From Heterodontus francisci (taxonomy: Eukaryota), in assembly GCF_036365525.1 (NCBI RefSeq), contig NC_090374.1, forward strand, positions 58,085,174 through 58,149,173: DNA of 64,000 nt, given 5' to 3'. Both the position numbers and the translations under genes were made by a program. Numbering within the stretch: position 1 is the stretch's first letter; every line of letters begins with the position of its first letter. Positions 1 to 64,000 of the stretch are shown here, piece after piece. The notes beneath the pieces were generated by a model that saw only the letters and a list, made by a program, of their open reading frames with translations, ran no database searches and was not told the origin of the DNA.

Positions 1-109
1 TGTGCTAATGTTTTCAATTATAATTTGCAACTGTAATGTGTATCTTTTGGGTATGCATGAATAAAAAGGAAAAAGCTATAAGGTTATGTGAGAGCTTGGT
101 GTCTTACCT

Positions 110-360
110 TTGGAGTTTCTTTGTTTGTTGCCATGTTACATGGGTAGCACATGCAATTTGACCTTGGCTGCCACCTGATGCCAGGCTTACAGCTACGCTA
201 CCTTCTGAGGAGGGTACCCTGGAGTGATAAACAGGGCAACCTTCCTCACACATGCCTTGAACAGCAGCTCGTTCACTTCATCACCCATCAAACAGTGGAT
301 TCTAGAGCTGTGTTGCTCCATCACCAGTTCACACACTCCTGCATTTGTATTTATTGTACC
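110..360 (-). mobile_element. Degenerate Myb/SANT-like (Harbinger ORF2-type) remnant
   Basis: Minus-strand peptide ELLFKACVRKVALF resembles ELEVMLPEVGVRKVALF at 19856-20188. Boundaries approximate. Confidence 0.4.
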
Positions 361-948
361 AGTCTGGGTATTAGCAGACACTTTTTTTTCTCATAAACAG
401 GCTTTGGAAAGACTAAAATATGCCTTGAAGATACATAGCGACTGTATCTCTGTAAATATTCCCATCATCCTATATCAGCAGATGAATTAACAAAATCCAA
501 CCTCCCCATTCCCAATCTGGCGACCTCCCAACAACACTCAAAAGGGCTGATTATTATAATTAAATTGACCCTGGATGTTCCAGGGGAAGAAATTCATTTC
601 CTTTATTGAAAAGAGTTACATCTTATAAACTTGGCTTACATTCAGGCCCATGTCACAGAGCTGATATTCTTCTGGATGAGTGCACACTTGTAGATTATGC
701 CATGTAGGACTAGTAAACTTCATTAGAAGATGCACTATTTGCTAAGTATTGATTTACTGTAATGTTATATTTTAAGCCAACCAGTAAGCCAAGGTGATTA
801 CTTACTAAGTGGTTTATGTGTAACTTATCTAAATATTTTATATTGACAATTGATGGTTATCATTTATACAGTGAGACATATCCTGGAGTCCTGTGGCAAT
901 TGATTTGCTTCAATTATCCAATTCAATACATTCCCTTTTCATTCATAG

Positions 949-1346
949 GTCACTGGAACTGTTTTTTGCAACTAATCAAAGCAACAGATCTGAGCATATG
1001 AATGATGGAAAGTCCCCAAGACTGTGCCGGAAATTCTCTTCACCTCCTCCGCTGTCTTTTTCTCGGACGTCCTCTCCTGTCCGAACTCGGAAACTTTCAC
1101 TCAGTTCCCCTGTGAATTCTAGAATAGGAGTTCTTGACCTTTCTACATCCTCCACTTCCTCCACATCTAGTACTTCTACCTTTGCTTATAGCCCAGCTAC
1201 CTCGCCACCTCCCCTAGCAAGCAAAATACCACTGGATCTGAGCAAAGGTTCCTCATCCCCAGACCAGTGTCCTCTTTCCACAGAGGAAAATTCAGAGCAT
1301 CCCCGCATTGATATATGCAGCAAGTTAAGAAGAAGCATCAGGAGAG
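949..1346 (+). CDS. RASGRF2: RASGRF2 internal exon (Ser/Pro-rich region upstream of the CDC25 domain)
   Basis: Translates as (R)[54 protein letters not shown]...IPLDLSKG...KLRRSIRR, matching recalled mammalian RASGRF2 ([35 protein letters not shown]). Acceptor cccttttcattcatag ends at 948; donor GTACAG at 1347 (phase 1). Confidence 0.95.
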
Positions 1347-1749
1347 GTACAGAAAATACTTTACTTATTTGTTATTATTAGATTTTGTCCCTCTTCCATA
1401 AGAATTGCTTGCCTACTTTTTCTGCTAAGTTTCTCTCTTTATGTTGTATCCATTGAGGCTATCGTCAATATTTATTCTGATTACAGAGTTCATCACTGTT
1501 TTTAATGTTGTTTATAATAAATCAGCAAATGGGTTAAGTTGAATGGTCAGTTTTTTTAAAAATATTTGTTTCCCTATTTATCTCTTCATTTAGCTAATAT
1601 AAACTACCTTGATTAGTGCAGTAGGATGGCTTGCCAGTGGACATCTCTGTGTATAAGGTTCATTCTTAGCAAACCACCAGGAATTGCACTTGAGAAAGGT
1701 TTGCCTCTCTCTTTCATATGGCTCAGCTGAGATGGCCAAACTCATCTAC

Positions 1750-2146
1750 TGAACATAAGAATAAGGAACAGGAGGACACCCTTTGGACTTTCAAGCCTGC
1801 TCCGCCATTCAAGAAGATCATGGCTAATCTTTTACTTCAATTCCACGTTCCCACCCAATCCACATATCCCTTGATTCCCTTAATATCCAAAAATCTATCA
1901 ATCTCAGTCTTGAATATACTCAATGACGGGGCATCCACAGTCCTCTGGGTTAGTGAATTCCAAAGTTTCACAGCACTTTGAGTGAAGAAATTTCTCTCCA
2001 TCTCTTATTCTGGGACTGTGACTCCATGTTCTAGACTCCACAGCCAGAGAAAACATCCTGTCAAGTCCCTTAAGAATGTTATATGTTTCAATGAGATCAC
2101 CCCAGATTCTTCCAAACTCTAGTGAATATAGGCCTAGTCTACTCAA
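1750..2146 (-). mobile_element. CR1 LINE 3' fragment
   Basis: LGLYSLEFGRIWGDLIETYNILKGLDRMF (CR1 ORF2 C-terminus) followed by CR1 3' UTR. Confidence 0.85.
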
Positions 2147-3403
2147 TAAAGATTGAGTCTACTCAATAAGTCTAGTCTACTCAACAAACATTATCCCAAG
2201 ACTACCTGACTAAATTTAATGGATGTAGCTGACAGGCAGGCCCGGAAGGTAATGCATGGACTTTAGAGACACGGCGGTGCAGCAATATGTAGCTGTGCAC
2301 AACCATACAGCCTGTTGCTCTCCATGCTCAGGAAGGTGATGATAATCAAGGCTAAGGCAGTTATGATGTATCACTTTGAGAAAAAAATGCTGAACTCCAG
2401 TGAGAACTATCAGTTCATGACCTAACCAATAACTGAGAAACCCCAGTAGGAATATGATAGGCAAATTGGACGGTCAAACAGACACTTTTTTTAATGCAAC
2501 AATTAATTGGCAGATTTGTGTTAATATTGCTCAGCAAATGTTCAGTGTAGTTTTACAATGTTCATTTTAGTGAATTTTAATTAACTTCATTTTAGCACTG
2601 TTTCATCTTTATTATTTGCATTGTATGTTTGCCATTGACTGTCATTAACTGAACGTTGGAGGTAGTTGAAAGCTAGTCATCAGTCAATGAGTAATTAATC
2701 GTAAAGTTAAAAGAATATATGAGATGCCCCCTATAAGAGATTAATGCTTTAACTCTTTCACAGCCCACTTATGATAGAGGTTTCCAGTTTATTGTTCTTT
2801 CAACACTCTCTCCAATTTTTCCAAAATCAGAGGTACAACTCTTTTGTTCCAGGAGTGGAACCTGGCAAAAATAAGCTAAGTCTGGAAAAAAAGTTAAATA
2901 ACGATGTTTTATGAACAATTACTTCCACTTTGGATAAAAAAAAGTAAAAGAAATCATTCAGAGACGTTCTCACCAATTTGCCTTGACAGCCATTTATTGT
3001 ACTTATTAATTGGGCTCCACATCTGGGATTTATGTCATTGCCTAAAAGATTGAAGTTTTTTTTTTGTTTGTGTTGATATTTTAAAAAGACTCTGGACCTC
3101 ATCATTACCTGACTTTGTTACTCTTGATATTATGCAATTCAGAAGGTATTACAACTCTCTATGATGTAAGCAAATTGAACATTACTCTGTAATTGATGGA
3201 ATGGTGTTCTGGATTTGCTCTTTGTTCATGTTTTCAAATTGACCCATGACCTTGCCTCACCCTACTTTATCACTCCCTGGCCTTGCCCCACCTACTACTC
3301 CAAACTCAGCCCTACACTCCAGCATACATCCTCCATTCTTCCAACTCTGGTCTTCTTGGTGTCTTCCCCTCAACCTGCTGCACAGTGTATTTAAAAGGAA
3401 AGA

Positions 3404-5797
3404 AAAACTTGCATTTATATAGTGCCTTTCACAACTTCAGGATATCCCAAAGTTCCCCTGGTACAGCCCTTATCTTCATTCCCTTAAGTCCAAGGGACAC
3501 GGACGTGAAGGTTTAACTTGTTCAGCCATTGATCGCCAGATCTGGTGGGGCCACATAAAGCACTGTTGGGGCCTGCTCTCCTCTGCAAAACTGCTCATAT
3601 TCTAGAATCATCCTGCAATACAAATATAGCCCTGGCTTCTCTTTACTACAAACCATCTTCTTAAACCCATCATCCCTGTCTCCTCCACCCTTACCTCAAA
3701 CAACAAGTGCAAGGAGCTTATGGACCTCTTTGTCACTAAGATTGAGACCATCTGTTCAGTTTCCTGTACCACTTCCCTCCCTTCCCCTAACTCACCAGGC
3801 CAAACTTCCCCTAAAGCTTCCTACTACTCCAGCCCTGAACTCCCATTGTTCTCTACCTACCCGCAAGTCTTCTTTAAGCTCATCTCTTCCATGAGACCCA
3901 CCTCTTGCTGCCTTGACCCTATTTCCACCAAACTGCTGACAACCCAACTTCTCCTCCTGGCCTCCCATGTTAGCTGATATTTTTAGCAGTTCCTTCTTCT
4001 CAAGTGCTGTCACTTTCTCCTTCAAATCTGTTGTCATCACTCCTCTCCTCAAAAAACTCACCCTTGACCCCTGTGTCTTTGCAAACTACCATCCCAACTC
4101 CACCCTCCCTTTCCTTGAACATGTTTTTGCCTCCCAAATCTGTGGCCATCTTTCCTGCAACTCCATGTTTGAATCTCTCCAATCAGGTTTCCATCCCTGC
4201 CATAATACTGTATAAAACCACTACAGAAAAGCAACACTGATGTCCCATGAAAGAATAAAAAAATGAAATGGCCCTTATAGAAAGTTACAAATGATATCCT
4301 ATGTGACTGTGACCATGGTAAACTATCCCTCTTCATCCTGTCTGATCCATTTGACCACACCATCCTCCTCCAGTGCCTCTCCTCATCCAGCTAGGTGGGA
4401 CAGCACTCTCCTGATTCCATCTTATCGATCTCGTCATAACCAAAGAATCACCTGCAATGGTTTCTCTTTCAGTTCCCGCACCGTTACCTCTGGCATCCCC
4501 ACAAATCTATCCTTGGTCTCCTCCTATTTCTCATCTACATGTTGCTCCTCAGCGACACCCAGTTCTACCTCACCACCACTTCCTTTGTTCTTTCCACTGT
4601 TTCTGATTTGCCATACTGCTTGTCTAACATTTAGTGCTGGATGAGGAGAAATTTCCTCCAACAAAGTACTGGGACAAAAATATATTTTAAATGTTCAGAA
4701 GACTAAAACCATTGTCTTTGGTCTTTGCCACAGACTGCATCCCCTTCCCCGACAACAGTTTGAGGTTGAACCAGATCATTTGCAACCTTGGTGCCATATC
4801 TGACTCCAAGATGAGGTTCAGTCCATATATCCACGCCATCACCAAGACTGCCTATTTTCACCTCCATAACATTGACTGACTCTGTCCCACCTCAGCTCAT
4901 CTGTTGCTGAAATCCTCATCCATGCCCTCATTACCTCTAGACTTGACTATTTTTAATGCTGTCCTGGCCCTCCCCTCATGTTCCACCCTATATAAACTTA
5001 AGCTCATTCAAAACTGTGCTGTCTTAACAGGCACCAAGTCCCGTTCACCCATCACCCCATGCTTGATGACCTACATTGACTCCCAGTCCAGCAATGCCTC
5101 AATTTTAAAATTCTCATCTTGTTTTCAAATCCCTCCATGGCCTCACCGCTCCCTATCTCTAATCTCCACCAGCCCTACAACCCTCCTGAGTTCTTGGCAT
5201 TCATCCAATTCTGGTCTCTTGCACACCTTGCTTTTCATTGTTCCATTATTGGTAACTGTGCCATCAGCTACCTCGGCCCTGAACTCTATCCTCTGTTAAG
5301 AGACTCCTTAAAGCCTACTTCTTTGACCAAGCTTTTGGTCATCTGTCCTAATATTACCTTATATATTATGACATCAGATTTTGTTTGATAATCCTCCTGT
5401 GAAGCACCTTGGAATGTTTTACTATGTTAAAGGCGCTTTGTTAGTACAAGTTGTTGTTTTAGCCAATAAAATACTTTTGGAGTGCAGTTACTCATGTACT
5501 CCAGGAAATGCAGCAGCAAGGCCCCACAAACAGCCATGTGATGATAACTAGATAATTTGCTTTAGTGATGTGTTGAAGGATAAATATTGGCCAAAACATG
5601 ACAAGAACTCCCCTCCTCTTCTGAATAGTGCCATGGGATTTTTTATATCCATTTGAAAGTCAGCACCTCCCACCATGCAGCATTCCCTCAGTACTGCACT
5701 GGAGTATCTGCCTAGATTATGTATTCAAGTTTCTGGGATTTGAACCTACAACCTTCTGATTTAGAGGCAAGAGTGCGACCAGTGAGCCAATGGCTGA
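3404..5797 (-). mobile_element. DeuSINE/SacSINE1-like SINE split by an L2 insertion (SINE parts about 3404-3452 and 5460-5797)
   Basis: tRNA-like head at the right end (reverse complement tggctcactgg...ggttcaaatccc), central gtgccatgggat...cagcattccctcagtactgcactgg block, and tail aacttgcatttatatagtgcctttcac at about 3406. Confidence 0.7.
3453..5459 (+). mobile_element. L2 LINE, 5'-truncated and decayed
   Basis: PTSCCLDPISTKLL, NYHPNSTLPFL, FESLQSGF and ITKTAYFHLHNI motifs; L2 3' tail ending gttgttgtt. Confidence 0.85.
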
Positions 5798-6239
5798 TAT
5801 CTTTAGTCAGCCACTATAGTCTGGAACCCTGTCCTTAAATCCCTGCAACTCACCATCGCACTCCCCATTTTCAAAAGACTACTCAAGACCTACCTTTTGA
5901 ACTGTACCTTTGGTTACCACTTGTAATTTTCCCCCCACTTCCTTCTTGGTGTACTCCAATGTTTTTTATATGTAAAGTCCTACTAAGTGTAAGAGTTGAT
6001 GTTGCTATGTTTAACCTTATACTGAGATTTGTGGTGATTCCCAACTATCCAGGATACCAAAATATTTTTAAACAATGGCATTTAGGCTAACGGTTGGCAT
6101 TTTACATTGTTTCATTCTGTCAGAGTGTAGGGGAAATGTTTACCTGTAGGGTTTCTTGTCTAATTCTGGGAGAGGACAGAGCAGACATGAGGTGCTGGAG
6201 AGAGGAAAAACTGGATGGTACACAATGATCCCTCTAAAT

Positions 6240-7972
6240 TTTCTTTGTTGTCTTTCAATAGTTTCTCTCCTATCTGCCCTCATGCCCTTTCTGAGCTCTT
6301 GTCCATGAGACCCACTTCATGTTCCCTCGATCTTATTCCCACTAAACTGCTGATCACCCAACTTCTCCTCCTGGTCCTCGTGTTAGCCAATATTATTAAC
6401 AGTTCTCCCTCTTCAGGTGTTATCCCCTTCTTTGTTAAATCTCCCGTCATCACCCCTCTCAAGAAACCAACCCTTGACCTCACCGTCCTTGCAAACTACC
6501 GTGCCATCTCCAACCTCCCTTTCCTCTCCAAAATCCTTGAATGTGTTGTTGCCTCCCAAATCCATTCCCATCTTTCCCAGCACTCCATGCTGGAATCCCT
6601 CCAATCAGGTTTCCTCCCCTCCCACAGTACCAGAACAGCTGTTATCAAAGTCATAAATGACATCCTATGTGACTGTGACAAAGATAAACTTTCCCTCCTT
6701 GTCCTTCTCGTGGACATGGCTGACCAGACTATCATCCTCCAACATCTCTTTGCTGTATTCCAGCTGGGTGGGACTGCTCTTCCATTCTTATCTATCTAAT
6801 TGTAGCTAGAGTATCTCTTGCAATGGCCTCTCTTCCTGCTCCTGCAGCATTGCCACTGGTGTCCCCCAAGCATTTATCCTTGGCCCCCTCCTATTTCTCA
6901 TCTACATGCTGTCACTCGGTCGCATCATCCAAAAACACAACATTAGTTTTCACATGTACGCTGACGATACCCAGCTCTACCTCACCACCACCTCTCTCGA
7001 TAATTCTATTGTTGCTAAATTATCAGACTGCTTATCCAACATCTAGTATTAGATGAGCAGAAATTTCCTTTGGTTAAATATTGGGAAGACTGAAGCAATT
7101 GTTTTCAGTCCCCATTCTAAACTCCATTCCCACGTTTTAAAAAAAATTTTCATGGGATATGAGTGTCGCTGGCAAGTCCAGCATTTGTTACTGACTCCAT
7201 CCCTCTCCTGGAGAACAGCTTGAGACTAAGGAAGTCTGTTCACAAATTTAGCACCACATTTGACCCTGAGTTGAGCTTCCGACCTCATACTCGTGGCATC
7301 ACTAAGACCACCTATTTCCACCTCCGTAACATCACCCCACTTCACTGCTGTCTCAGCTCATCTGTTGCTGAAACCCTAATTTATGCCTTTGTTACCTCTG
7401 GATTTGTCTATTCCAATGCAGTCCTGGATAGTCTCCCACGTTCTACCCTATGTAAACTCGAGGTCATCCAAAACTCTGCTGCCCGTGTCGTTAAAGCGCA
7501 CCAATTCCCTTTCACTTATCAGCCCTGTGCTCGCTGATCTACATTGGTTCTCAGTCATCAACATCTTGATTTTAAAATTCTCCTCCTGGTTTTCAAATCC
7601 CTCCATTGCCTCTCTGTTCCCTATCTCTGTAATCTCCTCCACCACAACAACCTTCCGAGATATCTATGCTCTTCTAATTCTGGCCTGTTCTGCATCCCCG
7701 ATTTTAATAGCTCCATCATTGGTGGCCGCACCTTCTGTTGCCTAGGCCCTAAACTCTGGAATTTCCTCCCTACATTTCTCCGCCTCTCTACCTCTCTTTC
7801 CTCCTTTAAAATGCTCCTTAAAACCTATATCTTTGACCAAGCTTTTGGCATCAGACCAAATATCTCCTTATGTGGCTCAATGTCATATTTTGTTTCATAA
7901 TGCTCCTGTGAAGTGCCTTGGAATGTTTTATTATTTCAAAGGCACTATATAAATATAAGTTATTGTTGTTGT
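6240..7972 (+). mobile_element. L2 LINE, 5'-truncated
   Basis: NYRAISNLPFLSKILECVV, SLQSGF and YADDTQLY (about 6957) motifs; tail ending (ttg)n. Contains a roughly 50-bp inserted LINE tail at about 7134-7189 that matches 32575-32620. Confidence 0.9.
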
Positions 7973-8826
7973 GCAAGGCCTGGTTATTTCAATGTGCGGT
8001 ACATTAAAATTTTGTATCTAAAGGGGCCAGCTTGTGAGCCGCTTGTGGTACCTTCAAAGTTGCTGTGCGGCCACGCACGCAGCTTAGAGGCATCTTTGAT
8101 GGTAATATCTGCTCCCACAACACCCCTCCTCAGCCCCCTGTTTATTCCTGTAGTGGAGCATGTTAGCGAGACAAGTGTTGACCTATAACAACAATAAGAT
8201 CTGGTTTACATTCATTACTTTTCCAAAGATGCAGCTTTTCAATCAACATTATTTCATAGCCTATTCATATGTTTTCAACGGGAAGTATTTTTAAGTGCCC
8301 AAAGGATCTGAAACTGCAGGAATTACAATTAATTAATGGAGTAAAATGTTTTGTTTTATAGTGAAATATGTAATGAATATCAAATATTGTTTTTATAACA
8401 AACCTTGCAATGCTCCTCTATCTGACATGATGGAATAATCCTTTGTGCTTACGTCATAGCAGGGTTGTAAAGCCTTTTCTTTGCATTTTCCATGCAGCTG
8501 AAGCTTTTTCTTTTTACATACACACTTAAACATTTATCACAAAAATCCTAAAGTTCTTGAAAAAAATGTTCACATTGTTCCTTTAAGAAAAAATTAACAC
8601 TTCACGCTTGACATACTCAGGACTACGACAGAAATATTGTATTAGAAACGTTGCCCTCAGCCAGCAACTGCTCAGACTTGATGGTAAGCTGTGTCTACAA
8701 TCTTTAGATAAGGCATTTAAAGTAGTTGAATTATACATAGGATGGAGCTAAAGGCTGGAGCCTAGTGATGCGAGTCAGGTGCGTCTGTAGACTAACAAAG
8801 CTTTAATTTTCTAGTTTATGACATTA

Positions 8827-9172
8827 GGGGTGAATTTCTTCAGCGCCTTTCCTGTTCAGCTGCAGTAACTACAGGGATAGTTCAGTCAAAACCCTATTTA
8901 CAGCAGCAGAGCAGAAGAAGACCCAAAGAAATTCATTCCCATTGTTTCAGTCCCTTGATTGGACTGGTGCCTTATAATCTGTGCAGGGGAGTGAATATTC
9001 CCAATAGTCATTGAAAAGGTAACCCGGAATACTGCAGGTCCTGCTGCAAAAAATTAATAGCAGCACGTCCTCGGGGGAACATCCAATATTTTCCATAAAA
9101 TCATTTTTAATCAGTAACAGAAACAAAACACCCCAATAGCAGGATGAAGAATTATGATGGAAATTCACTCCC
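8827..9172. mobile_element. Two adjacent short palindromic MITE-like elements (about 8827-8940 and 8987-9172)
   Basis: Inverted termini ggggtgaatttctt...aagaaattcattccc and gggagtgaatattcc...ggaaattcactccc. Confidence 0.45.
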
Positions 9173-10499
9173 TGAAATGTATTATAAAGCAGGCAGTACT
9201 CTAGCTTTAGGGTTCAGATGACAAGCATAAACTGCTCAAGCTCTGCTGTCTTGCTTTAGGTCCTCATTTGAACTCCTCATTGTGATTATAGCCTTGCAAT
9301 TCACCGAGGGGTGCTGATTAACCGCGCTTTGCACTTGTTTGTTATTCTGTTCTCAAATGCATTGTAAAGAAATAGTATGAATTTTCTGGCTACCAATTAC
9401 ACCATTTGGGATCATCCTCACTGGTAGGTCAGATCCCAGGAAAATGCCAGATGGTGTTTTTATTGTAGCTGCTCATATTGGATGTGAGCGATGACCAGTA
9501 ATATCACAGCAGTAGTGGATAGTGCATAGAAAATAACAATTTCTTAGAGACCCTGGTGACATTTTTTGAGCCATATCTCAATTTCATCAAAATTATGTTG
9601 CACTGCAAATGGAGAGAACATATGCACAAACACTGCGAACGGAGCATTGCATTTACTGAGTGTCATTTTTGAATTGCAAGGGGTTGCTTTTTACATTTAT
9701 TTTTAATAGCTTGCTAATTTAATCACAGATTTTGTATGATGCAGTTTGATGTTTGACTAACTAGAGATTGTATTTGACTGTATACATAAAATAGGAAGTT
9801 ATCAAGATTCATAATTCTCTCATTCTTCTTCTTTCAAAATTGTCAACTGTGTCTCAGATCAGGAAACTACCATCCAATCGCTTATACCTGATGCATTAAC
9901 CCAATTTATCTTGTTCCCAAGTGGTTTCCACAGCTACCAGCTTCTTTTCCTTGCTTTTTCAATTGTCTGATAACTTCTTACCTCTGCTCACCTCTTCATT
10001 CCCTGCAGTTCCGTTGATGGCTGACCTCAGTATTTCTTCATTGCCTATCTGTACTCATGCAATGTGTGGGGTTCAGCTTCTTCCTCATCTCTAGATGCAC
10101 TTGCAATGATGATTCATAACACTGTCCTGGTACTTGCTATGTTTGGTTAGTACCCCAATAGCTTGGTGGTTAGGAGTCTCCTCCCTGACATTCATCTATT
10201 ACCTTTACCCACTTTCCATCAACTTCACTCAGCTATCTATCACCCGACTATTGGCTGTCTGACAATAGGTCACAGTTAAGCACCTCCTTAGCTCTGGCTC
10301 CCTGTATTTATTGATTGCTTCCTGTGTGTTTGCTTGTCACAGGATTGTTCATATTAGGGACATCTTACTACTTTAAAGGCACTATGTAAATGCAAATTGT
10401 TGCTGTTGTTCTCCTGGCATATGGCTTGTAGTCGCTACTCTCCACATTCTTATCAACTTTAGACAAGGAAAGGCTTTCCTCGTGGACAAACCACTGTAT

Positions 10500-11250
10500 G
10501 CCATCATACTGGTGGAAGAGTTGGAATAGCAATGTGTCCAGGAAAATCAGACAGCTTAGCTGCACACAGCAGCCTGCCAGGTATGACCCTCCCCAAAGCA
10601 TGCACAGGCCACACCTGTCCTACGAGGGCCCCTCTGTGCATCCGATGACTGTGCCTCTCCAAGGATGCCATTGGGCATCTCTCCCTACTTCTTGATGAAT
10701 ATTTGCAGACTCCCTGCACTGTCACAACTGCTCTGTCTGTGGCAATTACAGTGACACCAATCCTTAATATTTACAGCTCTGCATCCTTCTACACCATCTC
10801 AAGGTATCTGTGTAACATTAAGAGGGGAGCTATCAAGGTGTGCATCTGCCTGGTGACAGACACCCTCTTTCACAGAGCTGCCAAATTCGTCCATGTCATC
10901 ATCACCCCAGCAGACATCTTCCTCCACTCCAAAGCAGGATAATTGGATTCCCCAAGGTGCAAGGAGCCATGATGATATGCACAACACTTGGAAGATGCCA
11001 ACCAAGCAGCCACTAATGCTCATCTGTGATCCAAACCAGGCCATGTCTTCAGTTACTGCTGCGTCAGAAGGCATTTTCTGCAGGACGTATTTATCAACTA
11101 ATTGACTACAGTGGCAGCACCTCAGTCGTCCCTTCTTCTACATAGGCCACTAGATGATACCAAAGCTTATCTCTTTGTCCCAAAAGGATCTTGCCAGGAA
11201 TCCTCACATGTATAATGAAGCCCAAACCTACTCCATGGTCTATTTACTGT
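10500..11250 (+). mobile_element. Highly decayed Harbinger (HARBI1-like) transposase remnant
   Basis: CICLVTDTLFHRAAKFV and ggattccccaaggtgcaagg (GFPKVQG), homologous to the transposase at 59600-59760. Confidence 0.6.
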
Positions 11251-12053
11251 AATTCCTGATTTACTGTAATAGTCATAAATAAGACAGAAGTACTCAGTTT
11301 ATTTCAAAGCAAACATTTATTTTATTACAAGTAATGGGCTGGAAGGAAGTGTGAATAGAGTGATGAGGCTTGGGTTAAGGCGTGTACTGGGAGCAATGAA
11401 GTGACAGGTGTGGGCTTTTGAGCAGGTTAGAGTGGAGGAAGATGTTTTGGCTTTGTGAAAGGCAGTTGGTATGTGTTAGAGGAGTTGCAGGCACTCTCAG
11501 CCAGTGTGTAATGTGAAGAATTAGTCGTTTGAATGTTGCTTCAAGTGAGTGAAAGGTGATGTCCAGGGTGGGAAGTGGAGAAGGTGAGTGTGCTGACATG
11601 CTACCCTTGCCTGTCCGTGTAAGGTGTTTTTACATTTTACTGCACTGTCGGAAAAACCTGGGTATGAGGAGTTGGGAGCCTGTGCCAGTGTCAGCTTCCT
11701 GCAGGCACCATGACTAATGTTGGTGTCCAGCTTGTTGAAGGGAAGACCCAGGAGTGTGAGGCTCTTCTCTTGTACATCTTGAAGGAGGACTTAAGATCTT
11801 CAGAGAGACTGGTTGCATTTCTTGTACTTGAGGCGGTGCCTGGTGTGTACCTAAGTGGTCATGATGGTGCCAATCTGGACTGTTGCTGTCGGTGACAGAT
11901 GCCATCAAGTGACTTGATGGGAATTGCCAGCAAAACCACTTGTTTGTTGCTTACCTTGCTGTTGGACAGTGTTCTGCTGCTCCTGGACTTCTGTGCTTTT
12001 TAAAGAGTTAGGCCATTATTGCATTGAGGTTTCCTGGCAGAGGAGGGAGGAAT

Positions 12054-12722
12054 TGTTGTGTTTTCTTAACCTCTGTTAGTGACTATGACACCCAAAGGAT
12101 TGACCACTCAAGATGGGATCAGTAACACAATAAAGTGGATTCTTTATTTAAGGATGGTTCTGCATGCAAACACAGGTCTTCACTGTACAGGTACTTTCTT
12201 CAGAGTGCCCTCACACCAGAAATCATATGTGTGTTACATGCCAGCGCTTATACTGATTGCATTATTACATGACCGCATCTCTTAAAGATGTACCACAACA
12301 TTCCCCTTTTTTCAAAAACTGTTATCCTGTTTCTAGATCAGGACATTTGATTAAACCACCTTTACTTTATCATGACTGCTGAGTATACATGTCTCTGTTA
12401 CTGTTTTGTACCATGTATGTTTATCTCCTATTCCTGTTGTTGAATTGTATATAGTTAACTTTTACCTATTTGAGGGGGATATGTTTTTATTTGGAAAAAG
12501 GGCGATCTGTGGTACACCTTTAATGGGCGTGGTCATGTTATAATGCACAGAGCTGTGATGTAATACACGACTTCTGGTGTGAGGGCAGGCTGAAGAAATC
12601 ATACCGGTGTTCGCATGCAGAACCATCCTTAAAGAACCCACATCATTGTGTTACTGATCCCATCTTGAGTGGTCAGTGCCTTGTGTGTAGTAGTCACTAA
12701 CAGAGGTTAAGAAAACACAACA
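12054..12722. mobile_element. Non-coding element made of two inverted LTR-like arms, with a 5-bp TSD
   Basis: TG...CA ends; GGAAT at 12049-53 and 12723-27; arms 12054-12300 (-) and 12506-12722 (+), each abutting a purine tract on its inner side. Confidence 0.8.
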
Positions 12723-13389
12723 GGAATGTCAGTAAATTACTTTGGGTGATAGTGTAAAACAGATGGTTTCGGATTAATTGCTCAGTATACATCTCTCCCA
12801 ATTTTCATTTCTAAAATCGCCCAAAGCCAAAATGCTCTCACCGTGTCTGCACTGAGGTTACATCAGAGCTTCACCAAAAATAATTAAACTAACTTACCCC
12901 AGGAAACTTGTGTGTAACTCCCTCTACTGGTGAGAGGTATAACTTTCCGATGTAACAATGGCATAACTATCATTGAGGAAATTCAGGACCTGTGAATTAT
13001 AAATCTTGCATGCAACGCTATAACGTATGTATAAAAATTCTGCCATAAACATTTTTACGGATCTCTAAAGTTGTTTTTTGCAATGAAAACACTGAAGAAA
13101 TATAGATATATATACATCAATGTCCTAAAACAAAAGAATATGAAAAAATATGTTGTCATAAGCTGTTGATAGTCCCCACATCCCTCTTTCTAAGTTGCAT
13201 TTAGAGACATTTTACTATGTTCCCCAACTGCCAAATGAATTCAAATCTCTGCAATGGCTTAACTAATGTCATTAGGGTCAAAGGCAAAGTATTAGAATGC
13301 TGTACCATTTAGTGTCTTACAATTTGCATTAACTGTACCTACAAACCGTTCGAATTAAGAATTTCCTTTGTATGATTTAAATAATGCAG

Positions 13390-13554
13390 TTCAATCTGGT
13401 GTGATGGGACCTGGCTGCAGGGAGATGGACAATGCACGATACTCTATGTCTCCTGCTTCAGCATTCGCCATTGCCACAGCGGCAGCAGGACATGGGAGTC
13501 CACCAGCCGAAAACTCTGGAGTGCAGGAAAAGTTTAGACGAGTTTCTATGGGAG
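13390..13554 (+). CDS. RASGRF2: RASGRF2 internal exon (165 nt, phase 1-1)
   Basis: Encodes [55 protein letters not shown]; [19 protein letters not shown] is a RASGRF2 signature. AG at 13388-89 and GTAAAG at 13555 give phases that fit both neighbouring exons. The acceptor is less certain than the donor. Confidence 0.88.
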
Positions 13555-14700
13555 GTAAAGCTACCCTCTCCTATTCATTTCATATACTTTAGTATGCCAA
13601 TGGGTTGAAAATATCAATAGAAATTGCTGGAAGAGTAGAGCAGGTGAGCAGACCTCTGAAAGAGAGACAGTCAGCTATTGCAAATGCTACATGTATCTGT
13701 TTGTATCTTCACTCACTGTTGCCTGGGTTCTTTAACAGTGGTTTACATGTACCCCACCCACACCCAATCTCAAACTCTATTTTCTGCTCATGCTGTGGCT
13801 CTCTCTGTACTGAGGAGAGCAAAAGATTGGGTGGCCTCTGCAAATTTCAGCCCATGACTTCCCTGTCATCAAGACAGCTCCTCATCCTTTCCCTTTCCTT
13901 CTTTGGTCTCCTACCAACCAAACTCAATACATTCTTCTGGAAAAATATCTCATCTTCCTCCTGGACATACTAATTACCTTCACGTCGAACATTGACTTCA
14001 AAATCTTCAGATCTTAGTTACCTTCCTGATTTTCTTGTGGGATTTTCCCATTCATTTTTGAGCCTTATTTAACTCCTTTTTGTTTTATTAATGCTTGTTC
14101 TCATGCCTAACTGAGATGATTTTTGTACAGTATGTAATCTTTCACACCTTGACCTAGCATTTTATGGTGAGTTGTGCTGCTCACATAATCGCCCAGGATG
14201 AGTTTCTGGCATCCACTGTCCACCACCAAGGACTCAAACCTACACTTGCTATAATGAACAACAAGTGATTACCCTCATGTGGCAGCAAAGTATGAAGGCT
14301 CTCTCTGGGGTGGACTTGGCTCCAAGATGACATACCTGGCGATAAGAGATTGGAACTTTTGATCATCTGTGGCAAACTTAATAACCTGATACCTGAGCCA
14401 GGCAAGATGTTAGTGATTGACCAGCCAACCTGGCTCATTGATAAACTGAGGGAGACAACCTGCCACTGCAAGCTGGGATTCCTCCCACTTCACGTCAGAC
14501 AAACCCACAAGGCAATGTCTGAATTGAGGGGGTGGAAGGTTATCGGGGGTAGATGGAAAATTTGAACATCTCTTTCCTAATGGCTAGGATGACCTTAGAT
14601 AGGAAAGCAGCAGGAAGCAAATCAGTGTTGTAAGCTGGTAAGCTGCATGGTTTAAGCCTATAAACTTCAGCAGTACCCCATGGTCAAATGGGAGAATCTC

Positions 14701-15317
14701 TGACTGGGATTTTCAATCACCCATGGGGGCCAAGAATGGGAGTGGGCACACTTTGAAAATAATGCTCCTGGATAGCATGTCAGTGTCCCAATGCCTCTGG
14801 AACACACTGCTATTTTCAAAGCGAGGGTGGGGGGAGCTGTGAACCTGCTCATCTCCAATTAACTGCCTGTTAAACTCCTTGAGGAGCTTGTTAACTGAGA
14901 GGGAGATGGCAATTTTCAAATCACAGATCGCCAAACCTGAAGAGTCTGGTGTACAGCTGTCGGGTGCAACGCGGGGAGCCATCAAGCAATGTTTTCTCTG
15001 ATGTAAATGTATTGGCACTAAGGGCTCAGTACCTTTTTGTTAGTTGTTTGGCCGCTTCTTTGGACTGTGAGGCTGCTGGCCCTTCAAAGTTCTGCCTCCT
15101 CTATTCTGCAAGGCAGCAGCAGGCCCCGTCATGTCTGTCATCTGCCTTTGAGCATCATACTCAGCAGGCAGCTCCCGCCTCCTTGCAGAGCTCAGTGCTG
15201 CTAATTGGGCTCACCTCTGGCCCAATTAGGGCAACTGTGACGCAGACAGGGTGCGGGGTTGGGACTCGGAAATTATCCTGGTGTCGGGTTCCCAAAACCG
15301 GATTGAAAATCAAGCCT
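14701..15317. mobile_element. Harbinger-type MITE
   Basis: Imperfect TIRs gactgggattttcaatc / gattgaaaatcaagcc. Confidence 0.55.
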
Positions 15318-16057
15318 TCTAAGTTGTATCAAACAGTTTTCTGGTCTTATTAGAAGAAAGTGTCCTTCATAACAAATCAAATCAAAAGCCTACTTATGCA
15401 TATTTTTCAGTAGCTTGGTTTGCCAACAAACATGGTGCAGTGTTTCCATCACTACATCTAGTTGATCAAACAAAAACTATTGAATTTTAGAAATGTATTT
15501 ATGTGTTGCTGCCTTTTTACAAAAGTAATCAGCATATCTATGCTCTTGACTCATACCTATTTTTCTTTCTCTCCACTTTGTTATAGTCTTGTAAAGATGC
15601 TCTCTCCCCTATATTACCAATTCTAATGAAGGGTCCCATTCAAAATGTTAACTAACATTTTTATCTCAGATAATAAAAACAGAAAATGCTGGAAATACTC
15701 AGCAGGTCTGGAAGCATCTGTGGAGAGAGAAATGGAATTTTCCTGGCAAAAGTGAAATCCTGCCGCTAGGACCGAAAGTGGGTCCTGAGCCCACTGGGGC
15801 GGACTTCACCAGTGACAACCAATTACTGCTGGGACCTCTGTCCAATTAAGGACAGTGGCCTAATGAGAGGGTCAGCAGCACCACCGATAGAGATCGCTGC
15901 TGCCGAAGCTACAGGGAGAAAGAGAAGGCACTTCCATGTTGAGGTGCCCTCGATAATCAGGTAGGAGTTTTGTTTTAAGACGCTGGGGCCAGGCAGGCCG
16001 GCCGGCCCTGGCGATCGGAAGAATGAACCCTTCAGCTATAGAGAGTCCCCTGCAGAG

Positions 16058-17681
16058 TCATACTTAGGTTTGGCTGTACTCTAGATGTAACAGGAATGAG
16101 TGACTCAACATCAAATAATGTGTTAAGACAGTAATTTTATTGAGTAATTATTAAGTAAGTTTAAAAAAACAGAATGAAATATAACTTTATTAAAAAGAAA
16201 GGAAGGAAAAGAGTATCGAAAGACAAAAAAACTTATAGCACACTGCTATAACACCAAATTAGTCTGTTCACAACAGCTGCCCAAAATGATACTGTATCCC
16301 CTTGGTATATACATCACCAAGACTCCGGAGAACCTTGCACAGGGGTGGACTCTCCGGTCAGTCACTCTGTCGACCTCCCTTCCTCGGTAGTCTTCAGTGG
16401 TTGACTAGTCCACTCTGGCTGCAGCCCTGAACTTTGGATGCTGTGCCCCTTTAAGCCCAATTTCTGGCTCCATTCCAGCACTCTGAGGTTTCCATCAGAC
16501 TTTTTCAAAACAGGAGTCTGACAACCATGAGCCCTTCTCAAATTCTTCTCGCAGACCCTACTAGGCTGCTCAGGTTGTTGACACATCCTTTGATGATGTC
16601 TGGGGCATAGAGTATAAAAATTGGCAAGTCATGTTGCAGCTGTACAGAACTTTAGTTAGGTCACACTTAGAATATTGCGTGCAATTCTGGTCGCCACACT
16701 ACCAGAAGGACGTGGAGGCTTTGGAGAGGGTACAGAAGAGGTTTACCAGGATGTTGCCTGGTCTGGAAGGCATTAGCTATGAGGAGAGGTTGGAAAAACT
16801 GGGATTGTTTTCACTGGAACGTCGGAGGTGGAGGGGCGACATGATAGAGGTTTACAAAATGATGAGCGGCATAGACAGAGTGGATAGTCAGAAGCTTTTT
16901 CCCAGGGTGGAAGAGTCAGTTACTAGGGGACATAGGTTTAAGGTGCGAGGGGCAAAGTTTAGAGTAGATGTGCGAGGCAAGTTCTTTACGCAGAGGGTGG
17001 TGAGTGCCTGGAACTTGCTGCCGGGGGAGGTGGTGGAAGCAGATACGATAGCGACGTTTAAGAGACATCTTGACAAATACATGAATAGGAAGGGAATAGA
17101 GGGATATGGGCCCCGGAAGTGCAGAAGGTTTTAAGTTAGGCAGGCATCAAGATCGGCGCAGGCTTGGAGGGCCGAAAGGCCTGTTCCTGTGCTGTACTGT
17201 TCTTTGTTCTTTCTTCTCATCCGTCATCAATAGGTTATACTGTCCATCCATTAAACTTCATCTCCTAACTTCACACCATAGTGGACCACCCCATGTGCAA
17301 GGTTATCCATTGTCCTGGCTTGTAGTTCAAGGGTCATCGAATACCTTACGAACTGACTTCTGTTTAAACAATGGGAGACAACAGCTGTGCGTGGCCTGGC
17401 CTGACCAGCATGGAAACAAAAGGAAAAAGTTCTTGAGAAAAACAACTTCATAGTCAATACTGATTACCATTGATTGCATAATTGATTAATTACTTGACTT
17501 AATCAGAGCACAATCACATTTAGTTTTAAATCAATGTCTACAAAGTAACCTTTAAAAATTCACTACAGGTTTAATATAGTTTTTTTAAAACAAAATCAAA
17601 AGCAAAACAATAACAAGGCAGAAGTAAAATGCAAAAACATAAAAAGTACAAAAAGTAGCGGCTGCAAGCCTCAGGCCTACA
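16058..17681 (-). mobile_element. Probable solo LTR-like insertion (about 1 kb without its CR1 insert)
   Basis: Interrupts the MITE; ends ...ctaca; minus-strand AATAAA at about 16136-41; imperfect TSD CAGAG/CAGTG. Confidence 0.4.
16602..17212 (+). mobile_element. CR1 LINE 3' fragment, young
   Basis: Open 167-aa ORF LYRTLVRSHLEYCVQFWSP...; near-identical to about 44407-45017; tail (tgttctt)n. Confidence 0.95.
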
Positions 17682-18125
17682 CAGTGGCGGCGCATTGCCA
17701 CTCTGGGGCTGCCATTGCAACTGTGGGGCTGCCATTGCCACTGGGGGGGCCCTCTGTGGGCCATGGAGTGCCCAGAAAGGAAGGCCCCCCCCGGTTTACG
17801 AGGTGGTTTCCCCATGTGGCAGGGGCCCGCCCCGATGTTGGTAAAATGCCAGCGGGGTGGAAAGTATCATTTTATTGGCCATTTAGTTGAATTAATTGGC
17901 CGCCTGCCTCCAGTTGGTGGGCAGCTGCATCATTGCCATTCCCACGTCTGGAAATACCTTGTGACAGTGGGAAGACATCAAGCTTCCCTCCTGATGCCTT
18001 CTGCCACCATTTTACGAGCCCTCCCACCTCCCAGCCTACCTTCAGAGGGCTGGTAAAATTCAGTCAAAGATTTCAGGTCTGTGACTTTTCCCAATTCTGA
18101 TAAAAGGTCATCGACCTGAAATGTT

Positions 18126-18784
18126 GGGCTGCATTTTACTAGCCCTTTGGGGATGGGCTGGAAGATGGGAAGGCTGGCAAGCTGGTGCAGGAAGGCAGCA
18201 GGTGGTGTGCCCATTGTCTTTCTGCTGCCATGCTATCTTGCCTCCCGCCCAGAGCCCAACTGAATCTCTTAAGTGGCCAATTAAGGGCCTGTGTCCACCT
18301 CCACGGGCATTTACCCTGTGGCGGGTGGCCCTCCACTGCATGGAGAGACCACCAGTTAAACACTGGTAACCTTCTGGCGAGTCCTGGGGGTTGGGGGGGC
18401 CTCCTTTTGCCTATCGAGGAGACCTCCGGCGCCAATGGGCAACGGTTGGCCCTGCGGCAATGATGCTGTCTACCCTCACCAAGCACCCTCACCCCCAGCA
18501 GGGCCTGCCTGGTTCCTCCTCCCTGGTTGTCCATCAATGTGCCCTTTTCCTCCAGGGACAGCCCCAGCAGTGGCCAATGCTCCCGGTGGCATTGCTGAGG
18601 CTTGATGAGATGCCAGCTCTCTGATTGGCCAGCAGATCCTGGGGGCGGGCAGCCGTCCTTAATAGGGATGGCTGGCTGCTGCTGTCAAGATGCAGCCCTG
18701 GGTCCTGCTGGCTGCCAAAGCAGGTTTGCCTCCCATTTTCAGGCCAGGTGGTGAGACCCCTTCCTCCTGCTCTAAATCCAACCT
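18126..18784. mobile_element. Harbinger-type MITE, TSD GTT
   Basis: TIRs gggctgcatttta / taaatccaacct; GTT at 18123-25 and 18785-87. Confidence 0.8.
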
Positions 18785-19859
18785 GTTCATTCTGTTTCTC
18801 TCTCCACAGATGTTGCCAGACCAGCTAAGTATTTTCAGTAATTTCACTTTTTACTTCAGATTTCCAGCATCTGCATTTATTTTGCTTTTGTATTCTATGT
18901 CAGATGCTGATTGATTTGTTGTGTATTTCCCACATTTGTAGTTTCCTCTCTGGATGAAAAAGTCTGATATCGTTTACTAATAGCCATTGATTAATACTGA
19001 AAAGGAGTAATTCCAAAATGCCTTTGTACTGAAAGTGAAATATAGATTTGCTGGCTCATAAAATCTGTGGGTTGTGATCTTGGCAGTTACACTAGGATCG
19101 TGACCACTGGTGCGTTCCAGCACTGACCCTGTCAGAGTTTACTGAGTCAGTGGGAAGGCACTTAATATGCATGGGTCAGGTGGATGAGAGCACGACAATG
19201 GATCGAGGATGCTCCTTACATCAGTTATTCCCACTTATCCTGCCTGAAGATGTCTGCCTTATAAGAGGTAGGCAGAGGTTCCTCCCCTTACAAGGCATGC
19301 TGGAAAAATCTGGAAATGGTACAGCCCGGGCACAACCAATTTCCTACAGTCGATTCCACCAAGGTGCTGCTGGAGTTACAGCAGGATGCTAGCAGAATCG
19401 TCATGGATTTTCAAGGATGTTGTCGATGTTTCACGATGTGCCTTTTAACAAAGTCTTTCACTCATTTACTAGCTATTCCGATGCTATGTATTGTATATAG
19501 CAATATATTGTATTGTATATTATATAACGTTGCTCACAATTTGTCGAATATGGTTACACCATGCGATTTTGTGGTAACTTAGAAATAGTGAGGGCTCCTC
19601 ACAGTTCTGATCTTCTGACCATTTGCAGCTGAACATTGCCCTAATAAGAATGCCTGCACCTTACTGTTTGTCATTGGTTAAGCTTCTGAGTAACTTATGT
19701 AAAAGAATATCATGACAATGGCTACGTCCAAATATAAGAGCAAAAATTATGTTAGCCTTTATGAAACCTAATTTTTAAGGCATATTTGAATATTTTCAAA
19801 GGTTGCTTGGGCAAAAGAAAATTGGCTGGAAAATCCAGTAGGTGGCATAATAAATGTGA

Positions 19860-20110
19860 AGACAGGAAAGGGAGGTTACATGTTAGTGCCAGTACAATGC
19901 AGCACTCAAATCTCCTTCATGGTAGCTGGTGAATTGGAAGTGATGCTGCCTGAGGTGGGTGTGAGGAAGGTTGCTCTGTTTGCCACTTTAAGGCACTGTC
20001 CCCAGTGGAAAGCAGGACAACAAACCTGGCAGGGGGTCATGGCCAAGTTCAACACTTCCCACAAGACCTGGGAGCAGGCATGGAAGAAGTTGGCACTACT
20101 TAAGGAAGCA
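19860..20110 (+). mobile_element. Myb/SANT-like (Harbinger ORF2-type) remnant
   Basis: SF...ELEVMLPEV..RKVALF...W..V.AKFN..HKTWEQAWKKL shows Myb/SANT-like tryptophan spacing. Confidence 0.6.
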
Positions 20111-20419
20111 GCTGAGAGAAAACTACACAATGGTTTCCGTTATCAGGTATACGGACACAATTATGTGTCGCAAAGTGTTGCCAGGTAACCAGTTGCTCAT
20201 TTACTGCTGGCCCATGCTAGGACAATCATTATCCAGTGAATGAGTAGCACGGTGAGATAGAAACTCAACTATTGCTCCTGAAATGAAGCTGAGGCTATTT
20301 TAACTCCTAAGCATTATCTAACTCCCACTGGTCAACAAGTAGGGAAAATCGCATGGCCCAGAGCCCGTCCGCTGACACCAGCTCGGTGCCAGGATTGGCT
20401 CTGGGTGCCATATCACAGA

Positions 20420-20890
20420 AGAATAGAAAAGCAATATATTATTTAAATGGAGAGAGATTGCAGAACTCTGTGGTACAGAGGGATCTAGGTGTCCTGGTAC
20501 ATGATTCACAAAAAGTTACTATGCAGGTATAGCATGTGATTAGAAAGGCAATGGAATGTTGTCATTTATTGCAAGGGGAATGGAAAGAGGACTGGGGGTC
20601 ACTGTTTAAAAATAAGGTGTCGCCCATTTAAGACAGAAATAAGGAGAAATTTGTTCTCTCAGAGGGTCGTGAGTCTTTGGAACTCTCTTTCTCAAAAGGC
20701 AGTGGAAACAGAGTCTTTGAACATTTTTAAGGCAGAGGTAGATAGATTCTTGATAAGCAAGGAGGTGAAAGGATATTGGGGGTTGACATGAATGTGGAGA
20801 TGAGGTTACAATCAAATCAGCCGGAATCTTATCAAATGGCGGAGCAGGCTCGAAGGGCTGAATGGCCTACTCCTAATTTGTATGTTCATA
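20420..20890 (+). mobile_element. CR1 LINE 3' fragment with an internal deletion
   Basis: Similar to 55740-56476 (aaatggagaga...gggatctaggtgtcct, and the 3' UTR ggcggagcaggctcgaagggctgaatggcctact). Confidence 0.8.
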
Positions 20891-22074
20891 CATACATATG
20901 TTTGTATGAGCCTCATATTGGGGAAAGGAAAGGATAGTTCCATGCCAAAGAAGGTCTAAGCTTTCCATTGGGGACCCAGAGGAGCATTTGTTATTCTTTG
21001 CTTGACAAGGGAAGTAAAAGAAAAATACCTATCTGGGCCTTTTCCTGAATTGACATGCATATGCAAAGAAGGACCATGCTGACTTTGGGCAGTTATCCTT
21101 ACCACATGCTCAGTAGAACAGGTTAAAATTCAGCATGGTGAGTTCCGGGTAACTTTCTGACAAGTAAGTAATCTGGGTGATTTTAACTGCCCAACTGTCA
21201 GGCAGATAAGCTTAAAATTACCCCCAAGTCTCATTCATTGCCAACCATTTAAACCCATAGGGCACACATTAAAGTTGTAAATTGCAATTGAATACTTTGG
21301 CTTGCCCATATCTCCAAAGGGCTTCATGCAGGAAAGCATTCTAACACACACAATCTGTATGATGTATTATCATTTGAGGACAAGGATAATGGACTATGGC
21401 TTCACAGAATCACAGAATAATACAGTGCAGAAGAAGCCCTTCGGCCCATCGAGTCTGCACCGATGCATTAAAGACACCTGACCTGTCTACCTAATCCCAT
21501 TTGCCAGCACTTGGCCCATCGCACTTCAGCCCAGCCTGCTACTGTGTATGTGTTCTTTCAATTGATAACATAAGAACACATGAACAAATAAAAAAAATCA
21601 AGACTATGGACAATTCAAGTGCGCAGCGCCAATTTTTTGGGTGATGCTTGGTGCTTTAGGATAAAATATGCTGTGTGGCATGCATGCATTCAGTCCGTAC
21701 CTGAAGTACGTCGTATGCCATATTGATTCGAATGCCCCGTAGTTGTCCAGGGAGTGCTTTTGAAACAGGTATTAAGCCCATTGTTTTTGCCAGATTAGAA
21801 TACAACTGATTGCAGCATACTCCATGCATAATATGGTCCATTTTTTTGGGCACACAGCAACCAACCCAACAGTCCTTAAAGAGACTGCTACCTAAAGGAT
21901 AAGTACAAAATTTTATAATGTGGAGCAGGATGACTCCACATTATAAACTCCGGGCTGCTGACAGCTCGTTACCATCGTCCCTCTGCTCGATTGCTTCTAT
22001 CCTCACCTGGACTTACCTGTTGCCTTCATCTGGTGTCCCACCCAACCAGACTCACTCCTTTCCATGAACAACAA

Positions 22075-22375
22075 GCAGCCTCTGAGAAGTGTAGTCACTG
22101 TTGTAATGGAAGCAGGTATTGTAGACAATTTGTGCACACTAAGGTCCCATGCACAGCAGAATGACCAGTTATTCTGATTTTGTTGGTTTGGCTAATGTAG
22201 GGATGATGGCCAGAAGTCCTTTGCTATTTTTCAAATTGTGTGGTGGTATCTACCTGAAATGGCACGTGGGGTCTCATTTTAATGCTTCATCTGAAAAACA
22301 GAATCTCTCTCAAAGCCCCACTGCCTCAATCTTGCACTCATGTATTGGACTATATTATGTTAATCTTGCTGTTCC
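22075..22375 (-). mobile_element. DeuSINE-like fragment
   Basis: gaagtgtagtcactgttgtaatg...ttgtgcacactaaggtccca matches the 5460-5797 family. Confidence 0.55.
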
Positions 22376-23957
22376 GCAGAACTCTTGGAGAGTTTCCCTG
22401 TGATAGTAATAATTATGTATCTACTGCTATTCGTTCCATGATTCTGAAAACCTGAAAAAAAATTAACACTTGAAAAAAGATCCCAAAAGAACTTTAGAAT
22501 ATTTTCTTTCTGCCGCTTTATATTGGGACAACTTACAGCTTTCCTTTATCAGATAGCTATAATGGACAGAAAAGCTCCTGGACAGGACCTCTGCCCAAAC
22601 ATCAGAGAGTGAAATGAGCCTCCCGAAGACCTTCATTGCGTACTGTATGTATTCTTAGTACGGCTCCTACATGAAAGGAGATTGATTGACACATGTGATC
22701 AGCCCTAACTGAAATCTGCACGGAGTACATTTTCAGCAGTGACTGCTGGAATTATTAGGCCTGCAATTTGTCGGCTCCAGCTTGTACAGATCCCGCAATC
22801 AAGAGTAATACCACCAAGCAGAAAATTCACCTACCAGTTTCAGTCAAATGGAACTTGTTTATGTATTTGGAGGCATGGTACAAATACAGAAACTGGCACT
22901 CTTCGGCACAGAAAACAGACAACAGAGGGACAGCATCGGGATCAAGAAAGTTGATGAATAAGCAATAGTAACCGTAGCTGCAGGGGACAATTTTACATAC
23001 TGTTTTTCCGTTCGGAATGGTACAGTTAGCAAAGTAAGTTACCACTCTAGGCAATTCCTTAGCAATATTGGTGCAAAGCCAACAGCCCTACCCCCTTCAT
23101 CTCTGGGATTAAAAATCATTGGAAACTTTCTAATTATTCTCTCGTGGCCAGTCTGAGAATGTTGGGGAGCAAACATCTCATTCAAGCTGATCCAAAGAGT
23201 TACCTTGTAGAAGATTCATGAGGTGAAAGGCCCTCAGGCCCTATTGGTAAATGGAGTACATGTAATTAATTTAAATTCCAGCCTCAGCATGTTTGAAGTT
23301 GATTTATTTAAGTAGCTAATTTTTGTTAGCTTTTGACTGGTTCCCTTGAAGAATTGTTCTATTGCAGAAAGAAACACCAATCGAATGAGAGCAGCCCTTC
23401 AGAAGCGTACCATTGATTGGCCAGTCATGCACAGGGGAAGTTCATGACCCAGGTTACTCCTCTTGCCAAAATAAGGAAGAAGTGTGGTACTGGTGAGCAG
23501 AACAGAACAAAATTAAGTATCAACAAAGCAACAACTCACACTTTCATTAATACTTTGAGGATTGCAATAACATTTCTGCACCAGGTTCCATCTTCTGAAT
23601 TTTATTGCAGGAGCTTCTATTTTGTGGCATATTGCAATCTGCGACAGAAAAACAGCCACGCACGCTCCTGGGGGAGGGGGGCAAAGCCTACACCAGGAGC
23701 ATGACTTAATAAAATTTCTATAATGCACCGCTGATATCTTTGCCTTTCTAATTAATTAGGGGCAAATGTTGCAGAGCCTCACTATGAAGATTAAACCAAT
23801 TAGGTAGAGTTCATAATGCAATAGATTATTCCATTATTTCTATGTTCTTACATTTATGTCATGATCAGTGAAGATATAAATGAACCCTTAGAAAATACCA
23901 CATCAATGTTCATGAGAATGATCAGAAGATCCAGTGTTCACTGTAACTAACAATCTT

Positions 23958-24720
23958 GGCCAGAATTTTATGTTGAGCTGGAGGTTCCGCCCACCAGCCA
24001 AAAGGTCATGAGCTAGCCCGCCTCTGCCAGGCCTGGGAGTCACGCTATGATTTTACATGGCCCAGGTCCTTAATTGGCTTAGGGTGGGACTTCCACCCCT
24101 CTAAAGCAGGAAGTCCTGCCTCCAAGGGCTGCCAGCTAATTAGCGGGCCGGCAGTTCTCAGTGCCAGCATGCCATTGGGAGCGGTGACCACTGCTGGGAC
24201 TGCAGCCAGGGAGTGGGGCAAGAGGGACGCCGGCCCTGGAAAAAAGATAAGTTTGTGGGGCTTCGCCGGGGACAATCAGCTGGGCCCCAGAGAGCCAAAG
24301 GGCATTATGGTTGATTGGGGTTGGGTTTGTATTTCAGTGGGGTGGTTGGGCTGTTGGGGGGGCTCTCTTAGTGGGGCACAGAGAGCCTGATCAGGAGAGC
24401 TCTCCCCCACCACCCCAGCCCGCAAGGAGGCTACCAGGTTTTACTGGGCGGTCTCCTGGGGGCCCTGAGTCGCCTGCTGGCCACTGGTAAAATACCAGTG
24501 GCAGCGGGAGGAAGCCCTTAAGTAGCAGTTAATTGGCCACTTAAGGGCCTTAATTGGCCTACGGCGGATGGGCCATTTCTTGCCACCGCTGCCTCTCGTA
24601 AAATTGCAGTGGGGGTGGGAAGCTGATGGGAAAGGCACCCCCTGCCTGCCACTCAATTTTATGACCCCAATCTTCACCCCCCACCCTGTTCCTGTGAGGG
24701 GGCAGTGTAAAATTCAGGCC
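23958..24720. mobile_element. Harbinger-type MITE, TSD CTT
   Basis: TIRs ggccagaatttta / taaaattcaggcc; CTT on both flanks. Confidence 0.85.
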
Positions 24721-25442
24721 CTTGTGTTAATTTTGAAAAGTCAAGCCCTGAATTGAAAGAAGTTGAAAATTCAAATCCCTGTTCCAAAATTAGACTTTTT
24801 TTTTCATTTCTGTACAGGATTTCTTTATTTTGCTTTTTATGTATTAGCCAGTTTCAGTATTGATTATTTTTTCTTTCAGCACTTTTTAATAACTCATTCC
24901 TTCTGATTCGTCTCTTCTACCCTTTCTTTTCATAGTAATTTGCACTGAAATCTGCAGGGGTCCATTAATTCCTTCCGCAACTGGCAGATATCTGGCAGAA
25001 CCTGCTTAAAAACTGCAGGAACCTACATGTGTCAGGCCTTCAATGTTTCTAGGATTTTCTGGAGCCTCTATCCACCCCTTACTAGGTAAATACTGCTGGA
25101 GGGCAGAGCCAGAGCCACAGTCTCCTTTTGCTTGGAGTTTCCACTTCCCCAAATCATTTTGGAACTGGCACAGTATTGGAGGTTGACATGCTGAATAAGA
25201 TGAGGTGTGCCAGCCTCCAGCTGGGCAGTAATGATCCCAATTAGGGGAAACGGGGTCAAAGCCAACCAGGTGGCGTGGGCACCCAAAGAATGCCTTGAAT
25301 GTTTTTTTTTAAATAAAGAAATTCAGATTGACCCCCTTACACAAGGGGCTAATTGAATCTGAATGGGGATCTCGGGGTGCTGGGAAACCTTCCCGTTTGT
25401 TGCCATGTGATGTTCTCGCAGTGGCGCATACAGTTGCCTGTC

Positions 25443-28400
25443 TGTTATATATGTATATATTGTTATATTATCTGTAAAGTGTTAAGAACTAAGTAGTTAG
25501 GAACTAGTTGTTATGTGTAAGTGTTCCAGTAGGGGGCCACATTCATGGCTGCACTGGGGAGTCATGTTATATGTAACACAAGAATCAGGTTCTACAGCAC
25601 AGAACATGGTGCTATAATAAACAAGACTGACTCCAGCCTTTTCCAAGTTTTAAAGTGTGATTCCAACATCTGGGAACCAGAAACAACATAAAGATGAAAC
25701 ATGGTGGCAGCAAATGCCTTTGAGTAAACCTACAACATTTTTAAAAGCATCGGATTGAGAAAAATGACCCAAATTAGTGCCAGAGAGACAGAAAAACTGA
25801 GTGACTCATGCGAAAACTCTAAAAGAAAAAGATCAAAATGTCAGCCGGGACAGGAGTGAATGCACTGCTATAGCCCATCATGAATTGGGGAGCTGATGAT
25901 GTCGTAGAGGCATTTGAGAAGTTTGAATAAAAGTGCAATTTGGCATTTAGTAGTTTCTGAAAAAGCACAAGTGAAGAGGAGAGGGTCAGCTATATCCTTC
26001 TCTGGGCTGGAGATAAAGCATTAAATTTATTTAACAGCTGGGACCTAAGCGAAGAGGACATCAGAAACCCAGACAACATTTTTGATTCAGCATCCATCTC
26101 CAGCCAAAATCAAATCATCGGATATACCGATATGAATTTCAAGGTCTCAGACAGGAACTAGGTGAGCCTATTGACAATTATGTAGCAAGATTGAAAAATG
26201 CAGCCAGAAAATGTAAATTTAAGGACACAGTTGAACAGCTGATAGATCGGCTCATTTGGGGTTCTGCACATCCTGAAGTACAGAAAGCTCTAATCAGCAG
26301 GACAAGCTCACAATATCGCAGGCTGTAGTCACTGCCAGAGCACATGAAGCCATGAGCAGACAGATGAAGACTCTGACCTCCCAAATAGCAAGACTTCAGT
26401 TAAGCCAAGAGACAGGCAGCAGGGTCGATGCAGTGAAACAACAACTAAAGAATGTACACCAAACAGAGAGAAATATGGGCAGGAGCTATGGACGACCACA
26501 TGAATTGACAGATAGAAGGAAATGTCCCACATATGGATCAATCTGCAGGACTTGCGGAAAGACCAATCACTGGGAAAAGATGTGCAGAACAAGGCAAGAA
26601 GGTGGTAGACGAGTAATCAGAGCCAGAGTATTAGGGCGAAGGTACAGCAAAAGAAACCAAAGCATCCATACCCTGGGTGATGGGTTTGAGAACATGATAG
26701 ACATAGGAACCATAGAATTGCACGAAATGTCTGGATGTAACAGTTCCCAGAGAAACGAAATACACACAACCATTCAGATCAAGAAGAGGCTGAGAAATAA
26801 GCCCACAACGATAAATCTGAAGGTGAAGATTGATACTGGAGTGCAGAGTAACATCATCCTGCTCAGACTATACCAGCAGATCTGTCCTGAAAATTTGGAG
26901 AAAAATGGTTATCCAAGGGAAGGTGCTCTGAAACCAGACAATGTCATGCTAATAGCATACAGTGGAACTGAGATTTGACAGCTAGGAACAACCCAAATCA
27001 GAGGGACACACAAAGGAAAAGATGTTAACTGTATGTTCTACATCACAGAAACAGATGGTACAGCTATCCTGGGGTTGAGCAGTTGTGAAGAGCTGCAGAT
27101 TATCTCAGTAAACCATGAGGTGAAGGAGGCGACACTGAGGGTTGAAATAGTACACCCATTGAAAAGCGCCCTCCGATAAGCAAAGAAGATCTGGTACAAA
27201 TGTACCCAGAGTGTTTTGGTGAGACGGTTGGATGTTTCGAAGATTTTGCGTATCACGTCACTATTGACCCAGCGATGAAACCAGTGATTCATCCCCCACG
27301 TAAAGTGCCAGTAGAACTAAAAGGAATTCTTGAAAAAGAGCTCTAAGAAATGGAAGAAAAGAAAGTGATCGCCAGAGTCACAGAGCCTACAAATTGGGTA
27401 AATTCCATCGTGGTGAGAGGGAAGTCAAATGGACGGCTGAGAATTTGCCTCGATCCCAAAGATCTTAACCAAGCAATAAAGAGGGATCACTATCTTATTC
27501 CAACATTGGAAGAAATCACACCAGCACTGGCAGGGGCAAAAGTTTTCAGCAAGCTTGATCCCAGAAATGGCGACTGGAATGTGAAGCTAGAAGCAGAATC
27601 TTCACTGTTGACAACATTCAACACACCCTTTGGACGGTACAAATTCCTGCATCTACCCTTTGGCCTCAAGGTGAGCCAGGATGTGTTCCAACAGAAAGTA
27701 GACAAGACATACAGGGGATGCAAATAGCAGACGGCATAGCTGATGATATTCAGATATATGACGCAGATGGAAAAGATCATGACAACCATCTACATGAAGC
27801 CATGGAGTGAACCAGGAAAGCTGGGATTAAGCTAAATGAGACAAATGCGAAGTGAAAGTGACAGAATGCTAGTTCTTCGGAATGGTGTTAAGCCGAGCCC
27901 TGAAAGAATCTCAGCCATCTCGGGGATGGAAGCCCCAAGCGATAAGAGAGAGTTGAGAAGTTTCCTTCATTTGATACAATACATGAACTCCTTTATTCCG
28001 CACATGTCGGAACACACGGTAAACCTGCGGGAGCTGTGAAAGAAGATGTAGAGTACCAGTCACATGACAGGAGTTTCAACAAACTCAAAAAGGTAGTATG
28101 CAAGGAGACAAATCTGTCGTACTACAACAGAAAGAAACCTGTCACTCTACAGGTAGGTGCTTCCACTAAAGAACTGGGAACAGCCCTGGTACAAGAGGGA
28201 AAGCCAATAACATTTTTGTCCAAAGCTCTGACATCAGCTGAGACAAGATATCTCAACATAGAGAGAGAGCTTTTTGCAGTCGTGTATGGATGTGAGAAGT
28301 TCCACACTTATCTCTATGGGAGAAAGTTCACAGTGGAGAGTGCTTATTGTCCACTGGAGGAGATCTACAAGAAAAATCTATGGAAAGCACCAGCAAGACT

Positions 28401-30219
28401 GCAGAGGTTATTCTTGAGGCTTCAGTGTTATGATTTCACTCTGAAATATAAGCCAGGAAGAGAAATGGTGCCAGCAGCCACCCTATCTCTGTTGTCACCA
28501 TGGGAGAAACATGAGATAGAAGATCTAGACATAAAGATTCATCACCTAGTGAACGTAACAGCACCAAAACTGAGTTAAATTAGAGATGAGACCAGCAAAG
28601 ATGAGGAGTTGAAGATGCTATCTCAACAAGTGATCCAGGGATGGCCTGATAGGATACAGCACACACTGCCAACAATATGGCAGTACTGGTCTATCAGAGA
28701 TGACATCTCACTAGGAGATGGTGTTCTGCTGGCCGGATCCAGAATAATCATACCTAAAACAATGCAGGAAGAACTTCCCCAAAGATACACGAAGGCCACA
28801 TGGGAATGGAGAAGTGTAAGCTCAGAGCCAAATCAGCTGTGTACTGGATAGGCATATACAAAGATATTGAAAATATGGCATCTACATGCAATGTATGCCA
28901 GAAGTACAGAAACTCACAACAGAAAGAGGAGATGATAGTTACTGAAGTACCACCCAGACCATGGCATACTGTAGGAGTCGATTTATTCACACATAATCAA
29001 GAATGGTATCTCATAGTCCTAGACTGCTACTCAAAATTCCTAACAATAATCTCAGCAGTACGAGTTCTGTTCACTGAGCAAGGGATTCCTGAAAGGTTAA
29101 TATGTGACAATGGCACCTAATTTACATCCAGAGAATTTAAGCAATTCGCTGACCAGTATGGGATCAACACCATCACCTCATCGCCACACTACCCACCGGA
29201 ACACGGATTTATAGAAAGACACGTCCAGACGGTCAAAAGAACACTTGTGAAATGCCAAGAGACGAAGGGAGACCCTAACCTGGTCTTATTGTCACTCCGA
29301 TCACACCTCTCAAGGCTGACATGAAATCACCTGCAGAGCTGTTAAATGGAAGGAAATACAAGACAACTCTGTCAAGCAAAATACATCCTTCAAATAACCA
29401 GGAAGAAGTGAGACAACAACTCACTGAAGCACAGGTAAGTGGAGAGCAGCACTTCAACAAATATGTTAAATCCCTACCCGAGCTGTTGAAAGGCCAAACT
29501 GTACACGTACAGGATCCAATCATGAAAACCTAGAGCCCAGCAAAGGTTGTTAGTGAAGCTGAGACTCCAAGGTCATATATCATTGAGACTGAAACTGGTA
29601 ACCAAATGAGAAGGAACAGAATCCATATTCGACCTACACCTGAGCTGGAACAACAGAAAAGACCATCAACAACATCGAAAACATCACTATCCAGCGAGAC
29701 AACACTAACAACATCACCAGCAAGTGACACGACATCGCCTGTACAGCGTGCCAACTCACCACTGAGAGCAACAAATGCCAAATCTACAAGATGGAGGCAC
29801 AACATTTTACCACCCAAGCAATACCATGAATAATATTTTTTTAAAAGAATACACACTATAAAAGACTCTAAAAAGGGGTTCAGTTTATTTCCACAAGTCA
29901 AATGATAATTTTTAAAATTTATATTGACAGTTATATTGATAGAGGCATGTTTTAAAGAAAGAGGTATGCTATATTTGTTATACTATCTGTAAAGTGTTAG
30001 GAACTAAGTAGCTAGGAACTAGTTGTTATGTGTAAGTGTTCCAGTTGGGGCCACATTCATGGCTGCACTGGGGAGTCATGTTATATGTAACACAAGAATC
30101 AAGTTCCACCGGACAGAACATGGTGCTATAATAAACAAGATTGACTCCAGCCTTTTCCAAGTTTTAAAGTGTGATTCTTTCCAACATCTGGGAACCAGAA
30201 ACAACATGAAGATGAAACA
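25443..30219 (+). mobile_element. Full-length, decayed Ty3/Gypsy LTR retrotransposon (Mag-like)
   Basis: LTRs at 25443-25701 and 29967-30219 (TG...CA); TSD CTGTC; PBS TGGTGGCAGC at 25702 (tRNA-Leu-like); PPT aaagaaagagg. Gag knuckle CRTCGKTNHWEKMC, protease DTG, RT (LRICLDPKDLN, ADD), RNase H (IERELFAVVYGCEKFH), integrase (PWHTVGVDLF, DNG). Many stops and frameshifts. Confidence 0.96.
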
Positions 30220-30309
30220 CTGTCCCACAAACATTTTGCTGACTCTGTAAACTCCACAGAGGCAGCACTGGTAGGCACTTGAAGGGATCAGGATCTTTTA
30301 TTCCTTTAA

Positions 30310-30448
30310 TGCAAATACAAAATATTGCGGATGCTGGAAATCAGAAATAAAAACTGAAAATGCTGGAAATACTGAGCAGGTCTGGCAGCATCTGCAGAGA
30401 GAGAAAAACAGAGTTAACTTATCAGGTCAATGAGTTTTCATCAGACCT
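30310..30448 (-). mobile_element. Solo Penelope terminus with a degenerate hammerhead motif
   Basis: gaaaatgctggaaatactgagcaggtctggcagcatctg...gagttaac...tcatcag is the reverse complement of the Penelope 3' ends at 40615-40716 and 57128-57227. Confidence 0.75.
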
Positions 30449-30459
30449 TCTACCTTGAG

Positions 30460-31190
30460 CAGAACTCGACACATGCATAGGGTAAGCAGCTACCACCTTT
30501 GGCTGACTTGTGCGTGGAAAAACAACAAGTTGACCCTTGGGACCAAGATGCTGGTTTATGAGGCCTGTGTTCTCAGCACTTTGTTGCATGGCTCTGAATC
30601 ATGGACTTACAGCTATCAAGAAAGGAACCTCAATAATTTTCATCTTCAATGTCTGCGGTGCATTCTCGGAATCTCAACAAAATCACAAACGCGACAGTCC
30701 TCTCAAAGGCAAATCTTCCAAGTATGCTAGTGTTAATCAAGCAGAGGCAACTTCGCAGGATGGAAGACAGATGCATTCCCAATGATATTCTGTATGGAGA
30801 GGTAACTGCAGCCAGAAGACCAGTAGAATGCTCAAAGCTCATCTTCAAGGATGCTTGCAAGCGAGACATGAAGGCCCTAAGCATTGATTTTTACACATGG
30901 GAGACACCAGCCAACAACAGAGGGAAATGACGGCATTACCTATGGGCCACTATATGCCACCATGACGATCAGTGGCTACAGCAGCTTGACAGCAGGCACC
31001 AACACCGAAAACAGCACCCCATAATGACACCTGATAACCACCTCATATGTGGCACTTGTGGCAGAACCTGCCTCTCATGGATTGGTCTCTTCAGCCATCA
31101 GCAAAAGTGTACCATGTGAAACTATCCTATCGCCAATTGATTTGCTGCGTGTCCATCATCTAATACAGATGGAAGGATGTCAACAATGAT
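30460..31190 (+). mobile_element. RTE LINE 3' fragment
   Basis: TKMLVYEACVLSTLLHGSESW, ILYGEV...FKDACKRDMK, and a downstream CxxC...HxxxC motif. Confidence 0.85.
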
Positions 31191-32026
31191 TCCTCTCAAA
31201 TATATTAATGAGGGGCATTGATTTGAGTATAGAATAAGTCGCAGCCCATTTTTATTTAGTGCTATTCAGGGGATAACATTCTGTGACTGCTCATAATTCT
31301 GTGTTTAATTTTAATGCAACTTTTTTAATGCACAGAACAGCAAGGTTGGGGTAAATATATGAGCCAAGTATTTCCATTCAGGTGAAATCTCAGCATTAAC
31401 TAAATAGGGCAAACTTTGTATCTTCCACTGGATCCTGGTCTGTTTTATTGGGGCCAGGCAAATCTGCATTTTCTGGCAGCTTGCAGGGGGATTCTTGCAT
31501 CTGTTGGAGAGTAAGTCTCGGGAAGGTCCCACCTTCATCAGTGTGGTTGATAATTCTGTGAGTGACTATACTAGGCAAAGAGGCCCTTCAAATTCCCAAA
31601 GCAACCCTGAATGCCAGAAAATACTGATGTGCCTACCTATGAGACAAATGATAGTATAGATTGCATGGTGTTTTTCAGTTGTTAGTGTAGCTCCAGTCAT
31701 CTTCGAGCCTGATTTTCTATCTCACTCATTGCTCTATCAAGGCTTATGTTTCATCTAGCCACTTGGGAGGAAAGGAACAGTCATAGGGTATAGCAGCATT
31801 CACAGGAAGGTCCTAAACTTTGGTATGACTGAGAGGATGATTCTCAGGGTTTAGGAGAACTGGGGTCAGGCTCCTGGAGATCAGCAGCACTAGACTTTGA
31901 CAACATTGAGACCACCATCCTATAGTGCCAGAAGCTGCACTCACAGGATCTTGCTTCAAGTTCTTTAACTACTTTTAAAATGCAACTTCTGATATTGGTA
32001 AAGGTCGGTGGGGTGGTGGGAGAGGT

Positions 32027-32049
32027 GGGGGGGGGGGGGGGGGGGGGGG
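32027..32049 (+). repeat. Poly-G run (23 nt) in a G-rich tract
   Basis: Seen directly in the sequence. Confidence 0.9.
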
Positions 32050-32574
32050 TGGTGCGGGGGTGTTGGTGGTCATAGTTCAAAGCCTGCAGATTGTTCCAAA
32101 AGCATGCTTGTTTGATGGAACTGATGCATCCAAATAAAATAGTTCTGTATTTGGTAAAAATTCATATTAATAAAAACTGAATCAATTCAAATAACTTTGG
32201 GTTCACATTCTGGGTTCAGTGGTGTTGCTAAATTGTTATTGTTTGACGAAGTAGGAAAATTATTGACATAGAAGTCATAAGCTAGCACAGAGATAATCTC
32301 TTTTTGGCAAAGGAAGTATTTACAGCGATTCTCGTAAAGAATCAGTACTTCTATATTGACAAATATCCTTTATAGCTGCAGTACAATTATCATCATTTGA
32401 ATTTACTAGAAATGGTAGTTTATTCTGAGAATCAGCCCTGTGCACTAAATACTGTGTCATCTGTTTTGGTTATTACAAAATGCAGAGAATTATACTTAAG
32501 GGACTTAATAGATGGCTGTATATTCATAATTGCGGTTGAGAATGCTGTAATTCATTAGTCAGTGTTTAACAATT

Positions 32575-34075
32575 TTTTTTATTCTTTCATGGGATGTGGG
32601 CATCACTGGCCAGCATTTGTTGCCCATCCCTAAATGCCCTTGAGAAGGAGGTGGTGAGTCTTCTTGAACCGCTACAGTCCATCTGGTGCGGGTACACCCA
32701 CAGTACTATCAGGAAGGGAGTTCCAGGATTTTAATCCAGCAACAGTGAAGGAACAGCAATATATTTCCTAGTCAGGATGGTGTGTGACTTGGAGGGGGAC
32801 TTGACAGTTGTGGAATTCCCATGTGTCTGCTGCCCTTGTCCTTCTAAGTGGTAGAGGTCGCAGGTTTGGAAGGTGCTGTCTAAGGAGCTTTGGTGAGTTG
32901 CTGCAGTGCGTCCTGTAGATGGTACACACTGTTGCCACAGTGTGTTGGTGGTGGAGGGAGTGAATGTTTAAGGTGGTGAATGTGCTGCCCATCAAGCGGG
33001 CTGCTTTGTCCTGGATGGTGTTGAGCTTGCTGAGTGTTGTTGGCGCTGCACTCATCCAGGCAAGTGGAGAGTATTCCATCACACTCCTGACTTGTGCCTT
33101 GTAGATGGTGGACAGGCTTTGGAGAGTCAGGAGGTGGGTTGCTCGCTGCAGAATTCCTAGCCTCTGGCCTGCTCTTGTAGCCACAGCATTTATGTGGTTG
33201 CTCCAGTTCATTTTTTGGTCAATGATAACCCCCAGGATGTTGATGGTGTGGGATTCAACGATGATAATGCCATTGAACATCAAGGGGAGATGGTTAGATT
33301 GTCTCTTGTTTGAGATGGTCATTATCTGACACTTGTGTGGCGTGAATGTTACTTGCCACTTATCAGCCCAAGCCTGGATGTTGTCCAGGTCTAGCTGCAT
33401 AAGGACACGGGCTGCTTCAGTATCTGAGGAGTCGCGAATGGTGCTGAACATTATGCAATCATCAGTGAACATCCTCACTTTGACCTTATGATGGAGGGAA
33501 GGTCATTGATGAAGCAGCTGAAGATAATTGGGCCTAGGACACTACCCTGAGGAACTCCTGCAGTGATGTCCTGAGACTGAGATGATTGACCTCCAACAAC
33601 CACTTCCTTTGTGCTAGGTATGACTCCAATCAGCGGAGAGTTAGCCCCCTGATTCCCATTGACTCCAGTTTTGCTCGGGCTCCTTGATGCCATACTCGGT
33701 CAAATGCTGCCTTGTTGTTTAGGGCAGTCACTCTCACCTCACCTCTGGAGTTCAGCTCCTTTATCCATGTTTGGACCAAGGCTGTGACGAGGTCAGCAGC
33801 TGAATGGCCCTGGCGGAACCCAAACTGAGCATCAGTGAGCAGGTTATTGCTGAGCAAGTGCTGTTTGATAGCACTGTCGATGACCCCTTGCATCACTTTG
33901 CTGATGATTGAGAGTAGACTGACGCAACGGTAATTGGCCGGGATGGATTTGTCCTGCTTTTTTGTGAATAGGACAAACCTAGGCACTTTTCCACATTGCA
34001 GGGTAGATGCCAGTGTTCTAGCTGTACTGGAACAGCTTGGCTAGGGACGTGGCAAGTTTTGCAGCACAAGTCTTA
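32575..34075 (-). mobile_element. CR1-group LINE (distinct lineage), 5'-truncated
   Basis: NYRCVSLLSIISKVM, QFGFRQG, AFDRVWH, GVPQGSVLGP, FTDD, IYKAQVRSVMEYSPLAW motifs. Confidence 0.9.
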
Positions 34076-34283
34076 TTTACTAAAAACTGAAGGTGACATT
34101 TTTGTAAAAATTGCCCGCACTCAATCCAAATGCGCAGACATAATCTTGACTTTTGAATCAAGATTATCTTGAAGCAATTGTGAGGCAGATGCAAAAAAAT
34201 GGAATGGAATTGAATTTGTTCTGGAATATAGGTTGTTATCCATAAGTAAAATATAATTTGCCACAAAACGTTTACATAAAGTT

Positions 34284-34633
34284 GGGGCGGCACAGTGGTG
34301 CAGTGGTTAGCACTGCAGCCTCACAGCTCCAGCGACCCAGGTTCGATTCTGGGTACTGCCTGTGCGGAGTTTGCAAGTTCTCCCTGTGACCACGTGGGTT
34401 TCCACCGGGTGCTCCGGTTTCCTCCCACAGCCAAAGACTTGCAGGTTGATAAGTAAATTGGCCATTATAAATTGCCCCTAGTGTAGGTAGGTGGTAAGAG
34501 AATGGTGGGGATGTGGTAGGGAATATGGGGTTAATATAGGATTAGTATAAATGGGTGGTTGTTGGTCATCACAGACTCGGTGGGCCGAAGGGCCTGTTTC
34601 AGTGCTGTATCTCTAAATAAAAAAATAAATAAA
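34284..34633 (+). mobile_element. tRNA-derived V-SINE (HE1-like)
   Basis: A box TGGTGCAGTGG (34296), B box GGTTCGATTCT (34340), central cgtgggtttccaccgggtgctccggtttcctcccac, CR1-derived tail gggccgaagggcctgtttc, A-rich end. Confidence 0.9.
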
Positions 34634-37555
34634 TCAGGAACGCTAGGGTAAAGAGGTGACCTAAAACAAATTGATCCCAAGAATAATGAGAAAAGGACAA
34701 GAATGGCAACTCAACATCCCTGAATATAAAGTTTTCAGGCAGGATAGAAAGGGAGATAAAAAAGGAGGGGGTGTAGCATTATTAGTTAAGGAATCAATAA
34801 CAGCTTTGAGAAGGGATGATATGCAAAATGAATCATCAAATGAGGCTATATGGGTGGAGATCAGAAATAAAAAAGGGGCAGCCACACTACTAGGAGTGTA
34901 CTATAGACCCCCAAATAGTGAGTGGGAGATAGAGGGACAAACACGTAGGCAAATTGCTGAGTGCAAAAACTATAGGGCAATAATAGTTGGGGATTTCAAC
35001 TACCCCATTATCAACTAGGATACAAACAGTGTGAGGGGCATGGAGAGGACAAAATTCTTGAACTGCATTCAAGAGAACTTATTTAGCCAGCACGTAACAA
35101 GCCCAATGAGAGGGGGCGCAATTCGAGATTTAGTCTTCGGTAATGAAGTTGGACAAGTGGAGTAAGTAACAGTGGGTGATCATTTTGGAGATAGTGACCA
35201 TAATACAGTAAGTTTTAACATAATCATGGAAAAGAACAAAGATAAAACAGGAGTTAAACTTCTAAACTGGGGAAGGCAAATTTTAAGAGACTGAGAGGTG
35301 ACCTGGCAAAAGTGGACTGGATACAGCTACTTGAAGGAAAATCAGTGGCAAACAAGTGGGAGGCATTCAAAAGCGAGATCCTACAGGCACAGTGTAGGCA
35401 TGTCCCCACTAAGATAAAGGGTGGTACTGCCAAACCTAGAGGCCCCTGGTTATCTAGGAGCTTACAGGGTAAGTTAAAGTAGAAAAAGAAAGCTTATGAT
35501 GATCACAAAAATCTTAACACTTTAGAAAGCCTAGAGGAGTACAGAAAGTGCAGGGTGAAGTTAAAAAGGAAATTAGAAAAGCAAAGAGAGGGCATGAAGA
35601 ATTATTGGCAGGTAAAATCAAGGGAAACCCAAAGATGTTTTATCAGTACATTAAGAGCAAGAGGATAACTAAGGAAAAGATAGGGCCTATCAGAGATGTA
35701 CAAGGGAACTTATGCATGGGTGCAGATAATGTGGGCAAGGTTCTTAATGAGTTTTTTTGCCTCTGTCTTCACAAAGGAGAGGGTTGATATAGACGTTGTA
35801 GTTAGAGAAGAGGAGTGTGAAATATTAGATACGATAAGCATAATGAGAGACGAAGTACTAGAGGGTCTGACATCCTTGAAAGTGAATAAGTTGCCAGGGC
35901 CGGATGGCATCCCAGGTTGTTAAAGGAAGCCAGGGAAGAAATAATGGTTGCACTGAGGATCATCTTCAAATCCTCACTAGATATAGGAGAGGTACCAGAC
36001 GATTGGAGGTCTGCGAACGTTGTACCATTGTTTAAAAAGGGTGTGAGGGATAGGCCAAATAATTATAGGCCGGTCAGTCTGACCTCGGTGGTGGATAAAT
36101 TGTTAGAATCTATTCTGAGGGACAGGAAAAACTGCCACTTAGAAAGGCATGGATTCATCAGGGATAGTCAGCATGGATTTGTTAATGGAAGGTCATGTCT
36201 TACTAACTTAATTGAGTTTTTTGAAGAAGTAACAAGAAGGATTGATGAGGGTAGTGCAGTAGATGTGGTCTGCATGGACTTTAGTAAGGCACTTGACAAG
36301 GCCCCGCATGGCAGACTGGTCAGTATAATGAAAGCCCATGGGATACAGGAGAATGTGGCAGGTTGGATCCAGAATTGGCTCAGTGACATGAAACAAAGGG
36401 TAGTAGTCGATGGATGTTTTTGTGAATGGAAAGCTGTTTCCACTGGCGTTCCACAGGGTTCAGTCCCCATCCACCACCACCCTCCTCCGCCTGGCTGAAC
36501 TTGTTCTCACATTGAACAACTTCTCCTTCAACTCCACGCACTTCCTTCAAGTAAAAGGTGTCGCTATGGGTACCCGCATGGGTCCTAGTTATGCCTGTCT
36601 TTTTGTAGGATATGTTGAGCATCCTTTGTTCCAGTCCTAGTCAGGCCCCCTCCCCCAACTCTTTTTCCGGTACATTGATGACTGTATCGGTGCCGTTTCC
36701 TGCTCCGGCCCCGAACTGGAAAACTTTATCAACTTTGCTTCCAATTTCCACCCTTCTCTCACCTTTACATGGTCCATCTCTGACACTTCCCTTCCCTTCC
36801 TCGACTTCTCTGTCTCCATCTCTGGGGATAGGTTGTCTACTAATATCCATTATAAGCCCACCGACTCCCACAGCTACCTCGACTACACTTCTTCACACCT
36901 TACCTCCTGTAAGGACTCCATTCCATTCTCCCAGTTTCGCGTCTCCGACGCATCTGCTCTGATGATGCTACCTTCCATGACGGTGCTTCTGATATGACCT
37001 CCTTTTTCCTCAACCGAGGTTTTCCCCCCACTGTGGTTGACAGGGCCCTCAACCGTGTCCGGCCCATTCCCCGCACCTCTACCCTCACCCCTTCCCCTCC
37101 CTCCCAGAACCGTGACAGGGTTCCCCTTGTCCTCACTTTTCACCCCATCAGCCTCCATATCCAAAGGATCATCCTCCGCCATTTCCGCCACCTCCAGCGT
37201 GATGCCACTACCAGTCGCATCTTCCCCTCCCTTCCCCTGTCAGCAGTCCGAAGGGATCGTTCCCTCCGCGACACCCTGGTCCACTCCTCCATTACCCCCA
37301 CCACCTCGTCCCCGTCCCAGGGCACCTTCACCTGCAATCGCAGGAGGTGTAATACCTGCCCATTTACCTCCTCTCTCCTCACTATCCCAGGCCCCAAACA
37401 CTCCTTTCAGGTGAAGCAGCGATTTACTTGTACTTCTTTCAATGTAGTATACTGTATTCGCTGCTCACAGTGTGGTCTCCTCTACATTGGGGAGACCAAG
37501 CGCAGACTGGGTGACCGCTTTGCGGAACATCTCCGCTCAGTCCGCAAGCAGGACC

Positions 37556-40080
37556 TCCAAATAGTTCCAGAGATGTAGAGGAAAGGATAGCGAAGATGAT
37601 TCTCGACAGGGGCGAGAGTAACAGGGTAGTTGTTATGGGGGACTTTAACTTTCCAAATATCGACTGGAAATACTATAGTTCGAGTACTTCAGATGGGTCA
37701 GTTTTTGTCCAGTGTGTGCAGGAGGGTTTTCTGACACAGTATGTAGACAGGCCAACCAGGGGCGATGCCACATTGGATTTGGTACTGGGTAATGAACCCG
37801 GCCAGGTGTTAGATTTAGATGTAGGTGAGCACTTTGGTGATAGTGATCACAATTCGGTTAGGTTTATCTTAGCGATGGGCAGGGACAGGTATATACCGCT
37901 GGGCAAAAATTATAGCTGGGGGAAAGGAAATTATGATGCGATTAGGCAAGATTTAGGATGCGTAGGATGGAGAAGGAAACTGCAGGGGATGGGAACAATC
38001 GAAATGTGGAGCTTATTCAAGGAGCAGCTACTGTGTGTCCTTGATAAGTATGTACCTGTCAGGCAGGGAGGAAGTTGTCGAGCGAGGGAGCCATGGTTTA
38101 CTAAAGAAGTTGAAGCGCTTATCAAGAGGAAGAAGAAGGCTTATGTTAGGATGAGACGTGAAGGCTCAGTTAGGGCGCTTGAGAGTTACAAGCTAGCCAG
38201 GAAGGATCTAAAGGGAGAGCTAAGAAGAGCAAGGAGAGGACACGAGAAGTCATTGGCGGATAGGATCAGGGAAAACCCTAAGGCTTTCTATAGGTATATC
38301 AGGAATAAAAGAATGACTAGAGTTAGATTAGGGCCAATCAAGGATAGTAGTGGGAAGTTGTGTGTGGAATCAGAGGAGGTAGGGGAAGTGTTAAATGAAT
38401 ATTTTGCGTCAGTATTTACAGTAGAGAAAGAAAATGTTGTCGAGGAGAATACTGAGGTTCAGGCTACTAGGCTAGATGGGATTGAGGTTCACAAGGAGGA
38501 GGTGTTAGCAATTTTGGAAAGTGTGTAAATAGATAAGTCCCCTGGGCCAGATGGGATTTATCCTAGGATTCTCTGGGAAGCTAGGGAGGAGATTGCAGAG
38601 CCTTTGTCCTTGATATTTATGTCATCATTGTCAACAGGAATAGTGCCGGAAGACTGGAGGATAGCAAATGTTGTCCCCTTGTTCAAGAAGGGGAGTAGAG
38701 ACAGCCCTGGTAATTATAGACCTGTGAGCCTTACTTCGGTTGTGGGTAAAATGTTGGAAAAGGTTATAAGAGACAGGATTTATAATCATCTTGAAAAGAA
38801 TAAGTTCATTAGCGATAGTCAGCACGGTTTTGTGAAGGGTAGGTCATGCCTCACAAACCTTATTGAGTTTTTCGAGAAGGTGACCAAACAGGTGGATGAG
38901 GGTAAAGCAGTGGATGTGGTGTATATGGATTTCAGTAAGGCATTTGATAAGGTTCCCCACGGTAGGCTATTGCAGAAAATACGGAAGTATGGGGTTGAAG
39001 GTGATTTAGAGCTTTGGATCAGAAATTGGCTAGCTGAAAGAAGACAGAGGGTGTTGGTTGATGGCAAATGTTCATCCTGGAGTTTGGTTACTAGTGGTGT
39101 ACCGCAAGGATCTGTTTTGGGGCCACTGCTGTTTGTCATTTTTATAAATGACCTGGAAGAGGGTGTAGAAGGGTGGGTTAGTAAATTTGCGGATGACACG
39201 AAGGTCGGTGGAGTTGTGGATAGTGCCGAAGGATGTTGTAGGGTACAGAGGGACATAGATAGGCTGCAGAGCTGGGCTGAGAGATGGCAAATGGAGTTTA
39301 ATGCGGAAAAGTGCGAGGTGATTCACTTTGGAAGGAGTAACAGCAATGCAGAGTACTGGGCTAATGGGAAGATTCTTGGTAGTGTAGATGAACAGAGAGA
39401 TCTTGGTGTCCAGGTGCATAAATTCCTGAAGGTTGCTACCCAGGTTAATAGGGCTGTTAAGAAGGCATATGGTGTGTTAGCTTTTATTAGTAGGGGGATC
39501 GAGTTTCGGAGCCACGAGGTCATGCTGCAGCTGTACAAAACTCTGGTGAGACCGCACCTGGAGTATTGCGTGCAGTTCTGGTCACCGCATTATAGGAAGG
39601 ATGTGGAAGCTATGGAAAGGGTGCAGAGGAGATTTACTTGGATGTTGCCTGGTATGGAGGGAAGGTCTTACGAGGAAAGGCTGAGGGACTTGAGGTTGTT
39701 TTCGTTGGAGAGAAGGAGGAGGAGAGGTGACTTAATAGAGACATATAAGATAATCAGAGGGTTAGATAGGGTGGATAGTGAGAGTCTTTTTCCTCGGATG
39801 GTGATGGCAAACACGAGGGGACATAGCTTTAAGTTGAGGGGTGATAGATATAGGACAGATGTCAGAGGTAGTTTCTTTACTCAGAGAGTAGTAGGGGCGT
39901 GGAACGCCCTGCCTGCAACAGTAGTAGACTCGCCAACTTTAAGGGCATTTAAGTGGTCATTGGACAGACATATGGATGAAAATGGAATAGTGTAGGTCAG
40001 ATGGTTTCACAGGTCGGCGCAACATCGAGGGCCGAAGGGCCTGTACTGCGCTGTAATGTTCTAATTCTAATTCTAATTCT
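37556..40080 (+). mobile_element. Young CR1 LINE, 5'-truncated, ORF2 nearly intact
   Basis: ORFs 37596-38528 and 38604-39995 are in the same frame, separated by one TAA; TSD AGGACC; tail (TTCTAA)n. Confidence 0.96.
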
Positions 40081-40614
40081 AGGACCCTGAGCTTGCCATT
40101 TCAATACTCCCCCCTCCTCTCATGCTCACATCTCTGTCCTGGGATTGCTGCAATGTTCCAGTGAACATCAACGCAAGCTCGAGGAACAGCATCTGATCTA
40201 CTGATTAGGCACACTACAGCCTGCCGGACTGAACATTGAGTTCAATAATTTCAGAGCATGACAGCCCCCCATTTTACTTTCATTTTTAGTTATTTTTTCT
40301 TCCTTTTTTTACATTCTTTTTTACATTTTTTACAATCTTTTTTTTGCATTTATTTCATTTCATCTTAGTTTGTTCAGTTTGCTTACCCACTGTTTTTCTT
40401 CAGGTTTGCACTTGCTGCTGTTCAATATTCAGTGTATTAACACCTAATCTGTACTAATGCTTTGTCTTTCAACACACCATTAACATATTGTTTGCCTTTG
40501 CTCCGTGACGTTTTGTTCAGCTATGTGGCCTGGTCCAATCTGGACCTCCTTTGTTATCTCTTGCCCCACCCCCACCTCACTTGCTTATAACCTGTGACTT
40601 TTCTAATATTTGTC

Positions 40615-40651
40615 AGTTCCGATGAACGGTCACTGACCCGAAACGTTAACT
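40615..40651 (+). ncRNA. Minimal type I hammerhead ribozyme motif with a mutated core
   Basis: AGTT-CCGATGA-A-CGGTC-act-GACCC-GAAA-CG-TT-AACT in the Penelope 3' end; CUGA is changed to CCGA. Confidence 0.65.
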
Positions 40652-41824
40652 CTGCTTCTCTTTTCACAGATGCTGCCAGACCTGCTGAGTGGTTCCAGCA
40701 TTTCTTGTTTTTATTACCACAGGGTTCAGTGTTGGGTCCCTTGCTGTTTGTGGTATATATTAATGATTTGGACTTAAATGTGGGAGGCATGATTGGGAAA
40801 TTTGCTGATGACACAAAAATTGGCTGTGTAGTTGCTAATGAAGAGGATAGCGTAGACTCCAGAAAGATATCAGTGGTTTGGTTGAATGCGTGGAAAAGTG
40901 GCAAATGGAATTCAATCCAGATTAGTAATGCATTTGGGGAGGGCAAATAAAGCGAGGGAATACACAGTAAATGGGGGGATATTGAGAAGGGTAGAAGAAG
41001 TGAGAGACCTCGAAGTGCATGTCCACAGGTCCCTGAAGGTGGCAGGACAGGTAGATAGAGTGGTGAAGAAAGCATATGGAATGCTTTCCTTTATTGACCA
41101 AGGTGTAGAATTCAAAAGCAAGGATGTAATACTGGAACTGTATAAAATGCTGGTTCGGCCACAGTTGGGAGTATTGCATACACTTCTGGTCACCACATTA
41201 CAGAAAGAACATAATTGCTCGGATGAGAGTACAGAAGAGATTTACAAGAATGGTGCCAGGACTTGAAAGTTGCAGCTATGAGGAAAAATTGGATAAGCTA
41301 CGGTTGTTTTCCTTAGAACAGTGGAGGCTGAGGGGTGACTTAATTGAGGTGTACAAAATTATGAGGAGTCTAGATAGAGTAAACAGGAAGGACCTGTTTC
41401 CCCCTAGCAGAGAGGTCAATTACCAGGGAGCACAGATTTAAGGTGATTGGTAGAAGGATTAGAGGGGACATGAGGAAAAACTTTTTCACCCAGAGGGTGG
41501 TGGGTGTCTGGAATTCACTGCCAGGAACAGTGGTGGAGGCAGAAACCCTCAATTCTTTTAAAAGACATGCACCTGAAGTGCTATAACCGGCAAGGCTATG
41601 GACCAGGTGCTGGAAGATGGGCTTAGATTGGGCAGCTAGTTTTTTTGGCAGGCAAGGACATGACGGGCTGAATGGCCTACTTCTGTCTGTAATTTTTCTA
41701 TGGTTCTATGGTTTAATTTATGCAGTTTGGATTTTTGTTTATGTATCTACATTACCTTCCTTGCACCTAAATAGGGTATAAATAGATAAATAGATGTGTG
41801 GGAATATAAGTCTGGAATTCGGGT

Positions 41825-42224
41825 ATAAAAACAGAAAGTTCTGGAAAAATTCAGGAGGTCTGGCAGCATCTGTGGAGAGAGAAACAGAGTTAATAGGCTG
41901 GATTTTACCATAGGCAGACGGGAATTCGTCACCTACGCAAAAGTCGGTGGCGAGCCCACTTCCGCCTCGCCTGGGGATCCGTCCCATATTTCACGAATTC
42001 CCGGGCTTTAATTGTCCCGAGGTGGGACTTCCACCCACTTGAGGGAGGAGGTCCCGCCTCAGTGAGCTGCCGGCCAATCAGCTCTTAGTCCCAGCAGCGC
42101 CACCAGGTGCAGCGTAAAATTCAGCCCAATGTTTAAGGTCTGTGACCTTTCATCAGAACCTTTCATCTGTTTTTATTTCTGTTTTTATTTCAGATTTCCG
42201 GCATCCGCGGTATTTTGATTTTAT
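41825..42224. mobile_element. Inverted pair of Penelope termini with a 14-bp TSD
   Basis: TCTGGAATTC(G/A)GGT at 41811-24 and 42225-38; a minus copy is followed by a plus-strand tail remnant. Confidence 0.75.
41895..42127. mobile_element. Short Harbinger-type MITE, TSD AAT
   Basis: TIRs aggctggattttac / gtaaaattcagccc; AAT on both flanks. Confidence 0.85.
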
Positions 42225-42676
42225 TCTGGAATTCAGGTGTTTGTTGTGAAAGAAAGCTGATAAATGAATCAATTAGCGCTGCCTTAAATGCCCCAGTTGT
42301 CATCTTGTGTCCCACCGTACCGTTTGCATTTCACTCCTCAATTATTCAGTTCTTTGAAGAAATAACTGCTATGTCAAACTTGCCATTAAATTGAGAGCTG
42401 TATAAAAAGAGAACTGCGGTAAAGTAAGAGAAGTAATTTAAATTAGAAAAGGAAAACAAACAGAAATATTAAAAGATTGAGAAAGAGGCTTGTTAAAAGA
42501 AGGGAAAAATAGCAAAGAGTTGGTATCGTGCTTCATTATTAAGGACCTTTAGGATGAGATTTTAACTCATTCAAAATCTATTCACTCATACAGAGTTAAA
42601 ATCGGACCCTTCCAGTCAGTTTTTGTTGCTGATTTAACAACCCAGGTTTTTTTCAGGTTCTGTTCAGTTTTTGACT

Positions 42677-43660
42677 GGGAATTTCCTCGGAGCTGCTCCC
42701 GCTCTGCTCCAGTCCACTGCTGTAATTTCTTCAGTGGAAACCCCGTTTGTGAGTATACTTAGTGGGCTGAATTTTATCAACGCGCAATGGTGCGCTGTGA
42801 AGTCGGCGGCCTTCTGACATGGAAGTGCCGCCACGCAGTCCCTGCAATATTACGCACGGGCCTCATTTAAATGGAGAGGGCAGAGTGGCTGCCCCCACTA
42901 TGTCATCGGGGGTGGCCGCCACGGCAACGGCATCCAGTGCCACTGTGCATGCACCGGCGCCATTTTAAAAGGACTTCAAGCCCTTCATGAGAGATATAAA
43001 TATTTAAAGGTGCCGTTGTGATAAAAAAGTCAATAAAAGTTTAATTTAAGTTTGAATCCCCTCTCCCACCCCCCACCCCCATTAAGTCCTCAATACATAA
43101 GTTGACCTAACCCCCCCAAAAAAACACTTTTTGAAATTCCGAACTTCCCCCCCCACCACCACCCCCATGATCTTCAGTATCTTTGACCCTCAACCCCCTC
43201 CCACCATCCCCACAACCAATAGGAATAATTTTCCCCGTTCCCCCCCTCCCGCCGCTCTGATAATTTTATTCCTTCCCCCCTCCCCACCAGTGTCTCGCCT
43301 CGGAACTCTAACTTCCGAAGGCGCGTGAGTTGTGACCGGTTGGCTGTAAAATCGGTGTGGGACGGCCGGCGGCAGCAGCTAAGTTTATTTGCATGTTAAT
43401 TTATCTAATTTCAGTATTTTAATGAAGGCCCCGCCGCTTGGCGGTGGTGGGGGGGCCACATCAAGGTCTCGCCGCCACTGCTAATGTCCAGCGGGCCTTC
43501 TCAGCACCGTGGGTTGTGGCGACCGCTCTCACGAGCATTTTATGGGCCTCCCCGCCACAAGCTACGGCATTGAGGGGCTGATAAAATTCAGCCCAGCGTT
43601 TCTGCTGCCTGCCCAGTGAAGTTAGAGTGGAGGAGCGGGAATAGCTCTGAGGAAATTCTC
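42677..43660. mobile_element. Short palindromic MITE hosting the 42764-43594 element
   Basis: gaatttcctcggagctgctcccgctc ... gagcgggaatagctctgaggaaattc. Confidence 0.6.
42764..43594. mobile_element. Harbinger-type MITE
   Basis: Perfect 16-bp TIR GGGCTGAATTTTATCA / TGATAAAATTCAGCCC; TSD AGT/AGC. Confidence 0.88.
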
Positions 43661-43989
43661 AGCCTTTATTTTTAGCGTCAAATACCAGGAGAAGAAATGT
43701 AGATGCAGAAATCTGGTGAATTTAGAGTAAGTAAAATCACTTCACTTACACTACCAAAAAAACAAGCAAGAGACCAACAAAAAGGTCCAGTTACAGTAAA
43801 CAACAATCTTCAATTATTTATACAGTTCACAGACACCACTGTTATGAGCCTCAGTGACACTTCCAAAAGTTCTGGCAAGCGTCTGCTCACAGAAGTTGCA
43901 TCTAACTATGTTTGCCCAGGTTTATTCACCCGAAATCTTGAAACATTCTGGAAACATTCTCTCATTATCAGCTAAGCTGGATGAAACTG

Positions 43990-45017
43990 AATGGAGGGAT
44001 GTCACTAGTGGTGTTCCGCAGGGATCAGTGCTGGGACCTTTGCTGTTTGTATTATATATAAATGATTTGGAGGAAAATGTAGCTGGTCTGATTAGTAAGT
44101 TTGCGGACGACACAAAGATTGGTGGAGTTGCGGACAGTGTTGAGGATTGTCAGAGGATACCGCAGGATATAGATCGGTTGGAGACTTGGGCGGAGAAATG
44201 GCAGATGGAGTTTAATCCGGACAAATGTGAGGTAATGCATTTTGGAAGGTCTAATGCAGGTGGGAAGTATACAGGAAATGGCAGAGCCCTTAGGAGTATT
44301 GACAGGCAGAGAGATCTGGGCGTACAGGTCCACAGGTCACTGAAAGTGGCAACGCAGGTGGATAAGGTAGTCAAGAAGGCATACAGCATGCTTGCCTTCA
44401 TCGGTCGGGGCATAGAGTATAAAAATTGGCAAGTCATGCTGCAGCTGTACAGAACCTTAGTTAGACCACACTTAGAATATTGCGTGCAATTCTGGTCACC
44501 ACACTACCAGAAGGATGTGGAGGCTTTGGAGAGGGTACAGAAGAGGTTTACCAGGATGTTGCCTGGTCTGGAGGGCATTAGCTATGAGGAGAGGTTGGAT
44601 AAACACGGATTGTTTTCACTGGAACGACAGAGGTGGAGGGGCGACATGATAGAGGTTTACAAAGTTATGAGCGGCATGGACAGAGTGGCTAGTCAGAAGC
44701 TTTTTCCTAGGGTGGAAGAGTCAGTTACTAGGGGACATAGGTTTAAGGTGAGAGGGGCAAAGTTTAGAGGGGACGTGCGAGGCAAGTTCTTTACACAGAG
44801 GGTACTGAGTGCCTGGAACTTGCTGCCAGGGGAGGTGGTGGAAGCAGGTACGATAGCGACGTTTAAGAGGCATCTTGACAAATACATGAATAGGATGGGA
44901 ATAGAGGGATACGGACCCCGGAAGTGCAGAAGGTTTTAGTTTAGGCAGGCATCATGATCGGCGTGGGCTTGGAGGGCCGAATGGCCTGTTCCTGTGCTGT
45001 ACTGTTCTTTGTTCTTT
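43990..45017 (+). mobile_element. Young CR1 LINE 3' fragment
   Basis: Open frame from WRDVTSGVPQGSVLGP through FADD to the stop at 44939, then the 3' UTR and tail. Confidence 0.96.
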
Positions 45018-47129
45018 GAAACAATGAGGTAGTGCAACAGATTCATGGGATCAAAACAAACCAGCAATTTACAAATTTTTAATTTCTTCTTAATTTGTTT
45101 GTTTAGCTGTTACTGCGCAAATGGAGGTCTTTACAGGGCAGCATTTTGATTTTGTTTTCATATTGTTATTCAGCTTGCATTTTACAATTTTTAAAACTTC
45201 ACATGGCAAGGTGCAGACAGGAAGGAAATCACATAATCCTCATCATTGCAGAATTACATACAATACACCAAACTGGAAAAAAACAGGAATTTATCAGTGA
45301 GAATTTGTATAAACCACAATTTTAATGACACCCATATAAGGCCCACATGCCAACCGTGCCTCTTACAACCCTCTGTTATATCAATACCTTCAGCAGATTG
45401 AGGAAGGGAGTAGCAGACTCTTTGTAATTTGTTCTGTGCTTGCATTAAAAAGGTCATTTACTTTTTTCAAAGAAAAGATTTTTTTAGCTTTCAGCCAGCC
45501 AGAACTAATGTTTCATTCCTAGACTCCATTCCTTTTTAGAACCTTTTTCTCCTTACAGAAGGTGAAGGCCCTACATTCTATTTCATACATAGGAGTTTTT
45601 AATTTTGCACTCATTTGTGTCAAAATGGTACCAAGCTATTTGCTGCGTTTTCACCTGAAGCAAGCCCTTGTGGTCAGTGATACAGCCTTATCTAAGTAAA
45701 CGTGGTGGATGCAATCACTTGATCTAACTACTTCATTCCTCTATTGCTATATTCTGAGTGTTCAGCACTTGTGAAGCTAATCTGGATTTGCAACATCAGT
45801 ATAATTACATTTTTAGGTTATCTTTTTATTTGCTACTCTGTCTTATCTTACACGTAGATTTCCTTTTCATTTTACCGTTGTATTTTGTGATCTTGCTTCC
45901 AGGGCTCCAGTGGAAATTAAGCTTTGAACAGCTGATTGGGTTTTATCTTAAATAAAGGGTTTGTTCTTCAATGACTCTGTTTTTTTCCTGTAGCAGTTGT
46001 AGCGGGCTGAAAGCTGTGTTTAAGGATGACAAATAAGAATGAAAGACCAGAGGATTGGCAATCGGATAGTAATCATCATAGTTAATTGAGCCTACACCTC
46101 CCTATCCCAGCTTGTATCAGTCTTACACTAACACTGCAAGCCAAGTCCCTATAGAAGTTACAGTTTAAAACAAAATACTATTTATGAATCAAGTTATATC
46201 AGATATATTTGACACTATACTGTGCCTTCAAAAATGTGCTTGGACAGCCGTATATAAAAACTAAGGCACCAGATGTGAAACAGGGTAGTACAAGTTGTTG
46301 TTGTTGTTGTTGCCATGACATCCCAGCCCTGACCTTGTCCTACATTTCAAAGTCAGCTAATTTGAATATACGGAGGTGTGCAGGCTTTGCAAGTTCAGTC
46401 TGCAACACCTCAGATACGCTGGGGCAGTGTCAGCAAACTCATGGAGAGTGAGTAGATAGGACCCAAATGTGCCCTGAATGGCTGGAAAGGGATACAGTGG
46501 GTGGGGGAGAAGAATGGAGCTGGGAAAACCATAAACCTATGGAGCAATTGGACATAAAATCTGCTGTTACTTAAAGGACCAATGGAAACACAGCAGCAAG
46601 CAGGAAACCTGGGTGAGACGATTGCAGACAGATCAAAGAATGCTTCAGGAAGTCAGACCTGAATATCCTTCTAATGAATATAGGGAGCAGGCAGGATGGC
46701 CTTTTGGACTTAGGAGCTGATCTCTGCTGATATATTCTCAAGGGAGTGACATGGTCTGTCAACTTTGGTCAAAGGGCACCTCCTAATTGGTCTCCCGTTT
46801 CGGTGTAGCTTTATTCCGTGTATCTCATTTCCTTATCCTCCTGCTGCATTTCTGCCTTCATCATGGGAATTCCAATGGTGAACCCTAGGGCAAGGTCTTC
46901 AGTGCAAAAGAGTGGGAAGCATTAGGTTTCCCTGCCTGAAACTGCTGAATGACAACTTGTAGAAATCTTTCTGAGCAGGACAGCCCAAAAAAAATTTTTT
47001 CTAATCACTCCAGGCAAAGCTGATATTTCAGACAATGCCTGTGAATGGTCAAAGCCTATGAACTCAGTCACTTCCCTGGTTTGTCTAGTCGTGCAGATAA
47101 ACTACCCCATTTTTATATTGCTCTCAGAA

Positions 47130-47415
47130 TGTAGGAACAGGAATAGGCCATTCAACCCCTCAAGCTTGCTCTGCCATTCACCTAGATCATGGCTGATCTC
47201 TACTTCAACTCCATTTACCTGCTGTAGCTCATATCATAACTGTATCATATGTCCTGATACCCTTATGTAAGAAAAATCTATCAACCTCAGTCTCGAAAGC
47301 TTGAATTGACCTAGCGTCCACAGCCGTTGGGAAGAGAGTTCCAGATTTCTACTACCCTTTGTGTTTAAAAAAAAGTGCATCCTGATTTCCTCCCTCAATG
47401 TCCTGGCTCTAAATT
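47130..47415 (-). mobile_element. CR1 3' end fragment
   Basis: aggaacaggaataggccattcaacccctcaagc...gagttccagatttctactaccctttgtgt matches other CR1 tails. Confidence 0.7.
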
Positions 47416-47748
47416 TAAATCAGAATTTGTGTAAATTAAGAATTCTGGTTCAACAGGTTCTGCCCTCATTATCATGTCATTTGCATACACGCTACATTTT
47501 GAGGATGGGGTTGAATCTTCTGCCAAAAGCCATTCACCAGCACAGGAGCAGGCAGAAGCAGTAAGGAGCACTTGGGGGACAGAGCATTGCATACTCGGGG
47601 AACAAAGACAGATAGCAGCCAGTGAGCTCTGAGACTTTTTTTTTAAACATTAATAGATTTGAAAGGTTTTTAAATATATATTTCATTGAAAAGAATTATC
47701 GAAAGCATCAACTGGAGCTTAGTGTATATTGTAGAATGAATGAAACTC

Positions 47749-48371
47749 CAGCTGGAATTTTACGAGAGTCAAGAAAGTCCCACCTCCAGAACCAAAAGCG
47801 GGTTCCCAGCCGCCGCCGAGACTGCTGTCCAATTAAGAATGGTGGCCTGCCTCAGAGGGCCAGCTGCCTCGTCAGCACCACCGATAGAGGTGACTTCTGC
47901 TGAGGCTGCAGGGAGGAAGAGAGGGCACCTCCATGTTGAGGCAGGGCGAGTAAGAAATTTTGTTTAATGTGCTGGAGTCTGGCAGGCAGGCCCCAGCAAT
48001 TGAAGGGGTGAACCCTGCAGCAGCAGCATTGGAGCTGTGGGGCAGCCATGCCACTGGGCGGCCCCTTTGTGAGCCAGAAAGAAAGGCCCCCACCCGCCAC
48101 CCCCGAAAGCCACTGCGAGACTGCCTCGATATACCTGGCAGTCTCCCCATGCAGCGGGGGCCCGTCCTGACACCGGTAAAATGCCAGCAGGGGTGTAAAG
48201 TGGCCTCTAATTGGCCACTTAATTGAATTAATTGGCAGCCTGCCTCCAGTTGGCAGGTGTTCACGCCGCTGTCATTCCCACTTCTGGGAATATCCCGTAG
48301 TGACAGGAAGACGGGCCTTCCACCAACAATTTATAAGCCCTCCCATCTCCCAGCCTGTCTCCCCCCCTCTT
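47749..48371. mobile_element. Harbinger-type MITE truncated on the right by RTE
   Basis: Starts gctggaattttacg; collinear with 15733-18066. Confidence 0.75.
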
Positions 48372-49410
48372 GGCATTTCTTCACGGATGAAGATTTTGGA
48401 AAGGCTGTACTCATCGGTTGCAGGCCTGCTGGAGGCTCGTCAGGCCTTTCAGTGACTGGCAGATTCTCCCACAACGGGTTCACGTGAAGGAGTAGTTACT
48501 GCTGGGGGCAATTGGATCTATCCTTCTCCTCCTTTTCTCTTTCATTCTGGTTCTTTGCTCAGTCTCAAAGGTGTCTGTAGTCCTCCTGATGTAGCATCTC
48601 CAGGCATCACAATCTATGGCCTGCGTTTCCCATTGGCGATGGTCAATGTAGCACACAGAGGGGGACTTCTTCAGGGAGTCCTTGAAGTGTTTGCATGGGG
48701 CCCCTCTGTTTCATTTGCCAGTGGTCAGCTCTCCATACAACACGATCTTGGGCAGGCAACTGTCGTCCACCTGGGCAATGTGACCCATGCAATGCAGTTG
48801 GCTTTGCAGGAGGATGGCCTCATTGCTGGTGATGTTGGCTGTTTCCAGGGCTTCAATGTTTGTGATACGGTCCTGCCAGCAGATCTTTAGGATGCTGCGG
48901 AGACAGCGCTGATGGAAGCGCTCTAGAAGGCGTACACGACGGTGGTATAGGACCCATGACTCGGCACCATACAGAAGGGTGGTGAGGACTACAGCTTTGT
49001 ACACTTCAAGTTTGGTCTGTGCTCTGAGGATGTGGTTGCTCCACACTCATTTGTAGAGTCTGCCGAATGTACTGTTTGCTTTTGAGAGCCTATTGTCCAC
49101 TTCCTTGTCTATGGTGGCATCAAACGAGATGATGCTCCCCAAATAAGTAAATTGCTTGATGGCATTCAGCTCAGTTCCCTCAATGACAATGCTTGTTGGT
49201 CTGTATTCTTCATGGGGTGCAGGCTGATGCAGGACTTCAGTTTTCTTTAAACTGATTTTTAGTCCGAAGAGTTTTGCTGCCTCAGAAAGATGTGTTGTTA
49301 TGCGTTTCAGGTCTGACTGATTGTCGGCCAGGAGAGCACAGTCATCGGCGAAAAGAAGTTCATGGATGAGTCTCCAGAGGACTGCTAAAATTCTGGTCTC
49401 TGCCTTATCT
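48372..49410 (-). mobile_element. RTE LINE fragment
   Basis: ELLFADDCAL, GLKISLKKTEVL, FTYLGS, VYKAVVLTTLLYGAESW, LPKIVLYGEL motifs. Confidence 0.92.
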
Positions 49411-50991
49411 GACCTAACCCCCAATTTCTGGCTCCCTACAACAGAACTACAACAGTTTTGTCACGTGCACCTCCACCACCACCCCCACCCCCACCTCCCC
49501 CCCAAATAATGGAATTTCAAGGCCTAATACATTATAGAAAAAATAATAATCTGTAATTTACAAGATTCACTTATAAACATACCTTGTCTAGGATCTCCTT
49601 TAATACTGTACCATGTGTACACACTTCTCACTATTGTTGTAAAAATGATACTGAAGTTGCTGGAATGGCACATCTTATGGTGAGAGCCGTGCATGGGATT
49701 CTTTACTGAATCCTTCAGATTGCACTATATTTGCACCGTAATTTGCTGGAAATGTACACTGATAACAGTGTGTCAACATTGACACTGTCTATGGGACCTT
49801 GTGAATGGTGTATCTCCTTAACCAAAAAAATTTAAAGATGGAGAAAGAAATACAGTGAACAACAAAGAAGGAAATAGAGTAAATTAGAGTCATATTAGAT
49901 ACAGAATGAGAAATAAAGAGATGGAGTTAAGACAGAAAAAGAGACAGAAAGGAAATACAAGAAAAAAATTAACAAAAACAAACAGAAGAAGATAATGTGG
50001 GAAACCAGTTTTGTTTGGGTCCTTGACAATTAATACCACATGATTGGCTGGGTAGCTATGTGAAATGTACATTCTTAATCATACATTGTATCCCAAAATT
50101 ATTCTGTGATAAAAATCTATCTAATTTTCATTTCTGAATGTCAAAACAGCTTTGCATCCTGAAAATTATTTTCTTCTGATACTAACAGGAGGTGTGGGTG
50201 ACAAGACTGGCACAAAAATACTGCCAGTACAGAAAAGATAAAGTTTAAAAAACCTCTAGGAACAATTTACTACCTGCTAGAGGGAGACTCCTTAGCTTCA
50301 TTTGGTCCCTATCTGAGTCTCCAAAGTTGAGCTTCATGTTGGGACTACATATCATGTCATTAACAGGATCCTTACAGCATAAATTACCAACCCTAATGGC
50401 AGCACCTAGATAACTTCACAACTATAGTGCAAATCTAGCAATTTCATAATATGCCATGAGTTTCAATGGTGAGGCTCACAGTGAGGTTGCAATTTTTTTC
50501 ATATTGTCGAGGATAACGGTGGAGCAGAGTGGCACAAAATGTCCAGCAATTCGTGGTGAATCGAAACTCCTGGCATATCTCCTCTGCAACACACAATGCT
50601 TTTGTTTATTCACTAATAATTGCAGGTGCCATAAACATGTCATTATTTTCCAGACATTTCTGGACCAATATGTCATCAGCAGATATGGGGCTTATCAAAT
50701 GGAAAGTCTATCTGCTTTATATTTTGATTTTACCATCCTTCCCTCACAAAGGTGAGTTTAAATGGATCGTCAATATGGGAGATTTAACAGAGATATCCCA
50801 TTGTTACTGTACTCAAAGTCAATCTCCTGATTTCCTTCTCCTAGAACTTATTACTGCCTGCTAGTTAGAGGCTGACCCTGAATGTAAACTTTTCTGTGGG
50901 ATTGTTTATGGTACGATACTGATACATAAAAGTCAATCAATAATGGCTCTGTTCTGTTATACAAAAACTGTCTTTTTTCTCCTTTTTGTAG

Positions 50992-51098
50992 GATTTAACA
51001 ACTCAGACCGCATGTGTGACAAAGAATTTATAATACGTAGGGCAGCTACAAATCGTGTTTTGAATGTCCTTCGACACTGGGTTTCCAAACACTCTCAG
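50992..51098 (+). CDS. RASGRF2: RASGRF2 internal exon (107 nt)
   Basis: Encodes [36 protein letters not shown]. Strong polypyrimidine acceptor (tcttttttctcctttttgtag), donor GTACAG at 51099. The next expected exon (DFE...) was not found in the window. Confidence 0.96.
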
Positions 51099-52559
51099 GT
51101 ACAGAATTTTAGACCTTTGGAATAGTGCATACAACATGAATTCAAATAATTCCCTTTGCATAAATAACCTATTTCCCACAACATGTTGTTCTTTTCTGAA
51201 GAGTTAATCATTTTCTGCTATGAAGTTTCTTGCACACTTGATTACAATGGAGATTGATCAAAAACTAAAATGTTCCTTACTCTAATGTGGTTGTAATGTG
51301 ATAGATTGTTGGACTAATAATTCATGCAGGTAGCTTGGTTTAATTTGAGCTATGAACATGGTAACTGTGCACTCTTGGTGAAAATATTTTTGTGTGATTA
51401 GAATGAAGCACAAAATCATTTAGTTGACAGTGGTAAACCTAGGTGTGGGTAGAAAGTGGTTTGAGATGTGCCATGGAAAACCAGCAGCTCCCTGATTCCA
51501 CCCCAACACTCCAACATGCCATGCCCTACTCAGCAGGAGCAACAGGAAAATATTTAAATGAGCTGACTGTGACAAATATGAGGCAGTCCTGTCCTAATTT
51601 ATTTCCCTTAAATCAGCCTCAATACATGAGATTTCAAAAAGGCGCTGCAGCCTCAAACTAATTTTGCTGCAGTGTTTTTTCAATTGTGTGACTATGTCAA
51701 AAAATCTCTCAATGCATTAGCATTTAAATCTTAAATAAAATGATCTTTGCCAGAGATTACCTCGGGTTAATAGGTCCAACTAAGGATAACTCAAGTTATT
51801 GCCCTTCATAATCCATATTGATCTTATTCTTCTTTCCCAGAATACCCTGATAAGCTAGCATAAAAAATAGTAAAATCAGCTATTTTAATGTCTACTGGTG
51901 TCACTGGTTGGGGACAGAGCTATTTCAGAGCTTCCATTAGCCCCATAAAATTAATTTACCTACAGTGAGTCAGTGATAAGTGAATTCAAGAGATGAATGC
52001 TTCAGGCATACACTGTTTAACATTTCTAGTAATAATATACATTACAGAAAGTTCTCTTGCATTTTCTAAAGGTGCTTGTTTTACTTCCACATTCACTTAT
52101 CTTCCACTCAGCGATCAGTCTGCGTTGTCAAGAGACACTGTGTAAAAGAACTTAAACCTGTCATACAGTAGCACAGTGCTTCGTTGAGACCTTTGGTTGC
52201 TCCAGCCTTGTACTAAGAACCAGAGCCCCTAGCAGAGTCTTATCTTTTCCTGATATCACTTCTGCTTCCCAGTAAGATACATTCTCCAATCTTTTCTACT
52301 GAGAATCATTTCTTGATTTAGTTGACAATCGCAATTCCTAACACAGCCTTTTCATTGTTTAAAATAAGTTTGCTAATTAGCACCTCACCTAACAATTCCC
52401 CCCCTTGAACAAAGCAGCATTGCATGCAGTGATAACTCATTGTCCATATTCAAATTTGATGGATGGTATGACTCAGAGATTGATCTGATGATGCCTATAG
52501 CTCCTCTCTTGGCCCTTATTCCTTGGGATAGAATGTTTCTGAATACCTACTTATACCCC

Positions 52560-52705
52560 ATATGACCATACGAATTAGGAGCAGAAGTAGGCCATTCGGC
52601 CCGTCAAGCCTGCTCCGCCATTCAATAAAATCATGGCTGATCTGTTTCTGTCTCGAATAACATACTCCCATCTACCCCTGATAATCTTTGATTCCCTTGC
52701 CATTC
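52560..52705 (-). mobile_element. CR1 3' UTR fragment
   Basis: ggagcagaagtaggccattcggcccgtcaagcctgctccgccattcaat. Confidence 0.7.
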
Positions 52706-55700
52706 CCTTTCACCCCGAGAATTATAGAGAAGGTTCAGGTGGAGGGAGAAGTATTAGTTCTGGTGACTCCAAACCAGCCAAAAGAGTCTGATTCTCAGAA
52801 CTGCTGAAACAAACTGTTATACAACAACTAGGGCCTAGAAATTTGATCACGCCATGCCTGTTGTTTGGGTGCTAAATGGGCACCTAAGTCTCCAGTATGG
52901 CAAGAGAAAGCACATGATAATTTCAAGCTGGAAGCGCACTGACAACCATATTACATCGGCCTTCTCTGTAGTCATGCACAGCAGAAGCCAGAACTATTTA
53001 AAGTAATGAATAACATATTCATTTTAGAGTCCTGCACTTCTTGCAGAACCCTTTTCTTATTTTGATATGCTCTGGGGCCTTGACATCTAGTTATGCCAAT
53101 GTTAAACTGTGAGAGAAAAGGATGGCTGAAAGTGGGCACAAGGTCTTTTTCCAAGTCCTAATGCCTACTAAACCCCACTTACACTATAAAGTTTGACACA
53201 TTATTAGAGTGAAATTGAAGTAGTGCAAAATGGACAATAACAAATTGGCTTCAATGGAATAGAAAATCACGAGGCTGTAAAACGGGCTGCCAAGTCGTTT
53301 TCGTCTGTTTTGCATTGCCTCTGATGACCAATCTGGTACAGATTGTATTCCAGACTGGACTGTAGGGACTAAATCGCTCTGAACTCTGTGAAATAGAACA
53401 CAAGTAAAGTAGCATCGCTCTGCCACAAAAGCAGAAGATACTGCAAAAATACAGCATTCTGTCATCCTCAGTAAAGAGAAAAGGCAAGTTCATATTTTTG
53501 GTGATAACCCATAATCAGAACGGTCAGTTTGGCAAGTTCACTTGTCTGTCACACTGCACCTTTTACATTGATGTGACTACATTGACACAGAAAGTGCCCA
53601 TTAATTGGTCATTATAGAATAAAAATGCTCCATCCAGCAGTTCCTGATCTCAAAAATAATGTCAGGAGAAGGAACTAGTTTCACCAGGGATTAAAAAATG
53701 CATTTTAATTTTAATTTTTGATACCTGCACTGATTTCAAATTGGCTGACTGATAATATTCTATGTAAATTATACATTTTTTCCCAGCCTTACCATATTTG
53801 CAGTCTCTTTGCCTTATCCGATTAAATGACTACAAATATAAGAGATAGAGCAAGGTGGTGTCTATCCTGCATTAAAACCCTCAAGGGATTTTCTTTTTCT
53901 CTCAAACGCTAGCCAAATCTTTGACTGAATCAAATTAATGAGAGGCGCTGTTGGTTTGTTTGAATAGGAGTTTGACAGCCACTTTACAGTGGGTACTCAA
54001 AATCCACAGCAGAATATTGTAATTTCCTGAAATTTTTTAGGGCAAATATGTCAGATCTCCTCTGTGAGCGTGGAAATATATTTGACAATTTGACAATACC
54101 TTGAGGCGCTAGTATACTCTCAGCCTTCCTCATTGCTGTGATGCAATCAGATTATAAAGGAGCTAAGAATTGATAAAACTATTGTGGTAATAACTGAATG
54201 TAATGATGGGATTGATTTTGATGACGCCCATTACATGAGAATGGTCTTACAAACAGCCATAGAAACAAATAATATCCAGTAAACTGAAAATTTGCATTAA
54301 TCTTACGAGCTACAAAGCTTGCAGTTTTTAAAACATTTTCCTTGTTCACAGAGACCAGCATACTAAGTGACTTTTCTATTAGTTATTATTTGTATGATTT
54401 TTAAGAACTCATTAAGAAACGTATGTAAACATCTCCCTCATCGCATCTCTGGAGATAGGCCTAGCAGTATTTTTGGGGAAGTGCATGTAAAACATTTGAA
54501 ATGAGGTTAACACAGCCTCTGCCATGTTTCTTGCCATTTTTCTTCTTTGAATGCCAGCTGCCAAGGCTGCCTTTTAAGGGTTGGCATGCAAGGATCAATT
54601 GTTAATGAATTATTAATAATCTTAAGAGTTACAAAAGTCCCTGCGTAGGAACCGAGCATATGCAATAGTCAGCTGACTAGAAGTCAATGGGTTTCAATAC
54701 TTCAGGCCACAGCTAGAATACTGTGTACAGTTCTGGTCACCACATTACAGGAAGAATGTGATCGCATTGAAAAGGGTTCAGAGGAGATGCTATTGCCAGG
54801 AATGGGGAATATTAACTCTGAAGAAAGATTGGATATGCTGAGGTTGTTTTCTTTGGAACAGGCCAGTCAGTTCAGTCCAATCTCAGTGGTGGGCAAATTA
54901 TTGGAATCAATTCTGAGACACAGGATAAGCTGTCACTTAGAAAGGCATGGATTTGTTAAGGGAAGATCGTGTCTGACCAACTTGATTGAATTTCTTGAGG
55001 AAGTAACAAGGAGGATTGATGAGGGTAGTTTAGTTGATGTGGTTTACATGGATTTTGACAAGTTCCCACGTGGCAGACTGCTTAAAAAAAGGGCCATGGG
55101 ATCCAGGGGAATGTAGCAAGCTGGATACAAAATTGGCTCAATGGCAGGAAACAAAGGGTAATCTCCGACACTTCCCTTCCCTTCCTTGACTTCTCTGTCT
55201 CCATCTCTGGGGATAGGCTGTCTACTAATATTCATTTTAAGCCCACGAACTCCCACAACTACCTCGACTATACTTCTTCACACCCTGCCTCCTGTAAGGA
55301 CTCCATTCCATTCTCCCAGTTTCTCTGTCTCTGATGCATCTGCTCTGATGATGCAACCTTCCACAGCAGCGCATCTGACATGTCTTCCTTTTTCCTCAAC
55401 TGAGGATTCCCCCCCACTGTGGTTGACAGGGCCCTCAACCATGTCCGGCCCATTTCCCACACTTCTGCCCTCACCCTGTCCCCTCCCTCCCAGAACCACG
55501 ACAGGGTTCCCCTCGTCCTCACTTACCACCATCCTCCACATCCAAAGGATCATCCTCCGCCATTTCCGCCACCTCCAGCGGATGCCACCACCAAACGCAT
55601 CTTCCCCTCCCCTCCCCTGTTAGCATTCCGAAGGGATCGTTCCCTCCACGCCACCTGGTCCACTCCTCCATTACCCACGACACTTCGTCTGCCTTCCTAT

Positions 55701-55712
55701 GGCACCTTCCCA

Positions 55713-56478
55713 TGCCATTTTGGTCGGAAGAATAGAAAGGCAAATTATTATCTAAATGGAGAGAAACTTCAGAGTGCTTCGAGCAGAGGGATCTGGGTGT
55801 CCTCGTGCATGAATCGCAGAAAAGTAATATTCATGTGCAGCAGGTAATATGGAAGGTAAATGGAATTTTGGCATTTATTGCTAAAGGAATAGAGTATAAA
55901 AGTAGGGAAGTGTTGCTGCAACTGTACAAGGCATTAGTGAGACCGCACCTGGAGTATTGCATACAATTTTGGTCCCCTTACTTGAGTAGGTTCACTAGAT
56001 TGATTCCAGAGATGAGGGGTTTGTCTTATGAAGAGAGATTGAGCAGTTTAGGCCTTTACTCTCTAGAGTTTAGAAGAATGAGAGGAGATTTAATTGAGGT
56101 ATATAAGATGATTAAGGGGATTGACAAAGTAGACATAGGGAGGATGTTTCCTCTTGTGGGGCAATCTAGAACGAGAGGTCATAGTTTTAGGATAAGGGGT
56201 AGCAGATTTAAAACAGAGATGAGGAGAAATTACTTCTCTCAAAGGGTCGTGAGTCTGTGGAATTCACTATCCCAGAGTGCGGGTGGATGCCGGGACATCG
56301 AGTAAATTTAAGGAGGAGATAAGACAGATTTTTAATTAGTAAAGGGTTGAAGGGTTATGGAGAACGGGCAGGAAAGTGGAGTTGAGGCCGAGATGAGATC
56401 AGCCATGATCGTATTGAATGGCAGAGCAGGCTCGAGGGGCTGAATTGCCTACTCCTGCTCCTAGTTCTTATGGTCTTC
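55713..56478 (+). mobile_element. CR1 3' fragment nested in Penelope
   Basis: LYKALVRPHLEYCIQFWSP...; tail ttcttatggtctt; the Penelope sequence resumes at caggaggtgtaatacc. Confidence 0.9.
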
Positions 56479-57127
56479 ATCACAGGAGGTGTAATACCTG
56501 CCCTTTTACCTCCTTTCTCCTCACTATCCAAGGCTCCAAACACTCCTTTCAGGTGAAGCAGTGATTTACTTATACTTCTTTCAATTTGGGATATTGTATT
56601 TGCTGCTCACAATGTGGTCTCCTCTACATTGGGGAGACCAAATGCAGATTGGGTGACCGCTTTGCGGAACACCTCCAGTCAGTCCGAAAGCATGACCCCA
56701 AGCTTCTTGTTCTTTGCCATTTCAACACTGCCCCCTGCTCTCATGCCAACACTTCTGTCTTTGGCCTGCTCCAGGGTTCCAGTGAACATCAGTGCAAGCT
56801 CGTGGAGTAGCACCTGATCTTTCGATTAGGCACTCTACAGCCTTGCAGACTGAACTTTGAGTTCAATAACTTCAGAGCCTGACTGGCTTTTTTTAACCAT
56901 GTGCCTGCTTTTCATGTAGTCAGAGTTGCTCATTATTCTGCAATTAACACTTTCTCTGGACTAATGCTTTGTCTTTCACCACAAGCATTAACACGCTCTT
57001 TGCCTTTGTCCCAGGACAGCTTTGTTATTTAATCTCCCTCTGCCCTATCACACACCTTCCCCTTTGTTCTCTCCCCCACCCCCTCCCCTTCAATTGCTTA
57101 AAACCTAATTCTTTACCAATCTTTGCC

Positions 57128-57164
57128 AGTTCTGATGAAAGGTCACAGACCTGAAACGTTAACT
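57128..57164 (+). ncRNA. Minimal type I hammerhead ribozyme motif with an intact core
   Basis: AGTT-CTGATGA-A-AGGTC-aca-GACCT-GAAA-CG-TT-AACT: stem I, conserved core, stem II, 1-bp stem III with palindromic ACGT, and a GUU triplet at 57158-60. Confidence 0.75.
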
Positions 57165-58859
57165 TTGCTTCTCTCTCCACAGATGCTGCCAGACCTGCTG
57201 AGTATTTCCAGCACTTTTTGTTTTTATAACAAAGGGTAATTGTTGACGGGTGTTTTTGCGACTGGAAGGCTGTTTCCAGTGGGGTTCCACAGGGTTCAGT
57301 ACTGGGCCCCCTGCGTTTTGTGGTATATATTAACGATTTGGACCTAAATGTAGGGGGAATGATCAAGACATTTGCAGACGACACAAAAATTGACCACATT
57401 GTTAATAGTGAGGAGGATAGCTGCAGACTGCAGGAAGATATCAATGGACCGGCCAGGTGGGCAGAAAAGTGGCAAATGGAATTTAACCCAGAGAAGTGTG
57501 AGATGATGCATTTGAGGAAGTCAAACAAGTCAAAGGAATACACAATAAATGGAAGGATACTGAGAGGTGTAGAGGAAATAAGGAACCTTGGAGTGTATGA
57601 ACACAGATCCCTGAAGGTAACAGGACAGGTCGATAAAGTGGTTAAGAAGGCATATGGAATCCTTTCCTTTATTAGCCGAGGTAAGAGCTGGAATTATATA
57701 AAACATTAGTTAAACCACAACTTGAGTACTGTGTACAGTTCTGGTCACCTCATTACAGAAAGGATGTAATCACACTAGGGAGGGTACAGAGGAGACTTAC
57801 AAGGATGTTGCCAGAACTGGAAAAATGCAGCTATGAGGAAAGATTGGATAGGCTGGAGTTGTTCTCCTTGGAACAGAGAAGGCTGAGGGGAGATTTGATT
57901 GAAATGTACAAAATTGTGAGGGGCCTGGATAGAGTGGATGGAAAGGGCCTATTTACCTTAGCAGAGGGGTCAGTGACAAGGGGGCATCGATTTAAAGTGA
58001 TTGGTAAAATGATTAGAGGAGAGATGAGTAAAACTTTTTTCAACCAGAGGGTGGTGGGGGTCTGGAACTTGTTGCCTGAAAGGGTGGTAGAGGCTGAAAG
58101 CCTCATTTCATTTAAAAGGTACCTGGATGTGCACCTGAAGTGCCGTAACCTGCAGGGCTACGGACCAAATGCTGGAAAGTGGTATTGGACCGGGTGGCTT
58201 TTCTTTTCGGCCGGCACAGACACAATGGACCAAGTGGCCACTTTCTGTGCCATACACTATCTATGATTCAATGACCTATTTACCTTAGCAGAGAGATCAG
58301 TAACCAGGGGACATAGATTTAAAGTAATTGGTAGAAGAAATAGAGGGGAGTTGAGGAGATATTATTCACACAGAGGGTGGTGGGGATCTGGAACTCACTG
58401 CCTGAAAGAGTTGTAGGGGCAGAAAGCCTCGTCACATTTAAAAATGCTTGACTATGCACTTAAAGGGCTGAATTTGCGCTGTTGTTTAAAACATGTCCAG
58501 TGACGTGGAGGGACAGAGAATTGCAGCTGAGTCGTCCGCCATGAAATATGACATTGTTCTGTAGTTTTCCGATTTTGTCAGAGGTGGGGGCATACCATGG
58601 CGGCATTGATGCCCCAACGTGACGGGAAAGTAATTTAAATCAATGAAATGCTATTTGAATTTAAATGTAATTATTTCCAATGTAATGACTGGAACGTGAT
58701 TTTGTAGATGGTGTGCGGCACTCTTGTGCCTTCAGCTTTGCGATCATTTAAAGCTGGCAGCACCGAGGCAAAAGGTCTCAATGCCGTGACGGGGAGGTAT
58801 CTTGACCATTGCAGCATAGGGGAAGTGGGGGATTCTGCAGCCATTGCTGCTCTGCTGAT

Positions 58860-59050
58860 TTAGGATCTGCAAGGGGCTGTGGTTATCGGGGGCACTGCAA
58901 GGGGGCTGTGTGTACTGGGGGCCTCTGCAATGGGGCTATGCATACTAGGGGCCTCTGCAATGGGGCTGTGTGTATGGGGGCTCTGCAAGGGAGTTATGTG
59001 CATCTAGGCTCTGCAAGGGGCTTGTGTGTGTTGGGGGCTCTGCAAGTGCT
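58860..59050 (+). repeat. Minisatellite, about 7 degenerate copies of a 28-30-bp unit
   Basis: Unit approximately gggcctctgcaaggggctgtgtgtactgg. Confidence 0.85.
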
Positions 59051-59226
59051 TAGGTTGGGTGCGGGTGGGCATTAGAGGGTCGCATAACTGCTGTGTTATT
59101 GTGTGTTGTCAGTAAGTTTGAGTTCTGAGGTACCAGGCATTCCGCCGAGAAAATATTGATAAGCATAGTTGCTGAGGCAGGCTTGTCTCTGCATCTGAAG
59201 CAATCTGAGGCCCTAGGACACCCGCC

Positions 59227-60424
59227 ATGGGTCTAATACACCCTGTGTTTTTGGATCCTCTTGGCGTTTTGAGGCACCTCTAACAGAGACAGGCCCAAGA
59301 GGCAGCTGGGACAGACCCTGAAGCTCCATAACAAGAGCAGCAGTAGCTGGCCAGGCCAAGAAGGGCCCAAGCACGCTAGAGAGTCTACAGGACTTGCAGC
59401 AGCTCCCTCCAAATGTCTGAGCGACATTCTCAGCAAAGACTACTACTCTCCAGGGAGGCCATCACCAATTTATGTGGCCTTCTGCAGGGCGATTTGCAAC
59501 CTATGGGATTTGGGGGCGACCCTGTATCAGTGGACCTAAAGATTATAGTGGTACTAAACTTCTGCGCATCTGGATCTTTTTAGGAATCCACAGGGGATGT
59601 GTGGAGTCTCTCAGGCAGCAGCCCACTGCTGCATCAAGGAGGTGACCAGTGCCCTCTTCAAGAGGGCGAGCGACTATGTGTGCTACCGGATCAACCCTGG
59701 CAGTCAAGTCAAAAGGGCCATCAGGTTCGGGGCCATCGCTGGATTCCCCCAAGTGCAAGGTGTGATAGGTTGCATGCATGTGGCCATCAAGGCTCCCACA
59801 GACGAGCCAGCCACCTTCATCAACAGGAAGGACTTCCATTCAATCAACATTCAACTGGTCTGCGACCACTGAAAGCTTTTCCTGCAGGTGTGTGCCCGCT
59901 TCCCGGGAAGCAGCCACAACGCCAACATACTTTGACAGTCCCAGGTGCCTCAGCTTTTCAATCCCCCCACTCGCCTTCAGGGATGGATTCTCGGGGACAA
60001 GGGCTAACCATTGAAGACATGGCTTCTGATGCCTGTGAGGAACCCTCGCAATGCAGCAGAGGAGAGATACAACACTTTCCAAGGCTCCACCCGAGCAACC
60101 ATTGAGCAGGCCATTCGGCTGTTGAAAATGAGGTTCCGCTGCCTTGATTGATCTGGTGGAGCCCTGCAGTCTGCCCCGGCGAGGGTTTCGGATATCGTGC
60201 TGGTTTGCGGTGCTCTACACAATCTAGCCCTGCAGAGGGGGGAGGCCTTATATGAGGAAGATATGCCTGAGCGACAACCATCCTCCAATGACGAGGACGT
60301 AGAGGAGAGACAGGCGCATCCAGCGATGGATGATGAGAACATGGCGCTGGAGGCCAGACACGTTGAGCGATGTGCAATGGAAGAAAGAGACAACCTCGTA
60401 ATGACCCGCTTTCAGCCACCCTGA
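59227..60424 (+). pseudogene. Harbinger (HARBI1-like) DDE transposase, disrupted
   Basis: GFPQVQGVIGCMHVAI, FINRKDFHSINIQLVCD, PGSSHNA, WILGDKG, IEQAIRLLKMRFRCL and ALHNLA motifs; several in-frame stops. Start position approximate. Confidence 0.9.
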
Positions 60425-60676
60425 TGTCCACTTAATGAGAACCTGATAAAGACTCACCTTCATGCATGTAGTCTCCCGCCTCCTTCCCATCTGTGTTACT
60501 TGAATGCCAACCAGCTGCATTGTGTGCCACTGCCCATGGTAGAGCATATGTTAATGAGATCTGCAGTCATATTGCCATGGTAATGAGGGCGTGGTCACAT
60601 TGGCACTGCACTAAGGGGTAGGGTGGAAGTCAGAAGCTCACAATTAAGAAGTGTTGGAACATGGTTTTCACATATT

Positions 60677-61025
60677 AGAGTCATAGAGAGATACAGCACT
60701 GAAACAGGCCCTTCGGTCCACCAAGTCTGTGCCGACCATCAACCACCCATTTATACTAATCCTACGTTAATCCCATATTCCCTACCACATCTCCTCTTAC
60801 ATTAATCCCATATTCCCTACCACCTACCTGCACTAGGGGCAATTTACAATGGCCAATTTACCTATCAACCTGCAAGTCTTTGGCTGTGGGAGGAAACCGG
60901 AGCACCCGGCGGAAGCCCACGCAGTCACAGGGAGAACTTGCAAACTCCACACAGGCAGTACCCAGAACCGAACCCGGGCCGCTGGAGCTGTGAGACTGCG
61001 GTGCTAACCACTGCGCCACTGTGCC
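60677..61025 (-). mobile_element. V-SINE (HE1-like) inserted in the Harbinger element
   Basis: Reverse complement of the 34284-34633 family; (c)atatt flanks both ends. Confidence 0.9.
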
Positions 61026-61069
61026 ATATTGATGGCCAATGATTGGCTGTTTAAAGAGCATTTAATTAA

Positions 61070-62827
61070 ATTCCAAAGAACATATTTCCAACACCCGTGA
61101 ATACCCATGTGTGCCTAGGTGCTTTTCTTAATATGCTTGCGACTGCTGCTACATGGATTGACCCCTGCAATAGCAACTGAACAGGAGGTAGGCTGCCCCT
61201 TAGTCTGTGATGACTATAGCGGCCATCCTCTGGATGCCTGAGGCCTTGAGGGCCCGGCTGCCTAAGGGTTTCATGCACGGTGCAGGATTCTCCTCAGGCA
61301 TCGTGGCTGCAGGAGCTGGGCTCATTGGCAGAGGGGCCAAAGATCCAGTGTCCATATTCGAAGCAGCCTGAGGGGAGCCCCCTGATGTGGAGGGCAGCCT
61401 GTCCTCCTCCCTCTGAAGTCTTGCTGGAACCTTCCTGATCACCATAGGACGAGGAGTGGGAGAAGCCTCCAGTCTCCTGGTCCTTCTCTTACCTTGCCAC
61501 TGCTGAGTTGAGCTCATGATCAAGGCAATGGTGAGCAGGTCCCAGAGCATCTGTGAAATCTACTCTCCACGAGGGTCACCAACATCCCAATGGAGGAAGC
61601 CATGCACTTGTATGCCTGAGACATGGCAGCAGTCATGGCATGGATGGACTCCTCCATCGTCATGGGCATGGCCTCTGGCATTTCCACCAGATGTTGCCTT
61701 ACCTCTCCCTGCAACTGCAGCATGCCCTGTGCTGTCAACACCAGAGGCTCGTTGTCAATCTGGGGCTCAGCATAGGCCTGGCCACCCACAGTCCTCCGAC
61801 TGTTGGAGGCCTTGGCTGCCTCAGCCTCAGCCAGCTGCTCTGGTGCATGTGCAGTGCTCACACCAGCCTGTGACCCTGATTCTGATGCAGATCGATTACC
61901 CACCGAGGCACTGGTGGAAGGTGCAGGAGTGTCATGGGACAGTGCATCCTCTGAGTGGTCCTCCTCCTCAGAGGTTAACACATATCCCTGTAGCCACAGT
62001 CACCTGCGAACGCCTACCTGCCTGAGAGAACACAAACATGTGTGACTTAGGCTGCACATATGCCTTTATGGCAAACATGCCTGAGGTGGTTCTCCATTAT
62101 TCCTGAATTTTTTGATGAACTGCAGTAGGCACTCTATTGCGCAGCAATCCAGTCTCCCCACCTGATATAGTGCATCTGCCTTGGATCCCCCTTAGTTCTA
62201 AATCCTCTTCCTCAGCCTGGCTTCGAGGACAAATTTCTGGGACCCCTCCACCAGACTTGGCCGGCACCGACCTGTTATGGGCCCTCTTCTGCTGCACGAG
62301 GAAGGATGGAGAAATTATAAACTAGCATTAGTATCACCATGACAGTCCTGCTACTATGGGCCCCTTGTCCCCAACTGGGGGATCTGATATATCTCATGAT
62401 GACACATGTTGTCATGGGATTTGCTGGGGGTGAGCTATGAACAAGGGTGGCGTGCGGCCCAGATGCAGGCATGTATCTGTCATTGATGAGGTTATAACCT
62501 CTCTGTCATCGCACTGACAGTGGCAATCTCATCGTGTTGCACACCCTGTATTCACATCCAAACCCCAGAAAAGAGCATTGGAACATAGCACACACCTTGG
62601 CAGGAGGTCGTTGACCCTCTTCCTGCATTGAACTCAGTTGCGTCAGGTAACTCTATGGCTGCTGATCTCCTTTGCAATCTCCATCCAGGCTTGCTTGCTC
62701 AGGCAGGAGGACCTCTTCTTGCCATCGCTGGGGAAGGCAGCTCCCGCCTTTCCCTTGCAGCCTGGCGAGGAATCTGCAGGGAGGCATCACTGAAACATGG
62801 GGCCACCCTTGGTCAACCCTCTGCCAT
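61070..62827 (-). pseudogene. Harbinger Myb/SANT-like DNA-binding gene, spliced and disrupted
   Basis: First exon RVAPCFSDASLQIL...KQAWMEIAKEIS...VQCRKRVNDL; later segments QKRAHN...SGGGVP and an acidic low-complexity exon. Exon limits approximate. Confidence 0.75.
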
Positions 62828-63364
62828 CCTCTCCACTCTTCCTAGGTGGGGTTGAGTATTGTAGGAAACAGTACTGTGACCTTTTATGCCTCACAGTACA
62901 CTAACCTTCTCTTGACTGCAAGGCAGGAGTGAATGCAGGGCTGTTAGGCTTTTAAAGATGCTGACAGCACCTAATCCGCTGTCTGCTGACAACATAATTG
63001 ACATCTCACCTCCCCCCCGCCACGTGATTGGGGGTGATCATTATGTTAAATAGCTGCCTGCCGTGCAATTGCGGCAGCGCAGCTGCACGTGTGATGCGTG
63101 GGCACGCCACATGCTGCGGGCTCATTAAATTCAGCCCAAAGTGCCCGAAACCTGCAGGGCTACTGACCAAGAGCTGGAAAGTGGGATTAAGCTGGATAGC
63201 TGGCACATACATAATGGGTGAATGCTCTCCTTTCTGCTATAAATTTTCTATATTTCTACTTCTGTAATGCCCTGAAAGCCCTGTGATGTCTCTGTTGGTG
63301 TGGAACTGAGACATATAAAGCAGGATGGTTTAAAAGAAAAAGAAGCAATTGATGGAAATTGGAA

Positions 63365-63492
63365 ATAAATGAAGAAAATTGCTGGAAAAGCACAGCAGGG
63401 TTGTCAACATCTCAACATCTGTAAAGAGAAAGGGTATGTCAACACTTCACACATAGACCCTTCATCAGAACCCTGAGTTTTGATGAAGGGTC
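63365..63492. mobile_element. Decayed inverted Penelope termini
   Basis: gacccttcatcagaac / gttttgatgaagggtc inverted repeat at 63456-63492, preceded by gaaaattgctggaaaagcacagcagg. Confidence 0.55.
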
Positions 63493-64000
63493 AAATTACC
63501 TGCCAGTGGTCACTGGAGGGCCGTGTCAACTAGCGGACTGTACGCCACCATGTGTGAGCTAAAGCTGCAAGGGAGAGGAGTACAGGAGCTTGGTCAGATA
63601 GGAAACTAAAAAGGAAAATCGTGAGACAAAATTTTCGTGTTGCTCTGAAAAGTCAATGATGTCATTTATTTATTGTTTGGAATGTTATGCTGTGTGAAAA
63701 TCTGGTGCAGGATGTAAAACCATGGAAAGATAGCAACAATATTTCAAACTTGTTACGGTGTTTGGGATTTAACAGGAGTTGTAAGAATACATTGGTTTAA
63801 TGCCAGCATTCAGAGTGCCATCTTTTGGTAGCATTTGTTTTTGCAGCCCATGAGAACTTTGTTTTGGTGGGTGTGACATCGAGACGGGTTTGATCAGTTT
63901 TATTATCATGATATTCTCATGGAATGGTGCTGCAGTGAGGGTAGGAAAAGTGCCTCTTTCTGAATTAGGGTTGCACGACCTCACTAGTTTATGGGAAATT

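Follow-up and report, generated by a model that had tools for sequence, protein, structure and literature searches.

What kind of event leaves two long terminal repeats (LTRs) of one family facing away from each other within a single short insertion? The question is raised by a 669-bp element, beginning with TGTTGTG and ending with CACAACA, in the window analysed here (the whole 64-kb stretch of shark DNA). Our analysis indicates that this element works like an aberrant insertion made by an integrase and that it is probably a one-off scar. With a probability of roughly one half, it is a one-off (or very rare) defective, mis-primed cDNA with two U5 ends, inserted by the integrase of an abundant LTR family.

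The element is an insertion derived from an LTR retroelement, with TG...CA ends and a target-site duplication (TSD) in the 4–6-bp range. An earlier note on this DNA had described a perfect 5-bp duplication, GGAAT, together with these ends, and both were found. Two random 5-mers from the 64-kb window are equal with a probability of 0.0013, which counts against an accidental GGAAT pair. As seen when the window was compared to itself by BLAST, the arms form an inverted repeat (E = 4e-52) in which 187 of 217 aligned columns are identical (86.2%), with 5 gaps totalling 30 nt; the arm-to-arm divergence is thus 13.8%. Positions of all features are given in Table 1.

Table 1. Parts of the 669-bp element, numbered by position in the window.
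Feature	Position	Strand	Basis
Left copy of the 5-bp target-site duplication, GGAAT	12049-12053	+	Sequence match to right copy
Left LTR, 247 nt, U5 end outward	12054-12300	-	Inverted-repeat BLAST and LTR signals
Signals of the left LTR	TATAA 12252-12248; AATAAA 12148-12143	-	
Left polypurine tract	12301..12313 (read 12313-12301)	-	Adjoins inner TG of left LTR
Putative junction, 7-nt inverted microhomology to 12490-12496	12310-12316	.	6/7 letters; putative role
Spacer, AT-rich, non-coding, 179 nt	12314-12492	+	Composition, ORF scan, read contigs
Right polypurine tract	12493-12505	+	T-rich run just before
Right LTR, 217 nt, U5 end outward; polyadenylation signal lost, inner TG degraded	12506-12722	+	
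Right copy of the 5-bp target-site duplication, GGAAT	12723-12727	+	

Each arm has the parts of an LTR, namely its own inverted repeat, a TATA-like box, a polyadenylation signal and an upstream polypurine tract, and this set is complete on the left and degraded on the right. The left arm has termini of its own (TGTTGTG...CACAACA, an inverted repeat of 8 out of 9 letters) and makes up an entire short LTR on the minus strand: the tract is followed by the TGTTGTGG start, TATAA at internal position 49, AATAAA at 153 and the CA end at 247. These termini, the minus-strand AATAAA and a tract on the inner side of each arm are as the earlier note had them. Its account of the right arm as a diverged plus-strand copy stands, with an amendment at the inner end, which is degraded and reads TCTGTGG at 12506, with the first TG only at 12508. 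AATAAA is missing from the right arm through a 4-nt gap. The two outer ends of the element are both U5 ends, and each adjoins the TSD.

Between the tracts lies a spacer with a GC content of 31%, and the earlier description of about 180 bp free of an open reading frame and a primer-binding site was borne out: stop-free stretches do not exceed 43 codons, and neither LTR end is followed by TGG. No inverted self-similarity was detected within the spacer (142 of 300 shuffles score equally high), and the spacer folded as DNA together with both tracts gives no special hairpin (z = -0.91). No integrase-like transposase is encoded within the element. BLAST found no other copy of the arms, LTRs or spacer elsewhere in the 64-kb window. 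A second tract-like word, GAGGGGGATA, followed by TGTT, occurs at 12470-12487, 20 nt upstream of the right tract; it resembles Copia-type tracts and may be left over from an earlier LTR boundary.

The surroundings are animal-type DNA dense in repeats. Among 24 long frames scanned, 8 match reverse transcriptase or RNase H families and 2 match endonuclease families (APE-like and GIY-YIG); no tRNA and 0 Rfam matches were found in the 64-kb window. Some of the window's repeats may be shark or ray SINE/LINE tails. A decayed Gypsy-type element at 25461-30219 has LTRs at 25461-25701 and 29976-30219 that are 95.8% identical, and an RNase H domain at 27946-28575. Its LTRs are unrelated to the arms of our element (no BLAST match), and a search with its interior found no further related piece in the window. 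The 5-mer CTGTC occurs at 30220 and just before 25443, and the true 5' end of the Gypsy element may lie 18 nt further left, in a TA-rich stretch. A cluster of LINE-type fragments occupies 35890-45017 and 54649-58443 (endonuclease at 37515-38525, reverse transcriptase at 38529-39992), and a Penelope-like piece bearing GIY-YIG at 36913-37575 has relatives at 55161-56701.

Closer to the element, the flanks at 11841-11990 and 12743-12988 are low-copy repeats, their summed depth being about 6-fold and up to 19-fold that of single-copy DNA. One contig joins 11961 to 12858 in order (28-nt side), a weak hint that an older repeat may be interrupted here. A six-frame Pfam scan of both flanks found no family in any of the 12 frames and thus gives the interrupted repeat no name. 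A stop-free frame at about 8600-8682 ends at GTAAG, a splice-donor-like site; this frame is possibly a host exon, and the element could then lie in an intron.

We used reads to place the element among its relatives. Four public runs with the same species label (X1, X5, X8 and X9) were matched to window positions 11800-13000 at 80% likeness. The RNA type of X5 is a guess by program, X8 consists of raw reads of another sample (69 matched), and X9 is a restriction-site run whose 1 read is uninformative. The results below cover the joints, loose ends, pieces and variant rows listed (15 of 33, 17 of 304, 16 of 921 and 40 of 271, respectively). Contigs with 0–1 differences to the element (records 1, 2, 7 and 8) have a depth of 9.3–11.6, equal to that of the unique flanks, showing that there is no near-identical second copy in that sample. 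The components are repeated many times. Summed contig depth is 2600–2800 for each R/U5 core, 500–740 for the spacer and about 120 for U3, with rough ratios to single-copy depth of 260–280 per core and about 50–74 for the spacer; none of these values is a copy number. The raw reads of X8 show the same depth pattern (cores about 14.5 and 12 vs 7.5 for the spacer), and the LTR core at 12101-12148 is repeated in DNA-type and RNA-type runs alike. Four contigs from other loci (records 3–6) cover nearly the whole spacer with 10–15.5% differences, which makes the spacer a single repeated unit, as opposed to two halves.

The two edges of this unit differ. On the right, 6 of the 15 joints listed (33 were found) tie 12461-12506 to the core of an LTR; together with records 3, 6 and 15, they show that relatives carry the arm sequence as a 3' LTR after this spacer. 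On the left, no joint ends at 12290-12330 among the same 15 of 33. The last position of the relatives' spacer matches is 12310, 12310 and 12313 for three X1 contigs, with 12322 for a fourth; in X5 it is 12313 and 12316, and in X8 it is 12310. Four X8 reads, which may come from one locus, agree fully left of 12310 and have neither a purine tract nor an LTR start there. Record 3 agrees with the window for 40 nt of the right LTR, and its 93 nt left of 12310 are unlike the left LTR; records 3 and 4 reach just 93 and 102 nt leftward, short of the conserved core. In record 15 (X5, RNA-type), 20 nt of spacer are followed by the LTR core, and no inverted arm is listed for the roughly 1 kb that lies upstream. 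The orientation of the records was deduced from record 11 and its 186-nt loose end. It should also be noted that relatives whose U3 has diverged are likewise clipped inside the right tract (12494-12506), so clipping at 12310-12313 is by itself no proof that relatives lack the left tract. Bin means put the depth immediately left of 12310 anywhere between 47 and 245, depending on what is assumed.

Since the right edge joins an LTR and the left edge does not among the joints listed, the left tract and LTR are probably the added part. These joints make it probable that the spacer represents the 3' untranslated end belonging to an ordinary, abundant LTR family, to which the left tract and LTR were probably joined at the 7-nt microhomology 12310-12316. 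We infer the direct-LTR form of this parent family; no 5' LTR, primer site or coding region of it was seen.

Several further observations concern the family and the searches. In X5, two deep contigs of 3016 and 1570 nt (depth 90 and 50) carry the LTR core (12101-12148, 12630-12677) with a different U3; the 3016-nt contig begins near the LTR start and runs about 2.8 kb beyond. The two contigs possibly represent a transcribed family member. An adapter origin of the loose end of the four X8 reads was rejected on the grounds of orientation and position. No RNA data set was listed as containing the exact element, which speaks neither for nor against its transcription. A 30-mer pattern gave 0 matches in metagenome contigs and a pattern scan of viral contigs gave 0 matches. 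A 20-mer match at 1374-1393 of metagenome contig L001 is due to chance, as only those 20 letters agree.

The two similar words at the putative junction are TTTGAAA (minus strand, 12316-12310) and TTTGGAA (plus strand, 12490-12496). Within the spacer, no inverted match to 12490-12496 is better than the one at 12316-12317 (6/7). This test is partly circular because four of the positions also begin the left tract, and the microhomology argument holds only insofar as the X8 reads make 12310-12316 family interior.

Read on the minus strand of the window, the element consists of a minus-sense LTR, its tract and about 180 nt of upstream sequence, then a plus-sense tract and LTR. This order fits a nascent minus strand that turned into a plus strand at the complement of the tract. 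In the mechanism that we propose, the minus strand would have stalled about 190 nt past the tract, and its 3' end, TTTGAAA, would have annealed to the complement of the T-run and tract start on a minus strand, either its own (a fold-back) or that of the second packaged RNA. Extension would then run as plus strand to the U5 end of the partner. If two strands took part and the second was extended in turn, a linear duplex with two ordinary U5 ends would have formed in the particle, and small U3 differences between the arms would be permitted. Integrase would have inserted this two-U5 duplex, and the copy would have decayed afterwards. With no primer site, no open reading frame and outward promoters, the product could not be copied further by the normal cycle. 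The idea that two 3' ends, each a tract plus an LTR, were fused back to back within one integrase-type duplication had been put forward from the letters, and our results support it.

Ty1 integrase is reported to insert any TG...CA-ended DNA with a 5-bp duplication, and composite Ty1 elements are attributed to mis-priming and strand switching at microhomologies (PMC2939329). According to PMC3790719, substrates consisting of U5 ends alone suffice for concerted integration in vitro by several retroviral integrases. The Ty1 composites described in PMC2939329 share with our element an aberrant DNA with TG...CA ends, a 5-bp duplication and junctions at microhomologies; they differ in that they are experimental, come from yeast and carry foreign DNA, while the shark element has one LTR family, two U5 ends and an old insertion.

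The arms also bear on the age of the event. The earlier note had observed that they are more diverged than the LTRs of the nearby Gypsy element, which is correct (86.2% vs 95.8% identity), and had argued from this that the asymmetry may be older than the insertion. That argument is not upheld. The arm divergence is indistinguishable from that of this spacer against 4 other copies (10–15.5%; Fisher p 0.25–1.0), and because it matches the copy-to-copy divergence, an old asymmetry is not required. The element is instead older than the nearby Gypsy element, with its pair of LTRs 95.8% identical. By computation, a 5-bp TSD at this divergence stays matched about half the time. Among the variant rows listed (40 of 271), 18 fall in the arms or tracts: at 10 of these sites (6 left, 4 right) the letter of the relatives stands in the partner arm, at 7 both arms carry the window letter, and at 1 there is a gap. 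The letters common to both arms at these 7 of 18 listed sites are absent from 29–87% of the read depth; such common minority letters indicate that the arms are close sister copies that decayed separately.

Changes are unevenly spread along the arms. The inner halves differ more than the outer (21/109 vs 9/108, p = 0.03), and the outermost 32 columns are identical (shuffle p = 0.0055). This inward gradient of divergence means that some U3 difference may predate the insertion. The identical outer 32 columns and the more diverged inner half are not predicted by pure self fold-back; the gradient could stem from a pair of packaged RNAs that differed slightly, from gene conversion or from constraint acting on the ends. 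The transition ratio of the arm changes is low (14/16). It was considered as a sign of old asymmetry and rejected, as neither the Gypsy pair (p = 0.28) nor the relatives (p = 0.17) show a different ratio.

The priming step is the part of the mis-primed cDNA reading that we infer, and rearrangement after insertion would give an identical sequence. An ordinary insertion, or two head-to-head insertions, may have been rearranged later; we consider this unlikely. In one version, a replication template switch would swap the 5' LTR and interior for an inverted tract and 3' LTR, using the terminal inverted repeat of the LTR on the left, so that the TSD is kept, and the 7-nt microhomology in the interior. 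Both microhomologies needed are present, and the read evidence for a one-off junction fits such an event equally well, but two rare events would have to be coordinated, and the simpler course, a flip of the 5' LTR, would bring no purine tract. A guppy endogenous retrovirus (ERV) with an inverted 5' LTR, possibly from recombination, has been reported (PMC5210030). In the other version, a single site would have received two elements head to head, and the resulting palindrome would have lost its centre between two TTTGAAA-like words. Inverted tandems of LTR elements by double insertion are known in Drosophila, where PMC5932611 describes two Rover elements head to head within common outer target copies. 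However, the Drosophila site is palindromic (ATATAT; PMC5932611) and GGAAT is not; here, nearly all of both elements is missing and there is no central target copy. The window contains no remnant of the LTR or spacer outside the element, and no other piece related to the Gypsy interior, which speaks against either version. Two HIV proviruses with inversions (PMC9278108) and rearranged, partial MERV-L insertions with host deletions (PMC6466679) are distant parallels; the HIV proviruses are not described as having a structure like that of this element.

It is also doubtful that the element belongs to a genuine family whose inverted arms derive from LTRs and which is mobilised as DNA by an integrase-like transposase. 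Such a family could consist of this short element in low copy, which is improbable, or of a longer element from which this copy is an internal-deletion derivative, which is more improbable still. A mobilised family, by polypurine-tract priming at both ends or as an integrase-driven MITE, had been the earlier note's suggestion; it has no support so far, as the exact element has single-copy depth and the left LTR junction is missing in the listed relatives. Replication from two tracts is without support because both promoters point outward and tract primers would copy the LTRs only, as follows from the established mechanism and our extension of it.

The perfect TSD with two integrase-type ends, the identical outer 32 columns with divergence increasing inward, and the repeated spacer are all compatible with a family of inverted-arm elements. 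In X8 the cores together have about 3.5 times the depth of the spacer, not far from 2:1, and a longer inverted-arm element would also yield relatives that differ left of 12310. Bao et al. 2010 propose that the terminal inverted repeats of Ginger1 come from two oppositely oriented LTRs (PMC2836005). Against such a family, the left junction has no second copy among the rows listed, the exact path is single-copy, and no transposase is linked to it. The arms retain a promoter, a polyadenylation signal, an inner att end and a tract, with U3 variable as in ordinary LTR families. Metazoan Ginger elements make 4-bp TSDs (PMC2836005). No family with two tracts and inverted LTRs was found in the open-access literature by title or abstract start. 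That a vertebrate family has two LTR 3' ends with tracts as its terminal inverted repeats and is moved by integrase, with the 669-bp copy as a short member, appears rather doubtful.

Ginger-type elements are among the nearest described systems. As given in PMC2836005, Ginger1, Ginger2 and TDD elements have TGTNR ends and long inverted arms, and the arms are 260 bp long in TDD-4 and 297 bp in TDD-5, with a 5-bp TSD. The element is not a Ginger1, whose TSD is 4-bp CCGG or CCGT (PMC2836005) vs 5-bp GGAAT here. Ginger2/TDD elements have a 4-bp TSD in RTATAY sites in animals and a 5-bp TSD in Dictyostelium TDD-4/5 (PMC2836005); the ends of our element fit this group, while its TSD length fits only the Dictyostelium elements and its GGAAT site is not AT-rich. 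It further differs from Ginger1 and Ginger2 in having no transposase and no second copy listed, and in arms that retain LTR transcription signals and tracts.

Other named classes were compared in the same way. The element is like an ordinary LTR retrotransposon or ERV in its LTR layout, a tract adjoining TG, the 5-bp TSD, and a variable U3 with conserved R/U5, and it differs in its inverted LTRs, two tracts, missing primer site and missing coding region. Gypsy, BEL, Copia and some ERVs have such ends. It is not a TRIM or LARD, as its LTRs are inverted instead of direct and a primer-binding site is lacking. DIRS1-like elements, which have inverted terminal repeats, are not known to have a TSD or TG...CA integrase ends; both are present here, so the element does not match them.

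Two further explanations are very improbable. Two independent, opposite insertions with a deletion between them and a chance match of the outer 5-mers would suit an abundant family in a window dense in repeats, and rare matches get picked when many windows are scanned, but the chance of the 5-mer match, the minority variants common to both arms and, weakly, the contig spanning the interrupted repeat (28-nt side) argue against them. An ordinary non-autonomous DNA transposon with long terminal inverted repeats and an accidental likeness to LTRs would account for the TG...CA ends and inverted arms, and a tract-like 16-mer with up to 3 mismatches occurs about once per window by chance, but here the order and spacing of an LTR are kept by the whole set of inner terminal repeat, tract, T-run, TATAA and AATAAA, and relatives have spacer-tract-LTR joints with variable U3.

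If the element is a one-off, mis-primed cDNA, it is a clean fossil of a reverse-transcription error, which on its own changes no textbook. It suggests that integrase can insert short two-U5 DNA in the germ line, and a two-U5 insertion is the raw material required by the hypothesis that leads from LTRs to Ginger elements (PMC2836005). Annotation programs may label such scars MITEs. A family with inverted arms, if true, would be a living example of the step from LTR retrotransposon to DNA transposon proposed for the origin of Ginger1. If repeated inverted-arm copies with distinct TSDs were found, the retrotransposon origin of integrase-based DNA transposons would become directly testable.

Follow-up and report, generated by a model that had tools for sequence, protein, structure and literature searches.

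Known systems

For the zebrafish transposon Harbinger3_DR, the accessible text of PMC3016246 gives a target consensus, AAACACCWGGTCTTT, whose core is shared by the logo of the elements discussed here. Within what PMC3016246 and PMC2836001 make accessible, the likeness to Harbinger3_DR and other PIF-Harbinger elements extends to a 3-bp TSD, a DDE transposase accompanied by a Myb/SANT-like ORF, and, for Harbinger3_DR, a palindromic preference having A at -7, A at -5 and C at -4. Against those same partial accounts, the TSD is here loose, with no CWG. Further, one site carried by a repeat here exceeds the logo about 5-25-fold, and it coincides with a predicted ribozyme cleavage triplet.

That ribozyme belongs to a Penelope-like element (PLE). 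As described in the available parts of PMC4209133 and PMC11167929, the minimal hammerheads of PLEs have the core boxes, the extra base before stem II, the loop-less palindromic 15.2-16.2 and the short stem I that are found here, and they, too, occur mostly as single, dispersed motifs in truncated elements. What differs is the presence of DNA transposons in the motif, of which those parts make no mention. Among the papers listed by a search of the open literature (main texts, without subscription journals or Repbase reports), none concerned DNA transposons in the hammerheads of Penelope, and the accessible portions of bioRxiv 10.64898/2026.07.22.740005, PMC9179366 and PMC8437027 added no target-site information.

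DNA transposons of multicopy RNA genes are known. According to the available part of PMC3706591, Dada (strictly) and Pokey (partially) are of this kind, with Dada targeting small-RNA genes. Here, as there, the position that a DNA transposon takes within a conserved multicopy RNA motif is fixed, and Pokey is also found elsewhere. Unlike Dada, whose families are target-specific, the elements here have only about 3% of their ends at the site, and their target is part of another mobile element. Nested MITE/TE hotspots, in the available text of PMC5172404 and PMC6911290, likewise arise from independent nested insertions that favor certain repeats and palindromes; here, in contrast, the site is base-exact, lies in the predicted ribozyme of a retroelement, and has received Harbinger elements of at least two TIR families.

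The insertion site and its predicted ribozyme

The window is the whole 64,000-nucleotide stretch of Heterodontus francisci DNA that was analyzed. A preliminary description had placed Harbinger elements at the GTT of Penelope hammerheads within it, and all of its coordinates, re-checked against the letters, are correct. The uninterrupted state is seen in a Penelope-like 3' fragment (56481..57228, plus strand) containing a putative broken GIY-YIG remnant (56481-56882), a UTR, a minimal hammerhead, and a tail. The remnant has two in-frame stops in translation, and its Pfam score (E=0.0013, 19.4 bits) is below the 22.6 cut-off. The intact minimal type I hammerhead motif (57128..57164, plus strand) reads AGTT (57128-57131), CTGATGA (57132-57138), stem II AGGTC-ACA-GACCT (57140-57152), GAAAC (57153-57157), GTT (57158-57160) and AACT (57161-57164), where AGTT and AACT form stem I and GTT, the NUH triplet, is the hotspot. 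A second hammerhead-plus-tail copy (40610..40717, plus strand) and a third, decayed one (30313-30454, minus strand) are also uninterrupted.

Three copies of the site in the window are filled, a rare cluster given that about 0.05 insertions would be expected. Two of these belong to the same inverted Penelope terminus, one in each arm. Its minus-strand arm begins with Penelope tail (15671..15732), followed by a 2,334-bp Harbinger-type element in the GTT register (15733..18066) that has lost its left TIR tip and junction, holds a nested CR1 fragment (~16530-17212), and ends on the right in register, with AAG for AAC. The center of the terminus (18067..18125) consists of a reverse hammerhead half (18067-18087) and then a forward core whose last bases are the left TSD GTT (18123-18125) of a 659-bp MITE (18126..18784; TSD GTT/GTT); the right TSD and plus-strand Penelope tail follow (18785..18890). 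The third element, a 233-bp MITE (41895..42127), sits in a minus-strand terminus between a tail (41824..41894) that ends in the TSD AAT (41892-41894) and the second TSD with the hammerhead core (42128..42159). Its TSD, AAT/AAT, is ATT on the Penelope strand, and it belongs, as a short copy, to the largest of the families observed at the Penelope site.

The preliminary description took these MITEs to be independent. This holds to the extent that they are separate insertions: The two elements of the inverted terminus are less alike (223/322 aligned columns identical, 69%) than the arms that carry them (83%). They are nonetheless related, and they share a single inverted terminus.

The duplicated triplet had also been taken as the NUH of a hammerhead, and the sequence evidence supports it as the predicted NUH of a minimal one. 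An alignment of 47 copies contains the core boxes CUGANGA and GAAA, the NUH and the palindromic 15.2-16.2; one Penelope subfamily reads CCGAAGA in place of the CUGANGA box. Across 44 distinct copies, the nine pairs of stems I and II are kept in 95.9% of cells, compared with at most 45% in slid controls. The covariation score was reached by 0/500 shuffles, and one pair (AU 19, GU 15, GC 8) contributes most of it; the first stem II pair, at the G10.1-C11.1 position, is G-C in 8/44 copies, A-U in 19, and G-U in 15. The copies being related, this is moderate support for stems I and II. No Rfam hammerhead model has a match in the window at E<=1. This is not a defining failure, because PMC4209133, in its available part, found minimal hammerheads with its own relaxed descriptor.

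The inserting elements

The inserting elements are supported as PIF/Harbinger, as had been proposed. Among 17 paired candidates, exact duplications appeared only at length 3 (six of them), with none at lengths 4-9, and exact 3-bp TSDs flank 10/20 coding loci. Where elements with these TIRs have coding sequence, it carries homology to DDE_Tnp_4 and Myb_DNA-bind_5. The transposase of L234, a GGCCGG element, is a DDE_Tnp_4 (PF13359, E=2e-38); by tblastn, it is 48-55% identical to that of L318, a 4,346-bp element with perfect GGGCTG TIRs that itself sits at a Penelope site. The second ORF matches Myb_DNA-bind_5 (PF13873) in both (E=1.1e-9 in L318, 3.5e-6 in L234). An extended palindromic target preference is also present (logo, 125 ends).

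Within the window, three more complete elements with these TIRs (23958-24720, 42764-43594 and 58465-63137) lie at non-Penelope sites. The last is a broken coding Harbinger of the GGGCTG family (plus strand, 4,673 bp, TSD AAA/AAA) with a transposase remnant (59437-60379, plus strand) and a second-ORF remnant (61565-61975, minus strand), whose 47-aa fragment gave no match to PF13873. In tblastn, identities in this element are 53% (275 aa, E=2e-87) and 48% (146 aa). It is likely the kind of element that mobilized the window MITEs. Shared TIR, TSD and logo suggest, more generally, that these Harbinger proteins moved the MITEs.

Extent of the hotspot

Searches of the 6.0-Gb genome for Harbinger/Penelope junction patterns, allowing at most one mismatch, gave 1,143 matches with 25-mers and 2,452 with 22-mers; reversed-pattern controls gave 0 in both. 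This confirms the preliminary observation genome-wide. Insertions at the Penelope hammerhead GTT total roughly 4,000-5,500 and include both MITEs and transposase-coding copies of two TIR families (GGGCTG, GGCCGG).

Was this motif, then, adopted as a home? The preliminary description held that a transposon family uses it as a landing site and so parasitizes Penelope. The corresponding evolutionary model has a Harbinger lineage selected, as in Dada, for this multicopy motif. It is true that the Penelope GTT is the most used among the sites measured here, and that the GGGCTG elements are in the older Penelope subfamily and one GGCCGG coding element (L234, the only one of ten complete such elements at the Penelope site) in the younger. 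However, 117/121 unbiased perfect ends lie elsewhere and only 4/121, about 3%, at the site (interval 0.9-8.2% for 4/122); most copies of a Dada-like family would be at one target. Five of six multi-member MITE clusters also have off-site members, and zebrafish Harbinger3_DR has a similar logo. Other insertion flanks also recur in other repeats. Penelope occupancy is ~0.6% (569/~96,500) and that of a CR1 site 0.28% (28/9,927), within about 2-fold. A second Penelope site, TCT, 6 nt away and also beside a GAAAC half site, accounts for 10/100 matches listed.

Parasitism fares no better. Of some 175,000-280,000 site copies in the genome, 1.5-2% are filled, leaving ~98% vacant, and the hosts are for the most part short, truncated termini, with 10/41 composites reaching the upstream UTR. 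Harm to Penelope thus leaves little sign. The available parts of PMC4209133 and PMC11167929 report that PLE hammerhead cleavage is low or protein-assisted and that hammerhead mutants show no reduced insertion in vitro, which weakens the idea further. An evolved landing pad is therefore very improbable. The Penelope GTT is an unusually hot DNA target, a hotspot and not a dedicated home.

The target logo and the excess

The logo was built from 125 perfect non-Penelope ends, excluding the tandem array L179-L185. Outside the TSD it has A (0.70) at -7, A (0.55) or T (0.26) at -5, and C (0.59) or T (0.22) at -4: a preference, immediately flanking the TSD on either side, for A-N-(A/T)-(C/T), to which GAAAC is a near-ideal half site. 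A.AC is found in 29/125 ends (1.8 expected), and a pyrimidine-purine step at -4/-3 in 58/125 (28 expected). Outside Penelope, GAAAYRTT is itself enriched 37-fold (114 junctions). The right half site outside Penelope is weak (5x, two matches, Poisson 0.2-7.2), and AAC as right flank was found at 0/8 readable non-Penelope GAAAYRTT sites, too few for a test of coupling (17 sites: eight with a readable far end, eight unreadable, and one truncated Penelope copy).

At the Penelope GTT, the observed enrichment is ~500-670x, where position-independent models predict 20-56x and half sites ~75x. Enrichment beyond generic motif frequency (20-75x), on which the earlier claim depended, is accordingly present, and the Penelope site exceeds the general logo by about 5- to 25-fold. 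The gap persists when the logo is lengthened to 12 or 16 bases and when decay is corrected for.

Perhaps the excess is simply model error, from a pooled 125-end matrix, decayed flanks, CpG effects and the age of Penelope subfamilies, with an ordinary logo underneath. Per-site errors are indeed large. Off-site positions are well predicted in that 12/15 downstream matches fall on two of four predicted offsets, but the other two offsets have 0, and upstream offset 9 has 1/100 matches listed. The right-half estimate rests on its two matches, and 40/40 GGGCTG composites are in the older, CTGATGA-type Penelope subfamily compared with 11/24 random intact copies (p=2e-7). Against this, the ratio of the GTT site to the downstream window within the same elements, which controls for age and region, is 25 (at least 15), where 0.6-1.0 is predicted and the bootstrap 97.5% bound is 2.4-8.8. 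The other errors all run downwards, and stratifying by age raises the occupancy to be explained. Model error is thus unlikely as the whole account.

A second alternative has the position exposed by the hairpin of stem II, by an R-loop, or by a protein bound to Penelope. In its favor, only a few bases next to the core show the excess (upstream of the anchor, 454 observed vs 56 expected; downstream, 15 vs 33), the TCT site is also above prediction, and the base is the same for two TIR families. The downstream deficit rules out a general openness of Penelope termini. Yet long inverted arms are not enriched (11/41 composites vs 18/65 intact sites), which rules out a long-palindrome (cruciform) model; the motif has an ordinary folding energy (z -0.3); and ATT-decayed, likely silent, copies are favored. 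Such structure- or transcription-guided targeting is quite unlikely. In a broader version, the hammerhead locus steers transpososomes beyond its letters, by hairpin, R-loop or Penelope protein, and its immutable core makes a lasting, cross-family trap in vertebrates; this is rather unlikely.

The decay is seen at the junctions. Counted by eye, left junctions read ATT in 56/100 cases and intact sites in 18/100; with ATT on the left, the right junction is ATT as well in 8/9, compared with 11/24 (p=0.047). Because left and right agree and ATT is commoner at junctions, many targets had likely already lost the G of the triplet. Many insertions, that is, likely hit Penelope copies already mutated to ATT, which counts further against a landing site.

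Independence of the insertions

A few Penelope-MITE composites, amplified by retrotransposition or duplication, would also give many junctions, and a single amplified composite had been set beforehand as the refuting case. It was not seen. The 37 site elements fall into 24 clusters, in both orientations and at most 85% identical, and among 124 alignable pairs, 64 have the same orientation and 60 the opposite. (L034 and L052 were excluded as false TIR pairings, and two of three tandem duplicates near C1:7.86-7.91 Mb were left out.) The MITE tree, which omits the 233-bp window MITE (41895-42127), has no site clade, with five label changes vs 4.1 when shuffled. Left and right junctions are recovered equally (20/30 and 18/30), so there is no excess of 5'-truncated composites. 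Amplification does find some comfort in the single orientation of 8/9 site copies of the largest family, in a star tree compatible with amplification at the time of the burst, and in a few local duplicates among the matches listed. Element diversity and junction symmetry rule out retrotransposed composites, and amplification as the general source is scarcely credible. The insertions are supported as independent.

Mechanism and meaning

The explanation that we consider probable is that thousands of independent Harbinger insertions were made by a transposase reading the GAAAC-GTT duplex as an unusually good target, without recognizing the ribozyme. The Penelope GTT is likely hit because the conserved letters of the hammerhead resemble Harbinger's favored DNA target. 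The conserved GAAAC core would fix the half site; a 5-bp half site followed by a 3-bp TSD would then make the duplication fall on the NUH triplet. The further boost, roughly 5- to 25-fold, may come from a non-additive readout of sequence or shape. AACGTT and GTTAAC, two palindromes that overlap, would for instance give both cuts a pyrimidine-purine step. In the copy that is hit, stem I would be broken, but most hosts are old and truncated.

Across animals, Penelope hammerheads keep GAAAC-GTH, and the same hotspot is therefore predicted in other Harbinger-bearing genomes. The Penelope terminus is present in contigs from four sequencing runs, each of a different organism, out of 23 runs listed (all contigs, presumed for the most part to be RNA), which bear on neither cleavage nor expression; no TIR was found at the 24 loose contig ends listed (of which there are 527 more).

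Nesting also gives a relative chronology, in which the GGGCTG burst came after one Penelope subfamily and likely before another. Thousands of natural, independent insertions at one site that beats the logo many-fold make a test bed for target choice by Harbinger, a choice that is relevant to site-biased gene delivery.

The hammerhead motif as a target

An alignment of 47 Penelope copies (44 distinct) gives the uninterrupted motif as AGTT-CYGAWGA-A-stem II-GAAAC-GTT-AACT. The nine stem pairs proposed for it are kept in 95.9% of 395 cells, versus at most 45% in slid controls; one of the nine covaries. In sequence and pairing, the motif agrees with the minimal type I hammerhead known from Penelope-like elements (PMC4209133), and GTT would be the predicted NUH cleavage triplet. 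An Rfam scan of the window returned no hammerhead match, the folding energy of the motif indicates no exceptional stability, and a GIY-YIG remnant upstream scores below the cut-off. The hammerhead subfamilies differ in their cores (CTGATGA, CTGAAGA, CCGAAGA), and the closing pair of stem II changes from A-U to G-C, a compensatory change.

Potential targets are many. A 20-mer pattern, with at most one mismatch, has 175,468 matches in the 6.01-Gb genome; the density, sampled in 100 evenly spaced 10-kb pieces of contigs C1-C5, is 30 per Mb with this pattern and 46 per Mb when blast is used.

The Harbinger inserts

The preliminary description had assigned the inserts to Harbinger. This is borne out by their 3-bp target site duplications (TSDs), which vary in sequence, and by locus L318, where an element of 4,346 bp with perfect GGGCTG terminal inverted repeats (TIRs) lies at the Penelope site and shows both homology to a transposase and a Myb/SANT domain. 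The perfect 12-base TIR has 106,386 genome matches (control, 706). The genome also holds 57,863 PF13359 candidates, of which 150 were scored. Ten of 20 coding loci fetched have the related TIR GGCCRGAATTTT with exact TSDs and elements of 3.6-5.3 kb; one of these ten (L234) sits at a Penelope GTT.

In the window itself, which covers C4:58085174-58149173, all three MITE/Penelope junctions first described proved correct on re-reading. The elements at 15733-18066 and 18126-18784 occupy one arm each of a single inverted Penelope terminus. They are relatives, yet more divergent than their host arms (69% identity over 322 columns of a pairwise alignment, versus 83%). A broken full-size Harbinger of the same TIR family (58465-63137; transposase remnant, second ORF, TSD AAA) resembles L318, and two complete MITEs lie at non-Penelope sites (23958-24720, TSD CTT/CTT; 42764-43594, TSD AGT/AGC). 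Pieces of CR1-type LINEs are abundant, and the repeats look like those of a shark. The window also holds an element with 93-bp inverted-repeat arms (12054-12722) and an inverted repeat pair (34289-34614 and 60687-61025; 92-93% identity, 26 kb apart).

Elsewhere, L179-L185 (C1, ~5.505-5.508 Mb) form a tandem array of 38-39-bp units with a TIR motif in each, likely a satellite derived from a MITE end. L327 (C10:56501340-56504300), with two TIR junctions 2.8 kb apart, mirror-image flanks and a transposase remnant in between, is an inverted duplication around a Harbinger.

Number and independence of the insertions

Junction patterns match 1,143 times (left) and 2,452 times (right) genome-wide, versus zero in controls; 569 matches are exact left junctions with GTT or ATT. 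Since the unselected TIR is perfect in 11 of 36 composites, we estimate that 1.5-2% of sites are filled, by ~4,000-5,500 insertions out of ~165,000 elements. Among unbiased perfect TIR ends, 4 of 121 fall at the site (2/90 from TIR-selected loci, both ends of L001, and 0/29 from a random megabase). A span of 31 positions holds 454 matches; by eye, the first 100 listed include 83 at GTT (74 exact and 9 carrying short indels), with 10 more at a TCT that lies six bases downstream and 7 elsewhere. The TCT site adjoins an inverted GAAAC half site, and its ~10% of local matches is likewise above prediction.

The far junction was recovered at 20 of 30 loci selected by their left junction and at 18 of 30 selected by their right one. 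Of the complete elements, 80 in all, 39 were placed at the site, and 37 remain after removal of two false pairings. These 37 form 24 clusters, with off-site copies also present in five of the six multi-member clusters, and identity between on-site elements reaches 85% at most. Orientation is the same in 64 and opposite in 60 of 124 alignable pairs; in the largest family, 8 of 9 site copies share one orientation. The MITE tree that had been proposed as a check on independence is, for this family (13 rows), star-like and contains no site clade. That the composites were themselves amplified we regard as scarcely credible.

Target preference and the observed rate

The half-site logo from 125 perfect non-Penelope ends has A at -7, A/T at -5 and C/T at -4, sharing the core of the consensus published for zebrafish Harbinger3_DR. 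GAAAC matches this logo well; the right half of the Penelope site is poorer. Matrices put the expected enrichment of the GTT form at 20-56-fold and, with TSD columns included, that of the ATT form at up to ~200-fold. In genome counts outside Penelope, the left half is enriched 37-fold (114 matches), the right half 5-fold (2 matches), and both combined ~75-fold once the shared TSD term (21/125 versus 7.1%) is removed. The enrichment on which the preliminary description had staked its proposal was found, and it exceeds the matrix and half-site predictions: ~500-670-fold, with denominators that rest on small samples (8-58 counts) and are accurate to within perhaps 30%.

A downstream window served as control and behaved well: it held 15 matches where 33 had been expected, and 12 of the 15 lay on two offsets that the logo predicts. 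A second hotspot (L164, L171, L187, L306-L317), whose host we take to be a CR1-type coding region, behaved likewise; it has 28 exact junctions in 9,927 sites, or 321-fold, versus 500-665 predicted. Taken inside the same elements, the ratio of GTT to downstream matches is 25 (no lower than 15), versus 0.6-1.0 predicted (upper bounds 2.4-8.8). The logo thus accounts for which bases are candidates and partly for the rate, leaving an excess of 5- to 25-fold. This excess should not be overrated, since the matrix also erred several-fold in the opposite direction at individual sites. That the whole excess is model error seems to us rather unlikely.

Many other insertion flanks recur in other repeats. 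Recurrent insertions are seen at another LINE site (L140:5846-6497, L128:2372-3168) and in short tandem LINE tails (L261, L264, L275, L303).

State of the host copies and mechanism

The CTGATGA-type subfamily hosts 40 of 40 GGGCTG composites, versus 11 of 24 intact copies drawn at random (p=2e-7). The sample was chosen in part with a pattern that misses one young variant, but the 14 right-selected composites show the same. The host of the single GGCCGG element belongs to the other subfamily. By eye, the core CpG is kept in 16 of 100 listed left junctions versus 65 of 100 listed intact sites, and the first TSD base is A in 56 versus 18. A left ATT is paired with a right ATT in 8 of 9 cases, versus 11 of 24 (p=0.047). 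These counts and this pairing lead us to infer that about one insertion in three entered a copy that was already ATT, and thus presumably old chromosomal DNA in which the ribozyme was damaged. Guidance of the transposase by structure or transcript is, in our judgment, distinctly improbable. Both CpG bases are changed (TA) in 13 of the 100 listed left junctions versus 1 of 100 intact sites, a larger share than simple decay would lead one to expect.

Of 41 host copies, no more than 10 extend as far as the upstream UTR. Penelope hammerheads are described in PMC4209133 and PMC11167929 as cleaving weakly or with protein assistance and as dispensable for insertion in vitro. That Harbinger evolved to use the site as a landing pad we hold to be very improbable.

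A search of the openly accessible literature found no description of this insertion site. The reading we favor, and think probably correct, is that the transposase reads the duplex DNA of the site directly. The conserved GAAAC would offer an ideal half site, the geometry would make the TSD coincide with the NUH triplet, and a postulated non-additive feature would supply the remaining rate.
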